Assembly: GCA_042091695.1 (NCBI GenBank)
Contig: JBELHA010000002.1
Location: forward strand, 18,260-82,259
Length of the DNA: 64,000 nucleotides
DNA from: Flavicella sp.
Lineage (GTDB): Bacteria > Bacteroidota > Bacteroidia > Flavobacteriales > Flavobacteriaceae
Direction of reading: 5' to 3'
In this document: positions 1 to 64,000 of the stretch, piece after piece
Layout: the number at the start of each line of letters is the position of its first letter
Position numbering within the stretch: the stretch's first letter is position 1
Notes under the pieces: generated by a model
The model's input: only the letters and a program-made list of their open reading frames with translations
The model's database searches: none
Told to the model about the DNA's origin: nothing
Position numbers and translations under genes: made by a program

Positions 1-2
1 TA

Positions 3-1349
3 GGAGCTTCCACTTCTGTAAAAGAAGGGTCTACAGTAAAACGTACAGAGCGTATTGCTTCTCTAAACGTAGGAGAAGGAATCGTTGGTCGTGTTGTAGA
101 TACTTTAGGAAACCCTATTGATGGTAAAGGACCAATCGCAGGGGAGACTTTTGAAATGCCTTTGGAGCGTAAAGCACCAGGAGTAATTTTTAGAGAGCCT
201 GTAACGGAACCAATGCAAACAGGTATCAAATCTATTGATGCTATGATTCCTGTAGGACGAGGACAACGTGAATTGATCATTGGAGACCGTCAAACAGGTA
301 AATCTACTGTAGCTTTAGATACTATCTTAAATCAAAAAGAATTTTACGATGCTGGTAAGCCAGTATATTGTATCTATGTTGCTATCGGTCAAAAGGCCTC
401 TACAGTAGCAGGGATTGTAAACTTATTAGAAGAAAAAGGAGCTTTAGCATATACTACCGTTGTTGCTGCAAGTGCTTCTGAACCTGCTCCAATGCAGGTA
501 TACGCTCCATTTGCAGGTGCTGCAATTGGTGAGTATTTTAGAGATACTGGTAGACCAGCACTGATTGTTTATGATGATTTATCTAAGCAAGCTGTTGCAT
601 ACCGTGAGGTTTCTTTATTGTTAAGAAGACCACCGGGACGTGAGGCTTACCCAGGAGATGTATTTTTCTTGCACTCTAGATTGCTAGAACGTGCTGCAAA
701 AGTAATCAACAATGACGAAATTGCATCTAAAATGAACGATGTACCTCCTTCATTGGTAGGTAAAATTAAAGGTGGAGGGTCATTAACTGCATTACCTATT
801 ATTGAAACACAAGCGGGAGATGTATCTGCATATATCCCAACCAACGTAATTTCGATTACTGATGGTCAGATTTTCTTAGATGGAGATTTGTTTAACTCTG
901 GAGTTCGTCCTGCAATTAACGTAGGTATTTCTGTATCTCGTGTTGGTGGTTCTGCACAGATCAAGTCAATGAAAAAAGTATCAGGGACCTTAAAACTAGA
1001 TCAAGCACAATACCGTGAATTGGAAGCTTTTGCAAAGTTTGGTTCTGATTTGGATGCTGCTACGATGAACGTAATCTCAAAAGGAGAGCGTAACGTAGAA
1101 ATTTTAAAGCAAGCTCAAAATGATCCTTATACTGTGGAAGACCAAGTAGCGATTATTTATGCAGGTTCTAAAAACTTATTAAAGGATGTTCCTGTAAATA
1201 AGGTAAAAGAATTTGAAGCAGATTATATTTCTTATTTGAATGCAAAACACAGAGATGTTTTAGATTCATTGAAATCAGGGAAGTTAGAAAAATCTTCTTT
1301 AGAAGTTTTAGAAACTGCTGCTGCTGAAATTTCAGCGAAATTTAACTAA
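3..1349 (+). CDS. atpA: F0F1 ATP synthase subunit alpha (5' truncated by window edge)
   Basis: Frame is open from base 3 (GASTSVKEG...[15 protein letters not shown]). Walker [21 protein letters not shown] and [15 protein letters not shown] motifs. The ORF-track start at 156 is an internal Met. Confidence 0.98.
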
Positions 1350-1361
1350 TATAGTACAAAG

Positions 1362-1390
1362 TGTTTTGCAAGGCTAAGCCTTGCAAAACA
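1362..1390. repeat. Perfect 13-bp inverted repeat in the atpA-atpG spacer
   Basis: TGTTTTGCAAGGC-TAA-GCCTTGCAAAACA. Confidence 0.85.
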
Positions 1391-1442
1391 TATGTTATAT
1401 CCTCAAGATCTCATATTTGATCTTGATACAATACAACTTACA

Positions 1443-2300
1443 ATGGCAAACTTAAAAGAAATTAGAAACAGAATTACTTCAATAGGTTCGACGATGAAAA
1501 TCACGAGCGCTATGAAAATGGTTTCTGCTGCTAAATTGAAAAAAGCACAAGATGCAATTACTGCAATGCGTCCTTATTCAAATAAATTATCTGAGTTGTT
1601 ACAGAACCTAAGTGCTACTTTAGATGCGGATGCAGGAGGTAAATTTTCTGAGCAGAGAGAAGTTTCTAAGGTGTTATTAGTTGTTGTAACTTCTAACAGA
1701 GGTTTGTGTGGTGGTTTTAATTCATCTGTGATCAAAGAAACAAGAAGAGTTGCTGCTTCATATGCTGGTAAGTCTGTTGATCTGATTACAATTGGAAAAA
1801 AAGGAAATGACTTATTGTCAAAAGAATTTAATGTTATTGCTAATGAAAGTGATTTGTATGATGCACTTACTTTTGATGCAGTCGCTACCATTACTGAAGG
1901 ATTAATGGAGCACTTCACTTCTGGTTCATACGATAAGATTGAAGTAGTATACAATAGCTTTAAAAATGCTGCGACACAGCTTTTAAAAGTAGAACAATTC
2001 TTACCAATTTTACCAGTAGAAAATGATGTAAACCAATCTTCTGATTATCTTTTCGAACCTAGTAAAGAAGAGATTATATCTGATTTGATTCCTAAATCAT
2101 TGAAGACTCAGTTATACAAAGCTATCCGCGATTCTTTTGCTTCTGAGCATGGTGCTCGTATGACAGCAATGCACAAAGCAACTGACAATGCGAAAGAATT
2201 ACGTAATGATTTATTATTGACATACAACAAAGCACGTCAAGCTGCAATTACCAATGAAATACTTGAAATAGTTGGTGGAGCAGAGGCTTTAAATGCATAA
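1443..2300 (+). CDS. atpG: F0F1 ATP synthase subunit gamma
   Basis: MANLKEIRNRI...KITSAMKMVSAAKL N-terminus; RGLCGGFN; ARQAAITNEILEIVGGA C-terminus. Start moved from 1392 to the ATG at 1443. Confidence 0.98.
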   Translation: MANLKEIRNRITSIGSTMKITSAMKMVSAAKLKKAQDAITAMRPYSNKLSELLQNLSATLDADAGGKFSEQREVSKVLLVVVTSNRGLCGGFNSSVIKETRRVAASYAGKSVDLITIGKKGNDLLSKEFNVIANESDLYDALTFDAVATITEGLMEHFTSGSYDKIEVVYNSFKNAATQLLKVEQFLPILPVENDVNQSSDYLFEPSKEEIISDLIPKSLKTQLYKAIRDSFASEHGARMTAMHKATDNAKELRNDLLLTYNKARQAAITNEILEIVGGAEALNA

Positions 2301-2320
2301 TTTATATAATCTTATTTTAC

Positions 2321-2355
2321 AAAAGGACGCTTGTATTTACTGGCGTCCTTTTTAT
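2321..2355 (+). terminator. Rho-independent terminator after atpG
   Basis: AAAAGGACGC-12 nt-GCGTCCTTTT followed by T-rich tail. Confidence 0.8.
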
Positions 2356-2413
2356 GTTTTAAAGAATATTCATATTTTTTTTTCATTTAAATAACTAGTT
2401 CTAAATATTTTAT

Positions 2414-2421
2414 TATATTTG
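2414..2421 (+). promoter_or_regulatory. Bacteroidota -7 promoter element for ppnP
   Basis: TATATTTG matches TAnnTTTG, ending 22 nt before the ATG. Confidence 0.6.
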
Positions 2422-2443
2422 CCACGCTTTTATAAGCTAAACT

Positions 2444-2725
2444 ATGATTACATCAAACGAATATTTTAACGAAAAAGTAAAATCACTAGGCTATTCAAAC
2501 GCTACTGGTGACGCTACCGTTGGGGTCATGGAAATTGGAGAATATGAGTTTTCAACGAATTCTCATGAAACAATGCACGTTATTGAAGGCGAATTAAATG
2601 TATTGCTTCCTAGTTCTGATTTATGGAAAACATATACGTCAGGCGCTTCCTTTGAAGTAGAAGCAGGATCTTCATTTAAAGTAAAATCTTTGCAATCAAC
2701 ATCTTATTTGTGTAAATACAAATAA
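2444..2725 (+). CDS. ppnP: Pyrimidine/purine nucleoside phosphorylase (PpnP/DUF1255, cupin)
   Basis: 93 aa; NEYF..KVKS, ATVGVM..GEYEFST...E.M.V..G.L.V, SF.V and YLC.Y pattern typical of PpnP. Confidence 0.9.
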   Translation: MITSNEYFNEKVKSLGYSNATGDATVGVMEIGEYEFSTNSHETMHVIEGELNVLLPSSDLWKTYTSGASFEVEAGSSFKVKSLQSTSYLCKYK

Positions 2726-2768
2726 GATACATCTTAATATGTAAATCTTAGGGGTAGGATTTATTTAT

Positions 2769-2809
2769 ACTCGGTTTCTCATTTCTTTTGAGAAACCGAG
2801 TTTTTTTTT
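2769..2809 (+). terminator. Rho-independent terminator after ppnP
   Basis: ACTCGGTTTCTCA-7 nt-TGAGAAACCGAGT followed by a T run. Confidence 0.9.
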
Positions 2810-2846
2810 AATATATTCGCAACTTTTTCTCCAAACAAATAAACCT

Positions 2847-5831
2847 ATGAACCCCCTTTATAAGTGGCTGCAATATTTTAAAAATAGTTTGTCTGATAGT
2901 GAGAACCTTTCGATTGATTTAGACAGAATTAAAAATGTTTACCACTCTAGTAGTATCGATCTAAGTTCAGGTTCTATTCCTAGTTCCCAAGCAGAAACAC
3001 TTATTGATACTGAAGAACGAAAAATCAATCGTTTGAAAGGAATTACAAAAAAAGAAAGTAAAAACTGGTTTACAGTTACTGAAATAACTCTTACAATTGC
3101 CCCCTTTCGACTTATTCCTGTTGAATCACAAACCGCTTTTAAGCAGGTGGATTTGTATCCTTTTTGGATTACCGCAAAAGTAAGTCGTTCTGGACAATTG
3201 AGTCCACCTAAAGACCTATTTCCACTAATTGTTAGAAACTATCTAGACCCAATAGAGTCTCCTGGTAATTCTTTTGTTTTTTCAACTTTAGATCGTGTTA
3301 CAGAAGCAAGAGATATTGAAACTCCTTTTTCAGAAGATGAAACAAACCCTGTTTTATGGTCAGCTTATTGGGACTATATCCAGGCAGTTTTTTCGAGCAT
3401 TGCTTTTGATACTTATACTAATTATAGAGTAGCAGGATATCAAACTTCTTACCAAGTATGTTTCTTCGCAGCAAGTAACAAGATAGCCACGGCTAAAAGT
3501 ATTCTTTTTTTATACGAACAACTTTTAAAGACACAAGACAGTTTTCCTTTATTAGAATCCCTTCTTTTATCTCAAATAAAAGAAAGACAAGAAGCGATTA
3601 CTGATGCGGGTTTTCTTAATTTCAACCATTTACATTTAGGGCAAATGTCAAATGAGTTTCCACTCTCTATTAGCCAACGCAAAACACTTCTGTCCTATCT
3701 TACCTCCAACAACCATTCGATTACTGCAGTAAACGGACCTCCAGGAACAGGTAAAACTACTTTATTACAAAGTGTAGTTGCTACTGAATTTGTGCGTGCT
3801 GCAATCAAAGGTGAGGATGCTCCTGTAATTTTGGCTTGCTCTACAAACAATCAGGCTGTAACAAATATCATTGATAGCTTTATAAATTCTAGCAGCACTT
3901 TAGGCTTGTTATCTGAGCGATGGATTCCTGACTTTAATGGGTATGCTACGTATTTGCCCTCTAAATCTAAAAGTCCTAAATCACTAGAGCATATAAATTA
4001 TCTAAAGGGTAACCTTTTTGGTTATGAAGGTACGCTCTGTGAACTTGAGAACACAGACTATTTAGATTTGGCCTCGTCCTATTTTTTAGAGAGATTTTAT
4101 GACTATTTCGAATTCTCTCCTTCAAGTTTAGAAGAAGCTCGTGATCAATTGCAAGAAGAAGTATCTCTGCTAGAAGATATGCAAATCAATGGTGTACGAA
4201 TTTCTCAGGATTATATAGCCTCTATGACTGCTGTTAATGAGCTGCTATTGCATACCGATGATCAAGTCTCTCAGAAGGCTATTCAGATTGTCAATCTCCA
4301 ACAATGGAGAAACACAGTTGCTAGCCTGAAAAATAAATCAAAGGAAAAAAATTTCCTAGAGCAGTTGCAAAAGTATTTTGTGGTGACTCCTACTGAAGAG
4401 ATCAAAAATATTTCTGAGGAAGCCTTGTTTCGTATTCCTAAAGAAGCACTTACGTCAAAGGAAAAAGCACTAGAATACCTTAAAAAATGCCTAGCGACAT
4501 TTAATTTAGCCTTACAGTCAAATTTGAAATTAAATGATTGGAAGTTGCAACATGAAATCGATGGTTTTCCCTTTGTTTCCGAAGCAACCATGTGGGAGTA
4601 TGAATATAAGAAAACGGAAGATAAGGAAACCGCTCACCGTTTCTTTTACGACGAGATAGATGTTAAAATTAGACACAAGGCATTTTTATTAGCAACACAT
4701 TATTGGGAGGTCCGCTGGATATTGGCTACCTACGAAATGTTGGAAGATACGACAGAAAAAGGAACTGGAGAAAATGCAATAGCTACCAAGTGGCGCCGAA
4801 GAGCGATGCTAACACCCTGTTTTGTAGCTACATTTTATATGGCTCCAACCCATTTTTTATACAGTCAGTTTCAAGGTGAAAATGAGGAGGGAAAACCTGT
4901 CTTTGAATACCTTCCTATGTATAATTTTATCGATTTATTGATCATAGACGAGGGAGGACAGGCAACACCTGAGGTTAGTGTACCTATGTTTTCATTGGCT
5001 CAAAAAGCAATTATTGTGGGGGACTTGCAACAAATAGAACCTATTTGGTCTATTCCTCAAAAAATAGATGTTGGAAATCTCTTAAATGCTGGCTTGCTAG
5101 AAGTAGGTACATTGATAGAAGATTTAGAAACTACAGGGTTTTTGGCCTCGAATGGAAGTGTGATGAAAATGGCTCAAGAAGCCTGTGAATACCAATCCAC
5201 GAATCCACATGCTATCGAAAAGGGCTTGCTGTTGTTAGAGCACCGAAGGTGCAATGACGAAATTATTGGTTTTTGCAATGAATTGGCCTATGGAGGAGTT
5301 TTAAAACCTATGAAAGGCGAGGCTAAAGCAGACCAACTTTTCCCTTCAATGATGGCATATCACATCGCAGGTACAAGTGAAAGAAGCTATAGCAGTCGTT
5401 TCAATACCAAAGAGGTAAATTCAATTGTAGGATGGCTCAATAGGCACAAAGAAGCCATAGAGGAAGCATATCAAGTAGCAGAGATAGAACAGGTTTTAGG
5501 GATCATAACTCCATTTACAAGTCAGAAAAGTGCACTATCAAAAGCATTGACCGCCGCAGGTTTCAATGTTTCAAAAATAAAATTAGGAACGGTTCATGCA
5601 CTGCAAGGTGCCGAAAGACACATTGTTTTGTTCAGTTCAGTCTATACAAGTGAAGATGAAGGAACACTCTTTTTTGACAAGGACAATAAGCCCAATATGC
5701 TAAATGTTGCTGTTTCGAGAGCTAGAGATAGTTTTATACTTTTTGGAGATACGCGTGTGTTTGATGCAACTAATAATACGCCTTCTGGTGTTTTAAAGCG
5801 GCATTTGCAAGTACATGAAATGTCAAGCTAG
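2847..5831 (+). CDS. Superfamily 1 (Upf1/DNA2/NAM7-like) helicase, AAA_11/AAA_12-type
   Basis: Motifs I GPPGTGKT (3735-3758), Ia STNNQAVTNI, II DEGGQ, III GDLQQIEP, IV EHRRC, V GTVHALQGAE, VI LNVAVSRA. Confidence 0.9.
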   Translation: MNPLYKWLQYFKNSLSDSENLSIDLDRIKNVYHSSSIDLSSGSIPSSQAETLIDTEERKINRLKGITKKESKNWFTVTEITLTIAPFRLIPVESQTAFKQVDLYPFWITAKVSRSGQLSPPKDLFPLIVRNYLDPIESPGNSFVFSTLDRVTEARDIETPFSEDETNPVLWSAYWDYIQAVFSSIAFDTYTNYRVAGYQTSYQVCFFAASNKIATAKSILFLYEQLLKTQDSFPLLESLLLSQIKERQEAITDAGFLNFNHLHLGQMSNEFPLSISQRKTLLSYLTSNNHSITAVNGPPGTGKTTLLQSVVATEFVRAAIKGEDAPVILACSTNNQAVTNIIDSFINSSSTLGLLSERWIPDFNGYATYLPSKSKSPKSLEHINYLKGNLFGYEGTLCELENTDYLDLASSYFLERFYDYFEFSPSSLEEARDQLQEEVSLLEDMQINGVRISQDYIASMTAVNELLLHTDDQVSQKAIQIVNLQQWRNTVASLKNKSKEKNFLEQLQKYFVVTPTEEIKNISEEALFRIPKEALTSKEKALEYLKKCLATFNLALQSNLKLNDWKLQHEIDGFPFVSEATMWEYEYKKTEDKETAHRFFYDEIDVKIRHKAFLLATHYWEVRWILATYEMLEDTTEKGTGENAIATKWRRRAMLTPCFVATFYMAPTHFLYSQFQGENEEGKPVFEYLPMYNFIDLLIIDEGGQATPEVSVPMFSLAQKAIIVGDLQQIEPIWSIPQKIDVGNLLNAGLLEVGTLIEDLETTGFLASNGSVMKMAQEACEYQSTNPHAIEKGLLLLEHRRCNDEIIGFCNELAYGGVLKPMKGEAKADQLFPSMMAYHIAGTSERSYSSRFNTKEVNSIVGWLNRHKEAIEEAYQVAEIEQVLGIITPFTSQKSALSKALTAAGFNVSKIKLGTVHALQGAERHIVLFSSVYTSEDEGTLFFDKDNKPNMLNVAVSRARDSFILFGDTRVFDATNNTPSGVLKRHLQVHEMSS

Positions 5832-5938
5832 TAGTCTTTGTGGCTGTTGTTTTAATTATTGACATTACAATAATTGGTCTGTAGAGTGCTAAAAATATAT
5901 TTTTACAATCTTTAGGGGCTACATCTCTAGAATAGTGG

Positions 5939-5946
5939 TAGCTTTG
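5939..5946 (+). promoter_or_regulatory. Bacteroidota -7 promoter element for the J-KTSC gene
   Basis: TAGCTTTG matches TAnnTTTG, ending 24 nt before the ATG. Confidence 0.55.
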
Positions 5947-5970
5947 CATTCTAATTTTTAAGAATTAAGT

Positions 5971-6417
5971 ATGAAGCGGATCAACGAATACAAAAAGTTG
6001 TTTGATGTAGCAGGAGCTATTGATTTAAAAGCATTAAAAACAACCTATAGATCTTTGGTGAAAACTTGGCATCCCGATAAATTTCAAGCCCCTTTAGAAA
6101 AGGAGGAGGCGGAACTTAAAAGTCAAAAAATCATTGACGGTTACCATTTTCTTGTGAGTATTGCTCCAGCCACGAAAGAGGCAAATTTAGAGGCGTATAC
6201 TGACACAATCACAAACAGTCAGGTAGCAGATTACCATCACAAGAGCATGCTTTTAGAAGTTACTTTTACGGACGGAACTACCTATGAATATTTTGGTGTT
6301 AATAAGAAACTTTTCTTAAAATTCCTCAACAGTAAGTCCATGAATAATTTTGGGAGAAGAAATATCTTCAATTCTTTCCTGTATCGAAAATCAAAGAAAG
6401 CGATGGAAACTGCTTGA
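5971..6417 (+). CDS. J-domain (DnaJ-like) plus KTSC-domain protein
   Basis: N-terminal YRSLVKTWHPDKF (HPD J-domain motif); C-terminal LEVTFTDGTTYEYFGV...F.KF..S.S...F KTSC pattern. Confidence 0.8.
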   Translation: MKRINEYKKLFDVAGAIDLKALKTTYRSLVKTWHPDKFQAPLEKEEAELKSQKIIDGYHFLVSIAPATKEANLEAYTDTITNSQVADYHHKSMLLEVTFTDGTTYEYFGVNKKLFLKFLNSKSMNNFGRRNIFNSFLYRKSKKAMETA

Positions 6418-6776
6418 TAAAAGTTAACTTGTAGTATTAATACTATATTTCCAATACTAATTTCAGAATATTTACAGATACAACAAATTGTAAGTTTAGA
6501 TATTTCAGCTATTGTTAAAAGGCTTTTCCATCCCAAAATCACGCAATAATACGGCGTTTATTTTGATTCTTTAGAAGCGACTAAAGAACACATGGGATGG
6601 TATGCTATTCTTGAAGAAAATAGAACTCCAATTTGGATATTATGCTATTTAACGGTGGATCTAAAAATAATACTTTTATTAGTTTATATATATATTCTAT
6701 AAATTGTCAAATATATTGATGTATTTAAGTTACTAAGTGAAATCGTTCTTGAAAAATAGTTTATCGCATTCTACTT

Positions 6777-9700
6777 CTAGTTTTTAATGAGTTTTACTAC
6801 TTGATAATTTCCATCTTGGTATACGAGCTTTAGTAAATAGATGCCACTAGAAATTCCTGAAAGAGAAACCTTAGTTTGAGGTTTGATAATTTGTTTTACT
6901 TTTTGTCCTTTTTGATCGAAAATTTCAAGGTTATTAATCTCTTGTGATTTAGATATGTATAGGTGTTCTTTTACAGGGTTTGGGTACACAAGATATTTCT
7001 GTTTCTCTTTGTGTACACCTAAATTTGTACCGTCTTGTTTGACAAAAATAGGAACCATAATTTTACTTTCCTCCGTGTCATTGACGAGAAGAGCAACAGG
7101 TACGTATAGTTCTCCTTCGAAGTTATTGTCAGGAATAACAACTCCATTCTCAATAGTATAATTGCTCCCTTCATCCACACGGAGTTCCCAATTTTCAAAC
7201 GAGTCATTACAAGAAGGAAAAGGGTAGGATGTGTTTTGATAGCTTACTTCTATGTTAAGGTCTTTGTAGCCTAACCTATATCTATCGTTTTTATTTATTT
7301 CTATAGGATTGTAGGAAACTATTTGAGGACTACTGACATACTCTTTGATAGCTGAAAAGCCTACTTTAAAATCGTCTATCCATAGATTTCCATCAGTTTC
7401 AGGTGACCAATTACCATTTGGGTTGATTCGGAAAATAAGCTTTTCTAATTCCGTCCAGTCGTCTCCGTGTAGATCGTTCCAATTGTCTAAAAGTGGCTGT
7501 AGTTGGATTATAGCAGTACCAACGTTGGTTGAAGCTGATGCTAGCATTGTGATGCCTTTGTTTCGATTACTCTTCTTTTGATTTGAATTTATTTGAGTTA
7601 CAAAACTAAAAGGAGAGTTTCTATTCGGTGTCTCGTAATTAAATGTAAGAAAAGGATATGTTTTTATATCCACAGAAGTATCATAAAATAGTTGTTCTGA
7701 GCTCCATACATTAGTTGTTCCACTCATTGTATTCGGTTGTATAAGAAGTTTGTTTTCAGCTAAGTGAACTTCTCCTTGCATATCTTTGTGAGCAACCCAT
7801 GGTGCAGCATTGTAATCAGCATTGCTATCGGTAGTAAATTCTTCCACTAAAGACGGGTTAGTGGTACAGTATTGAAAAGTACTTTCTCCTGTAGTAAACG
7901 ACCATATATCTCCAATTTTCCAAGTGTTATTCACCCAACAGTCTACACGCCAGTAATAGGTTGTATTTCCTTGTAAGTATTCTAGTAGTAGTAGGTTTGT
8001 ATTTTGCTCTGACACTAAGGAGAGTGATTCAGAACTTGTTCCTAGATATATTTTGTTTTTTGATGACTCATAGGCAGGCAACCACATTAAATCAGAGCTA
8101 ATAAGGGCGGTTGTACTCCTGTTTTTAGGGATAGGCATAGAGGATTTTTCTAACATTCTTCCCGGAATCCAATAGTGTTCGTCACCATCTTCATATGCCC
8201 CCATATCAGGAGCAATTCCCTCAAAATCTTTTGGAGTATAAGAATATTTATCACTAGGGATTTCATCTGTACTTACAAGAGCACCTGCATCGATGATAGG
8301 ACTGTTTTTTTTAGGTCTAAAATCATAATTTATCGGATCTCTTAAATAAGTATATGCAGCTCCTGCGGTATTTGTATTGTTACTATTTTTTCCTGGAATA
8401 ACATATGCATTGGGTTGTATATATCCATCCTCTAGTGTTTTTTCTTTGTTTAAATTCCATGTTCTGTGTACTAGTTTTGAAATGTTATTTCGAGTGATAG
8501 TTTTCGCATTGGCTTCACTGTTATGCATCGCTCTGAACCCCATAATTGTAAGATTATACTCCTCACGATATGGGTTTTTAAACTGTTTTGTATTTATGAT
8601 TGTGTTGTTAAGAACCAGGTGTCTGTCTCCTTTAATCTGGTTAACTTGTGTGTTCCAAGTAACATTGTTTCGATAGATTCCATCACCGTATACTTCGCCT
8701 TCTTCGTTCAGTTGGTTATTTCCAGAATCATCAAATCGGATACCTTGTTTTTGGCTGTCGTGTACCCAATTATTTTCCACCAATACGTTTTTGTGGTCTT
8801 TTGTTCCTATATTAATGGCCGCTCCATCGTGTTGTAGATTACCTGCATTTGTAATTCTATTAAGACGTATAATTCCACCTGAACCATTGGGCCTGAGTCC
8901 TTCCGAATTTCCTGTTTTTTCAAGTGTACATCTAGTAATTAATGTGTTTTCTCCAAAGGTTACTGAACCTGAAGCACCATTTGAATTAAGGTCCCATTCA
9001 ATGTCTGTAAAACTACAGTTGTCAATAGTCATGTCTTTTCCCATCATAAAGATAGGCGCATTGGATCTAAAAAATGTACAGTCTATAAACTTAGAATGTC
9101 TACCATTTTGTACAGAACTTGTAATATTAGCTTTAGGCTCTATTGGGTTCCAACTCTTAAAAAATGCGGTATTACCTAAAACGAATTTATGTGTTGATGG
9201 ATAGTTAAAATCGCAGTCTTCAAAAACGATGTAGTCAGAGTTTTTAATAAAATATCCTGTAGCAAAAAATTCAATACCTCTAAAGGTTATGTTCTGACAG
9301 TTTTCAAATGTAATAGCTACATCTTGATCTCTCCCATAAAAATCGGTTTGTTGGAGAGCTTCCAAAGAACTAGGTTTGTAGTATAATAATTTAGCATCTT
9401 TTTCATACCACCATTCGTTGACTTTGTCTAAGGCTGCCAAGCCGTAAATATAATAGGCACCGTATTTTTTTAGATGCTCCTCTTCAAGTCCTTCTGTATC
9501 ATATTCAAAATAGGGTTGTCCTGTACTGTGTTGAGTGATTTTTCGTGTCCATGTTATCCAATGTCCTATGTTTAACACAGCAAAAGCTCCCTGAAAGTCA
9601 ATATTGCTCTCGGCCAAGGATGTTAACTGATTTTTTATAACGTAATTTGTTTCCCCCTCCGAAAATTCACTTCTTGAATACTGAGGAAAATCACCGTCAT

Positions 9701-10271
9701 ATAATTTTCCAAACCTACTTTGTCCTGTATAGTTCCCTTCATCATCTCGTCCACCATCAGAACTTCTCATAGATTTTTCCATACTCCAGATACTGTCATT
9801 TTCAAAAGAGGTATTTGGCCATCGTGCAAGGTCTGCCACTTTTTTATCTGGAAATAACTGCCAAATGTCATTTTCAATAGGACTGGTATAGATTCCATTT
9901 TTCCAAAGTGTCCATTGTGTGTTCAATTTTGATGCACCTATAAAAGTTACTTTTTCGTTATTGTAATTTGAAACGATAGTCTTGTTTCCTTCGTTTTTTT
10001 GAAAATTAATCAGATTGACGTCTATCCTGTAACTTCCTTCTCTCAATAAAATTTGAGCATCCCCTTGAATAGTTTCAAAAGCGTGTTGAAGTGTTTTCCA
10101 AGGTTTCGCAATCGTTCCAATGTTGGAGTCATTTCCATGGACTGAAACGTAGTAAGTATTTGAAAGGCTCGGTGTTTTAGCATACACGGGGTTTTTAAAG
10201 AAAATAGCTAGGTGTACTATAAATAGTATCTTGAATATAAAAGAGGTATTTAAGTAATTGTGTGAGTGCAT
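6777..10271 (-). CDS. T9SS-secreted right-handed beta-helix protein (putative polysaccharide-degrading enzyme) with Fn3-like module, CBM-like module and type A CTD
   Basis: Signal peptide; YYVSVHGNDSN.GT..KPWKTLQHA start of beta-helix; ARWPN; DFRPKKNSPIIDAG...APDMGAYE; TYYWRVD...GDIWSFTT; C-terminal VYPNPVKEHLYI...LSGISSGIYLLKL. Confidence 0.75.
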   Translation of the reverse strand: MHSHNYLNTSFIFKILFIVHLAIFFKNPVYAKTPSLSNTYYVSVHGNDSNIGTIAKPWKTLQHAFETIQGDAQILLREGSYRIDVNLINFQKNEGNKTIVSNYNNEKVTFIGASKLNTQWTLWKNGIYTSPIENDIWQLFPDKKVADLARWPNTSFENDSIWSMEKSMRSSDGGRDDEGNYTGQSRFGKLYDGDFPQYSRSEFSEGETNYVIKNQLTSLAESNIDFQGAFAVLNIGHWITWTRKITQHSTGQPYFEYDTEGLEEEHLKKYGAYYIYGLAALDKVNEWWYEKDAKLLYYKPSSLEALQQTDFYGRDQDVAITFENCQNITFRGIEFFATGYFIKNSDYIVFEDCDFNYPSTHKFVLGNTAFFKSWNPIEPKANITSSVQNGRHSKFIDCTFFRSNAPIFMMGKDMTIDNCSFTDIEWDLNSNGASGSVTFGENTLITRCTLEKTGNSEGLRPNGSGGIIRLNRITNAGNLQHDGAAINIGTKDHKNVLVENNWVHDSQKQGIRFDDSGNNQLNEEGEVYGDGIYRNNVTWNTQVNQIKGDRHLVLNNTIINTKQFKNPYREEYNLTIMGFRAMHNSEANAKTITRNNISKLVHRTWNLNKEKTLEDGYIQPNAYVIPGKNSNNTNTAGAAYTYLRDPINYDFRPKKNSPIIDAGALVSTDEIPSDKYSYTPKDFEGIAPDMGAYEDGDEHYWIPGRMLEKSSMPIPKNRSTTALISSDLMWLPAYESSKNKIYLGTSSESLSLVSEQNTNLLLLEYLQGNTTYYWRVDCWVNNTWKIGDIWSFTTGESTFQYCTTNPSLVEEFTTDSNADYNAAPWVAHKDMQGEVHLAENKLLIQPNTMSGTTNVWSSEQLFYDTSVDIKTYPFLTFNYETPNRNSPFSFVTQINSNQKKSNRNKGITMLASASTNVGTAIIQLQPLLDNWNDLHGDDWTELEKLIFRINPNGNWSPETDGNLWIDDFKVGFSAIKEYVSSPQIVSYNPIEINKNDRYRLGYKDLNIEVSYQNTSYPFPSCNDSFENWELRVDEGSNYTIENGVVIPDNNFEGELYVPVALLVNDTEESKIMVPIFVKQDGTNLGVHKEKQKYLVYPNPVKEHLYISKSQEINNLEIFDQKGQKVKQIIKPQTKVSLSGISSGIYLLKLVYQDGNYQVVKLIKN

Positions 10272-10478
10272 ATTTTAGTTTTAAAAATAAGAAACAGTAA
10301 GAGACGAATTGTAGTAAAAATATAGCATTTTGTACTATATTTTTTATGGGGCGTCTTTTTTGGGATTGTTTTTAGGATATTTTCTATCATCTTTTTCAAG
10401 TTTATAAATTGTTGTATTTTTCGAAAGACTCTTTATTTTATTGTACTTTGTAGGAGATAAAATTAATTACAATAGTAT

Positions 10479-11534
10479 ATGTATACACGCCGTATTTTCC
10501 GTCTGAGAGAAATGATCTTATGGACGCGTTTTGAGACACTTTTTTTTATTTTGTTTATCAGTTTATTAGTAGGTGTATATGCTTATTTTGATCTGTATTG
10601 GTTTAAAATTCCTTGGACTGCAATCACTTTGATAGGTACTGCAGTTTCCTTTATCATAGGTTTTCAAAACAATTCTGTTTATGGAAGGATATGGGAAGCT
10701 CGAAAGATATGGGGTGGTATTGTGAATACCTCTAGAACTTTCGGAGTTTTTACCAAAGATATGGTGCGTCCTACCAAAGAAATGCCTGCTATTTCTGATA
10801 CTGCACTTTTAGAAGAAGTCAAGCTATTGACCTACCGACATATTGCATGGATGACCGCTTTGCGTTACAGTATGAGAGCTGACAAACCTTGGGAAACCAA
10901 TCTCAAAACAAAGACAAATACCGAATGGGGATTATTGCCTCCAGAAAAGAAAGCTCGATTGGAAGACGCACTATGTCCCTATATATCAGCTGAAAATCTA
11001 AGTTATGTTTTGTCCAAAGCCAACCCCCAAACTGCTTTACTGTATTTGCAATCAGAACACCTAAGGGCTTTGAAAGAAAAAGGGTGGCTATGGGAATTTT
11101 CCTTTCTAAAGATAGAGGGGGTTATACAGCAGTTTTTCGATTTACAAGGAAAGTCAGAACGGATTAAAAACTTTCCTTTTCCAAGGCAATACGCAACAAT
11201 TAATCATTATTTTATGTGGATATTATTGTTGTTATTACCTGTGGCATTGATTCCTCAATTTGCGGAGATAGGGTTAAATATCGCCGCATCTCACTCAGAT
11301 TTAGGTAAATTATTTGTGTGGTTTACCATTCCTTTCTATACTGCTGTTGCATGGGTGTTTCACACTATGGAGCGCATCGGTAGAACTGGAGAAAACCCAT
11401 TTGAAGGTACACCCAACGATGTGCCTATTTCCACAATAGCTAGAGGAATTGAAATAGATTTACGAGAAAATCTCGGGGATGATGAAGCTATAATTCCTAG
11501 CCAATTCCCTGTGGAAAGACATGTACAATGGTAA
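10479..11534 (+). CDS. Bestrophin-family ion channel (YneE-like)
   Basis: SFIIGFQNN.VYGRIWEARKIWGGIVNTSR; ENPFEGTPNDVPISTI; four hydrophobic segments. Confidence 0.88.
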   Translation: MYTRRIFRLREMILWTRFETLFFILFISLLVGVYAYFDLYWFKIPWTAITLIGTAVSFIIGFQNNSVYGRIWEARKIWGGIVNTSRTFGVFTKDMVRPTKEMPAISDTALLEEVKLLTYRHIAWMTALRYSMRADKPWETNLKTKTNTEWGLLPPEKKARLEDALCPYISAENLSYVLSKANPQTALLYLQSEHLRALKEKGWLWEFSFLKIEGVIQQFFDLQGKSERIKNFPFPRQYATINHYFMWILLLLLPVALIPQFAEIGLNIAASHSDLGKLFVWFTIPFYTAVAWVFHTMERIGRTGENPFEGTPNDVPISTIARGIEIDLRENLGDDEAIIPSQFPVERHVQW

Positions 11535-11948
11535 GCTTATATTAACACTCTTTTTTCAATAAAAAAACAATCTTTATCGTTTCGCTTTGTAGTCAGTGGT
11601 TTCTTTTTAGTATACTTCTTTGAAATAGTATTTGTCTTTGCATACAGTACAATTTTACACAACGATTAGTACAAAAGCAAATAGTATCAAGTAACTAGGT
11701 GCTTACAGTTTATAAATATAAAAACAAGCAGATTAGACTTTACTTCTTAAAAAGTCTAGTTGTGAGGATATAATGTGTTGAACTCATAGAATTATTTACA
11801 GTATGATATCTCTAATTAGTTACTAATTTTAAAATTATACAAGTACACTTATTTATTATATGGAGAATTGTGAAATATCATAAATAGCAATATTTATAGT
11901 TATTTATAATTTAAATATATATATATTGGCCCAAAAAAATTGCCACTT

Positions 11949-12467
11949 ATGATAAAAAACAACTCTGTTTGTGAAGCTGTTATATTTGAAAAGTTGTACA
12001 AACAGTACTCCAAAACACTGTATAGTTTTCTCTACTACAAATGTGGAGACAAAGCACAAGCGGAAGATCTGGTACAGGAAGCCTTTGTCAAAATGTGGCA
12101 GAATTGTGCGAAGGTAGTTTTTGAAAAAGCAAAATCTTTTCTATATACTGTTGCCAACAATCAATTTTTAAATCAAGTAGCACACCATAAAGTAGTTTTA
12201 AAACACAGAACGCATTTAAAATCTGGAATCAATACTGAAAGTCCAGAGTTCGTCTTGGAGGAAAAAGAATTTATGTCAAAGTTACAAACTGCGATTTCAG
12301 AACTAACAGAAGCCCAAAGAGAAGTTTTTTTACTCAATAGAATTGATAAAAAAACCTATAGAGAAATTTCTGAAATGTTGGGAATTTCAGTCAAAGCAAT
12401 TGAAAAAAGAATGCATGGAGCTCTCTTAAAACTTAGAGAGCATCTAAAAACCAGTGTGAAATTTTAG
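11949..12467 (+). CDS. ECF-type RNA polymerase sigma factor
   Basis: Region 2 AEDLVQEAFVKMW...KSFLYTVANN; region 4 QREVFLL.R....TY.EISEMLGISVKAIEKRM. ATG at 11949 preferred over TTG at 11940. Confidence 0.92.
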   Translation: MIKNNSVCEAVIFEKLYKQYSKTLYSFLYYKCGDKAQAEDLVQEAFVKMWQNCAKVVFEKAKSFLYTVANNQFLNQVAHHKVVLKHRTHLKSGINTESPEFVLEEKEFMSKLQTAISELTEAQREVFLLNRIDKKTYREISEMLGISVKAIEKRMHGALLKLREHLKTSVKF

Positions 12468-12552
12468 GCATTTAGGTTTTATATAGCATCTAAACATTCT
12501 TTTAGTAGGGTGTTTAGCAACAAAACGGTTACTAATATACGATACAACTATT

Positions 12553-13461
12553 ATGGAATCCATAGAAAAAGACGGTACTTTTTTAGGTAGGTGGTTAAAC
12601 AACTCACTAAGCGAAGAGGAGCGTCAAAAATTTGAACAGACTACAGAATTTAAAGAGTACCAGAAGATTGTAAAACAAACGGAATTTCTGGAAGTTCCTC
12701 TTTTCGACCAGAAAGGAGTTTTCGAAAAAATTCAAAAGGAGATTGGCCAATCACAAAAAGTACGTCCTTTGTTTTCTAGATGGATATCTGGAATTGCAGC
12801 TTCAATCGCCATTGTATTTGGAATTTATTTTTGGAACAATCAGGATACTACTTTTAAAACATCTCCAGGAGAAACCTTAGCCTTTCAACTTCCAGACGGC
12901 TCAAAAGTGGAACTAAATGCAGGTTCTGAACTCTCTTATGATCACGCTACATGGGAGGAAGGTGACCGAAGTTTATCACTCAAGGGAGAGGCTTATTTCA
13001 AGGTTGAAAAAGGATCTAAGTTTACAGTAGAAACTTCGAGTGGTTCGGTAAGTGTGTTGGGTACTCAATTCAATGTAAAACAATACCAATCTTATTTTGA
13101 AGTACATTGTTTTGAAGGTCGTGTTCACGTTTTGGATTTAGATAATGATTTGGTGTTACAACCTGGAAAAGGATTCCAAAGGTATCAAAATAAGCCGGCA
13201 ATACTAACTGAATTTGCTACAACAACTCCATCTTGGATGGCAGGAGAATCCTCATTTACTAAAGTTCCATTGGCTGTCGTTATAGCAGCACTCGAACGTC
13301 AATATGCGATTGAAATCCAATGGAAAGGAACTGAGTCAGTTCAAACTTTTTCTGGAAGTTTTACGAATACGAATTTAGAGGTGGCTCTTCAAACCATTTG
13401 TATACCAATGGGATTACAGTTTGCCTTTGAAAAAGATGGCACTTGTACAATAAGCAAATAA
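12553..13461 (+). CDS. FecR-family anti-sigma / transmembrane signal transducer
   Basis: Single TM segment (WISGIAASIAIVFGIYFW); LPDGSKVELNAGSEL; L.GEAYF.V; VLGTQFNV; C-terminal DUF4974-like region; directly after the ECF sigma gene. Confidence 0.92.
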   Translation: MESIEKDGTFLGRWLNNSLSEEERQKFEQTTEFKEYQKIVKQTEFLEVPLFDQKGVFEKIQKEIGQSQKVRPLFSRWISGIAASIAIVFGIYFWNNQDTTFKTSPGETLAFQLPDGSKVELNAGSELSYDHATWEEGDRSLSLKGEAYFKVEKGSKFTVETSSGSVSVLGTQFNVKQYQSYFEVHCFEGRVHVLDLDNDLVLQPGKGFQRYQNKPAILTEFATTTPSWMAGESSFTKVPLAVVIAALERQYAIEIQWKGTESVQTFSGSFTNTNLEVALQTICIPMGLQFAFEKDGTCTISK

Positions 13462-16076
13462 TAATTTTTCTGTTGCTTTTTTGCAACGAGATTACTGTAC
13501 CCTCTGTGTATAGCCAAAAAGCTGTTCATGGGCAGCAAAAATTGCTCCCCTTGGAAAGTGTTTTACAAGCAATTGAAGAAACCTTTGATATTCGTTTTTC
13601 ATACAGTGATTCAGATATTAAAGGGCATGAGATATCTTTTGATTGGCAGCATTTGACGCTTGACGAAATCCTTTCAAAATTAACGGCAACAATACCATTT
13701 GTATGCAAGCGTATTGATATGCGATATGTCACATTGCAAAAGAAAGATGAAATGGTTTTTTCTATCTGTGGCTACGTATTAGATTCCGTTACCAACGACC
13801 CGATTCCCTTTGCATCTGTTACGGCAGAGGATCAATTTTTTGGAGAATTGACTGATAGTAAGGGGTATTTTGAACTTGACAATCTAGTCCGAAATACGAG
13901 GCTTCAGATTGCGTATTTCGGGTATAAAAATACAACAGTATCTGCGATAGAATTTAAAAAATCAGCCACTTGCAAATCGATCTATCTTTATGAAGCGACA
14001 GAGCTTTTAAATGAAGTGTTGATCACTGACTACTTAGCGCAGGGAATGCAAAAAAAGAAAGATGGATCTATACAGGTTTCCCCACGTAAATTAGGACTTC
14101 TACCTGGGCTTACAGAACCTGATATATTTAAAAGTTTGCAGCTTTTACCTGGAGTGCAAAGCAGTAACGAAAGTGCTTCTGTCTTACATATTCGAGGAGG
14201 TACTCCCGACCATAACCTAGTTCTAGTTGACGGGATTACACTGTATGAAACGGGGCATTTTTTCGGATTGATATCCGCTATAAATCCCTATGTAATCAAT
14301 ACGGTAAATTTTTTTAAAAATGCTGCATATGCAAGGTATGGTCAGCGTATTGGTGGTGTACTAGCCATCAATACAGGAGACGATATTTCAGAAGTTTCGT
14401 ATGGTTTTGGTTCTAATTTATTGCATGCAGATGCCTTCGTAAAAACTCCATTGTTTGAGGGGAAAACAGGTATTGTTTTTTCTTTTAGACGCTCCTTGAC
14501 CGATGTCTTTAATTCAAAACCTTATGCTTCATTTTCGGAAACTACCTTACAAGATGCAAAGGTAATAGCTTCCATAAACCAACAATCTAATACTGTGTTC
14601 CAATCAGAAACTCAGAATGTAAATAACTTTTTTTATAGAGACTTTAACTGGAAAGTAATTCAAAATATTACGGAACATGAGCGATTGACTTTGAGTGGGT
14701 TGTATACCCGAAACAAGTTGGACTATCAAGAAAATAGTTTTGAAAATTCTTTTGAAAGTCTCCTGTCTATCTCCAATACTGGTTTGGGTTTGAAATGGGA
14801 TAAAAATTGGGGAACTTCCTGGAGTTTTGTAAGTTCATTATCCATGTCAAAGTTCAATAGTAGTTATGTAGGTACACTCTTAGCTATAGATAATGGAACA
14901 AATTCAAGTTCATTGGGAGATTTTAAGGCAGTCAATTCGGTAACTGATTTTGAGTTTAAGAATCGTTTTGATAAGACATTTTCTCAAAATACTGTTTGGA
15001 GTTTTGGTTATCAATTATCAAGGTATAAAGTGCACTATGATTACTACAATTCCAATAGGGGGAGTCAAGGAAATAATGTTTTAGGTTTGGGGGCAGCTTC
15101 AAGCAGCACGCATTCCATTTTTGCAACCTATAATATGCAGACAGATACCGATTGGGGGATCATGTTAGGAGTAAGAGTTCCCTACTATACTGCCTTGTCT
15201 CAATTTTTTACAGAGCCAAGGGTGACGCTAACAAAATACATTTCAGAATCCTTGCAATTGTGTTTTTCTGCAGAAGCAAAGAGTCAGTTGATCCGACAAA
15301 TTGATGAATATCGTTTTGATGGTTTGGATTTGACAGATCATATATGGGTACTTGCCAATGATCGGAATGTTCCTTTTTTGAAAAACATTCAATACTCAAT
15401 TGGTGGTGTTTATCATAAAAAAGGGTGGTCTTTGGATGTAGATTTCTACTCAAAACAATTTTCAGGAGTCGCTTTACTTTCTTCAGATATAGCAACGCTA
15501 TCAAGCCCTTATCTCTACGGAACTTCGAATACCTATGGAATAGATATATTGCTCAAAAAACGTTTTAATAAGTATAAAACTTGGTTGAGTTATACGCTTT
15601 CGAATACCTCATACAGTTTTGAAAAACTAAATAATGGGGCACGTTTACAGGGGATGCAAGATATACCACATACATTGGTTTGGTCTCACAATTACAGTTT
15701 AGGGCAGGTGGATTTTTCATTGGGACTTAATTGGCACTCGGGAATTCCATATACAGCAGCTTTAGATGTGGTCAACGGTCCTTTGGACACCCCTCAGATT
15801 TTGTACGGTAATGAAAGAAATACGGAACGTTTGCCAGCGTATAAAAAAGTAGATTTCTCAGTTGTTTATAATTTTAGCTTTTCTAAAAATTCAAATTACA
15901 AAGGCAAATTAGGTCTTTCACTAGGCAATGTTTTTGATACAGAAAATATATTAGATAGAACCAATGAGATTGTATACAGTCCCTCTACACTTTCTGGAAA
16001 AGATTATGTGTTAGAAGTAAAAGAAAGAAAGGCTCTCGGACGCACTCCCAATCTTGTTTTTCGTTTTTATTTTTAA
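13443..16076 (+). CDS. TonB-dependent receptor with N-terminal signalling (STN-like) extension and CarboxypepD_reg-like domain
   Basis: Plug motif SLQLLPGV...IRGGTPDHNLVL.DGI.LY..GHFFGL; C-terminal aromatic FYF; follows ECF/FecR. Start codon (TTG) uncertain. Confidence 0.85.
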   Translation: MYNKQIIIFLLLFCNEITVPSVYSQKAVHGQQKLLPLESVLQAIEETFDIRFSYSDSDIKGHEISFDWQHLTLDEILSKLTATIPFVCKRIDMRYVTLQKKDEMVFSICGYVLDSVTNDPIPFASVTAEDQFFGELTDSKGYFELDNLVRNTRLQIAYFGYKNTTVSAIEFKKSATCKSIYLYEATELLNEVLITDYLAQGMQKKKDGSIQVSPRKLGLLPGLTEPDIFKSLQLLPGVQSSNESASVLHIRGGTPDHNLVLVDGITLYETGHFFGLISAINPYVINTVNFFKNAAYARYGQRIGGVLAINTGDDISEVSYGFGSNLLHADAFVKTPLFEGKTGIVFSFRRSLTDVFNSKPYASFSETTLQDAKVIASINQQSNTVFQSETQNVNNFFYRDFNWKVIQNITEHERLTLSGLYTRNKLDYQENSFENSFESLLSISNTGLGLKWDKNWGTSWSFVSSLSMSKFNSSYVGTLLAIDNGTNSSSLGDFKAVNSVTDFEFKNRFDKTFSQNTVWSFGYQLSRYKVHYDYYNSNRGSQGNNVLGLGAASSSTHSIFATYNMQTDTDWGIMLGVRVPYYTALSQFFTEPRVTLTKYISESLQLCFSAEAKSQLIRQIDEYRFDGLDLTDHIWVLANDRNVPFLKNIQYSIGGVYHKKGWSLDVDFYSKQFSGVALLSSDIATLSSPYLYGTSNTYGIDILLKKRFNKYKTWLSYTLSNTSYSFEKLNNGARLQGMQDIPHTLVWSHNYSLGQVDFSLGLNWHSGIPYTAALDVVNGPLDTPQILYGNERNTERLPAYKKVDFSVVYNFSFSKNSNYKGKLGLSLGNVFDTENILDRTNEIVYSPSTLSGKDYVLEVKERKALGRTPNLVFRFYF

Positions 16077-16092
16077 TGTACTACAGTAAAAT

Positions 16093-17235
16093 CTACCCTT
16101 TTTCCTTGCTGTGTAGCAGTCGTGTCAATTTTATGGAGGTGTCTAATAGGATGATTTTTGGGTTTCCATTTCTTTCAATATGGTACATAGCATCGCTGAT
16201 TTCTTTTTCAATTCCTACGATATTTCCACTATGAACGAAAGGTGCAAATTTTTCCATTGAGAAACCTTGTGTTTGGGTTTCTAAAAAGACCAATTCTTTG
16301 GCATTGAAATTAAAAAGCATGGCTTGTCTAAAAAATTGAAGGCAGTACTGTAGAAAGCTTTTTTGGGTTTCTCTTCCTGTTTTTGCAATGACCTCACTCC
16401 ATTGTACTAAGTTTTGAATAACAGCAGGGTTTCCTTTTGCTTTAAAGGCACTGCGAACCCAGTTGATAAACCATTCCTCGTAGAGTAAATCATTAGAGTC
16501 TTGCTTTAGTATTTGTAGGGATTTGTTGTAATTCCCATCAGATTGTACTGCTATTTTTGAAGCTTCAGCAGGAAATGAATTTTCTCGTTCCACCAAGCCA
16601 TCGGCAATGTCCTTCTCACTCAATACTGGGAATTTCAATATTTGACATCGAGAAAGGATGGTATTTAACATTTTATCTTCGTCTTCAGCAACTAGTAAAA
16701 AAACCGTTTTTTCAGGGGGTTCTTCAATGAGTTTGAGTAGCTTGTTTGCAGCGTCAATATTCATTTTTTCAGCCATCCAAATCACCATCACTTTGTATCC
16801 TCCTTCGTAGGCTTTTAATTTAAGAGATTTTACGATTTGCTCAGCTTCATCTACACCAATTTTTCCTTGTTTGTTTTCTATCTGAATTTCTTGATACCAG
16901 TCGATCAAGCTTCCATATGGTTTTTCTTTTATAAAGCTCCTCCATTCTTCTAGAAATAGATTGCTGATGGGATGTTTTTTTACTGAACTGTTAATTGCGA
17001 CAGGGAATGCGAAGTGCAAATCAGGGTGGGCTAACTTTTCACATTTTAGAGCGCAACTTTCTTTGTCCTCACTATGAGCGCACAATAGATATTGCGCATA
17101 GGCGATCGCACTTACGAGTGTTCCGGTTCCTTCTTTGCCAACAAATAACTGAGCATGAGAAATACGTTGTTTGTCTACCGTAGTTTTAAGGTGACTTTTG
17201 ATGTGTTCTTGTCCTATAATATCTGAAAAAAGCAT
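16093..17235 (-). CDS. holB: DNA polymerase III subunit delta'
   Basis: F..IIGQEHIK; SHAQLF.G.EG.G; HPDLHF; AANKLLKLIEEPP; TILSRCQ. ATG at 17235. Confidence 0.93.
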   Translation of the reverse strand: MLFSDIIGQEHIKSHLKTTVDKQRISHAQLFVGKEGTGTLVSAIAYAQYLLCAHSEDKESCALKCEKLAHPDLHFAFPVAINSSVKKHPISNLFLEEWRSFIKEKPYGSLIDWYQEIQIENKQGKIGVDEAEQIVKSLKLKAYEGGYKVMVIWMAEKMNIDAANKLLKLIEEPPEKTVFLLVAEDEDKMLNTILSRCQILKFPVLSEKDIADGLVERENSFPAEASKIAVQSDGNYNKSLQILKQDSNDLLYEEWFINWVRSAFKAKGNPAVIQNLVQWSEVIAKTGRETQKSFLQYCLQFFRQAMLFNFNAKELVFLETQTQGFSMEKFAPFVHSGNIVGIEKEISDAMYHIERNGNPKIILLDTSIKLTRLLHSKEKG

Positions 17236-17388
17236 AGACAAATATACAATAAAGATGCGAGTGGCTCACTTAGAGTTTTTGGAATTATTTTTGAAATTAT
17301 AGGCAGAGTTCCGTCGATTATTTTGAAAAATTACAAAAACGTTGTAGTAGCTTTTTAATGAATCAAATTCAACAAAAAAAAATAAAGG

Positions 17389-17396
17389 TATATTTG
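17389..17396 (+). promoter_or_regulatory. Bacteroidota -7 promoter element for pgk
   Basis: TATATTTG, ending 25 nt before the ATG. Confidence 0.6.
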
Positions 17397-17421
17397 TTTA
17401 ATTTTTTAATAAAACGAGAAG

Positions 17422-18603
17422 ATGAAAACAATCAAAGACATTAATTTTGAAGGAAAGAAAGCTTTAATTAGGGTAGATTTTAACGTACCGCTAAACAAGG
17501 AGTTTAAGGTGACGGATATCACGAGGATCAAGGCGGCTAAGCCAACAATTATAAAAGTATTGGAAGATGGTGGTTCTGCAGTTTTAATGTCACACTTAGG
17601 GAGACCAAAAGGTGTTGAGGCGAAGTTTTCATTACAACATATTGTTTCAAAAGTGAGTGAAGTTTTAGGAGTTCAGGCAAAGTTTGTCGCTAGTTGTGTG
17701 GGTGCTGATGCAGAAGCTGCAGTGGCAAACTTACAAGCGGGAGAAGTTTTGATTTTGGAGAACTTGAGATTTCACAAAGAAGAAACTGCTGGGGATGTGT
17801 CTTTTTCTGAGCAGTTGTCTAAATTAGGTGATATTTATGTAAATGACGCCTTTGGAACAGCACATAGAGCACATGCTTCAACTACTGTTGTTGCACAGTT
17901 TTTTGAAGAAAAGGCTGCTGGTTTTGTAATGGAAGCCGAATTGGTAAACGCTGATAAGGTATTGAAAGGGGCAGAAAAGCCTTTTACTTCTATCATGGGT
18001 GGTGCTAAAGTTTCAGATAAATTATTGATTATTGAAAAATTATTAGACGTTGCCGATAACATCATTATTGGTGGGGGTATGTCGTATACATTTGCTAAAG
18101 CTGCTGGTGGAAATATAGGACAGTCACTTTGTGAAGATGACAAATTAGAATACGTAGTTGAATTGCAAGCCAAAGCAAAAGCCAAGGGAGTGAATTTGAT
18201 CTTCCCAATTGATTCTTTGATTGCAGACGATTTTTCTAACGATGCAAATACACAAATAGTAGCAAAAGGATGTATCCCTGATGCTTGGGAAGGTCTTGAT
18301 ATCGGTCCAGAAAGTCAAGCTTTGTTTGCAGACATTATTAAGAATTCAAAAACAGTATTGTGGAACGGTCCTATGGGAGTTTTTGAAATACCTGCTTTTG
18401 AAAAAGGAACAGTTGCGGTTGCCAACGCTGTTAAAGAAGCTACTGAAAACGGTGCTTTTTCTTTGATAGGTGGTGGAGATTCAGCAGCGGCTATTAATAA
18501 TTTAGGTTTTGGTGAGGATGTTTCTTATGTTTCAACAGGTGGAGGAGCCCTGTTAGAGTATATGGAAGGAAAAGTATTGCCAGGTGTAAAAGCTATTTCT
18601 TAA
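17422..18603 (+). CDS. pgk: Phosphoglycerate kinase
   Basis: IRVDFNVPL; SHLGRPKG; LENLRF; NDAFGTAHRAHAS; WNGPMGVFE; GGGDS; STGGGA.LEY.EGK.LPG. Confidence 0.99.
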   Translation: MKTIKDINFEGKKALIRVDFNVPLNKEFKVTDITRIKAAKPTIIKVLEDGGSAVLMSHLGRPKGVEAKFSLQHIVSKVSEVLGVQAKFVASCVGADAEAAVANLQAGEVLILENLRFHKEETAGDVSFSEQLSKLGDIYVNDAFGTAHRAHASTTVVAQFFEEKAAGFVMEAELVNADKVLKGAEKPFTSIMGGAKVSDKLLIIEKLLDVADNIIIGGGMSYTFAKAAGGNIGQSLCEDDKLEYVVELQAKAKAKGVNLIFPIDSLIADDFSNDANTQIVAKGCIPDAWEGLDIGPESQALFADIIKNSKTVLWNGPMGVFEIPAFEKGTVAVANAVKEATENGAFSLIGGGDSAAAINNLGFGEDVSYVSTGGGALLEYMEGKVLPGVKAIS

Positions 18604-18631
18604 TACATTACAGATATAATTTATAGACTAG

Positions 18632-18664
18632 AAAACGTTTTCAACCTTTTGAAAACGTTTTTTT
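18632..18664 (+). terminator. Rho-independent terminator after pgk
   Basis: AAAACGTTTTCAA-CCTT-TTGAAAACGTTTT followed by T tail. Confidence 0.8.
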
Positions 18665-18709
18665 GTTATTTTTATAGGTATAAAAAAAGCAAAACTAAAG
18701 TTACAAAAT

Positions 18710-19723
18710 ATGGGTATAGAAGTAGGTAAAATATGTTTGGGAACGATGACTTTTGGTCAGCAAAATACAGAAGCTGAAGCACACGAACAATTAGACTATG
18801 CATTTTCAAATGGCGTTCGTTTTATTGATACAGCCGAAATGTATTCAGTTCCTGGTAGCAAAGAGACGCAAGGTAATTCAGAGCGTTATATCGGTTCTTG
18901 GTTGCAGGATAAGAAAAGAGAAGATGTGGTTATTGCGACAAAAATTACAGGCCCTAATCCAGGTCTCTCTTATATTCGAAATCCATTGACTTTTTCCAAT
19001 GAATCTATAGATATTGCGGTGGAACAAAGTTTACAGCGTTTGGGAACAGATTATATAGACATGTACCAATTGCATTGGCCAGAAAGAAAAGCAAACTTTT
19101 TTGGAAAGCTCAATTACAAACACACGCCATCAGATACTTGGGAAGATAATTTTAATGAGGTTATTGTCAAGTTGGATAGTTTGGTGCAACAAGGAAAAAT
19201 CCGTCAATATGGAGTTTCTAATGAGACACCTTGGGGTTTGATGCGGCACTTGGAAGAAAGCAAAAAACACAATTTGTCACGAGTACAAACCATTCAGAAC
19301 CCGTATTCTCTTTTGAATAGAACTTTTGATATTGGTTTGTCAGAAATTTCACTTCGAGAAGATGTCGGTCTGTTGGCTTATTCCCCTTTGGCTTTTGGTG
19401 CGCTTTCAGGCAAATACCTTGGTGGTAAACTACCCGAAGCTTCTAGGTTGAAATTATTTCCTGTTTTTTCAAGGTATACAGCTGCGCAAGCTGTTTTTCT
19501 CACGGAAAAATATGCTGCATTGGCGGAAAAGCATGGAATGAGTTTGACGACATTATCGTTGGCTTTTATCAAGCAACAACCCTTTGTAAAGTCGACCATT
19601 ATTGGTGCTACAACAATGGCACAACTAAAAGAAAATATAGCGAGTTTTGAGGTTGTTCTGTCAGATGAAATCCTTCAGGAAATCGATGCGATTCAATTAT
19701 TGCAACCCAATCCAGCACCTTAA
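18710..19723 (+). CDS. NADP(H)-dependent aldo/keto reductase (Tas-like)
   Basis: LGTMTFGQQNTE.EAH.QLDYA; DTAEMY; LGTDYID.YQLHWPER; GVSNETPWG; QNPYSLLNR; LAYSPLAFG.LSGKY. Confidence 0.93.
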   Translation: MGIEVGKICLGTMTFGQQNTEAEAHEQLDYAFSNGVRFIDTAEMYSVPGSKETQGNSERYIGSWLQDKKREDVVIATKITGPNPGLSYIRNPLTFSNESIDIAVEQSLQRLGTDYIDMYQLHWPERKANFFGKLNYKHTPSDTWEDNFNEVIVKLDSLVQQGKIRQYGVSNETPWGLMRHLEESKKHNLSRVQTIQNPYSLLNRTFDIGLSEISLREDVGLLAYSPLAFGALSGKYLGGKLPEASRLKLFPVFSRYTAAQAVFLTEKYAALAEKHGMSLTTLSLAFIKQQPFVKSTIIGATTMAQLKENIASFEVVLSDEILQEIDAIQLLQPNPAP

Positions 19724-19763
19724 TATATAACTACACGTCATAGACAGGTATTGCTAATTGTAT

Positions 19764-19798
19764 AAAAAGCCTCTTTACAAAATGTAAAGAGGCTTTTT
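19764..19798. terminator. Bidirectional terminator between the convergent AKR and trpS genes
   Basis: AAAAAGCCTCTTTACA-AAA-TGTAAAGAGGCTTTTT; A and T tails on both sides. Confidence 0.9.
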
Positions 19799-19815
19799 CT
19801 TGTTGTGAGTCTAAA

Positions 19816-20784
19816 TCAATACCCCACTTTATCTCGCGTTCTTTTCAATACATCTGCAGCTACGATTCGAGCTTTTTCTGCACCGATTGCCAAGGCTTTA
19901 TCAATTTCTTCTAGGTTTTCCATGTAGTAGTTGTAACGTTCTCTTTCTACAGAGTATTTTTCTACAAGCAGTTCGTAAAAAGCTTGTTTTGCATGTCCAT
20001 ATCCGTAATTTCCTCCTTCGTAGTTCTTACGCATTTCAGCAATTTGAACTTCCGAAGCGATGAGTTTGTACAATGCAAATAAGTTACAAGTATCGGGATC
20101 CTTTGGATCTTCCATAGGAGTACTGTCCGTCTGAATTTTCATGACTTGCTTGCGTAACTTTTTGTCGGGTAAAAACAAGTCTATAATATTTCCTTGTGAT
20201 TTACTCATTTTACCACCATTTGTTCCAGGAACATACATAGTTCCTTCTTGAATTTTAGCTTCCGGTAACACAAAGGTTTCACCCATTTGATGGTTGAATC
20301 TACTAGCAACATCACGAGTCATTTCAAGGTGTTGTAGCTGGTCTTTTCCCACAGGAATGATTTCAGCATCGTACAATAAGATATCCGCTGCCATCAACAT
20401 CGGGTAGCCAAATAACCCACTGTTTACATCTTCCAATCTATCCGATTTGTCTTTGAATGAATGTGCCAAAGTCAATCTTTGGTAGGGGTAATAACAACTC
20501 AAATACCATGAAAGCTCAGTTACTTCAGGAATGTCGCTTTGTCTATAGAATACAGTGTTTTCAATATTCAATCCAAAAGCAAGCCATGCAGCTGCCGTAC
20601 TGTATGTATTGGCTCTTAGGGTTTTTCCGTCTTTTATTTGAGTAAGAGAATGCATGTCTGCAATAAATAAAAACGACTCGTTTTTTGGGTCGTTGGCCAT
20701 TGTTATTGCTGGAATAATAGCACCCAGTAAATTTCCTAAATGTGGGGTTCCTGTACTCTGAACACCGGTTAATATTCTTGACAT
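19816..20784 (-). CDS. trpS: Tryptophan--tRNA ligase
   Basis: TGTPHLGNLLGA (HIGH motif); YPMLMAADIL; VGKDQLQHLE; KMSKS. Start at MSRILTG (20784). Confidence 0.98.
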   Translation of the reverse strand: MSRILTGVQSTGTPHLGNLLGAIIPAITMANDPKNESFLFIADMHSLTQIKDGKTLRANTYSTAAAWLAFGLNIENTVFYRQSDIPEVTELSWYLSCYYPYQRLTLAHSFKDKSDRLEDVNSGLFGYPMLMAADILLYDAEIIPVGKDQLQHLEMTRDVASRFNHQMGETFVLPEAKIQEGTMYVPGTNGGKMSKSQGNIIDLFLPDKKLRKQVMKIQTDSTPMEDPKDPDTCNLFALYKLIASEVQIAEMRKNYEGGNYGYGHAKQAFYELLVEKYSVERERYNYYMENLEEIDKALAIGAEKARIVAADVLKRTRDKVGY

Positions 20785-20905
20785 TTTGTGTGATTTTATA
20801 AAAACAAAAATACACAAACAAGTGCATATATCACTATTCTTGGTGATTCTTTTAGTTCTTTACCGCGGCTTGTGTTTTTTGTGATAATTAACGTAATTTT
20901 ATAGC

Positions 20906-21643
20906 ATGACTACCTTTTTTAAATACGTATTTGTGCTTCTGTGGAAGTGTTGGTTTTTTATTGTTTTCGGATGCTATCTATTGCTTTTTTCACCCTTTTT
21001 ATTGGTGGTTACTGCAAGACAAAGTTGGTATGGTATTTTTTTTAAGGGAATTCGAATTTGGGCAAGTCTTATTTTATGGACAAGTGGTTTGGGAGTTAAA
21101 AAAGAAGAAGCTGTCCCTTTTGACCTTTCCAAAAATTATATGTTTATCTCCAATCACACCTCTATTCTCGATATCTTATTGATGCTTGTAATCACAAAGA
21201 ACCCTTTTGTTTTTGTAGGTAAAAAGGAGCTAGGTAAGATACCTTTGTTTGGTTTTTTTTACAAGCGTACTTGTATTTTAGTCGATCGTTCTAGTGTTAA
21301 AAGTAAGGCAAGTGCATTTCGAGTGGCTCAAAATAGAATCAATTCAGGACTTAGTATTTGTATTTTTCCAGAAGGGTTGGTTCCTGATGACTCCTCTGTA
21401 ATATTGAGTGCTTTTAAGGGAGGTGCTTTTCATTTGGCAGTTGCCCATCAATTGACACTTGTGCCCATGACTTTTTTAGATTGTAAAAAACGACTTCCTT
21501 ATATTTTGCTCAAGGGAGGGCCAGGAGTTTTACGTGTTAGAATGCATCCTTTTATAGAGACAGCGGATATGAACGCTTCTTCAGCTTCTGTACTCAAACA
21601 GCAGTGTTACGATCTTCTGTATTCTGATTTAATTTCCGAGTAA
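20906..21643 (+). CDS. plsC: 1-acyl-sn-glycerol-3-phosphate acyltransferase (PlsC family)
   Basis: NHTSILD catalytic motif; FVGKKEL; FPEG. Confidence 0.85.
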   Translation: MTTFFKYVFVLLWKCWFFIVFGCYLLLFSPFLLVVTARQSWYGIFFKGIRIWASLILWTSGLGVKKEEAVPFDLSKNYMFISNHTSILDILLMLVITKNPFVFVGKKELGKIPLFGFFYKRTCILVDRSSVKSKASAFRVAQNRINSGLSICIFPEGLVPDDSSVILSAFKGGAFHLAVAHQLTLVPMTFLDCKKRLPYILLKGGPGVLRVRMHPFIETADMNASSASVLKQQCYDLLYSDLISE

Positions 21644-21706
21644 GTTTATTTGTTATTCTTCTTGATTTTTAGTATATTATATAGGTAAAACTTTAAATTT
21701 TAGCTT

Positions 21707-22351
21707 ATGAAATTCGACGTTACTTATTATCCTGAAAAAGAAGAAAAACTGAATGTCCTTTCGCATGGTTTGGGTGTTGTTTTGAGTATAATTGCCTTTC
21801 CTTTTTTGGTGTTTAAAGCGTTGGAAACTAATGATAGTTTAGTTGTATTAAGTTTTATTATTTACGGTTTAAGCATGATTATACTGTATACAGCTTCAAC
21901 ACTGTATCATAGCGCGGTCAATAAAAAAATTAGATTTTATTTGAATATTTTAGACCATTCAGCAATTTATGTTTTGATAGCTGGTACGTATGCTCCATTT
22001 GCTTTGGTGGTACTTCAAGGAGCTACTGGTTGGTTGATATTTGGAATATCTTGGTTGTTGGCGATAATAGGTGTTTTCTATAAGTTGTACTTTATAGGTA
22101 AGTATCAGGTATTCTCTGTGGTAACATATGTATTGATGGGGTGGATGGTTATTTTTGTGATTGAGCCTCTTTTGGAAAGTCTTTCCACTGAAGGTATGCA
22201 ATTACTTCTCGCAGGAGGAGGATGTTATTCCATTGGAGCATTGTTTTATGTATTGCCAAAGGTACCGTTCAATCATGCGATATTTCACGTGTTTGTTTTG
22301 CTAGGCAGTCTCTGTCATTTTATTACCATTTACTTTTTTATGTTGAATTAA
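21707..22351 (+). CDS. Hemolysin III / PAQR-family membrane protein
   Basis: EE.LN.LSHG; SxLYH; LDHSAIYVLIAGTYAPF; HAIFHVFVL.GS.CH; about seven TM segments. Confidence 0.92.
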   Translation: MKFDVTYYPEKEEKLNVLSHGLGVVLSIIAFPFLVFKALETNDSLVVLSFIIYGLSMIILYTASTLYHSAVNKKIRFYLNILDHSAIYVLIAGTYAPFALVVLQGATGWLIFGISWLLAIIGVFYKLYFIGKYQVFSVVTYVLMGWMVIFVIEPLLESLSTEGMQLLLAGGGCYSIGALFYVLPKVPFNHAIFHVFVLLGSLCHFITIYFFMLN

Positions 22352-22394
22352 TTTTAACAAATGTTTTAAGGAATCTAGTATTGTCTTTTATAGC

Positions 22395-22865
22395 TTACCA
22401 ATCTTTAAATGGGGATTTACTCAACAATGCGTTATAGTATTTTTTTTGACCGGTTACTTCTTCTAGTATCCATGATGGTTTTATAAATGTTTCCTCTTCG
22501 TGTTTCAATTCCACTTCCGCAATAATAAGTCCTCTGTTGTTTCCCATAAATACGTCTACTTCAAATATGTGATTTCCACTTTTAACTAGGTAACGTGTCT
22601 TCTCTATTATATTTTCTTCACAAAGTGCCAACAATTGCTTTCCCTCGTCCAATGGAATCTCCTTTTCCCATTCATAACGAGAAGTGCCATTTTCATTTGA
22701 AGGTCCTTTAATAGTAAGAAAACTTTGTGTTTCTTGAATACGCACTCTAACCACCCGTTTTTTATGTGAGTTTAAAAATCCTTGTTTGATATTTTTCTGA
22801 AGGTAACTCTCTTTTATAAAAGAGTTGTTTTTGACTAAAAATTTCCTTTCAATTTCCTGTGCCAT
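22395..22865 (-). CDS. CYTH-domain protein
   Basis: EIERKFLV; I.QGFL; VRVR; LTIKG; EWEKEI; IEKTRY; FEVDVF; AEVEL; YYN..L. Confidence 0.92.
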   Translation of the reverse strand: MAQEIERKFLVKNNSFIKESYLQKNIKQGFLNSHKKRVVRVRIQETQSFLTIKGPSNENGTSRYEWEKEIPLDEGKQLLALCEENIIEKTRYLVKSGNHIFEVDVFMGNNRGLIIAEVELKHEEETFIKPSWILEEVTGQKKYYNALLSKSPFKDW

Positions 22866-23043
22866 AATATCGATGTTTTGATTTTAGAGTGTTTTTTATA
22901 AAGCTATAAAAGTCATTTAAATCCTATATGCTAGACAATAAAATTAGACTATTTTATGTTATGGACAAGAGGTGTTTAATTTAGGACCCATTTTCTCACA
23001 AATTTAATTCATCAAAAGATGTCCTATAAAAGTTTAAATTAAA

Positions 23044-23051
23044 TATCTTTG
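23044..23051 (+). promoter_or_regulatory. Bacteroidota -7 promoter element for the porZ-recO-TBDR operon
   Basis: TATCTTTG, ending 20 nt before the ATG. Confidence 0.55.
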
Positions 23052-23071
23052 GAAAATTAAATATAGTGTAT

Positions 23072-25378
23072 ATGAGAGTTCTCTTTTCTTTTTTATTGTT
23101 TGTTGTGCATTTTAGTCTGTTTTCACAGGAGACAGATTACACAAAATGGTCTGATATTTTTTCTTACAACAATGTTGAAGATATTTTGATAAATGATGCT
23201 AAGATATATGCTAGAACTGATAATGCTTTGTTTTTATATGATCTAGTTGAACAGTCTTACGAAAAAATTAGTGTTGCTTCTAAATTATCAACACAGCCTA
23301 GTTCGGCAATGGTTTTCAGCAATGAATTTAAAGTTCTATGCGTTGGTTTCGAAAATGGTTTGTTACAAATAATAGATGAAAACTTAAATGTCAATTCAGT
23401 CTACGACATTATACTTTCAGAAATATCTCTCGATAAAAAAATCAATTCGTTGTATGTAGAAAACAATGATTTGTACATGTCGATGAATTTTGGAATTGTG
23501 GTTTTCGACATTTCTAAGAATGAATTCAGGGATACTTTTTATATTGGAGAAAATTCATCTGAAGTAAGTGTAAATTCGATTGTTATAAATAACGGACTAA
23601 TTTATGCTGCTTCTGATACAGGTATCTATACTGCAGCTATAAATTCTAATTTATCAGACATCACTAATTGGAGTCTTTCAATCCAAGGGGAGTTCTCAGA
23701 CTTACATATGTTTGAAAATTCCGTTGTGGCATTTAAAGACAAGTCAATCTATAAAATTGAAGGTGCTAGTGTAACTACCTTGCAACAAACGATAAATGAA
23801 ACGATAGTTTCAATAGCAGTCAATGGAGATCGCTTGAATGTAGCCTCGGCCTCCAAAGGATATGTATACGACACAGCATATCAATTACAGAGTACTATCT
23901 CAGGTTCTAATATCAATGCAGTTGTATCAGACGAAACCCATGTTTTTGCAGCAACAGGTACTCGTGGAGTCCTGAAGTATATTATGGGTAGCTCTAGTGT
24001 TACTGAAGAATTACATCCAGGTGGACCTGTGACAAATTCGATATTTTCAATCAGTGAAAAAGACGGTGTTGTTTGGTTTACTTACGGAGCCTACGATCAA
24101 AATTATGCTCCTCAAAGCAAAAGAATGCCTCTGAGTCATTTTAATGGAGAAAATTGGGTACATATACCTTACGATGATTTCAAAGCAAAAGATTTAATTG
24201 ACGTAAAATTTGACCCCTTAAACAGCAGTAAGGTCTATGTAAACTCTTGGTCTGCAGGCTCTAATGGTATTGTAGCTTCTTCTGAACACGGAGGGTTGTT
24301 ACATCTTGAGAATGATGAGAAAATCGATTTCTGGCATGCTGAAAATAGCGGTTTGACTGTTTATAAATCAGGGAACTATACTACAACGCGATTTCAGGGG
24401 CCAATTTTCGATTCAAAAGGTAATTTTTGGTTTGCTGATATTATGGGTACCGACGTATTAAATGATCCATTGCGAAAAAAATCTCCCTCCGGCGAATGGT
24501 CTTCATTCTCATTACTAGACACATGGGATTACTACAATACATTGATTATTGATAAATCGGATAACATATACATCGGTTCAAGACGTGAAGGTTTGTTTAT
24601 CGTCAATGAAGCCTCTCCAAATACTATAAGTGTAGCAAATCTGAGGATGGGAGCTGGACAAGGAAATTTACCCGGATCATTTGTCACAGCACTTGCTGTA
24701 GATGCCGATCAGAAACTATGGATAGGTACTAAAGCAGGAATCGCTACTTTTGATGATATTGCTAATGTTTTTTCGGGTAGTTTTAGAGATGCAGAAAAAG
24801 TATCCGTGGTAGAAAATGGTATCGTTAATAGTCTTTTAGATGGTGCATATATCAATGATATTTATATTGATGGTGCAGATAATAAGTGGATAGCTACACT
24901 TGCTAATGGAGTGTATCAACTCAATGCACAATCTAATAAGATTTTAAATATTTTCAATACAGATAATTCACCTCTACCTACAAACAACATTTTAAAAATT
25001 CTACAAAAAAGTGATGGCCTTACTTACTTTTTAACTACAAAAGGGTTGGTAACTTTTGACTCGGAAATCATTTCCTATGGATCTGTTTTAGATGAAGTCT
25101 ATGGCTACCCTAATCCTGTTTTAAAGCAGCACCATGAAGTTACAATTGTAGGAAAAGATGGAGCATTTTTACCTGATAACACTAAAGTAGATGTATTTGA
25201 TGTAACCGGTAACCTTGTTTTTTCTGCAAACACAAGTACATCTTCACAAGGAGGTAAAATAGTTTGGGATAAGAAAAATTTAAACGGTGTACCTGTGGCT
25301 TCAGGGGTTTATGTGGTATTATTATACGATGCAGAAGGTAATCAAACCTCTTCTACAAAAATAGCGATTGTTAACTGA
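23072..25378 (+). CDS. porZ: Type IX secretion system protein PorZ (beta-propeller plus CTD)
   Basis: W.D.FSYNN; repeated two-component-regulator-propeller motifs (D..GN.WF, D.DQKLWIGTKAG, DGADNKWIAT); CTD YPNPV; porZ-recO adjacency typical of Flavobacteriia. Confidence 0.85.
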   Translation: MRVLFSFLLFVVHFSLFSQETDYTKWSDIFSYNNVEDILINDAKIYARTDNALFLYDLVEQSYEKISVASKLSTQPSSAMVFSNEFKVLCVGFENGLLQIIDENLNVNSVYDIILSEISLDKKINSLYVENNDLYMSMNFGIVVFDISKNEFRDTFYIGENSSEVSVNSIVINNGLIYAASDTGIYTAAINSNLSDITNWSLSIQGEFSDLHMFENSVVAFKDKSIYKIEGASVTTLQQTINETIVSIAVNGDRLNVASASKGYVYDTAYQLQSTISGSNINAVVSDETHVFAATGTRGVLKYIMGSSSVTEELHPGGPVTNSIFSISEKDGVVWFTYGAYDQNYAPQSKRMPLSHFNGENWVHIPYDDFKAKDLIDVKFDPLNSSKVYVNSWSAGSNGIVASSEHGGLLHLENDEKIDFWHAENSGLTVYKSGNYTTTRFQGPIFDSKGNFWFADIMGTDVLNDPLRKKSPSGEWSSFSLLDTWDYYNTLIIDKSDNIYIGSRREGLFIVNEASPNTISVANLRMGAGQGNLPGSFVTALAVDADQKLWIGTKAGIATFDDIANVFSGSFRDAEKVSVVENGIVNSLLDGAYINDIYIDGADNKWIATLANGVYQLNAQSNKILNIFNTDNSPLPTNNILKILQKSDGLTYFLTTKGLVTFDSEIISYGSVLDEVYGYPNPVLKQHHEVTIVGKDGAFLPDNTKVDVFDVTGNLVFSANTSTSSQGGKIVWDKKNLNGVPVASGVYVVLLYDAEGNQTSSTKIAIVN

Positions 25379-26097
25379 TGCAATTGTCTACCAGAGCGAT
25401 TGTTTTAACCGCTCTTAAATACGGTGATACGAGTCTTATTGTCAAATGTTATACTGAGCAACTAGGCATTCAAAGCTATATGTTGAAAGGTGTATTAAAG
25501 CGAGGTAAGGGCAAGTTGAAAGCGGCTTATTTTCAACCTTTAACACAGTTAGAGCTTATCGCAAACCATTCCAAGAGAGCTAATTTGCAAACTCTTAGAG
25601 AGGCAAGTTTGTCCTTTGCTTATGAGTCAATACATACAGACTTTACAAAACAAACGATAGCATTTTTTATAGCAGAAATGCTTGCAAATGCGGTTCAGGA
25701 AGAAGAGGCTAATACTGCGCTGTATACCTATATAGAAACTTCGCTTCGTTGGTTGGATGTACAAGACAAAATAGCAAATTTCCCGATTGTATTTTTAATG
25801 CATCTTACAAAGTTTCTCGGCTTTTTTCCAAAAGATACTTCAGAAAGAGCTACCTATTTCAATCTTGCAGATGGTGTTTTTACAGATACCTTTTTTATGG
25901 GGGATTACTTGCACGGAGAAGATTTAATTTTGTTCAAACAGGTTTTGGGCATAAAATTTGATACATTAGACCAAATGGTGCTCGGTGTAAAATCTAGACA
26001 ACGCTTGCTAGAAATATTGTTTAAGTATTACAGTTTGCATCTTTATGGTTTTAAAACGCCTAAATCTATTGATGTGTTAAAAAATTTGTTTGATTGA
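25378..26097 (+). CDS. recO: DNA repair protein RecO
   Basis: AIVL...KYGDTSLIV.CYTE..G..SY; FQPLTQLE; FFIAE.L; translationally coupled (TGATG overlap). Confidence 0.92.
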   Translation: MQLSTRAIVLTALKYGDTSLIVKCYTEQLGIQSYMLKGVLKRGKGKLKAAYFQPLTQLELIANHSKRANLQTLREASLSFAYESIHTDFTKQTIAFFIAEMLANAVQEEEANTALYTYIETSLRWLDVQDKIANFPIVFLMHLTKFLGFFPKDTSERATYFNLADGVFTDTFFMGDYLHGEDLILFKQVLGIKFDTLDQMVLGVKSRQRLLEILFKYYSLHLYGFKTPKSIDVLKNLFD

Positions 26098-28583
26098 TGT
26101 TTAAATATTCACTTGTTTTTTTCTTTTTTTTGTTCCTTGAAGTTGTTTCTTCCCAATCAATAAAAATTATAGAAGAAGATACAGGTCTACCTATACAAGG
26201 GGTTCGTATAGCCAATAAACCCAATACAACCTCTGTCTTTACAGATGATATGGGTAAGGTAGATTTGTCCAGTTTTCCCAGAAACAGTCTGCTTTATTTG
26301 TCCCATTACGCCTATCTAAAGTCTACTTACGATAGTTCCAAAAGGCTACAGATAGTTACTATGCAAAAGACTACAGAGGCATTGGATGAAGTGGTGCTTT
26401 CTGTGACAAAAAACAAAGAGCAAAGATATAGAATAGCCGAGCATATTGAAGTTGTAAATGCAACTGCAATAAGAAAGATGGCTCCTCAAACGTCTGCAGA
26501 TATATTGAGTAATACACCTGGAGTAAGTGTTCAGAAATCACAGTTTGGAGGGGGGAGTCCCGTTTTGAGGGGGATGGAATCAAATAGGGTACTCTTGGTG
26601 GTTGATGGTGTACGACTCAACAATGCCATTTACAGAAAGGGACATTTGCAAAATGGAATCACAGTTTCTCCTTCCATTTTAGATCGTGTTGAGGTACTTT
26701 TTGGCCCTTCTTCGGTTCTATATGGGTCGGATGCTTTGGGAGGAGTGGTGCATTACTTTACTAAAGAATTAAAAACAAATTCTGATACCACAATAAAGAG
26801 TTCCTTTTTATCGCGAGTAAGTTCTGTAAATAATGAATTTACAATACATGGAGCTTCAGAGTTACAGTTTGATTCTTGGGCTTCTTATACCTCAATTTCC
26901 CATAGCCGTTTTGGGGATTTAATGATGGGAAAAAACAGAAAACACGGATTTTCTGATTGGGGTAAAGTTACTATGTATTCCAATAATACAGATAAAACAG
27001 CTATTGCTCAGTCTGTTGTGAATTCTGATACGTCGCTTCAAAAGCAAACAGGCTATTCACAATTTGATATACTTCAAAAGCTTTTATTTCCAACTTCAGA
27101 AACTTCCCAATTGACCTTCAACCTTCAATATTCAAATTCTTCAGACATTCCTAGATTTGATAAATTGACTGAACAAACATCAGCAGGGGATTTAAAGTTT
27201 GCCGAATGGCATTACGGTCCTCAAAAGAGGTTTTTATTTTCAACACAATTCCGATTTGAAGACGTCAACCGATGGATAGATAAAGGTGTTTTAACTGCTG
27301 CATTTCAGTCTATAGAAGAGTCGAGAGAGCAACGAAGATTTTCTTCAATTGATCGACGTACCAACCGCGTTGAAACAGTTGGAGTTTTAAGTCTCAATGG
27401 AGATTTTTCTGTGCCACTCACAGTGGATTTAAAAAGAAACTTATTGTATGGTTTTGAATTGGTACACAACAACGTGGCCTCTGAAGCAATAGGAATTTTG
27501 TATGAAGTAGCTACAGAAAATAATTTACTTGCTAATATAGCTGAAAATTACACAATTCAGTCAAGGTATCCTGATGGAGGTAGTAGTTATGCTACACAAT
27601 CATTGTATACAGAATACAGACAGGATTTAAATTCCAAACATACATTGAGTACAGGATTGCGATACACACGAACTCAGTTGAATGCAACTTGGGAGGACAG
27701 TTCCTTTATTACTTTGCCAGATTCAGACATATTCTTAAATAACTCATCGTTGACAGGCTCTATTGCGAATGTTTACAAACCCTCACGCAATTTTAAAATC
27801 AATACTATTTTATCTTCAGGCTTTCGCTCACCAAACATTGACGATATTGGAAAAGTAAGAGAAAAGGAAGGGGCAGTTACTGTTCCAAATCTTACTTTAA
27901 GACCAGAGTTTATATACAACTCAGAAGTAGGTTTTGAGTATTTCTTTAAAGAAAAACAGTGGAAAACAGAGTTAAACTTGTATTATACCCGATTGCAAAA
28001 CTATATCATCCGAGCTCCATTCGACATAGAAACACAAGCAGAAGGAGATTCCACAATAGAATATGAGGGAGAAACTGTACAAGTTTTATCAAATGTGAAC
28101 AGAGGGGCAGCCCATGTTACTGGGGGTTCTTTTGCCTTTAAAGGGGTTTTGCCGATGCATATAAAATTAAGAGGGTCTTGTACTTATACTTTTGGTAAAA
28201 CCTTGGATACACGAGAGTATTTGTCTTCCATCCCTCCATTTTTCGGTAATGTAACAGCTTCTTATTCTTTGAGCTCTGTAGATATAGCTTTGGGTTATGT
28301 TTTCAGTGCATCAAAGAAAGCCTCGTGGTACAATATCAGTGAAGGGATAGATAACCTAGAACAAACACCCATAGTAGATCCTAACAGTTCAGATGAAACT
28401 ATACGGTATGCAGGAACACCTAGTTGGGATATATTTAACTTACATGTAGAATATCCATTTTCAGATTCCTTAAAACTATATATCAAGACGTCCAATATTT
28501 TTGATCGTCACTACAAGGAATTTGCCTCTGCAATTAGTGCGCCTGGAAGAAACTATTCTGTTTCACTTCAATGTGATTTCTAG
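26094..28583 (+). CDS. TonB-dependent receptor (BtuB/heme-receptor-like, no SusD partner)
   Basis: Plug motif PGVSVQKSQFGGGSPVLRGMESNRVLLVVDGVRLNNA; VEVLFGPSSVLYGSDALGG; NIFD.HY..FAS.ISAPGRN; C-terminal F. Confidence 0.9.
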   Translation: MMFKYSLVFFFFLFLEVVSSQSIKIIEEDTGLPIQGVRIANKPNTTSVFTDDMGKVDLSSFPRNSLLYLSHYAYLKSTYDSSKRLQIVTMQKTTEALDEVVLSVTKNKEQRYRIAEHIEVVNATAIRKMAPQTSADILSNTPGVSVQKSQFGGGSPVLRGMESNRVLLVVDGVRLNNAIYRKGHLQNGITVSPSILDRVEVLFGPSSVLYGSDALGGVVHYFTKELKTNSDTTIKSSFLSRVSSVNNEFTIHGASELQFDSWASYTSISHSRFGDLMMGKNRKHGFSDWGKVTMYSNNTDKTAIAQSVVNSDTSLQKQTGYSQFDILQKLLFPTSETSQLTFNLQYSNSSDIPRFDKLTEQTSAGDLKFAEWHYGPQKRFLFSTQFRFEDVNRWIDKGVLTAAFQSIEESREQRRFSSIDRRTNRVETVGVLSLNGDFSVPLTVDLKRNLLYGFELVHNNVASEAIGILYEVATENNLLANIAENYTIQSRYPDGGSSYATQSLYTEYRQDLNSKHTLSTGLRYTRTQLNATWEDSSFITLPDSDIFLNNSSLTGSIANVYKPSRNFKINTILSSGFRSPNIDDIGKVREKEGAVTVPNLTLRPEFIYNSEVGFEYFFKEKQWKTELNLYYTRLQNYIIRAPFDIETQAEGDSTIEYEGETVQVLSNVNRGAAHVTGGSFAFKGVLPMHIKLRGSCTYTFGKTLDTREYLSSIPPFFGNVTASYSLSSVDIALGYVFSASKKASWYNISEGIDNLEQTPIVDPNSSDETIRYAGTPSWDIFNLHVEYPFSDSLKLYIKTSNIFDRHYKEFASAISAPGRNYSVSLQCDF

Positions 28584-28642
28584 CGTTTTGCTTTTTGTTA
28601 TAAGTATGTTGACTTATCAAATTTATTTCTATTTTTGTCTCA

Positions 28643-29023
28643 ATGAAACTCACATACGGTAAGAAGGATAAATTAAAAAGAAAAAAAGCAATTGAAAAAT
28701 TGTTTTTAGAGGGAGAATCTGTGGTGTCTTATCCGCTTCGTTTGGTCTATTTAAAGGAAGAACATACTTCTTCTAAGCAGATTCAGTTAGGAGTTTCCGT
28801 GCCCAAAAGGAAAATTAACAAAGCTGTTGATAGAACGAGAGTCAAAAGAATACTCCGTGAGGTTTATAGGTTACATCAATACGAATTCTTGTCGAATTCT
28901 GAACAAAAACATATTGGGATGTTGATGTATTTAGACAACAAAGAATGGTCTGTAGCTTCCCTCGCTCCTAAAATTCAAAAATTAGCATTGAAGTTTAAAG
29001 AACAGATTTCAGGAGTTAAATGA
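28643..29023 (+). CDS. rnpA: Ribonuclease P protein component
   Basis: K..KLKRKK.I..LF..G; GVSVPKR...KAVDRTRVKR.LRE.YR (RNR-like motif). Confidence 0.92.
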   Translation: MKLTYGKKDKLKRKKAIEKLFLEGESVVSYPLRLVYLKEEHTSSKQIQLGVSVPKRKINKAVDRTRVKRILREVYRLHQYEFLSNSEQKHIGMLMYLDNKEWSVASLAPKIQKLALKFKEQISGVK

Positions 29024-29042
29024 ACTAAAATAAAAAAAGCTT

Positions 29043-30734
29043 ATGAATAATTCGATATCTAATACACGTACACGCGCTCAGGAGTCTTCAGGAGCTATTG
29101 AACGTCTATATATTACCATGAGACACTTGTTTTCTAGAGGTTATTACAAACCTATGGGAAGTTCAGGTGAAACACTGATCGAAGCTCTCTTAATGTTACA
29201 ACCAGAAATTTATGGTTCTATTTCTGAGAAGAAAATGGAACTCAATGGTTTGCTTTATATTACTGAAAGACTACCGATTGGAATAGAACTCTGTCAATTT
29301 ATAAATTTGACTGCCGATGAAGGTGATTTAAAGTTGTCTTTTGAATCCATTGTTCCTCAAAAGAGAAGACGTAACTGCTATCGTATAGACGAAGATTTAA
29401 TGCATATTGAAATCACAAGAGGGAAGTCAGATATCTATGATGTGATTACCCATCTTACTTTTTTGTGCATAGAATCCCACAAGTTGATGCGTCGTGTATT
29501 GAATAAGGACGATGAAGGAACTGATTACAATAGAGAATGGTTGTATTTAGAAACCGTTGTCAACAATTTAAAAGGACTCTCTAACAAGAAAAGAGATGTG
29601 GCTTTTGTGCATCTAGGAAGACTTTTAGGGAGGACATTTGAAGAGGTTAAAAAGGCACATAAAGATTTTGCATTGCCAAATCAACCAGATCGATTTTTTA
29701 CTTTTGTATACGATTTAGGGAATACTGCTATTGCAGAAGAAACGGAAGGAAAAGAACGTATGATTACCTTCAGTGAACTTTTAAGAGAACAATTAGGACA
29801 TCATGTGTATGGTGAGATTTGGGCTAGAAATGTCCACAAAAGACTCTTTGAAAAAGGATATATCAAACGACCTATTCATATCATAAGTGCCAATATGCAC
29901 TCTGTTTTAAATACATTGTATGCAAAAAAAGCATTGGGAGCTTCTGTAGCTTCTTTGGATGCAATTGCACTATATGAAAAACTGAGTGATGGTGCCAACG
30001 ATTCTTTGAGAGAAAAAGTAAAACGCTATTCTCAAAAACACGGTTTGACCTATATAAAAGACCATTCTGGAGCAAATATCAATGTGCAATTGATTGATAC
30101 TGCTGCTTTGGAATTTCAAGAAAGTCCAGAATTTAAAGGTTTGCCTACAGAAGAGAAACCTGTCATTGTAGTAATGGATTATGCTTTTGGAGAACAGGCC
30201 TACGAAACGATGGAAGAATTGTTAAAACCTTATTATACCGAAGGGGCTTCTTATTTTTTAAATGTAGCTTCTGTCTCTATAATGGGTAAAGCAGGAATTT
30301 TAGAAGGAGGAAAAGGAGATATAATGATTCCTAGCGCCCATGTTTTTGAAGGAACTGCAGACAACTATCCATTTACAAACCAATTGTCCACTACTAATTT
30401 TAAAGAGGAAGGCTTACAGGTCTCCGAAGGTTCTATGATTACAGTATTAGGAACTTCCTTGCAAAACAAAGAAGTATTGAAGTTTTTTTATGAATCTACT
30501 TGGAATGTTATTGGTTTGGAAATGGAAGGCGCACATTATCAAAAAGCAATTCAAGCTGCTGCTAAGATTCGAGGTAATATTTCTGAAGATGTTCAGGTGC
30601 GATATGCTTACTATGCATCAGACAACCCACTTGAAACAGGTAGTACTCTAGCCTCAGGAGGTTTAGGAACTACAGGTGTACGTCCTACCTACGTAATTAC
30701 ACAGAAAATTATCGATCAAATAGTAAACAATTAA
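29043..30734 (+). CDS. Conserved Bacteroidota protein (DUF6909-like) with C-terminal nucleoside-phosphorylase/AMP-nucleosidase-like region
   Basis: Conserved SRTRAQESS.AIERLYITMRHLF N-terminus; GKAGILEGGKGDIMIPSAHVFEGT and GLEMEG resemble PNP_UDP-fold motifs. Confidence 0.6.
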   Translation: MNNSISNTRTRAQESSGAIERLYITMRHLFSRGYYKPMGSSGETLIEALLMLQPEIYGSISEKKMELNGLLYITERLPIGIELCQFINLTADEGDLKLSFESIVPQKRRRNCYRIDEDLMHIEITRGKSDIYDVITHLTFLCIESHKLMRRVLNKDDEGTDYNREWLYLETVVNNLKGLSNKKRDVAFVHLGRLLGRTFEEVKKAHKDFALPNQPDRFFTFVYDLGNTAIAEETEGKERMITFSELLREQLGHHVYGEIWARNVHKRLFEKGYIKRPIHIISANMHSVLNTLYAKKALGASVASLDAIALYEKLSDGANDSLREKVKRYSQKHGLTYIKDHSGANINVQLIDTAALEFQESPEFKGLPTEEKPVIVVMDYAFGEQAYETMEELLKPYYTEGASYFLNVASVSIMGKAGILEGGKGDIMIPSAHVFEGTADNYPFTNQLSTTNFKEEGLQVSEGSMITVLGTSLQNKEVLKFFYESTWNVIGLEMEGAHYQKAIQAAAKIRGNISEDVQVRYAYYASDNPLETGSTLASGGLGTTGVRPTYVITQKIIDQIVNN

Positions 30735-30745
30735 TAGTACCCCAC

Positions 30746-31321
30746 ATGTTAAAAAGGTTTTTCGATATTTTATTTTCTCTAGTAGCGATTGTGTTTGTCT
30801 TGTCTTGGATGGTGCCATTGGTTACATTGATTATTTTTATGACAACAGGAGAGCGTCCTTTTTATGTACAAGAAAGAGTGGGTAAAGATGGCGTCCTCTT
30901 TCAAATATATAAGTTTAGGAGTATGAAGGGGGTACCCCCTGTCAATGATCCTTTACTGTCAGACGATGAGAGTTTTAGGATTACTATTTTCGGTAAGTTT
31001 ATCCGAAAATATAGAATCGATGAATTTCCACAGTTTATAAATGTGTTTTTGGGACAAATGAGTGTGGTGGGACCACGTCCGGAACGTCAGTATTTTTTGG
31101 ATATGATTATATCACACATACCTAGGTACCAACAATTACAGAAATTGAAACCAGGAATTACTTCTTTAGGACAAATTCGTTATGGCTACGCTTCTAGTTT
31201 GGACCAAATGAAATTAAGAGCTCGATACGACTTAGTTTACTTAGATAACCTATCTTTGTTGACAGATATTAAAATAATTCTATACACCGTTGTCGTTGTA
31301 ATTAAAGGCAAGGGAAAATAA
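30746..31321 (+). CDS. Bacterial sugar transferase (priming polyprenyl-phosphate glycosyl-1-phosphate transferase)
   Basis: KRFFDI; QERVGKDG..F..YKFRSM; GKFIRKYRIDEFPQF.NV..G.MS.VGPRP; KPGIT..GQ; DL.Y. Confidence 0.93.
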   Translation: MLKRFFDILFSLVAIVFVLSWMVPLVTLIIFMTTGERPFYVQERVGKDGVLFQIYKFRSMKGVPPVNDPLLSDDESFRITIFGKFIRKYRIDEFPQFINVFLGQMSVVGPRPERQYFLDMIISHIPRYQQLQKLKPGITSLGQIRYGYASSLDQMKLRARYDLVYLDNLSLLTDIKIILYTVVVVIKGKGK

Positions 31322-31332
31322 ATACAAACCCT

Positions 31333-32616
31333 ATGAATATTCTAATTTTAGGCTCTGGAGGAAGAGAGCACGCATTTGCATTAAAACTCTCTGAAAGTGA
31401 CAAGTTAAATCAATTATTTGTTGCGCCAGGAAACGCCGGAACTGCAGCATGTGCAACTAACATTGCTATTGACCCTGTAGATTTTGATGCCGTTAAAGCA
31501 ACTGTTTTAGAGAACGAAATTTCAATGGTAATCGTTGGTCCTGAAGCACCATTAGTAGCAGGAGTTCACGATTTTTTCCTTGCAGACCCAGTATTGAAGC
31601 ATATTCCAGTGATTGGTCCTAAGAAGGATGGTGCTGAGCTTGAAGGGAGCAAAGAGTTTTCAAAAAAGTTTATGAAAAAGCACGGTGTACCCACTGCAGC
31701 ATATGAGGCTTTTACAAAAGATACACTGGCGGAAGGGAAAGCGTTTTTAGAAACTCTAAAAGCACCCTACGTTTTAAAAGCCGATGGTTTGGCGGGTGGA
31801 AAAGGAGTGTTGATTTTAAATAGTTTGACAGAAGCAAAAGCTGAATTGGAAGATATGTTGACCAATGAAAAATTTGGTGCAGCTTCATCCAAAGTCGTCA
31901 TAGAAGAGTTTTTAGACGGTATAGAACTTTCTGTTTTTGTACTTACGGATGGGAAGAGCTATAAAGTACTACCCGCTGCTAAGGATTACAAAAGAATTGG
32001 AGAAGGTGATACAGGTTTGAATACTGGTGGTATGGGAGCAATTTCTCCTGTTCCTTTTGCAAACGACGATTTCTTACAGAAAGTAGAAGATCAAGTCGTA
32101 ATACCAACCATTGATGGACTGCAGAAAGACGGTATTGACTATCGAGGATTCATATTTATAGGACTTATGAATATCGATGGAAATCCATTTGTAATTGAAT
32201 ATAATGTACGAATGGGGGATCCCGAAACAGAAGTTGTAATACCTAGAATCAAGTCAGACTTATTGGATTTATTCGAAGGGGTGGGTGCACAGAATTTAGA
32301 TACAAAATCCTATGAGCTTTCTAAACAGACAGCGACGACTGTAATGGTAGTTGCAGGTGGGTATCCAGAAGCTTATGGTAAAGGTCATGAGATTTCAGGA
32401 TTGGATACGGTGTCTGGATCTACGGTATTCCATGCAGGTACAAAACGTTTAGAAGACGGGAGTGTAGTTACCAATGGAGGTCGCGTTATGGCTTTTACTT
32501 CTATGGCAGACAGTATGGATGCTGCTTTGGAAAAGTCCTATGCAAACATTAATAAGGTGTGCTTTGAAGGGATGAATTTTAGAAAAGACATCGGTTTTGA
32601 TCTGAGAAAACAATAA
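31333..32616 (+). CDS. purD: Phosphoribosylamine--glycine ligase
   Basis: ILGSGGREHA; APGNAG; VGPEAPL; LEGSK.FSK.FM; KADGLAGGKGV; DYKRIGEGDTGLNTGGMGA; TNGGRV. Confidence 0.99.
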   Translation: MNILILGSGGREHAFALKLSESDKLNQLFVAPGNAGTAACATNIAIDPVDFDAVKATVLENEISMVIVGPEAPLVAGVHDFFLADPVLKHIPVIGPKKDGAELEGSKEFSKKFMKKHGVPTAAYEAFTKDTLAEGKAFLETLKAPYVLKADGLAGGKGVLILNSLTEAKAELEDMLTNEKFGAASSKVVIEEFLDGIELSVFVLTDGKSYKVLPAAKDYKRIGEGDTGLNTGGMGAISPVPFANDDFLQKVEDQVVIPTIDGLQKDGIDYRGFIFIGLMNIDGNPFVIEYNVRMGDPETEVVIPRIKSDLLDLFEGVGAQNLDTKSYELSKQTATTVMVVAGGYPEAYGKGHEISGLDTVSGSTVFHAGTKRLEDGSVVTNGGRVMAFTSMADSMDAALEKSYANINKVCFEGMNFRKDIGFDLRKQ

Positions 32617-32645
32617 TTTTATAGAATACATCAAATAGGTATGGT

Positions 32646-33761
32646 ATGACTTTAAAATCTGATAGTAAAGAAGGTTCTAAAGCTGCCCGTACTGAATTTG
32701 TTGAGACTTCATACAATATTGTCATAGCTCCATTAAATTGGGGCTTAGGACACGCTACTAGGTGTATTCCTATCATTCATTTTTTATTGCAAAACAATGT
32801 AAATCCAATTCTTGCTTCTGATGGAGCTTCCTTGGAATTACTTAGAAATGAATTTCCTCAACTAGAATCTTTGGAGTTGCCTTCTTATGGCGTGCGATAC
32901 AGTAAAAAAGGATATTTTCTGCGCTACAAATTACTATTACAATTTCCTTATTTGTTTTATACTGCTTTTAGAGAGTATAAATTATTGCAAAGATTGGTAA
33001 AAGAAAGAAATATTGATGGAGTGATTTCAGACAACCGATTTGGTATGTTTCATAAGAAAGTACCCTCAGTCTATATAACACATCAATTACAGGTGCTTTC
33101 AGGGTCTACTACATTTCTTTCAAGCTGGATACATCGATGGTGTATTCGTAATTTTAAGGAATGTTGGGTGCCAGATTCTAAAGGACCTCAGTCCTTATCT
33201 GGAGTCTTGTCTTCAAATGCTAATTTAGGAGTGACTCTTAGGTATATGGGAAATCTATCGCGTTTTTCATATACCACGAACTCTTACAGTTATAAATACC
33301 TCTTTATTTTGTCTGGCCCTGAGCCTCAAAGGTCTTTGCTAGAAGCTCAAGTATTACGTGAATTATCAGTATGTACTGATACTGTGCTAATCGTAAGAGG
33401 AACCTATAAAAAAGCCATATTTACGTCTTCAAATAAACATATTCAAACTGTAGATATCATGTATTCTAGAGAGCTTGAAAAAGCGATCTCTAAGGCCGAA
33501 CATGTTATCTGTAGGTCTGGCTATAGTAGTATTATGGACCTTGCTGCTCTTCAAAAAAAGGTGTTTTTTATTCCAACTCCTGGGCAGTACGAGCAGTTGT
33601 ATCTTGCACAATACCTACAAAAAAAAGGAATTGCAGGTTACTGCAATCAAGATGATTTTCGCTATACAAATCTATCCTCTTATTTTCAGTATTCGGGGTT
33701 CGTAAATAATTATCCCGTAGCGCTTAGAAAAGTATTGTTGGATTTTATATCCGTCAAATAA
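32646..33761 (+). CDS. Glycosyltransferase (GT-B fold, GT28 C-terminal-like)
   Basis: APLNWGLGHATRCIPII; ISDNRFG; SGPEPQR; CRSGYSSIMDL; IPTPGQYEQ.YLA. Start uncertain. Confidence 0.85.
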   Translation: MTLKSDSKEGSKAARTEFVETSYNIVIAPLNWGLGHATRCIPIIHFLLQNNVNPILASDGASLELLRNEFPQLESLELPSYGVRYSKKGYFLRYKLLLQFPYLFYTAFREYKLLQRLVKERNIDGVISDNRFGMFHKKVPSVYITHQLQVLSGSTTFLSSWIHRWCIRNFKECWVPDSKGPQSLSGVLSSNANLGVTLRYMGNLSRFSYTTNSYSYKYLFILSGPEPQRSLLEAQVLRELSVCTDTVLIVRGTYKKAIFTSSNKHIQTVDIMYSRELEKAISKAEHVICRSGYSSIMDLAALQKKVFFIPTPGQYEQLYLAQYLQKKGIAGYCNQDDFRYTNLSSYFQYSGFVNNYPVALRKVLLDFISVK

Positions 33762-34802
33762 CTATACCGCTCTTTTAAGGGTAAACGTAAATTCAGTTCC
33801 CTCTCCATAAGTACTTTTTAAATCTATCGTCTCTTTATGAGCTTCAATGATGTGTTTTACAATAGACAAACCTAAACCGGAACCTCCTTGGTCTCTAGAC
33901 CTACTTTTATCTACCCTGTAAAATCGTTCAAAAATACGACTGACGTTTTCTTCTTTGATCCCTTCACCATTGTCTTTTACAGAGATTGAAATCTTATCAT
34001 TTTTTAGAGAATCGATACTCACCATGATAATGCCTCCATACTTTCCATACTTTATGGAGTTAACAATAAGGTTGATTAGTACTTGCTCAATTTTAGAAGC
34101 GTCCCCCATTACAAACTCAGGAAATTCATAGAATTTGTCAAAACGCAAGGTCATGTTTTTTTTCTTGACCTTCATCTCAAACATATCGAATACTTTCTGA
34201 ATTGTTTCGATGATATTAAAAGGTTGTATATTTATGTTTAAATCATTGTTTTCTAGTTTAGAAATCATGTCTAAATCCTGTACGATAGAAGCCAATCTCT
34301 CTACTCCTATATTTGCTCTTTCAAGGTACTTGCTTCTAATTTCGGCATCTTCAGCAGCGCCTTCAATCAATGTTAAAATATATCCTTGTACAGTAAATAA
34401 GGGGGTTTTCAATTCATGAGAGATATTCCCTAAAAATTCACGTCTGTAGGTTTCCCTTTCGTTCAAAGATTTTATTTCTAACTGTTTGTTCTCGGCAAAC
34501 TTTTGCATTTCTGCGGATAGAGATTCAATATCAGGTGTGATAGATCTTTTGTTCAGTTGGTTCAAATCCAAAAGCGATATATCTTTGTATATTTTGGATA
34601 CCCTTTTGTAAATGAATTGTTCAACTCTATTTTGAACAATGATAAAAACAAGTAAAAAACTACTAGGGATAAAAAACCACAATTGTGTAAAGTCGGTTTC
34701 TTTGTAGTGAAATTTTAGTACAATACCGAGCCAACCTGCTGTGAGCCCTGTTAATATAATTGATGTTACAAATGCAAAAGCATAGGTTTTTTTAATTTTC
34801 AT
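33762..34802 (-). CDS. phoR: Sensor histidine kinase, PhoR-like
   Basis: H-box EFLGNISHELKTPL; N-box NLIVNSIKY; G-boxes DNGEGI and FERFYRVDKSRSR..GGSGLGLSIVKH. PhoR assignment from sequence style and phosphate-transporter context. Confidence 0.8.
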   Translation of the reverse strand: MKIKKTYAFAFVTSIILTGLTAGWLGIVLKFHYKETDFTQLWFFIPSSFLLVFIIVQNRVEQFIYKRVSKIYKDISLLDLNQLNKRSITPDIESLSAEMQKFAENKQLEIKSLNERETYRREFLGNISHELKTPLFTVQGYILTLIEGAAEDAEIRSKYLERANIGVERLASIVQDLDMISKLENNDLNINIQPFNIIETIQKVFDMFEMKVKKKNMTLRFDKFYEFPEFVMGDASKIEQVLINLIVNSIKYGKYGGIIMVSIDSLKNDKISISVKDNGEGIKEENVSRIFERFYRVDKSRSRDQGGSGLGLSIVKHIIEAHKETIDLKSTYGEGTEFTFTLKRAV

Positions 34803-35484
34803 TCAACACAAATTTGTATCCAACTCCTTTGACCGTTTTAAAATGGTCGTCTCCGAGTTTCTCTCTTAATTTTCTGATATGCACGTCGATAGTTCTTCCT
34901 CCCACGACAACTTCATTACCCCATACTTTGTCTAAGATAGTTTCTCTCTTAAACACTTTTTCAGGTTTTGAAGCTAGTAGCGAAAAGAGTTCAAATTCCT
35001 TTCTAGGAAGTACTATTTTTTCCCCATCTTTCATAACCAAATACGCTTCACGGTCTATGGTGATATTACCAATCACAGTTTTGTCTACCTCTTCATTTTT
35101 CTCTTTGACACGACGTAATAAAGATTTTACCTTACTGACAAGTACTTTGGGTTTTACCGGCTTGGTAATATAATCATCTGCCCCGGCGTCAAATCCTGCT
35201 ACCTGAGAGTAGTCTTCACCTCTTGCAGTCAAGAACGATATGATAGTGTTTTCTAAGCCTTTTGTCGCTCTAATTTTTTCACAAGCTTCTATGCCATCCA
35301 TTTCAGGCATCATAATATCTAATAATATCAGATGAGGTTTGTGTTTGATTGCTTCTTCAATAGCCAACACTCCATTACTAGCGGTGAATATTTTATAACC
35401 TTCGTTTTTCAAATTGTATCCAACAATTTCTAAAATATCTGGTTCGTCATCTACTAATAAAATCTTTATATCGCTCGTATTCAT
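34792..35484 (-). CDS. phoB: OmpR/PhoB-family response regulator, PhoB/PhoP-like
   Basis: ILLVDDE; LDIMMP (phosphoacceptor Asp); FLTAR; GADDYITKP; winged-helix KEFEL...R..ILDKVWG...RTIDVHIRKLREK. Confidence 0.8.
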   Translation of the reverse strand: MNTSDIKILLVDDEPDILEIVGYNLKNEGYKIFTASNGVLAIEEAIKHKPHLILLDIMMPEMDGIEACEKIRATKGLENTIISFLTARGEDYSQVAGFDAGADDYITKPVKPKVLVSKVKSLLRRVKEKNEEVDKTVIGNITIDREAYLVMKDGEKIVLPRKEFELFSLLASKPEKVFKRETILDKVWGNEVVVGGRTIDVHIRKLREKLGDDHFKTVKGVGYKFVLNEN

Positions 35485-35507
35485 TGTGTTATGATTTTTT
35501 GGTCTAA

Positions 35508-35515
35508 CAAATCTA
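35508..35515 (-). promoter_or_regulatory. -7 promoter element for the response regulator/kinase operon
   Basis: TAGATTTG on the minus strand (CAAATCTA on +), ending 23 nt before the ATG. Confidence 0.6.
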
Positions 35516-35573
35516 GTAATTTCACAAGAGATGTTTGTTTCTTTTACAATGATTTAATCTTTCCCTGTAAAGT

Positions 35574-35640
35574 TAACAATTAATTTATATTGAAATAAAC
35601 TAAAGGTAACTTAGTTCGTGCGTTGTTTGACGATTTTTGC
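35574..35640 (+). promoter_or_regulatory. Putative Pho-box-type promoter of the TonB receptor
   Basis: TAACA/TTATA/TAAAC/TAACT at 35574, 35585, 35596, 35607 (11-bp pitch); GATTTTTGC starts 25 bp after the last core. Confidence 0.6.
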
Positions 35641-35661
35641 AGCTTGTAAATCAATCGAATT

Positions 35662-38430
35662 ATGAAGAATATTTTAAGTGCATTTTTGTTAGTAGTTTCC
35701 TTTTCTGTTTTTGCTCAAGAGAAAGCTGTTGTTTCAGGTAAAGTATCTGATAAAGAGATGAATAACGAATCTTTGCCATTTGCGAATGTATTTGTAAAAG
35801 GAACAACTGTTGGTACTACTACAGATTTTGATGGAAATTATACTTTGTATGTAAGCGAAGGTCCTGCAACTCTTGTTTTTAGTTTCGTTGGCTATGCAAC
35901 TATTGAAGTCCCTATGACTTTCGAAGCGGGTCAAAATTATACGATTAGTAAAGTTTTGGGTGCAAGTGAAGGTATTACTATGGATGAGGTTTTGGTGAAA
36001 GCTCAAGTTTCTCGTGAAAAAGAGACAGCTCTTTTGGCAGAACAAAAAAAAGCGGTTGTAATCAAGGAAAGTATTGGTGCTCAAAGACTTGCGAAGGTAG
36101 GTGTTTCTAATGCTGCTGGAGCAACAACAAAAATAGCAGGTGTTACAAAAAGTGAAAGTTCCTCTGCTGTCTTTATTAGAGGTTTAGGGGATCGTTACTT
36201 GTCAACAACTTTAAATGGTTTGCCAGTTCCTTCTGATGATGTTGAAAATAAAAATATAAATCTCAATTTATTTACAACTAGTATTATTAAAAATGTTGCT
36301 GTTTCAAAGACTTATTCTGCAACAGGTTATTCAGACCAAGCTTCGGGAACAGTTAATGTTGTTTCAAAAACATACACGAAAGATTTTTTTAAAATGAGTT
36401 TTTCTTCTGGGATGAATTCAAATTTATTTGGAACTGATTTTAGAGTTAGTGAAAATAACAGTGATTTAAAATTTGGTTTCTTCAACCGTAATGGTCCTGT
36501 AGCTGAAGGTATTCTTGGACAAGGTTGGGATACGCATTCAAAAGAAGTAATTCCTAACTTTAGTATGTCATTTACTGGAGGTAAAAAGTTTGTTTTATTT
36601 GATCGTGATTTTAATTTTTTTGGAACTATATCACATAATGCTTCTTCTGAATATCAATCAGGTATTTTTAAAAGTTTTAGAAATAACGTTGTAAACAATG
36701 ATTTCTCAGACACTGAAGTTTTTAGAGTGAAATCTAACACAACAGCTATGATAAATCTTGGTTCTAGAATAAGTGATGCTAGCAAGATCAATCTTACTTC
36801 TCTTTTTGTAAATAAAGCTAGTGATAATTTATTTGAAGCTGGAAGAAATGGTTTAGGTGAAGTTCGTGATCAAAGACCTCCTAGTCCAACTACAACTGAT
36901 GAATATGAAGATTTAGGTGCTTTCATTAGAGATCAAAACGTCAAACAGACATCTATGTTTGTCAACCAAATTTTGGGAGATCATCGTCTGTCAGATACTA
37001 ATAAATTGAAATGGGCATTAGGTTATAATGTTGTGTCATCTGAAGAGCCTAACAGGATTCGAAATCAAGTGACTATCTTAACACCAAGTACAGATGTTGA
37101 GATAATTAATGTTGGAGGGTTTGATCAACGAAAATCTTTTCAAACTGTCGAAGATGCTGAGCTTAATGCATACGTTCAGGATGAATTTGATTTTTCAGAT
37201 TATGATGTAGAGTCAATTTTTAAGTTGAATGTAGGGTTAAATTTTAGAAATAAATCTAGAGCTTTTGACTCTCAATTCATTGGTGCTAAGATTGTGAGGC
37301 CATTTATTGGATTTACAGTTTCTTCCGTGGACAACCTATCTGATACTTTCACACAAGAAAATTTAGACCGAGGCGTTTTTAAAATAGCTGAACGTTCTCC
37401 TGATGCATATGATGCGAATTTAGTTGCCTCAGCTGCTTATTTTGATATTGTGTTTTCTAAAGATAACTTTTCAGGTAATTTCGGTTTGCGATACGAGTTT
37501 GATCAAATTAATGTTGATTGGAATGTATCAAACTATGTTGGTCGTGTTGGTTCCACATCAAGAGAATACCACAATCTACTTCCAAGTTTAAATTTGAAGT
37601 ATGAATTAAATGAAACTAATTTTTTAAGGTTTGCAACAAGTATAACGACTACTTTGCCAGAATTTAAGGAACTTTCTCCATTTGCGTATGTTGCCCCTAA
37701 CGGTCGTGTTAGTTTAGGTAATCCTGATCTTGAAAAATCGGACAACTATAATTTTGATTTAAAATGGGAATTTTTTCCATCAGAAGGAGAGCTTTTTTCT
37801 TTAACTACGTTTTATAAGCTTATTAAGAATCCAATTAACTCTGCTATGACAAGAGGGTCAACAGGATACTTTACTTATGGAAATACAGGTGAAAAATCTA
37901 ATATTTATGGGCTTGAATTAGAGGGAAGATTTAATATATATGATACAAATGCTTCAAAGTTATCTACTAATTTCAATCTTACAAGAATGTGGTTTAGTCA
38001 AGACTTATTACCAGAATTTCAATACAATGGAAAAGTTGAGTCTGCTCTTCAAGGTGCCTCAGATTTTATTTTAAATTCTTCTCTAAGTTTTACAACCAAA
38101 AGTGTAGGAAAGTCCTTTACATCGACCTTGTCGGCTAACTTTTCATCTGATAAGATCGCGGTATTAGGTTCTCCTGAAGATTTTGATAATAGTTTACAGA
38201 ATTACAATAACGAAATAATCGAAGAGGGATTCTGGAATGTTGATTTTGTTCTGAGCCAAGAACTATCAGAAAGATTAAAAATAAAATTCATTGGTAGAAA
38301 TTTATTGAATCCAGATATCAACCAATCTCAATATGTGAGATATGTAATTAACACACCTGAGACAAAAGAAATTGTTCGTTCCTATAAGAAAGGGGTGCAG
38401 TTAAGTTTAGGACTATCTTACTCTTTCTAG
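35662..38430 (+). CDS. TonB-dependent receptor with CarboxypepD_reg-like N-domain (putatively phosphate-regulated)
   Basis: LPFANVFVKGTT.GTTTDFDGNY; plug FIRGLGDRYLSTTLNGLPVPS; GNP.L..SDNYNFDLKWEFFP; C-terminal SYSF. Confidence 0.9.
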   Translation: MKNILSAFLLVVSFSVFAQEKAVVSGKVSDKEMNNESLPFANVFVKGTTVGTTTDFDGNYTLYVSEGPATLVFSFVGYATIEVPMTFEAGQNYTISKVLGASEGITMDEVLVKAQVSREKETALLAEQKKAVVIKESIGAQRLAKVGVSNAAGATTKIAGVTKSESSSAVFIRGLGDRYLSTTLNGLPVPSDDVENKNINLNLFTTSIIKNVAVSKTYSATGYSDQASGTVNVVSKTYTKDFFKMSFSSGMNSNLFGTDFRVSENNSDLKFGFFNRNGPVAEGILGQGWDTHSKEVIPNFSMSFTGGKKFVLFDRDFNFFGTISHNASSEYQSGIFKSFRNNVVNNDFSDTEVFRVKSNTTAMINLGSRISDASKINLTSLFVNKASDNLFEAGRNGLGEVRDQRPPSPTTTDEYEDLGAFIRDQNVKQTSMFVNQILGDHRLSDTNKLKWALGYNVVSSEEPNRIRNQVTILTPSTDVEIINVGGFDQRKSFQTVEDAELNAYVQDEFDFSDYDVESIFKLNVGLNFRNKSRAFDSQFIGAKIVRPFIGFTVSSVDNLSDTFTQENLDRGVFKIAERSPDAYDANLVASAAYFDIVFSKDNFSGNFGLRYEFDQINVDWNVSNYVGRVGSTSREYHNLLPSLNLKYELNETNFLRFATSITTTLPEFKELSPFAYVAPNGRVSLGNPDLEKSDNYNFDLKWEFFPSEGELFSLTTFYKLIKNPINSAMTRGSTGYFTYGNTGEKSNIYGLELEGRFNIYDTNASKLSTNFNLTRMWFSQDLLPEFQYNGKVESALQGASDFILNSSLSFTTKSVGKSFTSTLSANFSSDKIAVLGSPEDFDNSLQNYNNEIIEEGFWNVDFVLSQELSERLKIKFIGRNLLNPDINQSQYVRYVINTPETKEIVRSYKKGVQLSLGLSYSF

Positions 38431-38456
38431 CGTTTAACTATTTATTAATATCCATT

Positions 38457-38488
38457 AAACCTGTATATGTCTCATATACAGGTTTTTT
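38457..38488 (+). terminator. Rho-independent terminator after the TonB receptor
   Basis: AAACCTGTATATG-TCT-CATATACAGGTTT followed by T tail. Confidence 0.85.
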
Positions 38489-38524
38489 ACGTTTAAAATC
38501 TTATTCTAAAAACGATGTTTTTTA

Positions 38525-38580
38525 TAACCTTGTTTTAACATTGACATAATGTCATTTTTGAGATGTTTCTGCATATTTGC
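38525..38580 (+). promoter_or_regulatory. Putative Pho-box-type promoter of the lipoprotein
   Basis: TAACC/TAACA/TAATG at 38525, 38536, 38547; CATATTTGC starts 25 bp after the last core. Confidence 0.65.
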
Positions 38581-38612
38581 ATAAAAATTTATATACTTAA
38601 TACTATTTTACA

Positions 38613-40565
38613 ATGAAAAAATTTGCATTTAAAACTTTGGCTATCGTGTCGGTTTTCGCTTCAACTCTATTTGTTAGTTGTTCACAAAATGATGATGATG
38701 GTGGATCTGACATCGTAACTCCTGGACAAGAAGTTTTGTCAGGTGATTTAACAGTAAACACAACTTTAGACGCTTCTATTGCATACAGGTTAGAAGGTGC
38801 TTTACGTGTTCAAAATGGAGTAACACTTACAATTCCTGCTGGAACTACAATTACAGCTGATGCTGCTGCAGCTGGAGCTGATGCAACAGAAGTATATATT
38901 GCGATTTTGCAAGGTGCCAAGATAGATGTTCAAGGGGTTCCTTCAAACCCTGTAATTATGACTTCAACAGATGGTGAGCCAGGTGACTGGGGTGGTTTGA
39001 CAATTTGTGGTTATGCTTCCTCTACTGCAGGTACTGATGTAAAGGCAGAGGTTGGGAACTTTAACTATGGTGGTTCTAACGATTCAGATAATTCAGGTTC
39101 TATCAAGAACTTAGTTGTCAGAGGTACTGGTGCTCAGATTGATTCTGAATCTCAATACAATGGTATTTCTTTTTACTCTGTAGGTTCTGAAACAGTTGTT
39201 GAAAATATTGCTGTTATTGATGGTGCTGATGATGGAGTTGAGTTTTACGGAGGTTCAGTTTCTGTTAAAAACTTATACCTTGAAAATAACCAAGATGATT
39301 CAATTGATTGGACTGAAGGTTGGAACGGAACTGTTGAGAATGCATATGTTGCTCATACAATTGCTGGTTTTTCTACTGTAGTAGAGGGTGATAAAGATAA
39401 TAACAATCCTAAGTTTATCAACTTAACTGCTGTTTCTTCTGTTGGTGGTACTGCATTGCAATTCAAGAAAGAATCTGGTGCTACTATTACAGGATTGTCC
39501 CTGTCAGGTTATTCTAAGAATATCGATATGAAAGATGGTGGAGCCTTGTCTAATGTTCAGATTGCAGGAGAAGATGCTCAAGTTGGTTTTTCATATGCTG
39601 CTCCTGCTACTGTAGACCCATCTGACTGGGAATTTGTTACTGCAATTTCTACTGCTGTTGTTTTGAATGGTGATGTTGAATCAGATGTTACTTTAGATGC
39701 TGCTTTATCTTACAACCTTACAGGTGCTTATATTGTAAAGTCAGGTGCAACTTTGACAATTCCTGCAGGAACTAAGATTACTGCTGAAGCTGGTGGAACT
39801 GAAGTTTACATAGCTGTATTGCAAGGAGGTAAAATTGACATTCAAGGTACTGCTGATAATCCAGTTGTAATTTCTTCAGCTAATGGATCACCATCTGATT
39901 GGGGTGGATTGACTATCTGTGGATATGCTACTTCAACTGCTGGAGTTGATGTTAAAGCAGAAGTAGGTAACTTTAACTATGGTGGTTCTAACGATACTGA
40001 TGATTCAGGATCAATTAAATACTTAGTTATCAAAGGAACAGGAGCACAAATTGATTCAGAGTCTCAATACAATGGTATTTCTTTTTACTCTGTAGGTTCT
40101 GAAACAGTTGTTGAAAATATTGCAGTAATCGACGGAGCGGATGACGGTGTTGAGTTTTACGGTGGTTCAGTTTCTGTAAAGAATTTATATTTGGAAAACA
40201 ATAACGATGATTCAATCGACTGGACAGAAGGTTGGAATGGCGGTGTAGATAATGCCTATGTTTCTCATACAATTGCTGGGTTCTCTACAGTATTAGAAGG
40301 TGATAAAGATAACAATAATCCTACTTTTACGAATTTGACTGCTGTATCTACAGTAGGTGGAACTGCATTACAATTCAAAAAAGAGTCTGGTGCAACAATT
40401 ACAGGATTGTCCCTGTCAGGTTATTCTAAGAATATCGATATGAAAGACGGAGGTGCTTTGTCAAATGTAAAAATTGAAGGTGCTGATGCGGATACTTCTG
40501 CAGACTACGATGCTGCTGCTACTGTTGATGTTTCAACTTGGTCTTGGATCTCTGCTACTTTATAG
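38613..40565 (+). CDS. Outer-membrane lipoprotein made of two tandem ~300-aa acidic beta-helix-like domains
   Basis: Lipobox LFVSC; each half carries G.WGGLTICG, DDGVEFYGGSV and DDSIDWTEGW.G. Confidence 0.8.
   Translation: MKKFAFKTLAIVSVFASTLFVSCSQNDDDGGSDIVTPGQEVLSGDLTVNTTLDASIAYRLEGALRVQNGVTLTIPAGTTITADAAAAGADATEVYIAILQGAKIDVQGVPSNPVIMTSTDGEPGDWGGLTICGYASSTAGTDVKAEVGNFNYGGSNDSDNSGSIKNLVVRGTGAQIDSESQYNGISFYSVGSETVVENIAVIDGADDGVEFYGGSVSVKNLYLENNQDDSIDWTEGWNGTVENAYVAHTIAGFSTVVEGDKDNNNPKFINLTAVSSVGGTALQFKKESGATITGLSLSGYSKNIDMKDGGALSNVQIAGEDAQVGFSYAAPATVDPSDWEFVTAISTAVVLNGDVESDVTLDAALSYNLTGAYIVKSGATLTIPAGTKITAEAGGTEVYIAVLQGGKIDIQGTADNPVVISSANGSPSDWGGLTICGYATSTAGVDVKAEVGNFNYGGSNDTDDSGSIKYLVIKGTGAQIDSESQYNGISFYSVGSETVVENIAVIDGADDGVEFYGGSVSVKNLYLENNNDDSIDWTEGWNGGVDNAYVSHTIAGFSTVLEGDKDNNNPTFTNLTAVSTVGGTALQFKKESGATITGLSLSGYSKNIDMKDGGALSNVKIEGADADTSADYDAAATVDVSTWSWISATL
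38730..40520 (+). repeat. Intragenic tandem duplication, 912-bp offset (outer bounds approximate)
   Basis: Identical tracts 39150-39211 = 40062-40123 (62 bp) and 39486-39535 = 40398-40447 (50 bp). Confidence 0.92.
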
Positions 40566-40588
40566 TACAAAAACATATAAATTATAGT

Positions 40589-40618
40589 AAAGGTCACCTT
40601 CGGGTGACCTTTTTTTTT
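40589..40618 (+). terminator. Rho-independent terminator with C(UUCG)G tetraloop
   Basis: AAAGGTCACC-TTCG-GGTGACCTTT followed by a T run. Confidence 0.93.
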
Positions 40619-40932
40619 GCTTTAGTGTAACCAGTAAATAACATACAAGAGAATTATAAATTGTATTTATTATGTGTATATAGGGATATTCAGAATTTTT
40701 AAAATTCAAGTTTAGCTATTCTCAATCGTTTATTAATTCTCTTATTTATTTGTCACTAAAGACTGTGTTTTGTCATTTTTTTTGTTGCTTTAGTGGTTTT
40801 TCGTTTGGTTATTAGCGGTTTAGCTTCGTGTTGGTACTATCTGTGTTATTATTTGAGCTATTTATAGCTCAACTTAGGGTGTTGATTTAGTTTTTTTGTA
40901 ATTCAAATATTTTTTAATTCAAGAAAACTCTT

Positions 40933-43900
40933 ATGAATAAAATTTCACTACTTAGTTTGTTGGGCTTTTTTCTGTTTACTTTGTCAGTAAATAGTCAAAC
41001 ACTTCCACAAGATTTAGAATTGACCTGTACTACAGGATATACCCAAACTGGTGTTTTTGAAGATGATTTCGAATACCTATCTGGAGATGCAATTAAAGCC
41101 GCAGGTTGGTCGGGAGACATCAGTCAAAAAAACGCTCCTTATAGACCAGGTAATGGTAAATGGGGTATATCTTTTGGTGCCCATCCAAATACATCATATA
41201 AAGAAAGTGCTACTGCAGGAACTGGGCCAGATGAGTCCTATGATGGAAACTATTTCTTGATGTTCGAGGCTAATGGTAGTAATAATGAAGCAGAAATTAT
41301 AAGTCCATCAATTGATTTATCATCCGCGTCTTTTGTGGATTCAGATGCTTTATTGGAGTTCAAAATGTTTGCCTTTGGTAGAGATATGGGGAAGCTTGAG
41401 GTGTTTGCCTCTAATAATAAAAACAGTTTCACAGGGGATGCTTTGTTTGTCCATGAAGGTGCCCACCAACAAACAAGTACTGTGGCATCATCCCCTTGGG
41501 TGAATGTTCGCGTAAGCTTGAAAGATTTTGTGGGAGGGTCAGTGTTTATTAAATTAAAATATAATGCTCTCGAGGCTGATACGGCCAATCTTGGAGATAT
41601 GTGTATAGATGGACTAAAAGTATTAGCTTGTGTCGATACTACAGTTTGTTTGGCTGGACCAGTTTCGTTTGAAAATGAAACTATCTCTTCAGTTGATGTG
41701 ACTTATTATCCAAGAGTTGGTGAGACAAAATGGGAGTACTTGCATCAAAAAGCAGGTTTGCCTGCACCTCTAGAAAGTGATTCAGGTATTGTTGAGGATG
41801 GTGTATATGATATTACGATTCAGAACTTAGACCATACTACTTCATACGATGTGTATCTTCGTTCTTATTGTGAATCTATTGGAACGGTTAGTGATTGGAG
41901 TTCTCCGCAATCATTTACAACTCCTATTTCTTATACCAACACTGTAACATGTGGAGAAGATTATAGATCTAGTTTCTGTTACAGTACAATAAATACCGAT
42001 GATGCAAAAACAGAAACCTATACTTTCGTTTCTAGTGATGCTGCTAATGGTGGTGCTATAAGTCTTTTTATCAATGAAGGAAGGTTGGCTGATAATTCTT
42101 TTACAAATAATGACCCAGTGATTCTTGTTACGGATGGTAATGGTACAGTTTTGTATAATGGTAATGGGGTAAGAGAAAGAAAGTATTATTCGCTTAAGGG
42201 GATGTCTTTTTATTCCTCTACAGGTACGATTACATTTCAATTAGAAAATTTAGACACAGATGCTTCTTGTGCAAATAATGATGATTTTGATCAGTTGAAG
42301 CCTATAGATTATACGATTAAATGTTTGGCTTGCGATGCGCCTCCAGTAGTGGATTATAAGTTACACTTCCCGGAAGATTGTGTTACATCTAGCGAATATT
42401 ATGTAGATGTAGAAGTGAAAAATATGAACGGTGCTTCTAATATTTACTTTACCAACGATTACAATAATGTTTCAAAGGAGAGTAGTTCTTTAGGTGTTAC
42501 AAGGGTAGGACCGTTTCCTTTCAATAAGGAGGTAGAAGTATATGTTGCATCTAACAGTGTCGATTCAGGTTGTGTTACACAGCGTATGTTCAATATAGAT
42601 ACCTGTCCTCCATCAAATGATGACATTGAAAATGCTATAGAGTTATCAATATCGCCTTATGGTTCAACTTCATCAGAAATCGATTGGAAATATGCTTCGC
42701 TAGAACATGCAACTGCTTCTGAGGGGGCTTCAATTCCAGTTCCTTCTTGTAACGCAGTTGGGGCTACCAATGATATTTGGTTTAAGATTACGGCACAACA
42801 CCCATTGTATACTTTTGCTCCTTATGTAAGACAAAATTCGAAAGAGGGTATGTATGGAAGTGCTAAAGATTATATTGACCATGTCATGTACGAAAAACTT
42901 CCTGATGGTAGTTTAAAAGAGTTGTTTTGTTACCAAAGTTTTTCTGACTTTGCAACTACAACACCTAGTACAGTAACTCCTGTATTGACAATTGGGCATG
43001 AATATTATTTCAGGGTGTTTTCTCAATCTGATGATTTCACTGATGTAGATATGCGTTTTACCTTATTTGATGCATCTTCGAAATTGCCAGGTACCTGTAA
43101 TGGGGGCGAAGCTCTTTGTTTTGATGCTGAAGGTGTTGCCTACTCAACTCCTATGATCAATTTCCCAAACCGATTGGTACCGAATACTAGCTGTTCACTC
43201 GAATGGATGGCCAATACATCATGGCCTACTTTTGAGGTTGCTGAAGACGGAGTGCTTGAATTTGACTTAGAAATGGTCAATATTGCAACGGATCCAATTG
43301 ATGTTGCTTTGTATGGTCCTTTTACAGATCAAGATGAATATTGTTCTGAAATCTACCAACACAGAGCTATCGACTGTTCTGACAGTTCAGCAGCTGTGGA
43401 TAGATTATCCGTACCCAATGCAAAAAAAGGAGAAAAGTATGCCTTCTTAATTGTAAACCGTAGTGGTGAAAGTGAATTATTGAAATTTACTCAGACCAAT
43501 ATGGGTGAAGATGGCGCGGCTACATTGGCAGGTTTTAGTCCAAATGTACCTCAGATTTCTCCAGACCCTGTTTGTTCATCGAACAGTACTGAAATGGTTG
43601 CTTTGTCTGACTATGATGCCTCTTTAAAAGATGGAGTGGATTCTTATACTGTAAGTTACTATGCTACAGAAGCGCTAGAAACAGAAATAACAGAGGTTCA
43701 AGTAAATGAAGGAACAGCAACAAAGGTATATGCTCAAGTAATTAGTGAATATGGTTGTACTTCTTCTACATCATTTGATTTGTATATGACGACACCTCCG
43801 TTAGTTAATACGATAGTGCCTACAATTGATTGTTCAATTATGAATTTCGACCTTACGAGTTTAGTCGATGAAATTACAGGAGGTCAATCAGGATTAGAAG

Positions 43901-44886
43901 TTCAGTTTTTTGTAACTCAAGACGCTGCTGATTTAGGGGAAAACCCAATTGACACTAATTTTATAAATGAAGGAGTGTCTACCCAGGTATATGCTAGAGT
44001 ACAATTTAGTCAATACAATTATTGCTATGCAACTACTGCCGTTACTTTGGACTTTAAAGTAGCTCCGTTTGCTGAACTTACAGCAGATAAAGCGGTGTTT
44101 GAAGCTTGTGAAGCAGAACCGTTGACACTGTCTCTTGAGAATGCTAATTTTGAAGCTACAGCAGTTGGAATTACTTGGTACAAAGACGGATCAATTATTG
44201 AAAACGAGGACAGTACTTCTTTGATTGTAACTTCTTTTGGTTACTATAAAGCAAAAGTAACTAGTAATGAATCAGCTTGTGAGTTTGAGACCGAACAAGA
44301 ATTAGTGTCACTTAAAGATTGTGCCGCTCCTGTTGGACCTACTGCTCCTGGTGAATTACAGGTTACTGAGGTTTCTGATACTTCTGCAACTGCAACCTGG
44401 ACTGCTTCTACTGATGAAGATGGTGTGGCTGAATACAAACTCTATTTAAACGATGAGTTGGAGAGTACAATAACAGAACTTACTTATGCTCTAGAAGGTT
44501 TGTCTGCGAATACTGCTTACACTTTTAAAGTAGTTCCTTACGATGTCAATGGTACAGTAGGGACTTCCTCACAAGTGATTTTTATTACAGAGGCTGCGGA
44601 CGCTGGTGATGGTGACGGTGATGGTTCACTACCATCTGGTGTTACCAATAAAAATTATAACAATGATAAAATAGTGTCAAAAATAGTTACCCTAGCTAAT
44701 CCACTAAGAATAGATGCTAACGGAGTATCTCTAACTGTATTCAACAGAAATGGACAGACTATCATTTCAAGAAGTAACTATAACAACGATTGGAATGCTT
44801 CAGAGTTGTCCTCGGGAACCTATTTTTATGTGATTACCTACAGTGATAATACTACAAAAGCAGGTACCATATTTATTAAAAAGTAA
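40933..44886 (+). CDS. Large T9SS type B (CHU_C-like CTD) secreted adhesin-like protein with MAM, Fn3, CUB-like and Ig-like modules
   Basis: Signal peptide; MAM-like GPDESYDGNYFLMFEA...SPSIDL...MGKLEV...DMCID; Fn3 modules LDHTTSYDVYLRSYC and LSANTAYTFKV; PPSNDD..NAI.L; C-terminal VFNRNG...YNNDWN...LSSGTYFYVI; followed by porP/sprF. Confidence 0.8.
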   Translation: MNKISLLSLLGFFLFTLSVNSQTLPQDLELTCTTGYTQTGVFEDDFEYLSGDAIKAAGWSGDISQKNAPYRPGNGKWGISFGAHPNTSYKESATAGTGPDESYDGNYFLMFEANGSNNEAEIISPSIDLSSASFVDSDALLEFKMFAFGRDMGKLEVFASNNKNSFTGDALFVHEGAHQQTSTVASSPWVNVRVSLKDFVGGSVFIKLKYNALEADTANLGDMCIDGLKVLACVDTTVCLAGPVSFENETISSVDVTYYPRVGETKWEYLHQKAGLPAPLESDSGIVEDGVYDITIQNLDHTTSYDVYLRSYCESIGTVSDWSSPQSFTTPISYTNTVTCGEDYRSSFCYSTINTDDAKTETYTFVSSDAANGGAISLFINEGRLADNSFTNNDPVILVTDGNGTVLYNGNGVRERKYYSLKGMSFYSSTGTITFQLENLDTDASCANNDDFDQLKPIDYTIKCLACDAPPVVDYKLHFPEDCVTSSEYYVDVEVKNMNGASNIYFTNDYNNVSKESSSLGVTRVGPFPFNKEVEVYVASNSVDSGCVTQRMFNIDTCPPSNDDIENAIELSISPYGSTSSEIDWKYASLEHATASEGASIPVPSCNAVGATNDIWFKITAQHPLYTFAPYVRQNSKEGMYGSAKDYIDHVMYEKLPDGSLKELFCYQSFSDFATTTPSTVTPVLTIGHEYYFRVFSQSDDFTDVDMRFTLFDASSKLPGTCNGGEALCFDAEGVAYSTPMINFPNRLVPNTSCSLEWMANTSWPTFEVAEDGVLEFDLEMVNIATDPIDVALYGPFTDQDEYCSEIYQHRAIDCSDSSAAVDRLSVPNAKKGEKYAFLIVNRSGESELLKFTQTNMGEDGAATLAGFSPNVPQISPDPVCSSNSTEMVALSDYDASLKDGVDSYTVSYYATEALETEITEVQVNEGTATKVYAQVISEYGCTSSTSFDLYMTTPPLVNTIVPTIDCSIMNFDLTSLVDEITGGQSGLEVQFFVTQDAADLGENPIDTNFINEGVSTQVYARVQFSQYNYCYATTAVTLDFKVAPFAELTADKAVFEACEAEPLTLSLENANFEATAVGITWYKDGSIIENEDSTSLIVTSFGYYKAKVTSNESACEFETEQELVSLKDCAAPVGPTAPGELQVTEVSDTSATATWTASTDEDGVAEYKLYLNDELESTITELTYALEGLSANTAYTFKVVPYDVNGTVGTSSQVIFITEAADAGDGDGDGSLPSGVTNKNYNNDKIVSKIVTLANPLRIDANGVSLTVFNRNGQTIISRSNYNNDWNASELSSGTYFYVITYSDNTTKAGTIFIKK

Positions 44887-44895
44887 CATACTACA

Positions 44896-45774
44896 ATGAA
44901 GAATTTATATATTTTAATAGCACTTGTTTTTACGATAAAAACAAGTGCTCAAACAGAACCTCAGTACACACAATACATGTACAATATGAGTTTATTAAAC
45001 CCTGCTTATGCAGCCTCTAAAGACTATACTTCTTTGGGTTTCATTTACAGAAATCAATGGGCTGGATTAGAAGGAGCTCCTAAAACTATGAACTTATTTG
45101 GGCAAACTAAGTTTTCAAATAATTTAGGACTTGGCGGTTCTATTATTTCCGATCAAATTGGAACTGAAAACAAAACCTTTATTCAAGTAGATGCTTCATA
45201 TCCATTACAAATTGCGGAGAATCAATTTATCTCTTTAGGATTGAAAGCAGGACTAAGTATGCATTCTATAAACTTGTCAGATATAGATACTTCTTTAGGA
45301 AATACAAACGCAACTTCTCCTACTGTAGGTGTTGGTTTCTTGTATTATAGTTCAAGTTTTTATGTCGGTGCCTCTATTCCTAATGTTTTGGAAACGAAAC
45401 AAACGACAGATACTGGAGAAGAGATCACTATCGAGAACAAAGATTTCTATGCCATGGCAGGATATGTATTTGATTTGAATTCAGTTTTAAAGTTAAAACC
45501 AAATCTTTTAATTAGAGCTACTGGAGAAGATCCAATTACAATCAATATAGGAAGCAACGTTTTAATTCATAACAAGTATGAGTTTGGTATTGGATACAGA
45601 TTAGATGAATCCTTTTCAGGGTTATTTAATATACCTGTTACTTCTAACTTGCGTTTGGGGTATTCTTATGATTTCGTAACTACTTCTATTAGTGATTTTG
45701 CACCAGCATCTCACGAATTTGTTGTTTTGTATAATTTCAACACAACATCTGAGACAGTAAATAGATTTTTCTAA
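44896..45774 (+). CDS. Type IX secretion system membrane protein, PorP/SprF family
   Basis: AQTEPQYTQYMYN...NPAYA; YRNQW.GLEGAPKT; LRLGYSYD; SHEF...Y.F. Confidence 0.93.
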   Translation: MKNLYILIALVFTIKTSAQTEPQYTQYMYNMSLLNPAYAASKDYTSLGFIYRNQWAGLEGAPKTMNLFGQTKFSNNLGLGGSIISDQIGTENKTFIQVDASYPLQIAENQFISLGLKAGLSMHSINLSDIDTSLGNTNATSPTVGVGFLYYSSSFYVGASIPNVLETKQTTDTGEEITIENKDFYAMAGYVFDLNSVLKLKPNLLIRATGEDPITINIGSNVLIHNKYEFGIGYRLDESFSGLFNIPVTSNLRLGYSYDFVTTSISDFAPASHEFVVLYNFNTTSETVNRFF

Positions 45775-45798
45775 CAGTATTGCCTATAAATATTATAT

Positions 45799-48700
45799 AT
45801 GAGATTTAAATTTAATGTATTAATTATCACTGCAGTGTTTTTTTGCACTAGTAGTTTTGCACAGCAAAATTATTGGTCTAAAGACTTATCTGCAAAGACA
45901 TCTAAGGGAAGCAAAGCTTCCAATTTGGATGCCAATCATTTCGAACTATTCAAACTGAACTTACAGCAGTTTTCGCAGTCTATAGCAAATACGTCCAGTA
46001 GGAGTGCCAAAGGAACTTCTATTCAAAAGAATGCTTTCTTTCCTGACGAAAATGGGCTTATGCAAGAATTCTCTTTGCAAGAAGTTGCTACTTTGTCAGA
46101 TGAATTAGCTACCAAGTACCCAACTATTAAGACTTACTTAGGAAAAAGTACCAATGGAGATGGAACACGAATCCGTCTTACAGTAAGTCACTTGGGAGTG
46201 AATGCTATGATAACGTATTTAAATCGTCCCTCTACATTTTTAAACCCTAAAAATGTCGGTGCTATCAATGACTATATTGTTTTCAATAAAGCAGCAAAAC
46301 TAGAGGAAGAAATTCCTTTCGTTTGTAAAGAAATTGAATCACATTTGTCGGGAGAGCACAAACATAAGTCAGAAGATGTGTACACACATGAATCATCTGC
46401 ACACAAACAAAATTCAGAACAGCAATCACTTACATCACATGCTTCAGAAAACAATGCATTAGAAGGTAAGTTAGTTGAATTGAGAATTGCTATTGCTGCG
46501 ACTGGTGAATATACAAAAAGATGGAGTGATAATGTAGGTGATCGAAGAGACGATGCGTATGCCCAAATTGTTACATCTGTTAACAGACTCAATGAATTGT
46601 ATGAAACAGATCTAGGAATTACATTTCGTTTGATATCTGATAAAAGTATTGTATTCGACAATCCTATTTCAGACCCTTTTGATTCCGATCTTAATTTGGG
46701 GGCTGATCTACAAGAGTTGATGGATGCAACCTATGATTCTGATGATTATGATCTCGGACATTTGTATCATAAAGATGTTCCTAACGGAAACGCTGGATGT
46801 ATCGGTTGTGTTGGAGATAATGGAAAAGCAAGTGCTTTCTCAGCACATAGTTTTACAGGGTCAAACTTTGATACAGACACTTTTGATATTGATTATGTGT
46901 CACATGAAATTGGACACCAATTAGGAGGTCACCATACTTGGGCTTTCGCTCCTGAAGGAACATTTAATAAAGTACAGTTTGAACCAGGTTCAGGGTCTAC
47001 TATTATGGGATATGCTGGTATTACAGGTCCAGATGATGTACAAGGCGACTCAGATCCTTATTTTCATTATGGAAGTATTCGCGAAATAAAAGCCAATATT
47101 GGTGCTAAAGTTGCTAAGTTCACTACTTTTGACAATCCTAATATAGCTCCCGTTGTTGAGGCAGGAGATGATTATAGCATTCCTATAGCTACACCTTTTG
47201 TGTTAACGGGTGCTGCAACAGATGAAAATACAAATGATATTCTTACTTATGCTTGGGAACAAATTGATTTAGGAGTGTCTCATGCAGATAACTTTTCACC
47301 CTTGAAATATTCAGGTCCTGTCTTTCGTTCGCATTTACCAACCACTTCAAACAAAAGATATTTGCCAAATGTTGAAAGAGTAATTCAGAACGAATTACTG
47401 GAGTCAAATCCTATTCTGACTTTTGACAATACATCATGGGAAACACTCTCTAATTTTCCAAGGTCGTATAAATTTGCACTTACGGTTAGAGATAGAAGTT
47501 TTGATGATATAGCTTCTGGAATTGGCCGTGTTTCTTACGATTCTATTCAAGTTAATGTTATAGATACAGACGGTCCTTTCGCTGTAAAGTCTCAAGCTTC
47601 AGAGCTCACGATGGCCGAGGGAAGTATTCATACGATTAAATGGGATGTGGTAGGTACTGATAAAGCACCTATCAATGTGAGTAAAGTAAATATTTTATTG
47701 TCTACTGACGGTGGTTATAATTACGACCATGTTTTAGCAGAAAATGTTGATAACGACGGAACTCATGAGGTTTTTATACCTGTTTCAGAGGCAGAAAACA
47801 CCACTGAAACTACCAACGCTAGAATCAAGGTTGAAGCTGTTGGTAATGTTTTTTATGCGATTAATCAGTCCCCATTAACTATTGAAAAATCAGATTTTAT
47901 TTTTGTTCCTGATTCAGCCATCAATCAAGTTTGTTTAGCAGAACCATTTAAAGAAGCAGTTTATAATTTTAAATACATACCTAATGATGGTTTTTCTGAC
48001 GAGGTTGTTTTTGATTATGAAAACCGACCAGATGGCGCTCAAATCATCTTTGATCCTACAAGCGCAATTGAAGCTACAGATGTTTCTGTGATCGTAAAGT
48101 TACGTCCTTCTTTTCCAACTAAATCGTACAATTTTGACGTGACTGCTACTTCAAATATTGATACATCAAAAAAATACACGCAGAATTTGAGTTTGAAAGC
48201 GTATGATTCAGAAATTGAACCAATACAATTGTCTTCTCCTGCAAATAACACTTTAGGAGTAAACATCAATACGTATATGACTTGGGTTACCGACGCAAAT
48301 GTTGAAAACTATTTTGTAGAGGTTTCAGAAGATGCTGATTTTACTTCTGTGGTTAGTAGTGGTTCTGTGTCTGTACCTCCATACAAGGCTGAGAACTTAG
48401 TCTCTTTAGAAACCTACTATTGGAGAGTTTCAGCTAGCAATGAATGTTCAGGTACATCTTCTGTTTCTGAGGTGTTTTCTTTTTCAGTTCAAAATATTGC
48501 ATGCAATGTATTTAAAACAGATGTTGACCCTATACCAATTCCAGATCGTGTAATTGAGTTTTTTATTGGAGACCATGCGGTTACAGCCGATGTTGGTTCT
48601 CCTCAAACAATTTCTGAAAAAGATGCTGTAATCATTGAAGATTTAAATGTTACGGTCAATATAGAGCATACTGAATCAACGGATTTATATATAATGCTTG

Positions 48701-49917
48701 TGTCTCCTTATGGAAATAGAATTGATTTGTCTGAATTGTTACTTTTAAATGAAGGAGACAATGGAGCAAACTATACAAATACTGTATTTGATGACGATTC
48801 TGAAACTATTATATTTGATTATGGTCCTTATGGCCCACCGTTTACTGGAACTTTCAAGCCTATTGACGATTTGTCTATCGTAAATGGATTGTCTTCAGAG
48901 GGAACTTGGGAATTGAGAGTCTGGGATCCTGTAGAATACGATTCAGGAAAAATTATTGATTGGTCTATGGAAATATGTGGTGCTGCTGGTGATTTCGATG
49001 CAGATACTATATATGACAATTTTGACAACTGTTACAATGTAATAAATCCAGATCAATTAGATTTCGACAATGACGGTATTGGAGATCTCTGTGACGATGA
49101 TATTGACAATGACGGTGTACCTAATGAATTAGACATGTGTAACAACAGTCCACTAAATACAGTAGTTGATTTAAGAGGTTGTGCTGTGTTTGATATACCT
49201 GTTGAGAATTTTGTAATAAAAACTTTGAGTGAAACTTGTGCTTCGAACAACGATGGTAAAATTGTTTTGACATCTGCTCAAGCATTCGATTTTACTGCAA
49301 CTTTAACAGGCCCATCAACTACTATACTATCTAAAGAATTTACAGATACGCTAACTTTTGATGGTTTAGACTCGGGTGAGTACACACTTTCTTTAACCGA
49401 GAAAAACGAAGAAGGTTATGAATCTCGTTTTACAATTAATATATCCGAACCTCAAGATTTTGTAGTGATTCCAAGTATTGCTAAAAACGCGACTAACCTA
49501 GACCTTGAATTAGAAGGAGGAAGACGTTATTTGATCAATTTAAATGGTCATACATCGATGACAGCAGGTACTTCTATCTCTTTGCCACTAAAAGCTGGTA
49601 CAAACCACTTAAGAGTAACTACAGACAAGGATTGTCAAGGAGTTTTCGAGGAAACTATTGAAATTGATTCTTATTTTAATGTGTCACCTAATCCGATTCC
49701 TAATGGACAAAAACTTCGTATCGAGACGAACCTAAAGGAGCAAACGGAGGCAAATGCATTCTTGTATTCTAGTTTAGGTACATTGGTGCTAGAAGCACCA
49801 CTAAAAGTTGAAAATGGAACCTGTACCCTAGATGTTTCACATTTAGCTACAGGCGTATACATCTTAAACTTACGTACAGAAAATGAATTGAGAACATTTA
49901 AAGTCCTTAAAAATTAA
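45799..49917 (+). CDS. T9SS type A secreted reprolysin-like (M12B-like) zinc metalloprotease with P-domain and thrombospondin type-3-like repeats
   Basis: HEIGHQLGGHH (HEXXHXXGXXH, 46903-46935); Met-turn EPGSGSTIMGY; P-domain GTF.P...L....G.SS.GTWEL; DxDxD repeats at 48991-49140; CTD SPNP...LATGVYIL. Confidence 0.88.
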   Translation: MRFKFNVLIITAVFFCTSSFAQQNYWSKDLSAKTSKGSKASNLDANHFELFKLNLQQFSQSIANTSSRSAKGTSIQKNAFFPDENGLMQEFSLQEVATLSDELATKYPTIKTYLGKSTNGDGTRIRLTVSHLGVNAMITYLNRPSTFLNPKNVGAINDYIVFNKAAKLEEEIPFVCKEIESHLSGEHKHKSEDVYTHESSAHKQNSEQQSLTSHASENNALEGKLVELRIAIAATGEYTKRWSDNVGDRRDDAYAQIVTSVNRLNELYETDLGITFRLISDKSIVFDNPISDPFDSDLNLGADLQELMDATYDSDDYDLGHLYHKDVPNGNAGCIGCVGDNGKASAFSAHSFTGSNFDTDTFDIDYVSHEIGHQLGGHHTWAFAPEGTFNKVQFEPGSGSTIMGYAGITGPDDVQGDSDPYFHYGSIREIKANIGAKVAKFTTFDNPNIAPVVEAGDDYSIPIATPFVLTGAATDENTNDILTYAWEQIDLGVSHADNFSPLKYSGPVFRSHLPTTSNKRYLPNVERVIQNELLESNPILTFDNTSWETLSNFPRSYKFALTVRDRSFDDIASGIGRVSYDSIQVNVIDTDGPFAVKSQASELTMAEGSIHTIKWDVVGTDKAPINVSKVNILLSTDGGYNYDHVLAENVDNDGTHEVFIPVSEAENTTETTNARIKVEAVGNVFYAINQSPLTIEKSDFIFVPDSAINQVCLAEPFKEAVYNFKYIPNDGFSDEVVFDYENRPDGAQIIFDPTSAIEATDVSVIVKLRPSFPTKSYNFDVTATSNIDTSKKYTQNLSLKAYDSEIEPIQLSSPANNTLGVNINTYMTWVTDANVENYFVEVSEDADFTSVVSSGSVSVPPYKAENLVSLETYYWRVSASNECSGTSSVSEVFSFSVQNIACNVFKTDVDPIPIPDRVIEFFIGDHAVTADVGSPQTISEKDAVIIEDLNVTVNIEHTESTDLYIMLVSPYGNRIDLSELLLLNEGDNGANYTNTVFDDDSETIIFDYGPYGPPFTGTFKPIDDLSIVNGLSSEGTWELRVWDPVEYDSGKIIDWSMEICGAAGDFDADTIYDNFDNCYNVINPDQLDFDNDGIGDLCDDDIDNDGVPNELDMCNNSPLNTVVDLRGCAVFDIPVENFVIKTLSETCASNNDGKIVLTSAQAFDFTATLTGPSTTILSKEFTDTLTFDGLDSGEYTLSLTEKNEEGYESRFTINISEPQDFVVIPSIAKNATNLDLELEGGRRYLINLNGHTSMTAGTSISLPLKAGTNHLRVTTDKDCQGVFEETIEIDSYFNVSPNPIPNGQKLRIETNLKEQTEANAFLYSSLGTLVLEAPLKVENGTCTLDVSHLATGVYILNLRTENELRTFKVLKN

Positions 49918-49921
49918 AAAC

Positions 49922-50911
49922 ATGAAAAAAATATTTTTATTATTTTGTTTTTTCGCAGTTATTTCCTGTGGAAGTGATGGTCCAGAACAACCAATAACAG
50001 GAGGAAATAACCTCTCGGAGGTTAAGAACCTACAAATTATAGAGCTGACTCAAAATTCAGTTTCTTTCAGCTGGGAGGCTCCGACAGATGTAGAAAACGT
50101 CTCCTATTATGAAGTTTATTTGGACGCTGTATTACAAGAGTCTATTACTAATTTGACCTATACTTTTGAAAATTTGTCATCAAATACGGCATATACTTTC
50201 AAAATAATTCCAGTAGACCTACAAGATAGCGAAGGGAAGGAAAGAGAGATTACTTTTACAACCATGGAAGGTTCAGGTCCAATCAGTGACAAAATGACGA
50301 ATCTTACCTATCCTTTGAACAATGAAAGTTGTAACGAAGGGGTAACGAATGCTGATGATGCTTCGAAATCTGATATTACGTTTGAGTGGGAATCTAGTGC
50401 AGATGCAATATCTTATGAGTTAGTTTTAAATGATGTGACAAATAAAACAATTCAAAGGTATACAAGTACTGAGAAAAGTTTAGCTGCTACAATTTATAAA
50501 GGGGCCACGTATTCGTGGTTTATCATTACTAGCTTTACTTCGCAAGATAACACAGGCGCAACCACAACCACTACCGAGGTCAGTGATACTCACTATTTTT
50601 ATAGTTTGGGTGAGGCATTTGAATCTTATGTTCCATATCCATCACGTCTTACTTCTCCTGCAAACTCCTCTGTCCTTAAGAATAAGGAAACAGTACAGTT
50701 GAGTTGGAGTGGTTCACATCCTGATGGTGACATTGTATCCTATGAAGTTTATTTTGGTACTTCTACAGTACCTGAATTATACGAGACGACATCGTCTCAA
50801 ACTCTTACAGTTTCTTTGGAGCCAAATACGACTTATTATTGGAGTATTGTAGCAATCGATGCAAACGGGAACTCTTCAACTTCTCAGTTGTTTGGTTTTA
50901 TATCGGAGTAA
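49922..50911 (+). CDS. Fibronectin type III / SusE-like lipoprotein
   Basis: Lipobox AVISC; Fn3 motif LSSNTAYTFKI; LEPNTTYYWSIVAID. Confidence 0.75.
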   Translation: MKKIFLLFCFFAVISCGSDGPEQPITGGNNLSEVKNLQIIELTQNSVSFSWEAPTDVENVSYYEVYLDAVLQESITNLTYTFENLSSNTAYTFKIIPVDLQDSEGKEREITFTTMEGSGPISDKMTNLTYPLNNESCNEGVTNADDASKSDITFEWESSADAISYELVLNDVTNKTIQRYTSTEKSLAATIYKGATYSWFIITSFTSQDNTGATTTTTEVSDTHYFYSLGEAFESYVPYPSRLTSPANSSVLKNKETVQLSWSGSHPDGDIVSYEVYFGTSTVPELYETTSSQTLTVSLEPNTTYYWSIVAIDANGNSSTSQLFGFISE

Positions 50912-50930
50912 GCATACGTAATAAAGTAAC

Positions 50931-50962
50931 AAAAAGAGGTTCTTCACAGGACCTCTTTTTTT
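50931..50962 (+). terminator. Rho-independent terminator closing the T9SS module
   Basis: AAAAAGAGGT...ACCTCTTTTT followed by T tail. Confidence 0.85.
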
Positions 50963-50989
50963 GTACCCTGAAGAATCTATTAAATTTAT

Positions 50990-51034
50990 TAACATTTACA
51001 TAACATAGCAGCCTTGATTAATTAGGATATTTGC
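50990..51034 (+). promoter_or_regulatory. Putative Pho-box-type promoter of the phosphate transporter
   Basis: Perfect TAACA-N6-TAACA (50990, 51001); GATATTTGC starts 25 bp after the last core. Confidence 0.7.
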
Positions 51035-51067
51035 AATCAATTTAAATGTGTCAATTCTTTTTGATCT

Positions 51068-53341
51068 ATGGATAATATTTATGTTTTAATGATTGTAGCA
51101 CTGGCGCTCTTAGCCATTGCTGACTTGATAGTAGGGGTGAGTAACGATGCTGTGAATTTTTTAAATTCTGCCATTGGTTCCAAAGCAATATCTTTCAAAA
51201 CAATTATGATTGTTGCAAGTATTGGAGTTCTTGTTGGTGCCGTTTTTTCAAGTGGAATGATGGAAGTAGCTAGAAAAGGTATTTTCAATCCAAACGAATT
51301 CTACTTCAACGAAATTATGATTATTTTTATGGCAGTAATGATTACAGACATACTACTGCTCGATTTTTTCAACACCATTGGAATGCCAACTTCCACAACC
51401 GTTTCCATAGTTTTTGAATTGTTAGGAGCGGCTGTAGCTATGGCTTTGATAAAAATATACAATACTTCTGGTTCTAATGATATAAATACGCTTGTAAACT
51501 ATATAAATACAGAGCAAGCCACCAAGATTATTTTTGGTATTGTACTCTCTGTATTGGTTGCCTTTTCAATAGGCGCCCTTGTTCAATGGGTGGCTCGTTT
51601 ATTATTGTCCTACAATGTGGAGTCAAAAGCCTCTTGGATTGGAGCTCTTTTTGGTGGGGTAGCATTGACAGCGATTACTTACTTTATTTTTATGAAAGGT
51701 TTGAAAGGTACCAACTATGCCAACCAACCTTTTGAAGTACTCGGAGGAACCATCAAAGACTTTTTAGAGAAAAATGTATTGATGATTGTTGTAGTAAGTT
51801 CTGTTATTTGGTCTTTGGTATCTTATACCTTGATAGAATTTTTTAAAGTAAATATATATAGAATAGTTATTGTTGTCGGAACCTTCGCCTTGGCATTGGC
51901 TTTTGCTGGAAACGATCTTGTAAACTTTATAGGTGTACCTATTGCTGCTTGGGAATCTTATTTGGCTTGGACTGCCTCTGGTATTCCTGCAGAGGAATTT
52001 AGCATGGCTATCCTATCAAAAAAGGTACCTACAAACAATGTATTGCTTGTCTTTGCTGGAATTGTCATGGTTGCTACCTTATGGTTTTCATCAAAAGCTA
52101 AAAATGTTGTAAAAACATCTATCGATTTGTCTAGTCAATCAGCTACCAAAGAACGTTTTCAGCCAAACTTTTTATCAAGAGGTTTTGTGCGATTTGCAAT
52201 GTTGACATCTCAAGGTTTTTCTTATTTATTGCCAACTACTTTAAAATCTAAAATAGACAAACAGTTTACAACACCTGTGATCGCTTTGTCCAAAGAGAAA
52301 GTTCACGAACTACCTGCCTTTGATATGGTAAGAGCAGCAGTAAACTTAATGGTTGCTGCAGTTTTAATATCGATTGCAACTTCTCACAAATTGCCTTTAT
52401 CTACGACCTATGTTACTTTTATGGTGGCTATGGGAACTTCTCTTGCGGATCGTGCTTGGGGAGCGGAAAGTGCTGTGTATAGAGTTGCAGGGGTGTTGAG
52501 CGTGATTGGAGGATGGTTTTTTACTGCCTTTACTGCTTTTACTGCAGCTGCATTTGTAGCTTTTTTACTGAGTTTGAATCTTGAACTTATGTTCCCTTTG
52601 TTGCTTTTATTAGCGATCGCCCTTTTGTATAGAAATTTTATAGCACACAAGAAAAAAGCACTGGAAGAAAAAGTAGAAGACAGCTTGAGTAAAGCAGAAA
52701 GTACTTCTGTACAGGGTGTGATTCAGGAAAGTGCTGCAACCATTGCTTCTGTATTGAAAAGAGGAAATAAAATCTATTCAAATGCAATCAAAGGTTTGGC
52801 AAAACAAGATTTAGTCCTTTTGAAAAAGAACAAAAAAAGCGTTGAGAAACTAGCGACTGAAATAGATGAATTACGGGATAATATTTTTTACTTTATCAAA
52901 AATCTTGACGACTCTAGTTTGACCGCAAGTAATTTTTATATCAATATTTTGAGTTTGTTACAAGACATGACGCAATCGTTAGACTTTATTGTAAAAGCGA
53001 CTAATAAACACGTCAATAATAATCATAAGAATTTAAAAATCAGTCAGATCAAGGAATTGCGCGAAGTGGAAGACCTATTGGCTGTAATGTTGGATGATTC
53101 TCAAGAAGCTTTTAACAATATTTCTATTGAAAGTATTGCAGATATATTGAATAATAAAGAAATTTTCACAGTATTGTCTGAAAAAATCCAAAAACAAATT
53201 GAACGTACGCGTACCGATGAAAGCAGTCCAAAGAATACAACCTTGTATTTCGGGTTACTTTTAGAAACCAAAGATTTGGTGACCAGTGCCATGAATTTAT
53301 TACAAGAATATTACGGTGCCAATCAAACGACTAAAATATAA
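51068..53341 (+). CDS. Inorganic phosphate transporter (PiT/PHO4 family) with C-terminal PhoU-like helical domain
   Basis: PiT signatures GVSNDAVNF and AGNDLVNF; GMPTSTT and KLPLSTT; about 200-aa soluble helical C-terminus (KELREV...SPKNTTLYF.LLLE). Confidence 0.88.
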   Translation: MDNIYVLMIVALALLAIADLIVGVSNDAVNFLNSAIGSKAISFKTIMIVASIGVLVGAVFSSGMMEVARKGIFNPNEFYFNEIMIIFMAVMITDILLLDFFNTIGMPTSTTVSIVFELLGAAVAMALIKIYNTSGSNDINTLVNYINTEQATKIIFGIVLSVLVAFSIGALVQWVARLLLSYNVESKASWIGALFGGVALTAITYFIFMKGLKGTNYANQPFEVLGGTIKDFLEKNVLMIVVVSSVIWSLVSYTLIEFFKVNIYRIVIVVGTFALALAFAGNDLVNFIGVPIAAWESYLAWTASGIPAEEFSMAILSKKVPTNNVLLVFAGIVMVATLWFSSKAKNVVKTSIDLSSQSATKERFQPNFLSRGFVRFAMLTSQGFSYLLPTTLKSKIDKQFTTPVIALSKEKVHELPAFDMVRAAVNLMVAAVLISIATSHKLPLSTTYVTFMVAMGTSLADRAWGAESAVYRVAGVLSVIGGWFFTAFTAFTAAAFVAFLLSLNLELMFPLLLLLAIALLYRNFIAHKKKALEEKVEDSLSKAESTSVQGVIQESAATIASVLKRGNKIYSNAIKGLAKQDLVLLKKNKKSVEKLATEIDELRDNIFYFIKNLDDSSLTASNFYINILSLLQDMTQSLDFIVKATNKHVNNNHKNLKISQIKELREVEDLLAVMLDDSQEAFNNISIESIADILNNKEIFTVLSEKIQKQIERTRTDESSPKNTTLYFGLLLETKDLVTSAMNLLQEYYGANQTTKI

Positions 53342-53363
53342 ATACGCCTTTATATTACTGCTT

Positions 53364-53397
53364 ACAAAGCCTATGATATCTTCATAGGCTTTGTTGT
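53364..53397 (+). terminator. Hairpin / probable terminator after the transporter
   Basis: ACAAAGCCTATGA-TATCT-TCATAGGCTTTGT; short T tail. Confidence 0.7.
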
Positions 53398-53421
53398 ATC
53401 TTTACAGTATATATTTTTGAT

Positions 53422-54153
53422 ATGAACCTACCCATAGCCAAAGAAAATATCCTTTTTTTAGATATTGAATCCGTACCAGAATTTGCACATTTTGACGCGT
53501 TGTCTCCAACGATGCAAGAGCTATTTGCTATAAAAACAAGTTACCAAAGAAACACAAAAGGTGGTGATGAGATTCCTGTAGAAGAATTCTATGAAAAAGC
53601 AGGTATTTGGGCAGAATTTGGAAAGATTATTTGTATTTCTGTAGGCTTTTTTGTCAAAAGTAAAACTGAGCGTTCTTTTAGAACAAAGTCTTTTTATGGA
53701 ACAGATGAGGCGCAAATACTATTAGAATTTAAATCTCTGTTGGAGGGACATTTTAGTGCTTTAAAATATATGTTATGTGGTCATAATGCCAAAGAATTTG
53801 ATTTCCCATTCATAGCTAGAAGGATGATTGTACATCAGATTTCACTTCCAGAAAAATTGAATCTTTTTGGTAAAAAACCATGGGAAATTCCTCATTTGGA
53901 TACCATGGAGCTTTGGAAATTTGGTGATTACAAACACTATACATCGTTGCAGCTTTTATCCGAAATTTTGAAAATACCATCCCCTAAAGACGATATTGAT
54001 GGCTCACAAGTAGGAACTATTTATTACAAAGAAAAAAATCTACAAAGAATTGCTGATTATTGTGAAAAAGATACCGTGTCAGTTGCGCAATTGTATTTGA
54101 GATACAATAACGAGCCTCTTTTAACTACTGAAGAACTAGTGCGTGCGATCTAA
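53422..54153 (+). CDS. DEDD 3'-5' exonuclease (DnaQ/PolB-exonuclease-like)
   Basis: FLDIE (ExoI); GHNAKEFDFPFI (ExoII); HLDTMELW; YCEKD (ExoIII). Confidence 0.88.
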   Translation: MNLPIAKENILFLDIESVPEFAHFDALSPTMQELFAIKTSYQRNTKGGDEIPVEEFYEKAGIWAEFGKIICISVGFFVKSKTERSFRTKSFYGTDEAQILLEFKSLLEGHFSALKYMLCGHNAKEFDFPFIARRMIVHQISLPEKLNLFGKKPWEIPHLDTMELWKFGDYKHYTSLQLLSEILKIPSPKDDIDGSQVGTIYYKEKNLQRIADYCEKDTVSVAQLYLRYNNEPLLTTEELVRAI

Positions 54154-54171
54154 ATTTTAGTTGTATTTTTA

Positions 54172-54540
54172 ATGACACGTATGTCTGAAAAATCTTTTTT
54201 TGAAAAATGTTATGAGGTCGCCCGAAAAATACCCTTCGGTAGAGTGACAAGTTATGGTGCTATTGCTCGTTATTTGGGAGCTGCTCGTTCTGCAAGAATG
54301 GTAGGCTGGGCAATGAATGCATCTCACATTTACGAAGATATCCCTGCACACCGTGTTGTCAATCGCAACGGTTTATTGACAGGAAAACACCATTTTGATG
54401 GTACCAATTTAATGCAGCAATTGTTAGAAAGTGAGGGGCTAAAGATACAAAAGAATCAGATCGTTGACCTTTCCAATTATTTTTGGGATCCATCCCTAGA
54501 ATTGGATCCTCTTGTTGAATTGGATGAAGACAATACCTGA
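54172..54540 (+). CDS. MGMT-family alkyltransferase-like protein (ATL)
   Basis: IPFGRVTSYG.IA; AR.VGWAM; PAHRVVN in place of PCHRV. Confidence 0.88.
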   Translation: MTRMSEKSFFEKCYEVARKIPFGRVTSYGAIARYLGAARSARMVGWAMNASHIYEDIPAHRVVNRNGLLTGKHHFDGTNLMQQLLESEGLKIQKNQIVDLSNYFWDPSLELDPLVELDEDNT

Positions 54541-54587
54541 GAATTACGATCTATTATTTTCTGTTCTAAAATTCCAAATTTTACACC

Positions 54588-54595
54588 TATCTTTG
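54588..54595 (+). promoter_or_regulatory. -7 promoter element for mrp-nfu
   Basis: TATCTTTG, ending 20 nt before the ATG. Confidence 0.6.
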
Positions 54596-54615
54596 CAGTA
54601 TAAATATATTATTTG

Positions 54616-55752
54616 ATGCGTATCCGAAAAGAAGAAATAGTAAAAGCACTTGAGCAAATAACGGCTCCCGGAGAAGGTAAGAGTTTGGTTGAAAATAACA
54701 ATCTCAAAAACGTTGTTGTATTTGGAGACGAGGTAGTTGTTGACGTTGCGATTGGTAATCCAACTTTACAGGCGAAAAAGAAGATTGAGGCAGAAATCAC
54801 TAAAGTGATCTTAGCCAACGTTAGTGATAAAGCAACTGTAAAAGTAAACGTAACTACACAGGTCAAAAAAGAGACCGCTAAAAATCCAAACGAAATCAAA
54901 GGAGATAAGTTGGCAGGTGTTCAAAATATCATCGCGATTGCATCTGGTAAAGGAGGTGTAGGAAAATCAACCATTACAGCCAATACAGCAATTTCACTCG
55001 CCAAAATGGGTTTTAAAGTGGGGGTTCTCGATGCAGACGTATACGGTCCATCCATGCATTTAATGTTTGACGTGGCACTTGAAAAACCAACATCTGTTAC
55101 TATAGAGGGACGTTCAAAAATGAAACCTGTTGAAAATTATGGGGTCAAACTATTGTCTTTAGGGTTTTTTACCAACCCAAATGAAGCTGTAATATGGAGA
55201 GGGCCAATGGCATCCAAAGCTTTGAATCAAATGATATTTGATGCGGATTGGGGAGAATTGGATTTCTTATTGATTGATTTGCCTCCTGGAACAGGAGATA
55301 TTCACTTGTCTATTGTACAAGCACTTCCAATAACGGGTGCTGTAATAGTTAGTACGCCACAAAATATAGCATTGGCAGATGCTAAAAAAGGTGTAGCGAT
55401 GTTCCAACAAAAAAATATAAACGTTCCAGTATTGGGGATTGTTGAAAATATGAGTTACTTTACACCTGCCGAGCTTCCTGACAATAAATACTATATTTTT
55501 GGACAGGATGGTGCGAAATCATTGGCAGATGATATTTCAACATCATTTTTAGGAGAAATTCCTTTGGTACAAAGTGTTAGAGAAGCTGGAGATGTAGGTC
55601 GTCCAGTTGCCATGCAAGAACATACTCCTTTAGAAGCTGCTTTTACTGATATAACTAAGAATATGCTGACACAGTTGTTGCGTCGTAACACTGAGTTGCC
55701 AGAGACCGAAGTAGTAAAAATAACGACGATGAGTGGTTGTTCCACAAAATAA
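54616..55752 (+). CDS. mrp: Mrp/NBP35 (ApbC) iron-sulfur cluster carrier ATPase
   Basis: N-terminal FeS_assembly_P-like domain; SGKGGVGKST; DADVYGPS; VIWRGPM; DLPPGTGD; GIVENMS. Confidence 0.93.
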   Translation: MRIRKEEIVKALEQITAPGEGKSLVENNNLKNVVVFGDEVVVDVAIGNPTLQAKKKIEAEITKVILANVSDKATVKVNVTTQVKKETAKNPNEIKGDKLAGVQNIIAIASGKGGVGKSTITANTAISLAKMGFKVGVLDADVYGPSMHLMFDVALEKPTSVTIEGRSKMKPVENYGVKLLSLGFFTNPNEAVIWRGPMASKALNQMIFDADWGELDFLLIDLPPGTGDIHLSIVQALPITGAVIVSTPQNIALADAKKGVAMFQQKNINVPVLGIVENMSYFTPAELPDNKYYIFGQDGAKSLADDISTSFLGEIPLVQSVREAGDVGRPVAMQEHTPLEAAFTDITKNMLTQLLRRNTELPETEVVKITTMSGCSTK

Positions 55753-55793
55753 AAAGATTAGATACAATAACATTGTGTTAAAATTAGATAGAT

Positions 55794-56039
55794 ATGGAAA
55801 ATATTGACTTGACAAATACGGTAGAAAAAGCATTGGAGGAGATTCGCCCTTTTTTGATTTCAGATGGAGGAAATATATCTCTTGTCTCTATTGAAGAGAA
55901 TATTGTGAAAGTAAAGCTCGAAGGAGCTTGTGTAGGTTGTTCTATCAATCAAATGACATTGCGTAATGGAGTAGAAGCTTCTATAAAAAAATACGCACCT
56001 CAAATTGAAAAAGTTATCGATATTAGCAGCATACTTTAA
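55794..56039 (+). CDS. NifU/NfuA-like Fe-S scaffold/carrier
   Basis: L.EIRPFL..DGG.I; GACVGC CxxC motif; TL..GVE. Confidence 0.92.
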   Translation: MENIDLTNTVEKALEEIRPFLISDGGNISLVSIEENIVKVKLEGACVGCSINQMTLRNGVEASIKKYAPQIEKVIDISSIL

Positions 56040-56081
56040 ATTATGGCATTGTAATTGTTTGTGTAAAAGAAATTTCAGCGT

Positions 56082-56846
56082 ATGAAAACATTTTATTTCT
56101 TTCTTTTTACAATGGTTACATTGACAATCAATGCTCAAAATTTCAACAGTGACTCCTTGGGCACTGCTTACCAAGACAACGAGTTCTTAAAGTATCGCAT
56201 CCACTATGGGATTATAAATGCTGGGTATGCTACCTTGAACGTACACGAAGTAGCCAAAGACAGCGTTTTTCATTTTGTCGGTAAAGGATGGACCGTTGGA
56301 ATGTCGAATTGGTTTTTTAAAGTGCGTGATCGTTATGAGTCTTTTATAGATACAAAAACCCAATTACCAACTCACTTTGTTCGTGATATTGACGAGGGAG
56401 GCTACAAAATAAATAGAGATATTTATTTTGACCAAGACAACAATCAAGTAACCGTAAAAGACCATAAAAAAGATACGGTATATAAAGTGAAAGCTTTCAA
56501 AGTACACGACATGATTTCTGGTTTCTATTCTTTGAGAAACCATCCTATAGACTCCCTAAAAGTTGGCGAAAGTATTTCTATAGATATGTTTTTTGATGGT
56601 GAAACCAATCCATTCAAACTAGTGTATTTAGGGGAAGATATATTAAAAACCAAATTTGGAAAAATCCCTTGTTTTAAATTACGTCCCATGGTGCAGTCAG
56701 GAAGGGTTTTTAAAGAAAAGGAAAGTGTAACTTTGTGGGTGACTTCCGATAAAAACAGAATCCCACTTCGCATCAAAGCAGATCTAGCTGTTGGTTCTTT
56801 AAAGGTGGATTTGACAAGTTATAGTGGTTTAACGCATTCTTTTTAA
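56082..56846 (+). CDS. DUF3108-domain exported protein
   Basis: Signal peptide; E.LKY.IHYG..NAG.ATL; FFKVRD.YES; W.T.D.NRIP..I.A.L.VG. Confidence 0.8.
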   Translation: MKTFYFFLFTMVTLTINAQNFNSDSLGTAYQDNEFLKYRIHYGIINAGYATLNVHEVAKDSVFHFVGKGWTVGMSNWFFKVRDRYESFIDTKTQLPTHFVRDIDEGGYKINRDIYFDQDNNQVTVKDHKKDTVYKVKAFKVHDMISGFYSLRNHPIDSLKVGESISIDMFFDGETNPFKLVYLGEDILKTKFGKIPCFKLRPMVQSGRVFKEKESVTLWVTSDKNRIPLRIKADLAVGSLKVDLTSYSGLTHSF

Positions 56847-56899
56847 GCATTTTTGAAGAAAAATCGTAAATTCGCGTTTTTACTCTTAAGAATTTACTT

Positions 56900-58123
56900 T
56901 TGAAATCAATTATTTATATTTTTTTGTCTCTTTTTCTATTCATTTCATGCAATAGCAATCAAACAAAGACCAAACAAGACAACACTGCAAATACACCTGA
57001 AAAAAAAGAACCCGTATTTAAATTTGGGTACAATCTAGACGACTATATTCACATTCAAGATACCATTGAGAGAGGAGAGAGTTTTGGGGTTATTTTGGAC
57101 CGTCATCATCTTTGGAACCCAGAAATATTTAAAATTTCTAATACGATCAAAGATTCTTTTGATGTCAGAAGAATGCGTGCCGGAAAGCCATACACGGTAC
57201 TGGCAAAAAAGGATTCTACAGAAAAAGCACAAGTATTTATTTACCAGCACGATAAAATCCATTTCACTGTAGTCGATTTTAGAGATTCTATTTTTGTGAA
57301 AAAAGTAGCAAAAGAAGTAAAAACGGTTGTCAAAGAAGCCTCAGGAGTAATTACGAGTTCTTTGTCACAGTCACTCGACAAAAAAGGAGCCCACCCTTCA
57401 CTTGCAAACGAACTTTCTGAAATCTACGCATGGTCTATTGATTTTTTTCGCTTGCAAAAAAATGATAGTTTTAAAGTAATCTACGAACAAAAATATATCG
57501 ACGACACTATTCCTGTGGGTATAGGGCGCATCAGAGCAGCCTATTTCAAGCATGCCAAGCGACCTTTTTATGCTTTTGAATTTGTGGCAGACAGTGTACA
57601 TATGATTCCAGAGTATTTTGATGACAATGCTCAACATCTTCGTCGTGCTTTTCTAAAAGCACCTCTAAAGTTTAGTAGGATTTCATCCCGTTTTAATTTG
57701 AGAAGAAAAATAGCATTGTACGGTAGAGTGAAACCTCACTTGGGAACCGATTTTGCTGCTCCTGTTGGCACTCCCATCATGAGTACTGCCAATGGAAAAG
57801 TAATTGAATCTCGTAAAAAAGGGGGCAATGGAAACTATGTCAAAGTACGACACAATGCGACCTATTCTACACAATACCTACATATGAAACGACGCAAGGT
57901 CAAAGTTGGTGACTATGTAAAACAAGGTGATGTTATCGGTTGGGTAGGTATGACTGGAAACACTTCTGGACCACACGTATGTTATCGTTTTTGGAAAAAT
58001 GGAAGGCAAGTAGATCCTTTGAAACAAAAATTGCCAGAAGCTGCGAAAATGCCATCTACTATTAAACCCAAATACCTTACATTTATAACTCCAATCAAAC
58101 AACAACTGGATGCTATCGACTAA
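56900..58123 (+). CDS. M23 peptidoglycan DD-metalloendopeptidase (MepM-like lipoprotein)
   Basis: Lipobox LFISC; [12 protein letters not shown] (HxxxD); GNYVKVRH; YLHM; GPHVCY. TTG start. Confidence 0.9.
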
Positions 58124-58139
58124 CACTTACGTTCAAACC

Positions 58140-59699
58140 ATGAAACTACAAAACACGAACCCAACTACAACTAAAGCTTGGGAGAAACTAAAAGCGCATT
58201 TTAATGCGACTAAACAGACGCATTTAAAAGATGTATTTGCAAATAATGCTACTAGAAAAGAAGATTTCAAATACATTTTTGAAGACATTAAAGTTGATTT
58301 ATCAAAAAATAGAATCGATGAAACTACCATAGCGCTTTTGGTTTCTTTAGCAGAAGAAGTTGGTTTAAAAGATGCTATTTCTAGCTATTTTGGGGGAGAA
58401 AAAATAAACGCAACAGAAGGCAGGGAAGTACTGCATACTGCTTTGCGCGCAACTGCTACTGAAGAGATATATGTTGAAGGAGATAATGTGGTGCCAGAGG
58501 TACAAGCGACGTTAGCACAAATAGAGAATTTTTCACAAAAAGTCATCTCAGGAGATTGGAAAGGTTTTACAGGTAAATCAATTACAGATGTTGTAAATAT
58601 TGGTATCGGTGGTTCTGATTTAGGACCTCAGATGGTGGTAGACGCACTGCAATATTATAAGACACCCTTACACATGCACTTTGTGTCCAATGTAGACGGA
58701 GATCACGTGTCAGAGATCACAAAAAACCTTGATCCAGAAACCACCTTGTTTTTGATAGTTTCAAAGACATTTACGACCCAAGAAACAATCACCAACGCAG
58801 AGACCATTAAATCCTGGTTTTTAGAAACTGCAACACATAAAGATATAGCCCAACATTTCGTGGCGGTATCTACTAATATGGAAGCCGTGCTCAATTTTGG
58901 GATCGATGCAGACAATGTTTTTACCATGTGGAACTGGGTAGGTGGTCGTTTTTCGCTGTGGAGTGCTGTCGGTCTTTCTATCAGTTTGGCTGTAGGTTTT
59001 GATCATTTCAAATCCCTACTCCAAGGAGCAAATCAGATGGATACCCACTTTAAAAAAACTCCATTAGAACAAAATATACCAGCTTTATTAGGTCTTTTAA
59101 GTGTCTGGTACAATAATTTTTATGGGGCAGAAACCGAAGCAATTTTACCCTATGCGCAATACCTTGAAAAATTAACTCCTTATTTGCAGCAAGCTATTAT
59201 GGAGAGTAATGGTAAAAGTGTAGACAGAAATGGAAATCCAATTGAGTACCAAACAGGAAATATCGTTTGGGGTAGTACCGGTACCAACATGCAACATGCT
59301 TTTATGCAATTGGTACACCAAGGCACCAAATTGATTCCTTGTGAGTTTATAGGTTTTGAAAAGCCATTGCATGGAAAACAAGAACACCACAATAAGTTAA
59401 TGTCTAATTTTTACGGACAACAAGAAGCATTGTGCTTTGGGAAAACCAAAGAAGCTGTTGTTAGTGAAGGTAATACCCCAGATGCTGTTGTTCCTTTTAA
59501 AGTATTTGCAGGTAACAAACCAAGTACGAGTATTCTCATAGAAAAGTTGACTCCGAACTCTTTAGGAAAGCTTATTTCATTGTACGAACACAAAATCTTT
59601 GTACAAGGTATTGTTTGGAATATTTATAGTTATGATCAATGGGGTGTAGAATTGGGAAAAGTCCTTGCAAATCAAATTTACGCGGAGAAATATCAGTAA
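58140..59699 (+). CDS. pgi: Glucose-6-phosphate isomerase
   Basis: [10 protein letters not shown]; SKTFTTQET; [10 protein letters not shown]; MESNGK; DQWGVELGK. Start moved from 58110 to the ATG at 58140. Confidence 0.99.
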
Positions 59700-59716
59700 T
59701 ATTTTATCATTTTAAC

Positions 59717-59755
59717 AAAAAAGACGTCATTATTATTATAATGGCGTTTTTTTTT
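59717..59755 (+). terminator. Rho-independent terminator after pgi
   Basis: ACGTCATTAT-TATT-ATAATGGCGT (one G-U pair) followed by a T run. Confidence 0.8.
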
Positions 59756-59895
59756 AGTCAAAATGTTAACTATTGTTAATTTAGTTAACATTAAATTTAC
59801 ATTAAAGGGTTAATGTATAGTTTATGTTAAGTGAGGGGGGTGTTTTTTTTTTGAATAGTTAAGATTCTCTTAAAGTAGTTAAAGAGATGTTAATG

Positions 59896-59903
59896 TAATT
59901 TTG
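59896..59903 (+). promoter_or_regulatory. -7 promoter element for the TonB receptor, preceded by GTTAA repeats
   Basis: TAATTTTG(C); eight GTTAA copies between 59765 and 59893. Confidence 0.6.
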
Positions 59904-59934
59904 CAATACTAAATTTTAATATAAATAATTAAAA

Positions 59935-62493
59935 ATGAAAAAATTTCAAAGTTATTTGAGTTTGTTTTTCTTATTAGCTGTTGTGACGGTAAATGCACAG
60001 ATGCTAAAAGGAACAGTTGTTGACGAGACTGGAGCACTTCCAGGAGCGAATGTATTTGTAAAAGGAACAACTACAGGAATGAATACCGATTTTGACGGTA
60101 ATTTCTCTTTTGATGCTAAAGTATCTAAAGGAGAGGTAGTAGTATCTTTTGTTGGTTATGCCAATACAGTGGTTGCTTTTGATGCAAACAACCAAGATCT
60201 TGGTACAATTGTGTTAAAGCCATCTTCTGTTGGTTTGAATGAGGTTTTAGTTATGGCATCTTATGCTGTAGATCGTAAAACTCCCGTTGCTGTTTCTACA
60301 GTAAAAGCTTCTATTATTGAAGAGAAATTGGGAAGTCAGGAATTCCCTGAAATTTTAAAAGCAACACCTGGTGTTTATGTTACAAAAACAGGTGGAGGTT
60401 TTGGAGATTCTCGTATTAACTTAAGAGGGTTTAATTCTGAAAACGTTGCTGTAATGATTAACGGTGTTCCAGTAAACGACATGGAAAATGGTCGAGTATA
60501 CTGGTCTAACTGGGCAGGTCTTTCTGATGTAACATCTTCTATGCAGGTACAAAGAGGTCTAGGTGCTGCTAAAGTTGCCGTTCCTTCTGTAGGGGGGACC
60601 ATCAACATTCTTTCAAAAACTACAGATGTAGAGAAAGGCGGAAATATTACAATGTCTACGGGTAATGATGGATACCAAAAGTATGGGTTTAGTCTTTCTA
60701 CGGGATTGTTAGAAAACGGATTTGCATCTACTGTTGCTTTCTCTAAAACTGAAGGAGAAGGATATGTAGATGGTACTGAGTTCAAAGGATTTAATTACTT
60801 TGTGAATATCTCAAAGAAGTTGAGTGCAAAACATAAGTTATCCTTGACTACTTTTGGTGCTCCTCAGCGTCACGGTCAACGTCAAGATAGAAGTTTGATA
60901 TCAAGATACAGAAACAGTGAGCGTGGTATCAAATTCAACCCTAACTGGGGATATAAAAATGGTCAAGTGACTCACATTGAAGACAATTTTTACCACAAAA
61001 ATCAAACTTCTTTGAATCACTACTTCGATATTAGCGAAAATACTAGTTTGTCAACTGCACTTTATGTTTCTGTTGGAACAGGTGGTGGTGGAGGAACTGC
61101 TGGAACAAATAGAGATTTGTTCGGAGTTCGTATTGGTGGATCTGATTCTCCAGTTGATTTAGATAATATTGTTTCTATAAACAAGGCAAATGGTTCTAAT
61201 GGAGCTGAAGCTGTTTTGAGAGCTTCTCACAATGATCATAACTGGTACGGAGTATTGTCTACATTCAAAACTGATTTGAATGAGAATATTGAATTTGTTG
61301 CTGGAGTTGATATTAGAGAGTACACAGGTAAACATTACAGAACAGTAACTGATTTATTAGGAGGTGAATACTACTTAGATAATTCTAATGAAAACAATCC
61401 TAATGCTGCTTTACAAGTTGGAGACAAGATGTCTTACAATAATGACGGAAACGTTGGATGGCAAGGTTTGTTTGCTCAGTTTGAATATGACAAAGATGCT
61501 ATTAGTGCATTCTTATCTACTTCTGTATCAAATACATCATACCAAAGAGTTGATTATTTCAACTACTTAGATTCTGATGATCTTCAAACTACAGATACTT
61601 ATAACTTTGGCGGTTATGTTGCTAAGGGTGGTGCTAACTGGAGAATCGATGACACACACAACGTATTTGCAAATATTGGTTTCTTTGAAAAAGCAGCTAA
61701 TTTTGATGCAGTTTTCCAAAATTTCAATAACGAATCTATCAATGCAGATGCTGAAAATCAAAAGATTTTTAGTGTTGAATTTGGGTACGGATTGCGTTCA
61801 GAGAAATTCACTGCTAACTTAAATGTCTACAGAACAGAGTGGCAAGATAGAACTTTCACAAGAAGTCTAGATGGTCAAAATGGAGAAGAGTTTATTGCTA
61901 ATATTTTAGGAGTTGATGCATTGCATCAAGGGGTTGAATTCGATTTCTCTTACCGTCCATTTAAAGTATTGTCATTTACAGGAATGGCTTCTTTTGGAGA
62001 CTGGACTTGGAACAACGATTTACTTGATACTCCAATATTTGATGCTGAACAAAATTTAGTTGCAAACGCTGATTTATTGATCAAAGGATTGAGAGTTGCA
62101 GATGCTGCACAGACTACTGCTGCCTTGGGTATGAAATTAGAATTTATGGAAGGTACATCTATCTCTGTTGATTATAACTACGCAGACAATTTATATGCTG
62201 ATTTCGACATCTTAGGTTCAGCAAATATTACAGAAGTTGGTGATACGAAAGCTGAGTCTGTAAGACCATCAGCTACTTGGCAAGCTCCTGCTTACCACTT
62301 ATTTGATTTAGGTTTAAAGCACGAGTTTAAATTAGGTGATCTTGATGCGTCTATTTTTGCAAGAGCAAACAATATTTTCAACACAGAGTATGTTGCTGAT
62401 GCAAGAGATGGTGAGGGTTCTGTAGCTGAAACTGCAATGGTATGGTTCGGTTTTGGAAGAACTTTCAGTTTATCTGCAAAAATTAAATTTTAA
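59935..62493 (+). CDS. TonB-dependent receptor with CarboxypepD_reg-like N-domain (no SusD partner)
   Basis: RKTPVAVST; plug PGVYVTK.GGGFGDSRINLRGF...NGVPVNDMENG.VYWSNW; QVQRGLG...SVGGTINI; C-terminal KIKF. Confidence 0.92.
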   Translation: MKKFQSYLSLFFLLAVVTVNAQMLKGTVVDETGALPGANVFVKGTTTGMNTDFDGNFSFDAKVSKGEVVVSFVGYANTVVAFDANNQDLGTIVLKPSSVGLNEVLVMASYAVDRKTPVAVSTVKASIIEEKLGSQEFPEILKATPGVYVTKTGGGFGDSRINLRGFNSENVAVMINGVPVNDMENGRVYWSNWAGLSDVTSSMQVQRGLGAAKVAVPSVGGTINILSKTTDVEKGGNITMSTGNDGYQKYGFSLSTGLLENGFASTVAFSKTEGEGYVDGTEFKGFNYFVNISKKLSAKHKLSLTTFGAPQRHGQRQDRSLISRYRNSERGIKFNPNWGYKNGQVTHIEDNFYHKNQTSLNHYFDISENTSLSTALYVSVGTGGGGGTAGTNRDLFGVRIGGSDSPVDLDNIVSINKANGSNGAEAVLRASHNDHNWYGVLSTFKTDLNENIEFVAGVDIREYTGKHYRTVTDLLGGEYYLDNSNENNPNAALQVGDKMSYNNDGNVGWQGLFAQFEYDKDAISAFLSTSVSNTSYQRVDYFNYLDSDDLQTTDTYNFGGYVAKGGANWRIDDTHNVFANIGFFEKAANFDAVFQNFNNESINADAENQKIFSVEFGYGLRSEKFTANLNVYRTEWQDRTFTRSLDGQNGEEFIANILGVDALHQGVEFDFSYRPFKVLSFTGMASFGDWTWNNDLLDTPIFDAEQNLVANADLLIKGLRVADAAQTTAALGMKLEFMEGTSISVDYNYADNLYADFDILGSANITEVGDTKAESVRPSATWQAPAYHLFDLGLKHEFKLGDLDASIFARANNIFNTEYVADARDGEGSVAETAMVWFGFGRTFSLSAKIKF

Positions 62494-62508
62494 TAAAATA
62501 CTATAACA

Positions 62509-63594
62509 ATGAAAAATTTATTTTACACAATCGCACTTTTCTTTGCTGTATTGACTTCATGTGAGTCACCTATGGCAGATATTTACGATGCAATCGACAA
62601 CCCTGTTGACACAGCTGGTAATTTATTACCTAACAAAATTGTTGGACAAACAAGCTATACTTTAACAGAGGAAGATTACACTGATGAATTGGACTTTAAC
62701 TATCCAAACTTTTCATCAACTGATCAAGCTAAAGAATTAATTCCAGGTTTCTTAACTTCAAAATTTCCTGTATGGGGGATGGGGTCATTGGCTGAGATTA
62801 CTTATGATATTTATAACAGAATCCCTTCTGTTGATGCTACGCCTTTTGATGTAGATGCGTCAGAATATGAGCCTATCACAGGGAATTCATATGGTAACTT
62901 TAGTAGTACTAATCATGTTACTGAATATGCTGCTTTAAAGTATCCAGACGCTCAAGATGGAGATTTCTATGCTTTTAACTGTAAATACTATGCTGGTTCG
63001 GTTTCTGATAGAATCTACGGTGTATTGATGCACAATGGTGCTTGGGTTGCTGTACAAGGATTCGATGCTGATGCATATACTGCAATGGGTGAGTCTTTTC
63101 CTAACCTTTCATCAACTGATGAGGCTGAAGAAAAACTTCCAATCTTCCTAAAAGACTATAACAAGTACAATACTGTTAAAGTTGGAGAGCCTTTGATGTA
63201 TGTTTATGAAACTCGTTTCGATGCACATTTAATTGCTTTCGTATATGATGGTATAAACTACACTTTGTATGAAAATATCTTGTCTGAAACTTTACAATTC
63301 GGTCACGATGGTTCAACTTGGGTTCCTGATAATACTGTTAAGTATATTTTAACTGCTGCTGATTTTGCTTTGGTAGGAAATGACCGTTACGGTAACTTTG
63401 ATGTTCGTCCAGGTAAAGATGAAGAACCAATTTCAGTTCGTATCGAAAAAATAAACACAATTTTGACAAATAACTTCCCTGATTTGGCTGTTGAAGGTCA
63501 GAAGTTTGTTGTTGATTACAACGTTTACAACGGATCCGCCGCTGTTTACACAATAGCTTTGATACATGATGGAACAAGTTTTGTTCAACAATAA
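62509..63594 (+). CDS. Outer-membrane lipoprotein partner of the TonB receptor, with internal repeats
   Basis: Lipobox VLTSC; repeated PN(F/L)SSTD.A...P.FL and Y.LT..D(Y/F) modules. Confidence 0.75.
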   Translation: MKNLFYTIALFFAVLTSCESPMADIYDAIDNPVDTAGNLLPNKIVGQTSYTLTEEDYTDELDFNYPNFSSTDQAKELIPGFLTSKFPVWGMGSLAEITYDIYNRIPSVDATPFDVDASEYEPITGNSYGNFSSTNHVTEYAALKYPDAQDGDFYAFNCKYYAGSVSDRIYGVLMHNGAWVAVQGFDADAYTAMGESFPNLSSTDEAEEKLPIFLKDYNKYNTVKVGEPLMYVYETRFDAHLIAFVYDGINYTLYENILSETLQFGHDGSTWVPDNTVKYILTAADFALVGNDRYGNFDVRPGKDEEPISVRIEKINTILTNNFPDLAVEGQKFVVDYNVYNGSAAVYTIALIHDGTSFVQQ

Positions 63595-63623
63595 GTCATA
63601 AAGATTTAAAGTTTATATTTTAT

Positions 63624-63654
63624 AAACCACCTCTTTTCAGAGGTGGTTTTTTTT
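63624..63654 (+). terminator. Rho-independent terminator after the lipoprotein
   Basis: AAACCACCTCT-TTTC-AGAGGTGGTTT followed by a T run. Confidence 0.9.
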
Positions 63655-63689
63655 GTAATTTGCTTTCGATACAACAAAATCATAATTTT

Positions 63690-64000
63690 ATGAAACACCT
63701 ATCTATACTATTTTATTTTTTGTTTTTTACAACAGTTATTATTTCTCAAAATAAGCAGCTCCAATCGGGTCCTATGGTGGGTTATTCTGATTACCGAGAA
63801 GCGCTTATTTGGGTACAAACCACCCAAGCCGCAAAAGTTAAAATAGGGTATTGGGACAGTAGCAATATCAAAAAATTTACATCTGCTGTTACAACAGATG
63901 CTTGCAATGATTTTATTGCCAAATTGTACCCTAGCGAAGTTGCATACGGTACTTCCTACGACTATGAGGTCTACATCGATGGGAAACGCTTGAAATTCGA
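63690..64000 (+). CDS. Alkaline phosphatase D (PhoD-like) family protein, N-terminal part (3' truncated; absent from the ORF track)
   Basis: Open frame from ATG 63690 to the window end: signal peptide, then LQSGPMVGYSDYREALIWVQT...L.P...YGTSYDYEVYIDG, resembling the PhoD/purple-acid-phosphatase N-terminal Fn3-like domain. The catalytic domain is outside the window. Confidence 0.65.
   Translation, partial: MKHLSILFYFLFFTTVIISQNKQLQSGPMVGYSDYREALIWVQTTQAAKVKIGYWDSSNIKKFTSAVTTDACNDFIAKLYPSEVAYGTSYDYEVYIDGKRLKF

Follow-up and report, generated by a model that had tools for sequence, protein, structure and literature searches.

PiT-family phosphate transporters with separate PhoU-like partners are known from Bacillus subtilis (Pit-YkaA) and Staphylococcus aureus (PitA-PitR), and SprB-SprF-type clusters of T9SS cargo genes are known from gliding flavobacteria. 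The described locus closest to the one analysed here is the PUSIV/Pus4 phoBR cluster of Flavobacterium johnsoniae, Fjoh_0541-0549 (Lidbury et al., 2021, PMC8115612; Connolly et al., 2026, preprint). Within it, Fjoh_0541, termed a 'lipid remodelling, PhoBR operon' gene (Table 1 of PMC8115612), and Fjoh_0543-0546 are all strongly induced by Pi depletion except PhoR (Fjoh_0543) (PMC8115612). PUSIII of the same species includes an outer-membrane protease and a protein that is Pi-induced and carries a T9SS secretion domain, and its FII is abundant in the exoproteome (PMC8115612). More broadly, the pairing of a TonB-dependent transporter (TBDT) with a 'lid' lipoprotein is conserved in 621 genera (Price, preprint, 10.1101/2023.03.17.533168), and Caulobacter ElpS is a Pi-starvation-induced surface lipoprotein, encoded beside a secretion system and released by a T2SS-dependent protease (Le Blastier, 2010, PMC2996285).

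Here we analyse a locus of Flavicella sp. that an initial annotation of the window (the whole 64,000-nucleotide stretch of DNA under study) had put forward as its best candidate for an undescribed system, one for phosphate or organophosphate with a secreted adhesin/protease arm. We instead read the locus, at a probability of roughly 0.78, as the form that a conserved Bacteroidota phosphate-starvation cluster, known in F. johnsoniae as PUSIV/Pus4 phoBR, takes in the Flavicella lineage, with a T9SS operon inserted later as a passenger.

Results

ORF and domain analysis recovered all nine open reading frames in the orientations first annotated (Table 1), including the two-component system divergent from receptor and lipoprotein and the four co-oriented, tightly packed T9SS-related genes (40933-50911). 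The conserved unit begins one gene further left than the initial annotation had drawn it, at the PF04101 glycosyltransferase, and its core order is glycosyltransferase, PhoR/PhoB, TBDT, β-helix surface lipoprotein and PiT-PhoU. Synteny of glycosyltransferase-kinase-regulator and TBDT-lipoprotein-(OprP)-PiT is kept in 9/9 genus-level relatives with sufficiently long contigs. The glycosyltransferase holds the same position in six genus relatives without the T9SS module, is partial at a contig end in a Flavicella MAG of a sister species (G012), and matches Fjoh_0541 in Pfam family and position; equivalence to Fjoh proteins was set by Pfam architecture and gene order. The 2.73-Mb genome assembly is 92% complete, and absences from it are therefore not absolute.

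Table 1. Features of the locus, in window coordinates.
Feature	Position	Strand	Basis and details
Glycosyltransferase (PF04101)	32646..33761	+	Pfam; convergent with kinase gene; conserved neighbour of the two-component system
PhoR-like histidine kinase	33762..34802	-	2 TM helices, HisKA + HATPase_c
PhoB-like OmpR-family response regulator	34792..35484	-	11-nt overlap with kinase gene
Divergent control region	35544..35639	+	Box TAAACT-n5-TAACTT at 35596-35612, 23 nt, -7 TTTG at 35636-35639
Weaker box-like repeats in divergent region	35544-35560 and 35574-35590	+	Weaker than the box at 35596-35612
TonB-dependent transporter, non-SusC type	35662..38430	+	CarbopepD_reg_2 + Plug + OMP_b-brl_3 (Pfam)
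Intrinsic terminator 3' of TBDT gene	38457..38485	+	13-pair stem + T run; dG -15.2 kcal/mol
Lipoprotein promoter	38525..38579	+	Half-sites TAACCT, TAACAT, TAATGT at 11-bp spacing, 23 nt, TTTG at 38576-38579
Surface lipoprotein, two tandem right-handed beta-helix domains (Beta_helix_4 family)	38613..40565	+	Lipobox Cys23, then SQNDDD
Intrinsic terminator 3' of lipoprotein gene	40589..40612	+	dG -15.7 kcal/mol
Probable relic box TAACCA-n5-TAACAT	40628..40644	+	PWM score 14.9; no -7 element at +23
Module promoter/leader	40760..40932	+	Conserved with G012 (alignment); no Pho-type box
T9SS cargo/adhesin, 1317 aa	40933..44886	+	fn3 domain + type-B (CHU_C) C-terminal domain
PorP/SprF-family outer-membrane protein	44896..45774	+	PF11751 242 bits; TIGR03519 259.6 bits (cut-off 90.55)
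Reprolysin-like (M12B) metalloprotease, 1372 aa	45799..49917	+	P-domain, thrombospondin type-3 repeats, type-A T9SS CTD
fn3 lipoprotein, 329 aa, last gene of module	49922..50911	+	Domain calls; 60% identity in G012
Terminator hairpin + T run 3' of module	50931..50963	+	dG -15.6 kcal/mol; equivalent hairpin in G012
PiT promoter	50990..51033	+	TAACAT-n5-TAACAT, 23 nt, TTTG of GATATTTGCA -7 box
PiT (PHO4) transporter + complete C-terminal PhoU fold (about residues 545-757)	51068..53341	+	Pfam, Foldseek
Terminator 3' of PiT gene	53364..53394	+	Terminator search

The kinase, whose G012 counterpart is 92% identical, has no PAS domain by Pfam; its top NCBIfam matches are PnpS and PhoR, every one under its cut-off, and kinase and regulator both fall short of the equivalog cut-offs for PhoR and PhoB. 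Of all proteins in the genome, the regulator matches the Bacteroidota PhoB model best (201 bits, cut-off 270); it is one of two OmpR-type regulators there, the other (C8) adjoining idi and queD-like genes. Judged by sequence, this pair is the best PhoBR candidate of the genome. The reading as a Pho-type locus, as first proposed, is supported.

Likewise, the PiT-PhoU fusion stands: within the 757-aa protein the tail, searched by itself, reaches 25.8 bits with Pfam PhoU (cut-off 23.5), and Foldseek returns T. maritima PiT at TM 0.73 and crystal structures of PhoU at TM 0.76-0.78. Flavobacteriales as a rule carry this fusion: full-length matches extend down to 43% identity, and the tail family numbers 476 clusters at 50% identity. 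This is the single PHO4 gene of the genome and the tail is its only PhoU-like domain; as the initial annotation had expected of flavobacteria, Pst is absent from the genome, PstB having been looked for and not found in the 92% complete assembly.

The three Pfam families of the TBDT are those of Fjoh_0545. The expectation that the lipoprotein gene normally abuts the transporter is borne out in relatives, the two genes being adjacent in 77/80 named Bacteroidota genomes. What had been called a duplicated lipoprotein is indeed duplicated, though within one 650-aa protein, as an internal tandem repeat with halves 77.5% identical; lipoproteins of relatives have 1 to 3 repeats. Its AF2 model (mean pLDDT 86.3) draws only generic beta-helix matches from Foldseek, its precomputed Pfam family is PF28492, and a chain of literature suggests homology to BT4056 and ElpS. 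Hairpin terminators at about -15 kcal/mol follow the TBDT gene, the lipoprotein gene and the module.

Three promoters of the locus share the repeat geometry noticed initially, TAACAT-n5-TAACAT with the -7 TTTG following after 23 nt. Within the window, TAAHHT-n5-TAAYDT-n23-TTTG is matched three times (35596, 38536, 50990) against 0.01 expected, a number reached in 0/100 shuffles, and the whole genome holds 6 matches. Box and spacing at the TBDT promoter are conserved in G012, L009 and G005, and the PiT-promoter box is conserved genus-wide and occurs also in Polaribacter and other genera. Across 79 independent genomes, surveyed in 310-nt upstream windows (background rate 0.004 per window), 38/39 strict matches precede TBDT (20/69, all in other genera), PiT (13/32) or OprP (5/21) genes, which makes the TAACAT repeat a good candidate for a Flavobacteriaceae Pho box. 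Lipoprotein promoters of other genera show the geometry in 0/73 cases strictly and 4/73 relaxed, and a genome-wide PWM scan gave no additional obviously P-related targets.

The T9SS module is confined to this genome and G012 (2/13 genus genomes): it was found in 1/12 other genus genomes, 0/28 more distant ones and 1/80 named genomes. Seven relatives carry an OprP phosphate porin at its position, and OprP was not found anywhere in this 92% complete assembly. The lipoprotein-to-PiT gap is 10.5 kb here and in G012 versus 0.3-2 kb in nine genus genomes. At the left edge of the module, the box at 40628 lines up with half-sites one and two of the G006 and G007 OprP promoters, at equal distance from the lipoprotein terminator, and is probably a remnant of an ancestral OprP promoter. 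The first 1100 aa of the cargo gave no match in family searches, and its only full-length orthologue is in G012 (65% identity); the PorP/SprF-family protein is presumably its cognate partner. The palindrome GAGCTATTTATAGCTC (40855-40870) in the module leader is unique in the genome.

Could the module nevertheless belong to an integrated, PhoBR-controlled system, its adhesin and protease recruited as a secreted arm that degrades or tethers, for example, P-rich polymers? It lies between two box-bearing units, is intact at the same site in two species about 22-30% apart in DNA, and has a box-like repeat upstream in the present genome; PUSIII, furthermore, offers a Pi-induced parallel (PMC8115612). 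That upstream box, however, has no -7 element at the usual spacing, has been lost from G012 and looks like a relic of an OprP promoter, while strong terminators flank the module on both sides and its own promoter is conserved. Moreover, domain searches of the four module proteins returned nothing of phosphatase, nuclease or P-binding type, and 79/80 other core-bearing genomes lack the module. We consider such integration unlikely. The gained arm, as a matter of function, gives way to a lineage-specific insertion, insulated by terminators and with a box-less promoter of its own; most likely the module is a passenger and an independent transcription unit, functionally unrelated to the phosphate core.

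Discussion

The locus is not a new system, because it is the core cluster already described in F. johnsoniae with four most likely unrelated surface-protein genes inserted at the phosphate-porin site; it is a marine flavobacterium's copy. The TBDT and lipoprotein, in addition, match the BT4055/BT4056-type pair (10.1101/2023.03.17.533168), which also counts against an undescribed system. We carry its Pi-dependence over from F. johnsoniae, since the expression evidence comes from that species.

In the mechanism we propose, the PAS-less kinase and the PhoB-like regulator, transcribed divergently from the TBDT gene, would act through the TAACAT direct repeats: the regulator is predicted to bind them at their 11-bp period, where they may stand in for a -33 element, with a constant spacing of 23 nt to the TTTG of the Bacteroidota -7 box, and so to activate three separate units, the TBDT, the beta-helix 'lid' and PiT-PhoU. 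The TBDT and lid would capture some phosphorus-containing substrate at the outer membrane and PiT-PhoU would import Pi across the inner membrane, with the PhoU tail, sole PhoU of a genome without Pst, probably gating transport and perhaps reporting Pi status. The four-gene T9SS operon is a later arrival at the OprP site, dating to the ancestor that this genome shares with one sister species.

It is improbable that the two-component system is instead a substrate-specific sensor for the TBDT and lipoprotein, with the TAACAT repeat as its operator, unrelated to Pi status. Sub-cut-off equivalog scores, the missing PAS domain (PhoU's contact in E. coli) and the scant induction of PhoR in F. johnsoniae (PMC8115612) would fit such a sensor, but the box also stands on the promoter of the sole Pi transporter and, in many genera, on those of OprP genes, even in genomes with a non-adjacent two-component system; the regulator is the best PhoB-like one of only two OmpR-type candidates, and the gene-for-gene equivalent cluster is induced by Pi starvation (PMC8115612). 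Most doubtful of all is functional coupling without co-regulation, in which the secreted reprolysin would release the beta-helix lipoprotein from the cell surface by cleavage, by analogy with ElpS (presumably homologous, starvation-induced, neighbour of a secretion system and freed by a secreted protease; PMC2996285): the exoproteomic FII and the 5 kb between protease and lipoprotein genes agree with it, but relatives release or express the lipoprotein without the module, nothing ties the reprolysin specifically to this substrate, and a reprolysin paralogue (C1) lies elsewhere in the genome.

Returning to the passenger-bearing phosphate cluster, its likeness to PUSIV/Pus4 extends to the identical order of glycosyltransferase, PhoR and PhoB, a TBDT with the same domain architecture and a pectin-lyase-fold surface lipoprotein directly 3' of it, and the cluster association of OprP and PitA; TBDT and lipoprotein are likewise unassigned in function in F. 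johnsoniae. The Flavicella locus differs in its two-repeat lipoprotein, in having the T9SS operon instead of OprP, and in lacking a Fjoh_0549-type CARDB lipoprotein. As in BT4055/BT4056-type pairs, a non-SusC TBDT is followed by a beta-helix surface lipoprotein; unlike those pairs and ElpS, the Flavicella lipoprotein carries a tandem duplication, and a terminator and separate promoter lie between TBDT and lid genes. With the enterobacterial PhoR-PhoB/PstSCAB-PhoU system the locus shares an OmpR-family regulator, direct repeats of 11-bp period in an upstream promoter element, and a Pi transporter to which a PhoU-fold domain is physically joined, whereas Flavicella has neither Pst nor free PhoU (its PhoU being fused to PiT), no PAS in PhoR, a TAACAT rather than CTGTCAT half-site, and a promoter of the Bacteroidota -7 TAnnTTTG type. 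The PiT-family transporters of the Pit-YkaA and PitA-PitR pairs, too, come with a six-helix PhoU-like domain, there as a separate partner, where Flavicella has a single polypeptide; a further separate partner of this kind is the PhoU-like BT4638 of B. thetaiotaomicron (PDB 3L39), which the tail matches at TM 0.66. Finally, the module parallels SprB-SprF clusters in that a large surface protein with a type-B CTD is directly followed by a PorP/SprF-family gene, with a type-A-CTD enzyme in the same operon, and departs from them in a cargo N-terminus of no known family and in its unusual location inside a Pho cluster.

Gene content of the locus

The nine long ORFs of the initial annotation are present as described in an assembly of 2.73 Mb (136 contigs, 92% complete), and its calls of a PhoRB-like two-component system divergent from a TonB-dependent receptor (TBDT), a duplicated lipoprotein, four co-oriented T9SS-related genes and a PiT-PhoU-like fusion are borne out by profile, repeat and fold evidence; the duplicated lipoprotein is one protein with two similar halves. 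Features and positions are collected in the table.

Features of the phosphate-starvation locus and its flank (positions along the window)
Feature	Position	Strand	Size	Description
PF04101 glycosyltransferase	32646-33761			Adjoins the phoR-like gene, just left of the interval initially annotated
Histidine kinase (PhoR-like)		-	346 aa	HisKA + HATPase_c, two N-terminal TM helices; PAS domain not found
OmpR-family regulator (PhoB-like)		-	230 aa	11-nt overlap with histidine kinase gene
TBDT			922 aa	Divergent from kinase/regulator pair; CarbopepD_reg_2 (PF13715) + Plug (PF07715) + OMP_b-brl_3 (PF14905)
Beta-helix lipoprotein	38613-40565		650 aa	3' of TBDT; halves 77.5% identical to each other
TAACCA-n5-TAACAT repeat	40628-40644			Directly 3' of lipoprotein terminator
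Perfect palindrome GAGCTATTTATAGCTC	40855-40870		16 bp	Just 3' of likely -7 element of T9SS operon
T9SS module	40933-50911		1317 aa, PorP/SprF, 1372 aa, 329 aa	Four close-packed genes: fn3/type-B-CTD adhesin, PorP/SprF protein, reprolysin protease with type-A CTD, fn3 lipoprotein
PHO4-family transporter (PiT)			757 aa	Last gene of the region
H-V-N-N-N-H-K loop	53000-53060		PiT residues 648-660	Between helices of the PhoU-like tail
Second TBDT region	59700-63998			Second TBDT, 361-aa protein without family match, DUF7800 (PhoD-like N-terminal) gene
TAACAT-n5-TTACAT repeat	~59783			Box-like, upstream of second TBDT
Second TBDT	59935-62493

NCBIfam profiles match both members of the two-component pair, in each case below the curated Pho cut-offs: the regulator scores 207.5 bits against 296.2 (TIGR02154) and 201.8 against 270 (NF053854) for PhoB, and the kinase, whose best NCBIfam matches are PhoR/PnpS, scores 234.6 against 334.2 (TIGR02966). 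The regulator is nevertheless the top match to the Bacteroidota PhoB model in the whole assembly, and we therefore name it PhoB-like rather than PhoB. The sole other OmpR-type regulator of the genome adjoins idi and queD-like genes.

The lipoprotein is modelled as two right-handed beta-helices (AF2, mean pLDDT 86.3). Foldseek returned just generic beta-helix enzymes (PL6, GH55, PL3) with weak E-values, a sequence search against the PDB gave no match, and relatives bear PF28492 (Beta_helix_4) as a precomputed Pfam assignment. Among Flavobacteriaceae, members of this family are built from a single unit (~400 aa), from two in tandem (~650 aa, as in the window) or from three (~980 aa). The number of repeats changes readily in evolution and differs even inside one genus.

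A promoter box shared by the uptake genes

The promoters of the TBDT, lipoprotein and PiT genes each carry two TAACAT-like hexamers at an 11-bp spacing, placed exactly 23 nt from a Bacteroidota -7 element (TTTG). The window has three matches to the pattern where 0.01 would be expected, and the genome has six, in agreement with the initial proposal that three promoters share one repeat geometry. At the PiT gene the box hardly varies within the genus, and it can be recognised in other genera, Polaribacter among them. In an independent test on both strands of 3.0 Mb from 79 other named genomes, the window-derived pattern matched 39 times, and 38 of these matches fell at most 310 nt upstream of TBDT (20/69), PiT (13/32) or OprP (5/21) genes, against a background rate of 0.004 per 310 nt; the strict geometry is not kept in lipoprotein promoters outside the clade of the window. 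The period, position and gene set of the box fit an activator site of OmpR/PhoB type, and we infer that the regulator binds it.

Genome-wide scans with a regular expression and a 20-site PWM found two matches besides the three core promoters that hold the box-to-TTTG spacing (contigs C131 and C4). These and other high-scoring matches precede a purM-like gene, a dehydrogenase and small ORFs with no evident phosphate link, and no wider regulon could be defined from the two scans. No Pho box of Bacteroidota was described in the literature searched. The repeat offers a sequence-defined, cross-genus-validated Pho-box candidate for Flavobacteriaceae, one that could serve for predicting Pho regulons of marine Bacteroidota.

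A box-like repeat is also seen upstream of the second TBDT. Its counterpart in G012, the sister Flavicella sp. MAG, is a perfect TAACGT-n5-TAACAT, but stands ~100 nt away from the -7 box. Immediately ahead of the start codon of this TBDT, 80 nt are 100% identical between the two genomes, which are just ~78% identical overall.

The T9SS module as a probable insertion

The family assignments of the T9SS genes come from profile scores: the PorP/SprF protein scores 259.6 bits against a TIGR03519 cut-off of 90.55, the type-A CTD of the protease 36.6 against 23 (TIGR04183), and the type-B CTD of the adhesin 38.3 against 27 (CHU_C), with the adhesin below the cut-off of TIGR04131 (21.2 against 35). 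Neighbouring genes of the module stand 4-24 bp apart and so form one operon. The initial annotation had read these genes as a secreted arm of the Pho system, a reading that several results argue against. Hairpin terminators of about -15 kcal/mol lie 3' of the TBDT, the lipoprotein, the last T9SS gene and PiT; the module has its own upstream region of 170 bp, well conserved in alignment with G012 and devoid of the TAACAT repeat; and the module stands near the lipoprotein in a single one of the best 80 named genomes. Profile searches of the four proteins found no phosphatase, nuclease or phosphate-binding domain. The palindrome in the upstream region, retained in G012, may serve as an operator or fold into a leader hairpin; because it is unique in the genome, no regulon can be inferred from it.

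Synteny points to what the module replaced. At L009, a locus of a close metagenomic relative, the order is Bac_transf, purD, HK, RR, TBDT, Beta_helix_4, Porin_O_P, PHO4 and exonuclease, which is the order of the window but with a porin in place of the four T9SS genes. The gap between lipoprotein and PiT is 0.3-2 kb in nine genomes of the genus, and reaches 10.5 kb only in the window genome and G012, whose arrangement (L037) is identical, with all four T9SS genes intact. Protein identities between window and G012 are 64% for the adhesin, 85% for PorP, 70% for the protease and 60% for the fn3 lipoprotein, as against 93% for PiT and 98% for the regulator, and among 40 relatives no full-length adhesin orthologue was found besides that of G012. 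In the best 80 named Bacteroidota loci carrying the lipoprotein, all of them two- or three-repeat marine forms, a TBDT is adjacent to it in 77, and within 10 kb of it lie PiT and the regulator in 32 each, OprP in 21 and the T9SS module in one, the G012 MAG; the suggested synteny of the lipoprotein gene with its transporter thus holds for the adjacent TBDT.

Most likely, then, the T9SS genes are a passenger insertion that displaced oprP. The repeat directly 3' of the lipoprotein terminator lines up with half-sites one and two of the OprP promoters in two genus-level relatives (G006, G007), at equal distance from the terminator, but lacks their third half-site and -7 box; we read it as the left scar of the replacement. 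A tblastn search with a relative's OprP found no remnant in the whole assembly (92% complete) or in the G012 contig.

Two further observations concern related genes elsewhere in the assembly. Contig C94 (4466 bp), noted together with contig C51, holds a second copy of the adhesin, PorP and protease genes. Its 90% DNA identity to the G012 module, alongside 63-85% protein identity to the window copy, led us to set aside a paralogue; the contig is a fragment that probably stems from a third population resembling G012 and was mis-binned. Contig C1 encodes on its minus strand (~83655-86836) a reprolysin paralogue of 1094 aa with 31% identity to the window protease, and an AT-rich stretch 224 nt upstream of it fits the box pattern loosely, probably by chance.

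Phosphate transport and sensing

The transporter passes the PF01384 cut-off (103.6 bits against 33.7), and the membrane part of its model (pLDDT 76.6) resembles the Thermotoga PiT structure 6L85 (Foldseek E 2e-8, TM 0.73), while a sequence search against the PDB gave no match. Its final ~210 residues resemble complete PhoU crystal structures from S. pneumoniae, A. aeolicus and P. aeruginosa (TM 0.75-0.78), and the isolated tail passes the Pfam PhoU model (PF01895, 25.8 bits against 23.5). Across Flavobacteriales the transporter normally has this fused form. Clustered at 50% identity, the tail family falls into 476 clusters, and its full-length members carry the tail at about residues 530-748. 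The H-V-N-N-N-H-K loop of the tail is strongly conserved, N651, H653 and Q660 being invariant in 31 sequences, and may bind a ligand or a metal.

No match to PstB reached the cut-off in a profile search of the assembly (92% complete), in line with the initial remark that flavobacteria often lack PstSCAB; many flavobacteria are reported to be without Pst, and pstS is found in 26 of 102 Flavobacterium strains. Genome-wide, PiT is the only PHO4 gene and its tail the only PhoU-like domain. The tail may gate PiT, or it may replace PhoU in signalling to PhoR. Along the second line, the fusion would be the phosphate sensor of Pst-less Flavobacteriia, with PiT taking the place of PstSCAB-PhoU in the Pho circuit, an idea to which we give roughly one chance in four. 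Through its tail, the fusion would inform the PAS-less PhoR of transport flux or cytoplasmic Pi, and PhoB would then act via the TAACAT-n5-TAACAT box 23 nt from the -7 element. A PhoU domain fused to the sole PiT, without Pst or free PhoU, gives a concrete handle on phosphate sensing.

Comparison with known Pho systems

The Pi-sensitive PUSIV cluster of F. johnsoniae comprises a glycosyltransferase (Fjoh_0541, pf04101), OprP (Fjoh_0542), PhoR (Fjoh_0543), PhoB (Fjoh_0544), a TBDT (Fjoh_0545; pf07715, pf13715, pf14905) and the lipoprotein FII, of pectin-lyase fold (Fjoh_0546), and Pi depletion induces its glycosyltransferase, TBDT and FII by 5 to 10 log2 units (Lidbury et al., PMC8115612). The initial interpretation is partly supported: the reading as a Pho cluster stands, that of an undescribed system does not, as the window carries the PUSIV families in matching order. 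On architecture and gene order we equate the window locus with this described type of cluster, and reading it as a known cluster with a lineage-specific insertion averts the false lead of a Pho system with a T9SS arm. Pus3 and Pus4 are still termed functionally unpredictable (Connolly et al., 2026 preprint). In a preprint by Price (10.1101/2023.03.17.533168), the BT4055/BT4056 pair, conserved in 621 genera, is viewed as a TBDT and its 'lid', BT4056 being 40% identical to Fjoh_0546 and a distant relative of Caulobacter ElpS.

With the F. johnsoniae Pus4/phoBR cluster, the window locus shares a PhoR/PhoB pair divergent from a TBDT of PF13715, PF07715 and PF14905 domains, a surface lipoprotein encoded downstream whose beta-helix fold is pectin-lyase-like, and a PF04101 glycosyltransferase beside phoR. 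With Pho boxes of the OmpR/PhoB type, it shares direct repeats of 11-bp period, a fixed distance to the core promoter and conservation ahead of Pi-uptake genes.

Follow-up and report, generated by a model that had tools for sequence, protein, structure and literature searches.

A probable Pho box with a fixed 25-bp register to the -7 element at three promoters of Flavicella sp.

Organization of the locus

The window, that is, the whole 64,000-nt stretch of Flavicella sp. DNA analysed here, carries the genes of a two-component system, a receptor, a lipoprotein and a phosphate transporter. The following genes and terminator-like structures are relevant to the analysis:

33762-34802, minus strand: sensor histidine kinase, PhoR-like, short (346 aa), with HisKA and HATPase_c domains
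34792-35484, minus strand: OmpR/PhoB-family response regulator, candidate PhoB, with Response_reg and Trans_reg_C domains
35508-35515, minus strand: TAGATTTG, consensus -7 element 24 nt upstream of the ATG in the regulator operon (predicted promoter role)
35662-38430, plus strand: TonB-dependent receptor (CarbopepD_reg_2, Plug, OMP_b-brl_3)
38457-38485, plus strand: terminator-like hairpin 3' of the receptor gene, a 13-pair stem followed by a T run
38613-40565, plus strand: conserved surface lipoprotein of 650 aa with an internal duplication (PF28492)
40589-40612: terminator of the lipoprotein gene
50931-50960, plus strand: terminator-like hairpin upstream of the PHO4 promoter (-15.2 kcal/mol, z = -4.75) with a T run 3' of it
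51068-53341, plus strand: PHO4-family inorganic phosphate transporter (PF01384) with a PhoU-like C-terminal part (weak PF01895 match)

The regulator has the architecture of PhoB, with a receiver and a winged-helix Trans_reg_C domain, a histidine kinase partner and adjoining Pho genes. The two models that fit it best are PhoB (TIGR02154) and Bacteroides PhoB (NF053854), its scores of 207.5 and 201.8 bits lying below the respective equivalog cut-offs of 296.2 and 270. The top NCBIfam matches of the kinase are PnpS and PhoR, every one under the curated cut-off. Only two proteins of the genome contain the OmpR-family Trans_reg_C domain, namely the candidate PhoB and an RprY-like regulator, the latter surrounded by unrelated housekeeping-type genes. 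The candidate PhoB has a single ortholog in 37 of 41 relatives.

The locus is syntenic with a Pi-induced receptor and lipoprotein cluster. The receptor has a domain set identical to that of Fjoh_0545 of F. johnsoniae, and the lipoprotein gene occupies the same position as the gene of lipoprotein FII (Fjoh_0546). The orthologous phoBR cluster of that bacterium is induced 8-10 log2-fold on Pi depletion and belongs to its most Pi-responsive loci; Fjoh_0545, which adjoins phoB, rises by 8 and Fjoh_0546 by about 10 log2-fold (PMC8115612). Neither a stand-alone PhoU nor a strong PstS was found in the genus of the window, and the PHO4 transporter carries the sole PhoU-like sequence of the genome. At the position where relatives have a porin, this genome contains a 10-kb T9SS module. 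Within the genus, CAAAnnTA is kept at the -7 position of the regulator operon, and the element at 35508-35515 may act as its promoter element. The hairpin behind the receptor gene implies that the lipoprotein gene has its own promoter.

Repeat arrays and predicted -7 elements of the three promoters

The promoters of Bacteroidota recognized by the primary sigma factor have the consensus -33 TTTG / -7 TAnnTTTG. The following elements, all on the plus strand, were located in the window; the units of box B and of the other two promoters were read directly:

35543-35559: box A, TTTACAATGATTTAATC, comprising two more units (TTACA 35544, TAATC 35555) and lying 19 bp out of phase with box B
35573-35617: box B, four 11-bp units (TAACA 35574, TTATA 35585, TAAAC 35596, TAACT 35607)
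35632-35639: GATTTTTG, degenerate -7 element at the TonB-receptor promoter (35607 + 25)
38524-38557: three 11-bp units of the lipoprotein promoter (TAACC 38525, TAACA 38536, TAATG 38547)
38572-38579: CATATTTG, degenerate -7 element at the lipoprotein promoter (38547 + 25)
40628-40642: TAAC-N7-TAAC pair, a candidate site only, after the lipoprotein terminator and upstream of the T9SS module
50989-51011: two 11-bp units of the PHO4 promoter (TAACA 50990, TAACA 51001)
51026-51033: GATATTTG, degenerate -7 element at the PHO4 promoter (51001 + 25)

All nine pentamers were thus found where the initial annotation had placed them and at the 11-bp pitch it had described. The spacing of 25 bp that it had given between the start of the last core and the -7 element is likewise exact in the three promoters (GATTTTTGC at 35632 after 35607, CATATTTGC at 38572 after 38547 and GATATTTGC at 51026 after 51001). 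The pentamers are exactly TAACA in four of the nine cases and begin with TAAC in two others; the remaining three (TTATA, TAAAC and TAATG) are weak matches, and their slots hold TTACA, TAAAC and TAAG/TAAC in orthologous promoters. The TTTG of the -33 position is absent from all three promoters of the window. Each -7 element matches TAnnTTTG at 7 of 8 positions and lacks the first T. In the upstream regions of this genome, 71% of the nAnnTTTG elements begin with T, 6.9% with G and 6.5% with C, so the G, C and G of the three promoters are unusual. The departure of this base from the consensus, to which attention had been drawn, holds for these promoters and is a tendency and not a universal feature: non-consensus starts (GA, CA, GT, TT, AC, TC) are frequent, but pstS promoters and three other sites of this genome have TAnnTTTG. 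At the candidate pair 40628-40642, no TTTG is present at +29.

Conservation in orthologous promoters

The layout is kept in relatives in four promoter families, those of the TonB receptor, the lipoprotein, the PHO4-PhoU transporter and an OprP-type porin, while the spacers between the elements drift. In the receptor promoters of 12 orthologs from the genus, selected by the -7 element alone, the -58 slot is TAACA in all 12, the -47 slot TTACA-like in five and the -36 slot TAAAC-like in all 12. Their -25 slot is TAAC-like (at least 3 of 4 bases) in 12/12 and exactly TAAC[T/C] in 10/12, and GAnTTTTGCA[G/C]C follows exactly 25 bp from the last unit in every case. The -47, -36 and -25 slots of the lipoprotein promoters are each occupied in 9/9 orthologs of the genus; the third unit is TAAG, TAAC or TAAT and lies 25 bp from CATATTTG, CATCTTTG, TTTCTTTG or GTTCTTTG in all nine.

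Upstream of the PHO4 genes, TAAC occurs at both -36 and -25 in 19 of 24 orthologous regions. Among 17 aligned orthologs of many genera, the spacers of which are not conserved, the -7 element is GATATTTG in 10 and GAAATTTG in 3, and these forms are retained across genera at 55-80% protein identity. This aligned PHO4 set was, similar to the MoxR and "other genera" sets, selected by means of the pattern itself, and the relatives compared throughout are phylogenetically non-independent. The porin promoters have units at -36, -25 and -14 in 6/6 cases. The last core stands at -25 in this genus, as had been proposed, but not in the porin promoters or in the receptor and lipoprotein promoters of other genera, which have an extra unit at -14. 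In every promoter family, the start of one unit precedes the -7 8-mer by 25 bp, and this 8-mer, ending in TTTG(CA), is found at the fixed distance in all four families, 28-65 nt before the start codons.

The repeat unit that had been described as TAACA is real, but its informative core is TAAC, in which the conservation of the C comes close to that of the T and the second A. At the fifth position, about 57% of the units have A and about 26% have C. The derived consensus unit is tTAACAt, with TTTACA and TTCACA variants also present. A conserved TAAC pair precedes a MoxR ATPase operon as well. PhoX upstream regions showed no clear pattern.

Excess over chance

The intergenic DNA of this genome (311 kb) contains 36 TAAC pairs spaced at 11 bp, compared with 5-24 at each other distance from 5 to 40; coding DNA has no peak at 11 bp. 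In 200 dinucleotide-preserving shuffles of the intergenic DNA, the bare TAAC-N7-TAAC pattern is expected 25.2 +/- 4.9 times. The composite pattern TAAC-N7-TAAC-N21-nAnnTTTG has four intergenic occurrences against 0.06 +/- 0.23 expected, and none of the 200 shuffles reaches four; the pattern is thus above the background frequency, the test that the initial annotation had set. A family-wide scan with the composite pattern returned 229 matches, and the reversed-pattern control 130.

The scan string TAACA-N6-TAACA-N20-nAnnTTTG suggested earlier is too strict: in this genome it finds the PHO4 site alone, and a weight matrix is therefore needed. A matrix trained on other genomes ranks the PHO4 site 50989-51011 as the best match of the genome (23.8 bits). 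For a 22-bp weight matrix trained exclusively on other genomes, the distance from the intergenic matches to the next TTTG peaks at 29 (25 + 4) and at 40 (one extra unit), with no such peak for the matches in coding DNA. Strings such as TAACTTTG or AACATTTG look like -7 elements, so some matrix matches may be plain promoters.

Association with the regulator gene and phosphate genes

In 17 of 30 loci, representing 14 of 17 other genera, TAAC pairs of exactly 11 bp were found no more than 250 nt from the regulator start codon, and they invariably point away from the regulator gene. Other spacings gave 0-3 loci and the opposite orientation none. In some genera, the arrays next to the regulator gene have no clear 25-bp register, and some are about 40 bp or more from any TTTG. 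Of 30 pstS loci, 10 have co-oriented 11-bp pairs upstream of the gene; several Bacteroidota families are represented, and some of the pairs belong to arrays of 3-4 units. Other spacings gave 0-1, and the opposite orientation and downstream DNA gave 0. In one pstS-linked promoter (locus L170), the last TAAC is 25 bp before TAGCTTTGCA.

PHO boxes are 11-nt direct repeats (PMC4415409). The arrays described here are direct repeats of this pitch, co-oriented upstream of genes of a PHO4 transporter, an OprP-type porin and pstS.

Proposed mechanism and alternative explanations

The TAAC(A) units at 11-bp pitch most probably constitute the Pho box of this marine member of the Flavobacteriaceae, the predicted operator of the adjacent PhoB-like regulator (34792-35484). 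Since the layout is kept in relatives, the three sites are very probably docking sites of this regulator. The box is best read as tTAAC(A/c)T repeated every 11 bp, with one of the units always preceding the -7 element by 25 bp, at the place expected for a -33 element. Under phosphate scarcity, the PhoR-like kinase would phosphorylate the regulator, dimers of which would fill two to four neighbouring units head-to-tail. The unit starting 25 bp before the -7 element would lie roughly at the site of the Bacteroidota -33 TTTG, and the regulator bound there could recruit RNA polymerase, presumably by contact with sigma, to promoters with a weakened -7 element (GA or CA for TA). The TonB receptor, the surface lipoprotein and the PHO4-PhoU transporter would thereby be switched on as three separate transcription units, with starts set by the predicted -7 elements. 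Phosphate as the signal is suggested by the data on the orthologous cluster in another species. A switch of this kind would be an ordinary one, apparently not yet described for this phylum. Every computational test run agrees with the initial proposal that these are operators of the adjacent OmpR/PhoB-type regulator with a common activation geometry. Its identification as a Pho regulator also gains support from the best-fitting models, the Pi induction of the orthologous cluster (PMC8115612) and the association with pstS, PHO4 and porin genes.

It is unlikely, though conceivable, that the units are true PhoB operators and the promoter is wrongly assigned, so that nAnnTTTGCA is not the -7 element or the regulator acts from upstream or by some other route and does not stand in for the -33 element; in that case, the 25-bp register would be conserved but would not reflect the contact with sigma suggested above. 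The -14 unit of the porin promoters and of the receptor promoters of other genera would indeed fall inside the spacer of the proposed promoter, and the regulator-adjoining arrays some 40 bp or more from any TTTG fit this explanation too. Against it, the TTTG(CA) 8-mer keeps its distance in four promoter families close to the start codons, TAnnTTTG is by far the most frequent NNnnTTTG form in the upstream regions of the genome (30%), and promoters of the sigma-70 type are not enriched in the region. Binding of the arrays by another protein, such as the RprY-like regulator or a transcription factor that is not part of a two-component system, with the PhoB-like gene nearby by coincidence, appears quite improbable. 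The MoxR operon, which has a conserved pair and no known link to phosphate, would agree with it; however, arrays flank the PhoB-like gene in 14 of 17 other genera, precede pstS across the phylum exclusively with the 11-bp spacing and in the orientation of the gene, and consist of the 11-bp direct repeats that are the hallmark of the OmpR/PhoB family, the sole other member of which in this genome is the RprY-like protein with its housekeeping-type neighbours.

A response of the regulator and the box to a signal other than phosphate, for example, another nutrient or envelope stress, is highly improbable: the short kinase scores under the PhoR cut-offs and the genus is without a strong PstS or stand-alone PhoU, the usual sensing partners of PhoR, but the arrays precede the genes of a PHO4 phosphate transporter and an OprP-type porin as well as pstS, and the orthologous cluster of F. 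johnsoniae is among the most Pi-responsive loci (PMC8115612). Virtually no credence is given to the pattern being a chance product of AT-rich intergenic DNA. The weakness of three of the nine pentamers and the count of the bare pair, only about 2 sd above the shuffles, could be cited for chance, which is refuted by the excess of the composite pattern over the shuffles, the 19 of 24 PHO4 orthologs, the exact register kept across genera while spacers change and the association with pstS at 11 bp. The family-wide scan also speaks against chance.

Comparison with known systems

The phoBR/PUSIV cluster of F. johnsoniae (Fjoh_0541-0549) has the same neighbourhood as the window, with PhoR, PhoB, a divergent receptor of the same Pfam domains and a lipoprotein, and with OprP nearby (Lidbury et al. 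2021, PMC8115612). The main text of that paper deals with expression only and mentions no Pho box, promoter, motif or binding site (PMC8115612). Unlike F. johnsoniae and relatives, the genome of the window has the T9SS module at the porin position. Among Bacteroidota, PhoB of Bacteroides fragilis (BF1576) was shown by gel shift to bind the pst promoter, upstream of pstC, as a single 512-bp fragment in which the operator sequence was undefined (Wakimoto et al. 2013, PMC3547664). The regulator of the window fits the Bacteroides PhoB model with 201.8 bits, short of its cut-off of 270.

The Pho box of Escherichia coli PhoB is built of two direct repeats of 11 nt with CTGTCAT units and lies 10 bp upstream of the -10 hexamer. 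The proximal unit is approximately one helical turn nearer the core there than in this genus. Both systems share direct repeats of 11-bp pitch along the direction of transcription, with Pi transporters, porins and pstS as targets, and the E. coli box takes the position of an upstream promoter element at a weak core promoter, as would the box proposed here (PMC4415409; PMC1906773). The latter differs from that of E. coli in its core, TAAC(A) in place of TGTCA, in its Bacteroidota promoter of the -33/-7 type and in its arrays of up to four units.

The tTAACAt consensus practically equals the hexamer of the Bacillus subtilis PhoP box, TT(A/T/C)ACA repeats with spacers of about 5 bp, and TTTACA and TTCACA occur here as well. 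Several PhoP dimers bind along a promoter, which is of the sigma-A -35/-10 type, and PhoP sites are found within coding regions too. To our knowledge, a fixed 25-bp register to a -7 element has not been described for PhoP.

The cyanobacterial SphR box, CTTAACCT, is composed of three or more 8-bp repeats in tandem, separated by linkers of 3 bp to give an 11-bp period, and SphR has targets of the same kind as those here, namely pst and phosphatase genes (PMC1906773). SphR binding was demonstrated experimentally, whereas the box of the window is known here from its sequence. The fifth and sixth bases are A/T here and CC in cyanobacteria, and the phylum and the sigma/promoter type differ. The two boxes are nevertheless close, with nearly the same core TTAAC, the same 11-bp period and often at least three units.

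Box A, upstream of box B, was missed by the initial annotation. It is present as an almost unchanging TTTACAATCATTTAAC across the genus and may represent an extra operator or serve autoregulation.

Promoter architecture and gene neighbourhood

Genes and promoter elements of the region, in order of position
33762-34802, minus strand: short PhoR-like kinase
34792-35484, minus strand: regulator of the OmpR/PhoB family
Promoter 1 (receptor): units TAACA at 35574, TTATA at 35585, TAAAC at 35596 and TAACT at 35607; -7-like element GATTTTTGC at 35632
35662-38430: TonB-dependent receptor, divergent from the regulator
Promoter 2 (lipoprotein): units TAACC at 38525, TAACA at 38536 and TAATG at 38547; -7-like element CATATTTGC at 38572
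38613-40565: lipoprotein of 650 aa
40933-50911: type IX secretion (T9SS) module of 10 kb, between the lipoprotein and PHO4
Promoter 3 (PHO4): units TAACA at 50990 and TAACA at 51001; -7-like element GATATTTGC at 51026
51068-53341: PHO4-family phosphate transporter with a PhoU-like tail

The initial annotation had described TAACA-like pentamers at an 11-bp pitch, the last of them starting 25 bp before a -7 element. Both the pentamer positions and this spacing are exact in all three promoters as read from the sequence. Terminator-like hairpins are located upstream of promoters 2 and 3, and the promoters therefore serve three separate transcription units. TTTG is absent from the -33 place in all three; this place is presumably covered by the unit at -25 (25 bp before the start of the -7 element).

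The two top family matches of the regulator are PhoB models, both under their curated cut-offs. The genome (2.73 Mb, 36% G+C, 92% complete) encodes only two Trans_reg_C regulators, the second being RprY-like, and a single ortholog of the regulator was found in 37 of 41 relatives. Since neither a stand-alone PhoU nor a strong PstS was found in the genus, phosphate appears to be taken up mainly through the PHO4-PhoU fusion. In F. johnsoniae, the matching neighbourhood comprises PhoR, PhoB, a receptor with an identical set of three Pfam domains and the lipoprotein FII, with OprP nearby; the receptor and lipoprotein are raised 8-10 log2-fold upon phosphate depletion (PMC8115612). The main text of that paper nowhere mentions a Pho box, promoter or motif.

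The lipoprotein is internally duplicated, residues 1-330 and 340-650 aligning with each other and with the same regions of homologs. The latter were found in Polaribacter, Tenacibaculum, Flavicella and similar genera, suggesting a marine source within the Flavobacteriaceae; comparison with solved structures gave no informative match. The T9SS cargo/PorP module is carried by the window's genome and its closest relative in the place of an OprP-type porin, the gene of which fills the slot between the lipoprotein and PHO4 elsewhere in the genus and family. No Porin_O_P match was found in the window's genome.

Conservation of the units

Among the relatives, which are not independent samples and for which some aligned sets were chosen by the pattern itself, TAAC occurs at -36 and -25 from nAnnTT[T/A]G in 19 of 24 orthologous PHO4 upstream regions. 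Of 17 aligned cases, 13 have GATATTTG or GAAATTTG as the -7 element. The transporters of these genera are only 55-80% identical, and the spacers between the elements differ. Receptor promoters of the genus, picked solely by their -7 element, carry TAACA at -58 (12/12), a TTACA-like unit at -47 (5/12), a TAAAC-like unit at -36 (12/12) and a TAAC-like unit at -25 (12/12, ten of them exact TAAC). Since these orthologs fill the same slots, the weak pentamers of the initial annotation are conserved weak positions. The units at -47, -36 and -25 are all filled in nine of nine lipoprotein promoters, where the -7 element is CATATTTG, CATCTTTG, TTTCTTTG or GTTCTTTG. In the OprP-type porin promoter of relatives, units stand at -36, -25 and -14, together with the element GTT[C/A]TTTGCAGCGAC. 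Pooling the units gives the consensus tTAAC(A/c)T, with most information in the T, second A and C of TAAC; there is some circularity in this, TAAC having been the selection criterion for some of the sets.

The -25 unit was found in every promoter family examined. The placement of the last core at 25 bp holds as a rule in the window's genus only, since a further unit (TAACA or TTTACA) is present at -14 in porin promoters and, outside the genus, in receptor and lipoprotein promoters. A similar restriction applies to the departure of the -7 element from consensus at its first base. In upstream regions of the genome, 71% of nAnnTTTG elements start with T and 13% with G or C. Most Pho-type promoters of the family have GA, CA, GT, TT, AC or TC at the start of this element. 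The weakened -7 is thus a frequent feature and not a defining one, because pstS promoters elsewhere and three further sites in the window's genome have the full TAnnTTTG.

Frequency of the pattern in the genome

Chance occurrence in AT-rich intergenic DNA was weighed against 200 dinucleotide-preserving shuffles of that DNA. The distance between TAAC pairs in intergenic DNA has its maximum at exactly 11 bp (36 pairs, vs 5-24 at other distances from 5 to 40); coding DNA of the genome has no 11-bp peak. The bare pair is only modestly enriched (36 vs 25.2 +/- 4.9 in shuffles), and exact TAACA-N6-TAACA, with eight sites genome-wide, is not above a rough composition-based expectation of about 20. 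The pair combined with nAnnTTTG at the distance given in the initial annotation occurs four times vs 0.06, a count reached in 0 of 200 shuffles, and so lies above background.

When a 22-bp matrix was built only from PHO4 promoters of other genomes, it ranked the PHO4 site of the window first in the genome. About 19 of its 25 best matches are intergenic, by gene calls from a simple longest-ORF heuristic, while intergenic DNA makes up 11.5% of the genome. The TTTG following intergenic matches lies most often at 29 (25+4) or at 40, one more unit away; matches in coding DNA show no such distance peak.

Association with the regulator gene and pstS

Exact 11-bp TAAC pairs lie within 250 nt of the regulator start codon in 17 of 30 loci, representing 14 of 17 genera besides the window's, and always point away from the regulator gene. 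Other spacings in the range of 8-14 bp give 0-3 loci, and the opposite orientation gives none. In a phylum-wide sample, co-oriented 11-bp pairs are found upstream of pstS in 10 of 30 loci (other spacings 0-1; opposite orientation 0; downstream DNA 0). Several of these are arrays of three or four units, and at one pstS locus from a different family (L170) the last TAAC starts 25 bp upstream of TAGCTTTGCA. Because pstS is a textbook Pho gene, the motif is tied to phosphate independently of the window.

The immediate upstream DNA of pstS within the order was misleading, as many pstS genes sit within operons, and was replaced by the loci sampled across the phylum, with controls for spacing and orientation. 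PhoX upstream regions of relatives had no clear boxes; few genomes of the family have PhoX.

Candidate members of the regulon

The pattern offered for regulon prediction, TAACA-N6-TAACA-N20-nAnnTTTG, proved too strict, with PHO4 as its one match in the genome. The relaxed form TAAC-N7-TAAC-N21-nAnnTTTG has four sites, upstream of PHO4, a MoxR-type ATPase operon, a 53-codon ORF (contig C4) and a 201-aa membrane protein (contig C131), and misses the receptor and lipoprotein promoters. In 61 family genomes it gave 229 matches vs 130 for a reversed-pattern control. The excess consists of three recurrent classes: PHO4, the receptor/lipoprotein cluster and a strikingly conserved TTAACCAATTATTAACAG...TTTG. 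The third lies about 50 bp upstream of a MoxR ortholog in eight of eight sampled cases, and as the promoter of a MoxR/Bat-type ATPase operon it is kept in about half of 61 genera. Its copy in the window's genome lies outside the window:

C36:13627-13670: promoter of the MoxR-family AAA ATPase operon; TTAACCAAATTTTAACAG, TTTG at +29

Many genera of the family have the C36 element ahead of their MoxR orthologs as well. The MoxR operon may be the clearest candidate for an unexpected Pho regulon member in Flavobacteriaceae. Small, near-bare T9SS sorting-domain proteins and a PolB-exonuclease-like gene may be further ones.

In several genera (L102, L104, L106, L107), the divergent neighbour of the regulator gene codes for a protein of some 110 aa with little beyond a signal peptide and a T9SS C-terminal sorting domain, and has TAAC arrays upstream. 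A similar 132-aa gene of the window's genome (C19:7196-7718) has a strong two-unit box. The PolB-exonuclease-like gene (53422-54153) follows PHO4 in the window; an ortholog with 67% identity in another genus (L016/L101) is divergent from the regulator and has three perfect TAACA units, the closest TTTG being 2 bp out of register. Its membership in the regulon is possible.

Relation to known Pho boxes

The PhoP unit of B. subtilis is TT(A/T/C)ACA, and the core of the window box is nearly identical to that of Bacillus PhoP. It is also nearly identical to the core of the cyanobacterial SphR box, CTTAACCT, which has three or more repeats at 11 bp (PMC1906773). PHO boxes are 11-nt direct repeats on which PhoB-type regulators bind head to tail and contact sigma (PMC4415409); in E. 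coli, 10 bp separate the box from the -10 hexamer downstream of it. The window element is thus probably an operator of this kind within a Bacteroidota promoter. It fills a gap and overturns nothing, since such a kind was to be expected from E. coli, Bacillus and cyanobacteria.

Precedent in Bacteroidota consists of one gel shift with a 512-bp pstC fragment (PMC3547664) and expression data on Pho genes (PMC8115612). No operator sequence for any member was found in the literature searched, most subscription journals lying outside its reach; as the first for the phylum, the box is provisionally new. Much of the recycling of organic phosphorus in the sea, soil and gut is done by Bacteroidota, and to our knowledge their phosphate-starvation genes have so far been identified by expression studies only. 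A defined box with a fixed -7 register would make Pho regulons predictable directly from genomes and metagenome-assembled genomes, supply phosphate-inducible promoters for flavobacterial genetics and provide a concrete case of an OmpR/PhoB activator working with the unusual -33/-7 promoters of the phylum. A wider reading joins a single phylum-wide Pho box, which may be tTAACAt repeated every 11 bp in fixed register with the -7 element, with unexpected regulon members in Flavobacteriaceae and the lost -7 TA as an activator mark. Taken jointly, these are proposed tentatively and lean towards the doubtful side. If true, loss of the -7 TA would allow activator-dependent promoters of Bacteroidota to be recognised from sequence.

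Further TAAC sites

A second conserved element with two more units, TTTACAATGATTTAATC (TTTACAATCATTTAAC in the genus), lies at 35543-35559, 19 bp out of phase with the four-unit box. It covers the -33 region in the minus-strand promoter of the regulator itself; the -7 element of this promoter, TAGATTTG (plus strand 35508-35515), is fully consensus. The element may serve autoregulation.

Right after the lipoprotein terminator, 290 bp upstream of the T9SS module, a TAAC-N7-TAAC pair occurs at 40628-40642, with no TTTG at the expected distance. The module (40933-50911) may belong to the same regulon. Another TonB receptor (59935-62493) has TAAC-type elements upstream, over 59786-59903. They comprise TAACA-N6-TTACA at 59786 and, 36 and 25 bp ahead of the full-consensus TAATTTTG at 59896, weak TAAGA/TAAAG units. 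An array outside the window, at C21:26961-27005, has four units in tandem (AAAAC, TAAC, TAAC, TAAC) at 11 bp; it sits between two minus-strand genes and is inverted relative to both.
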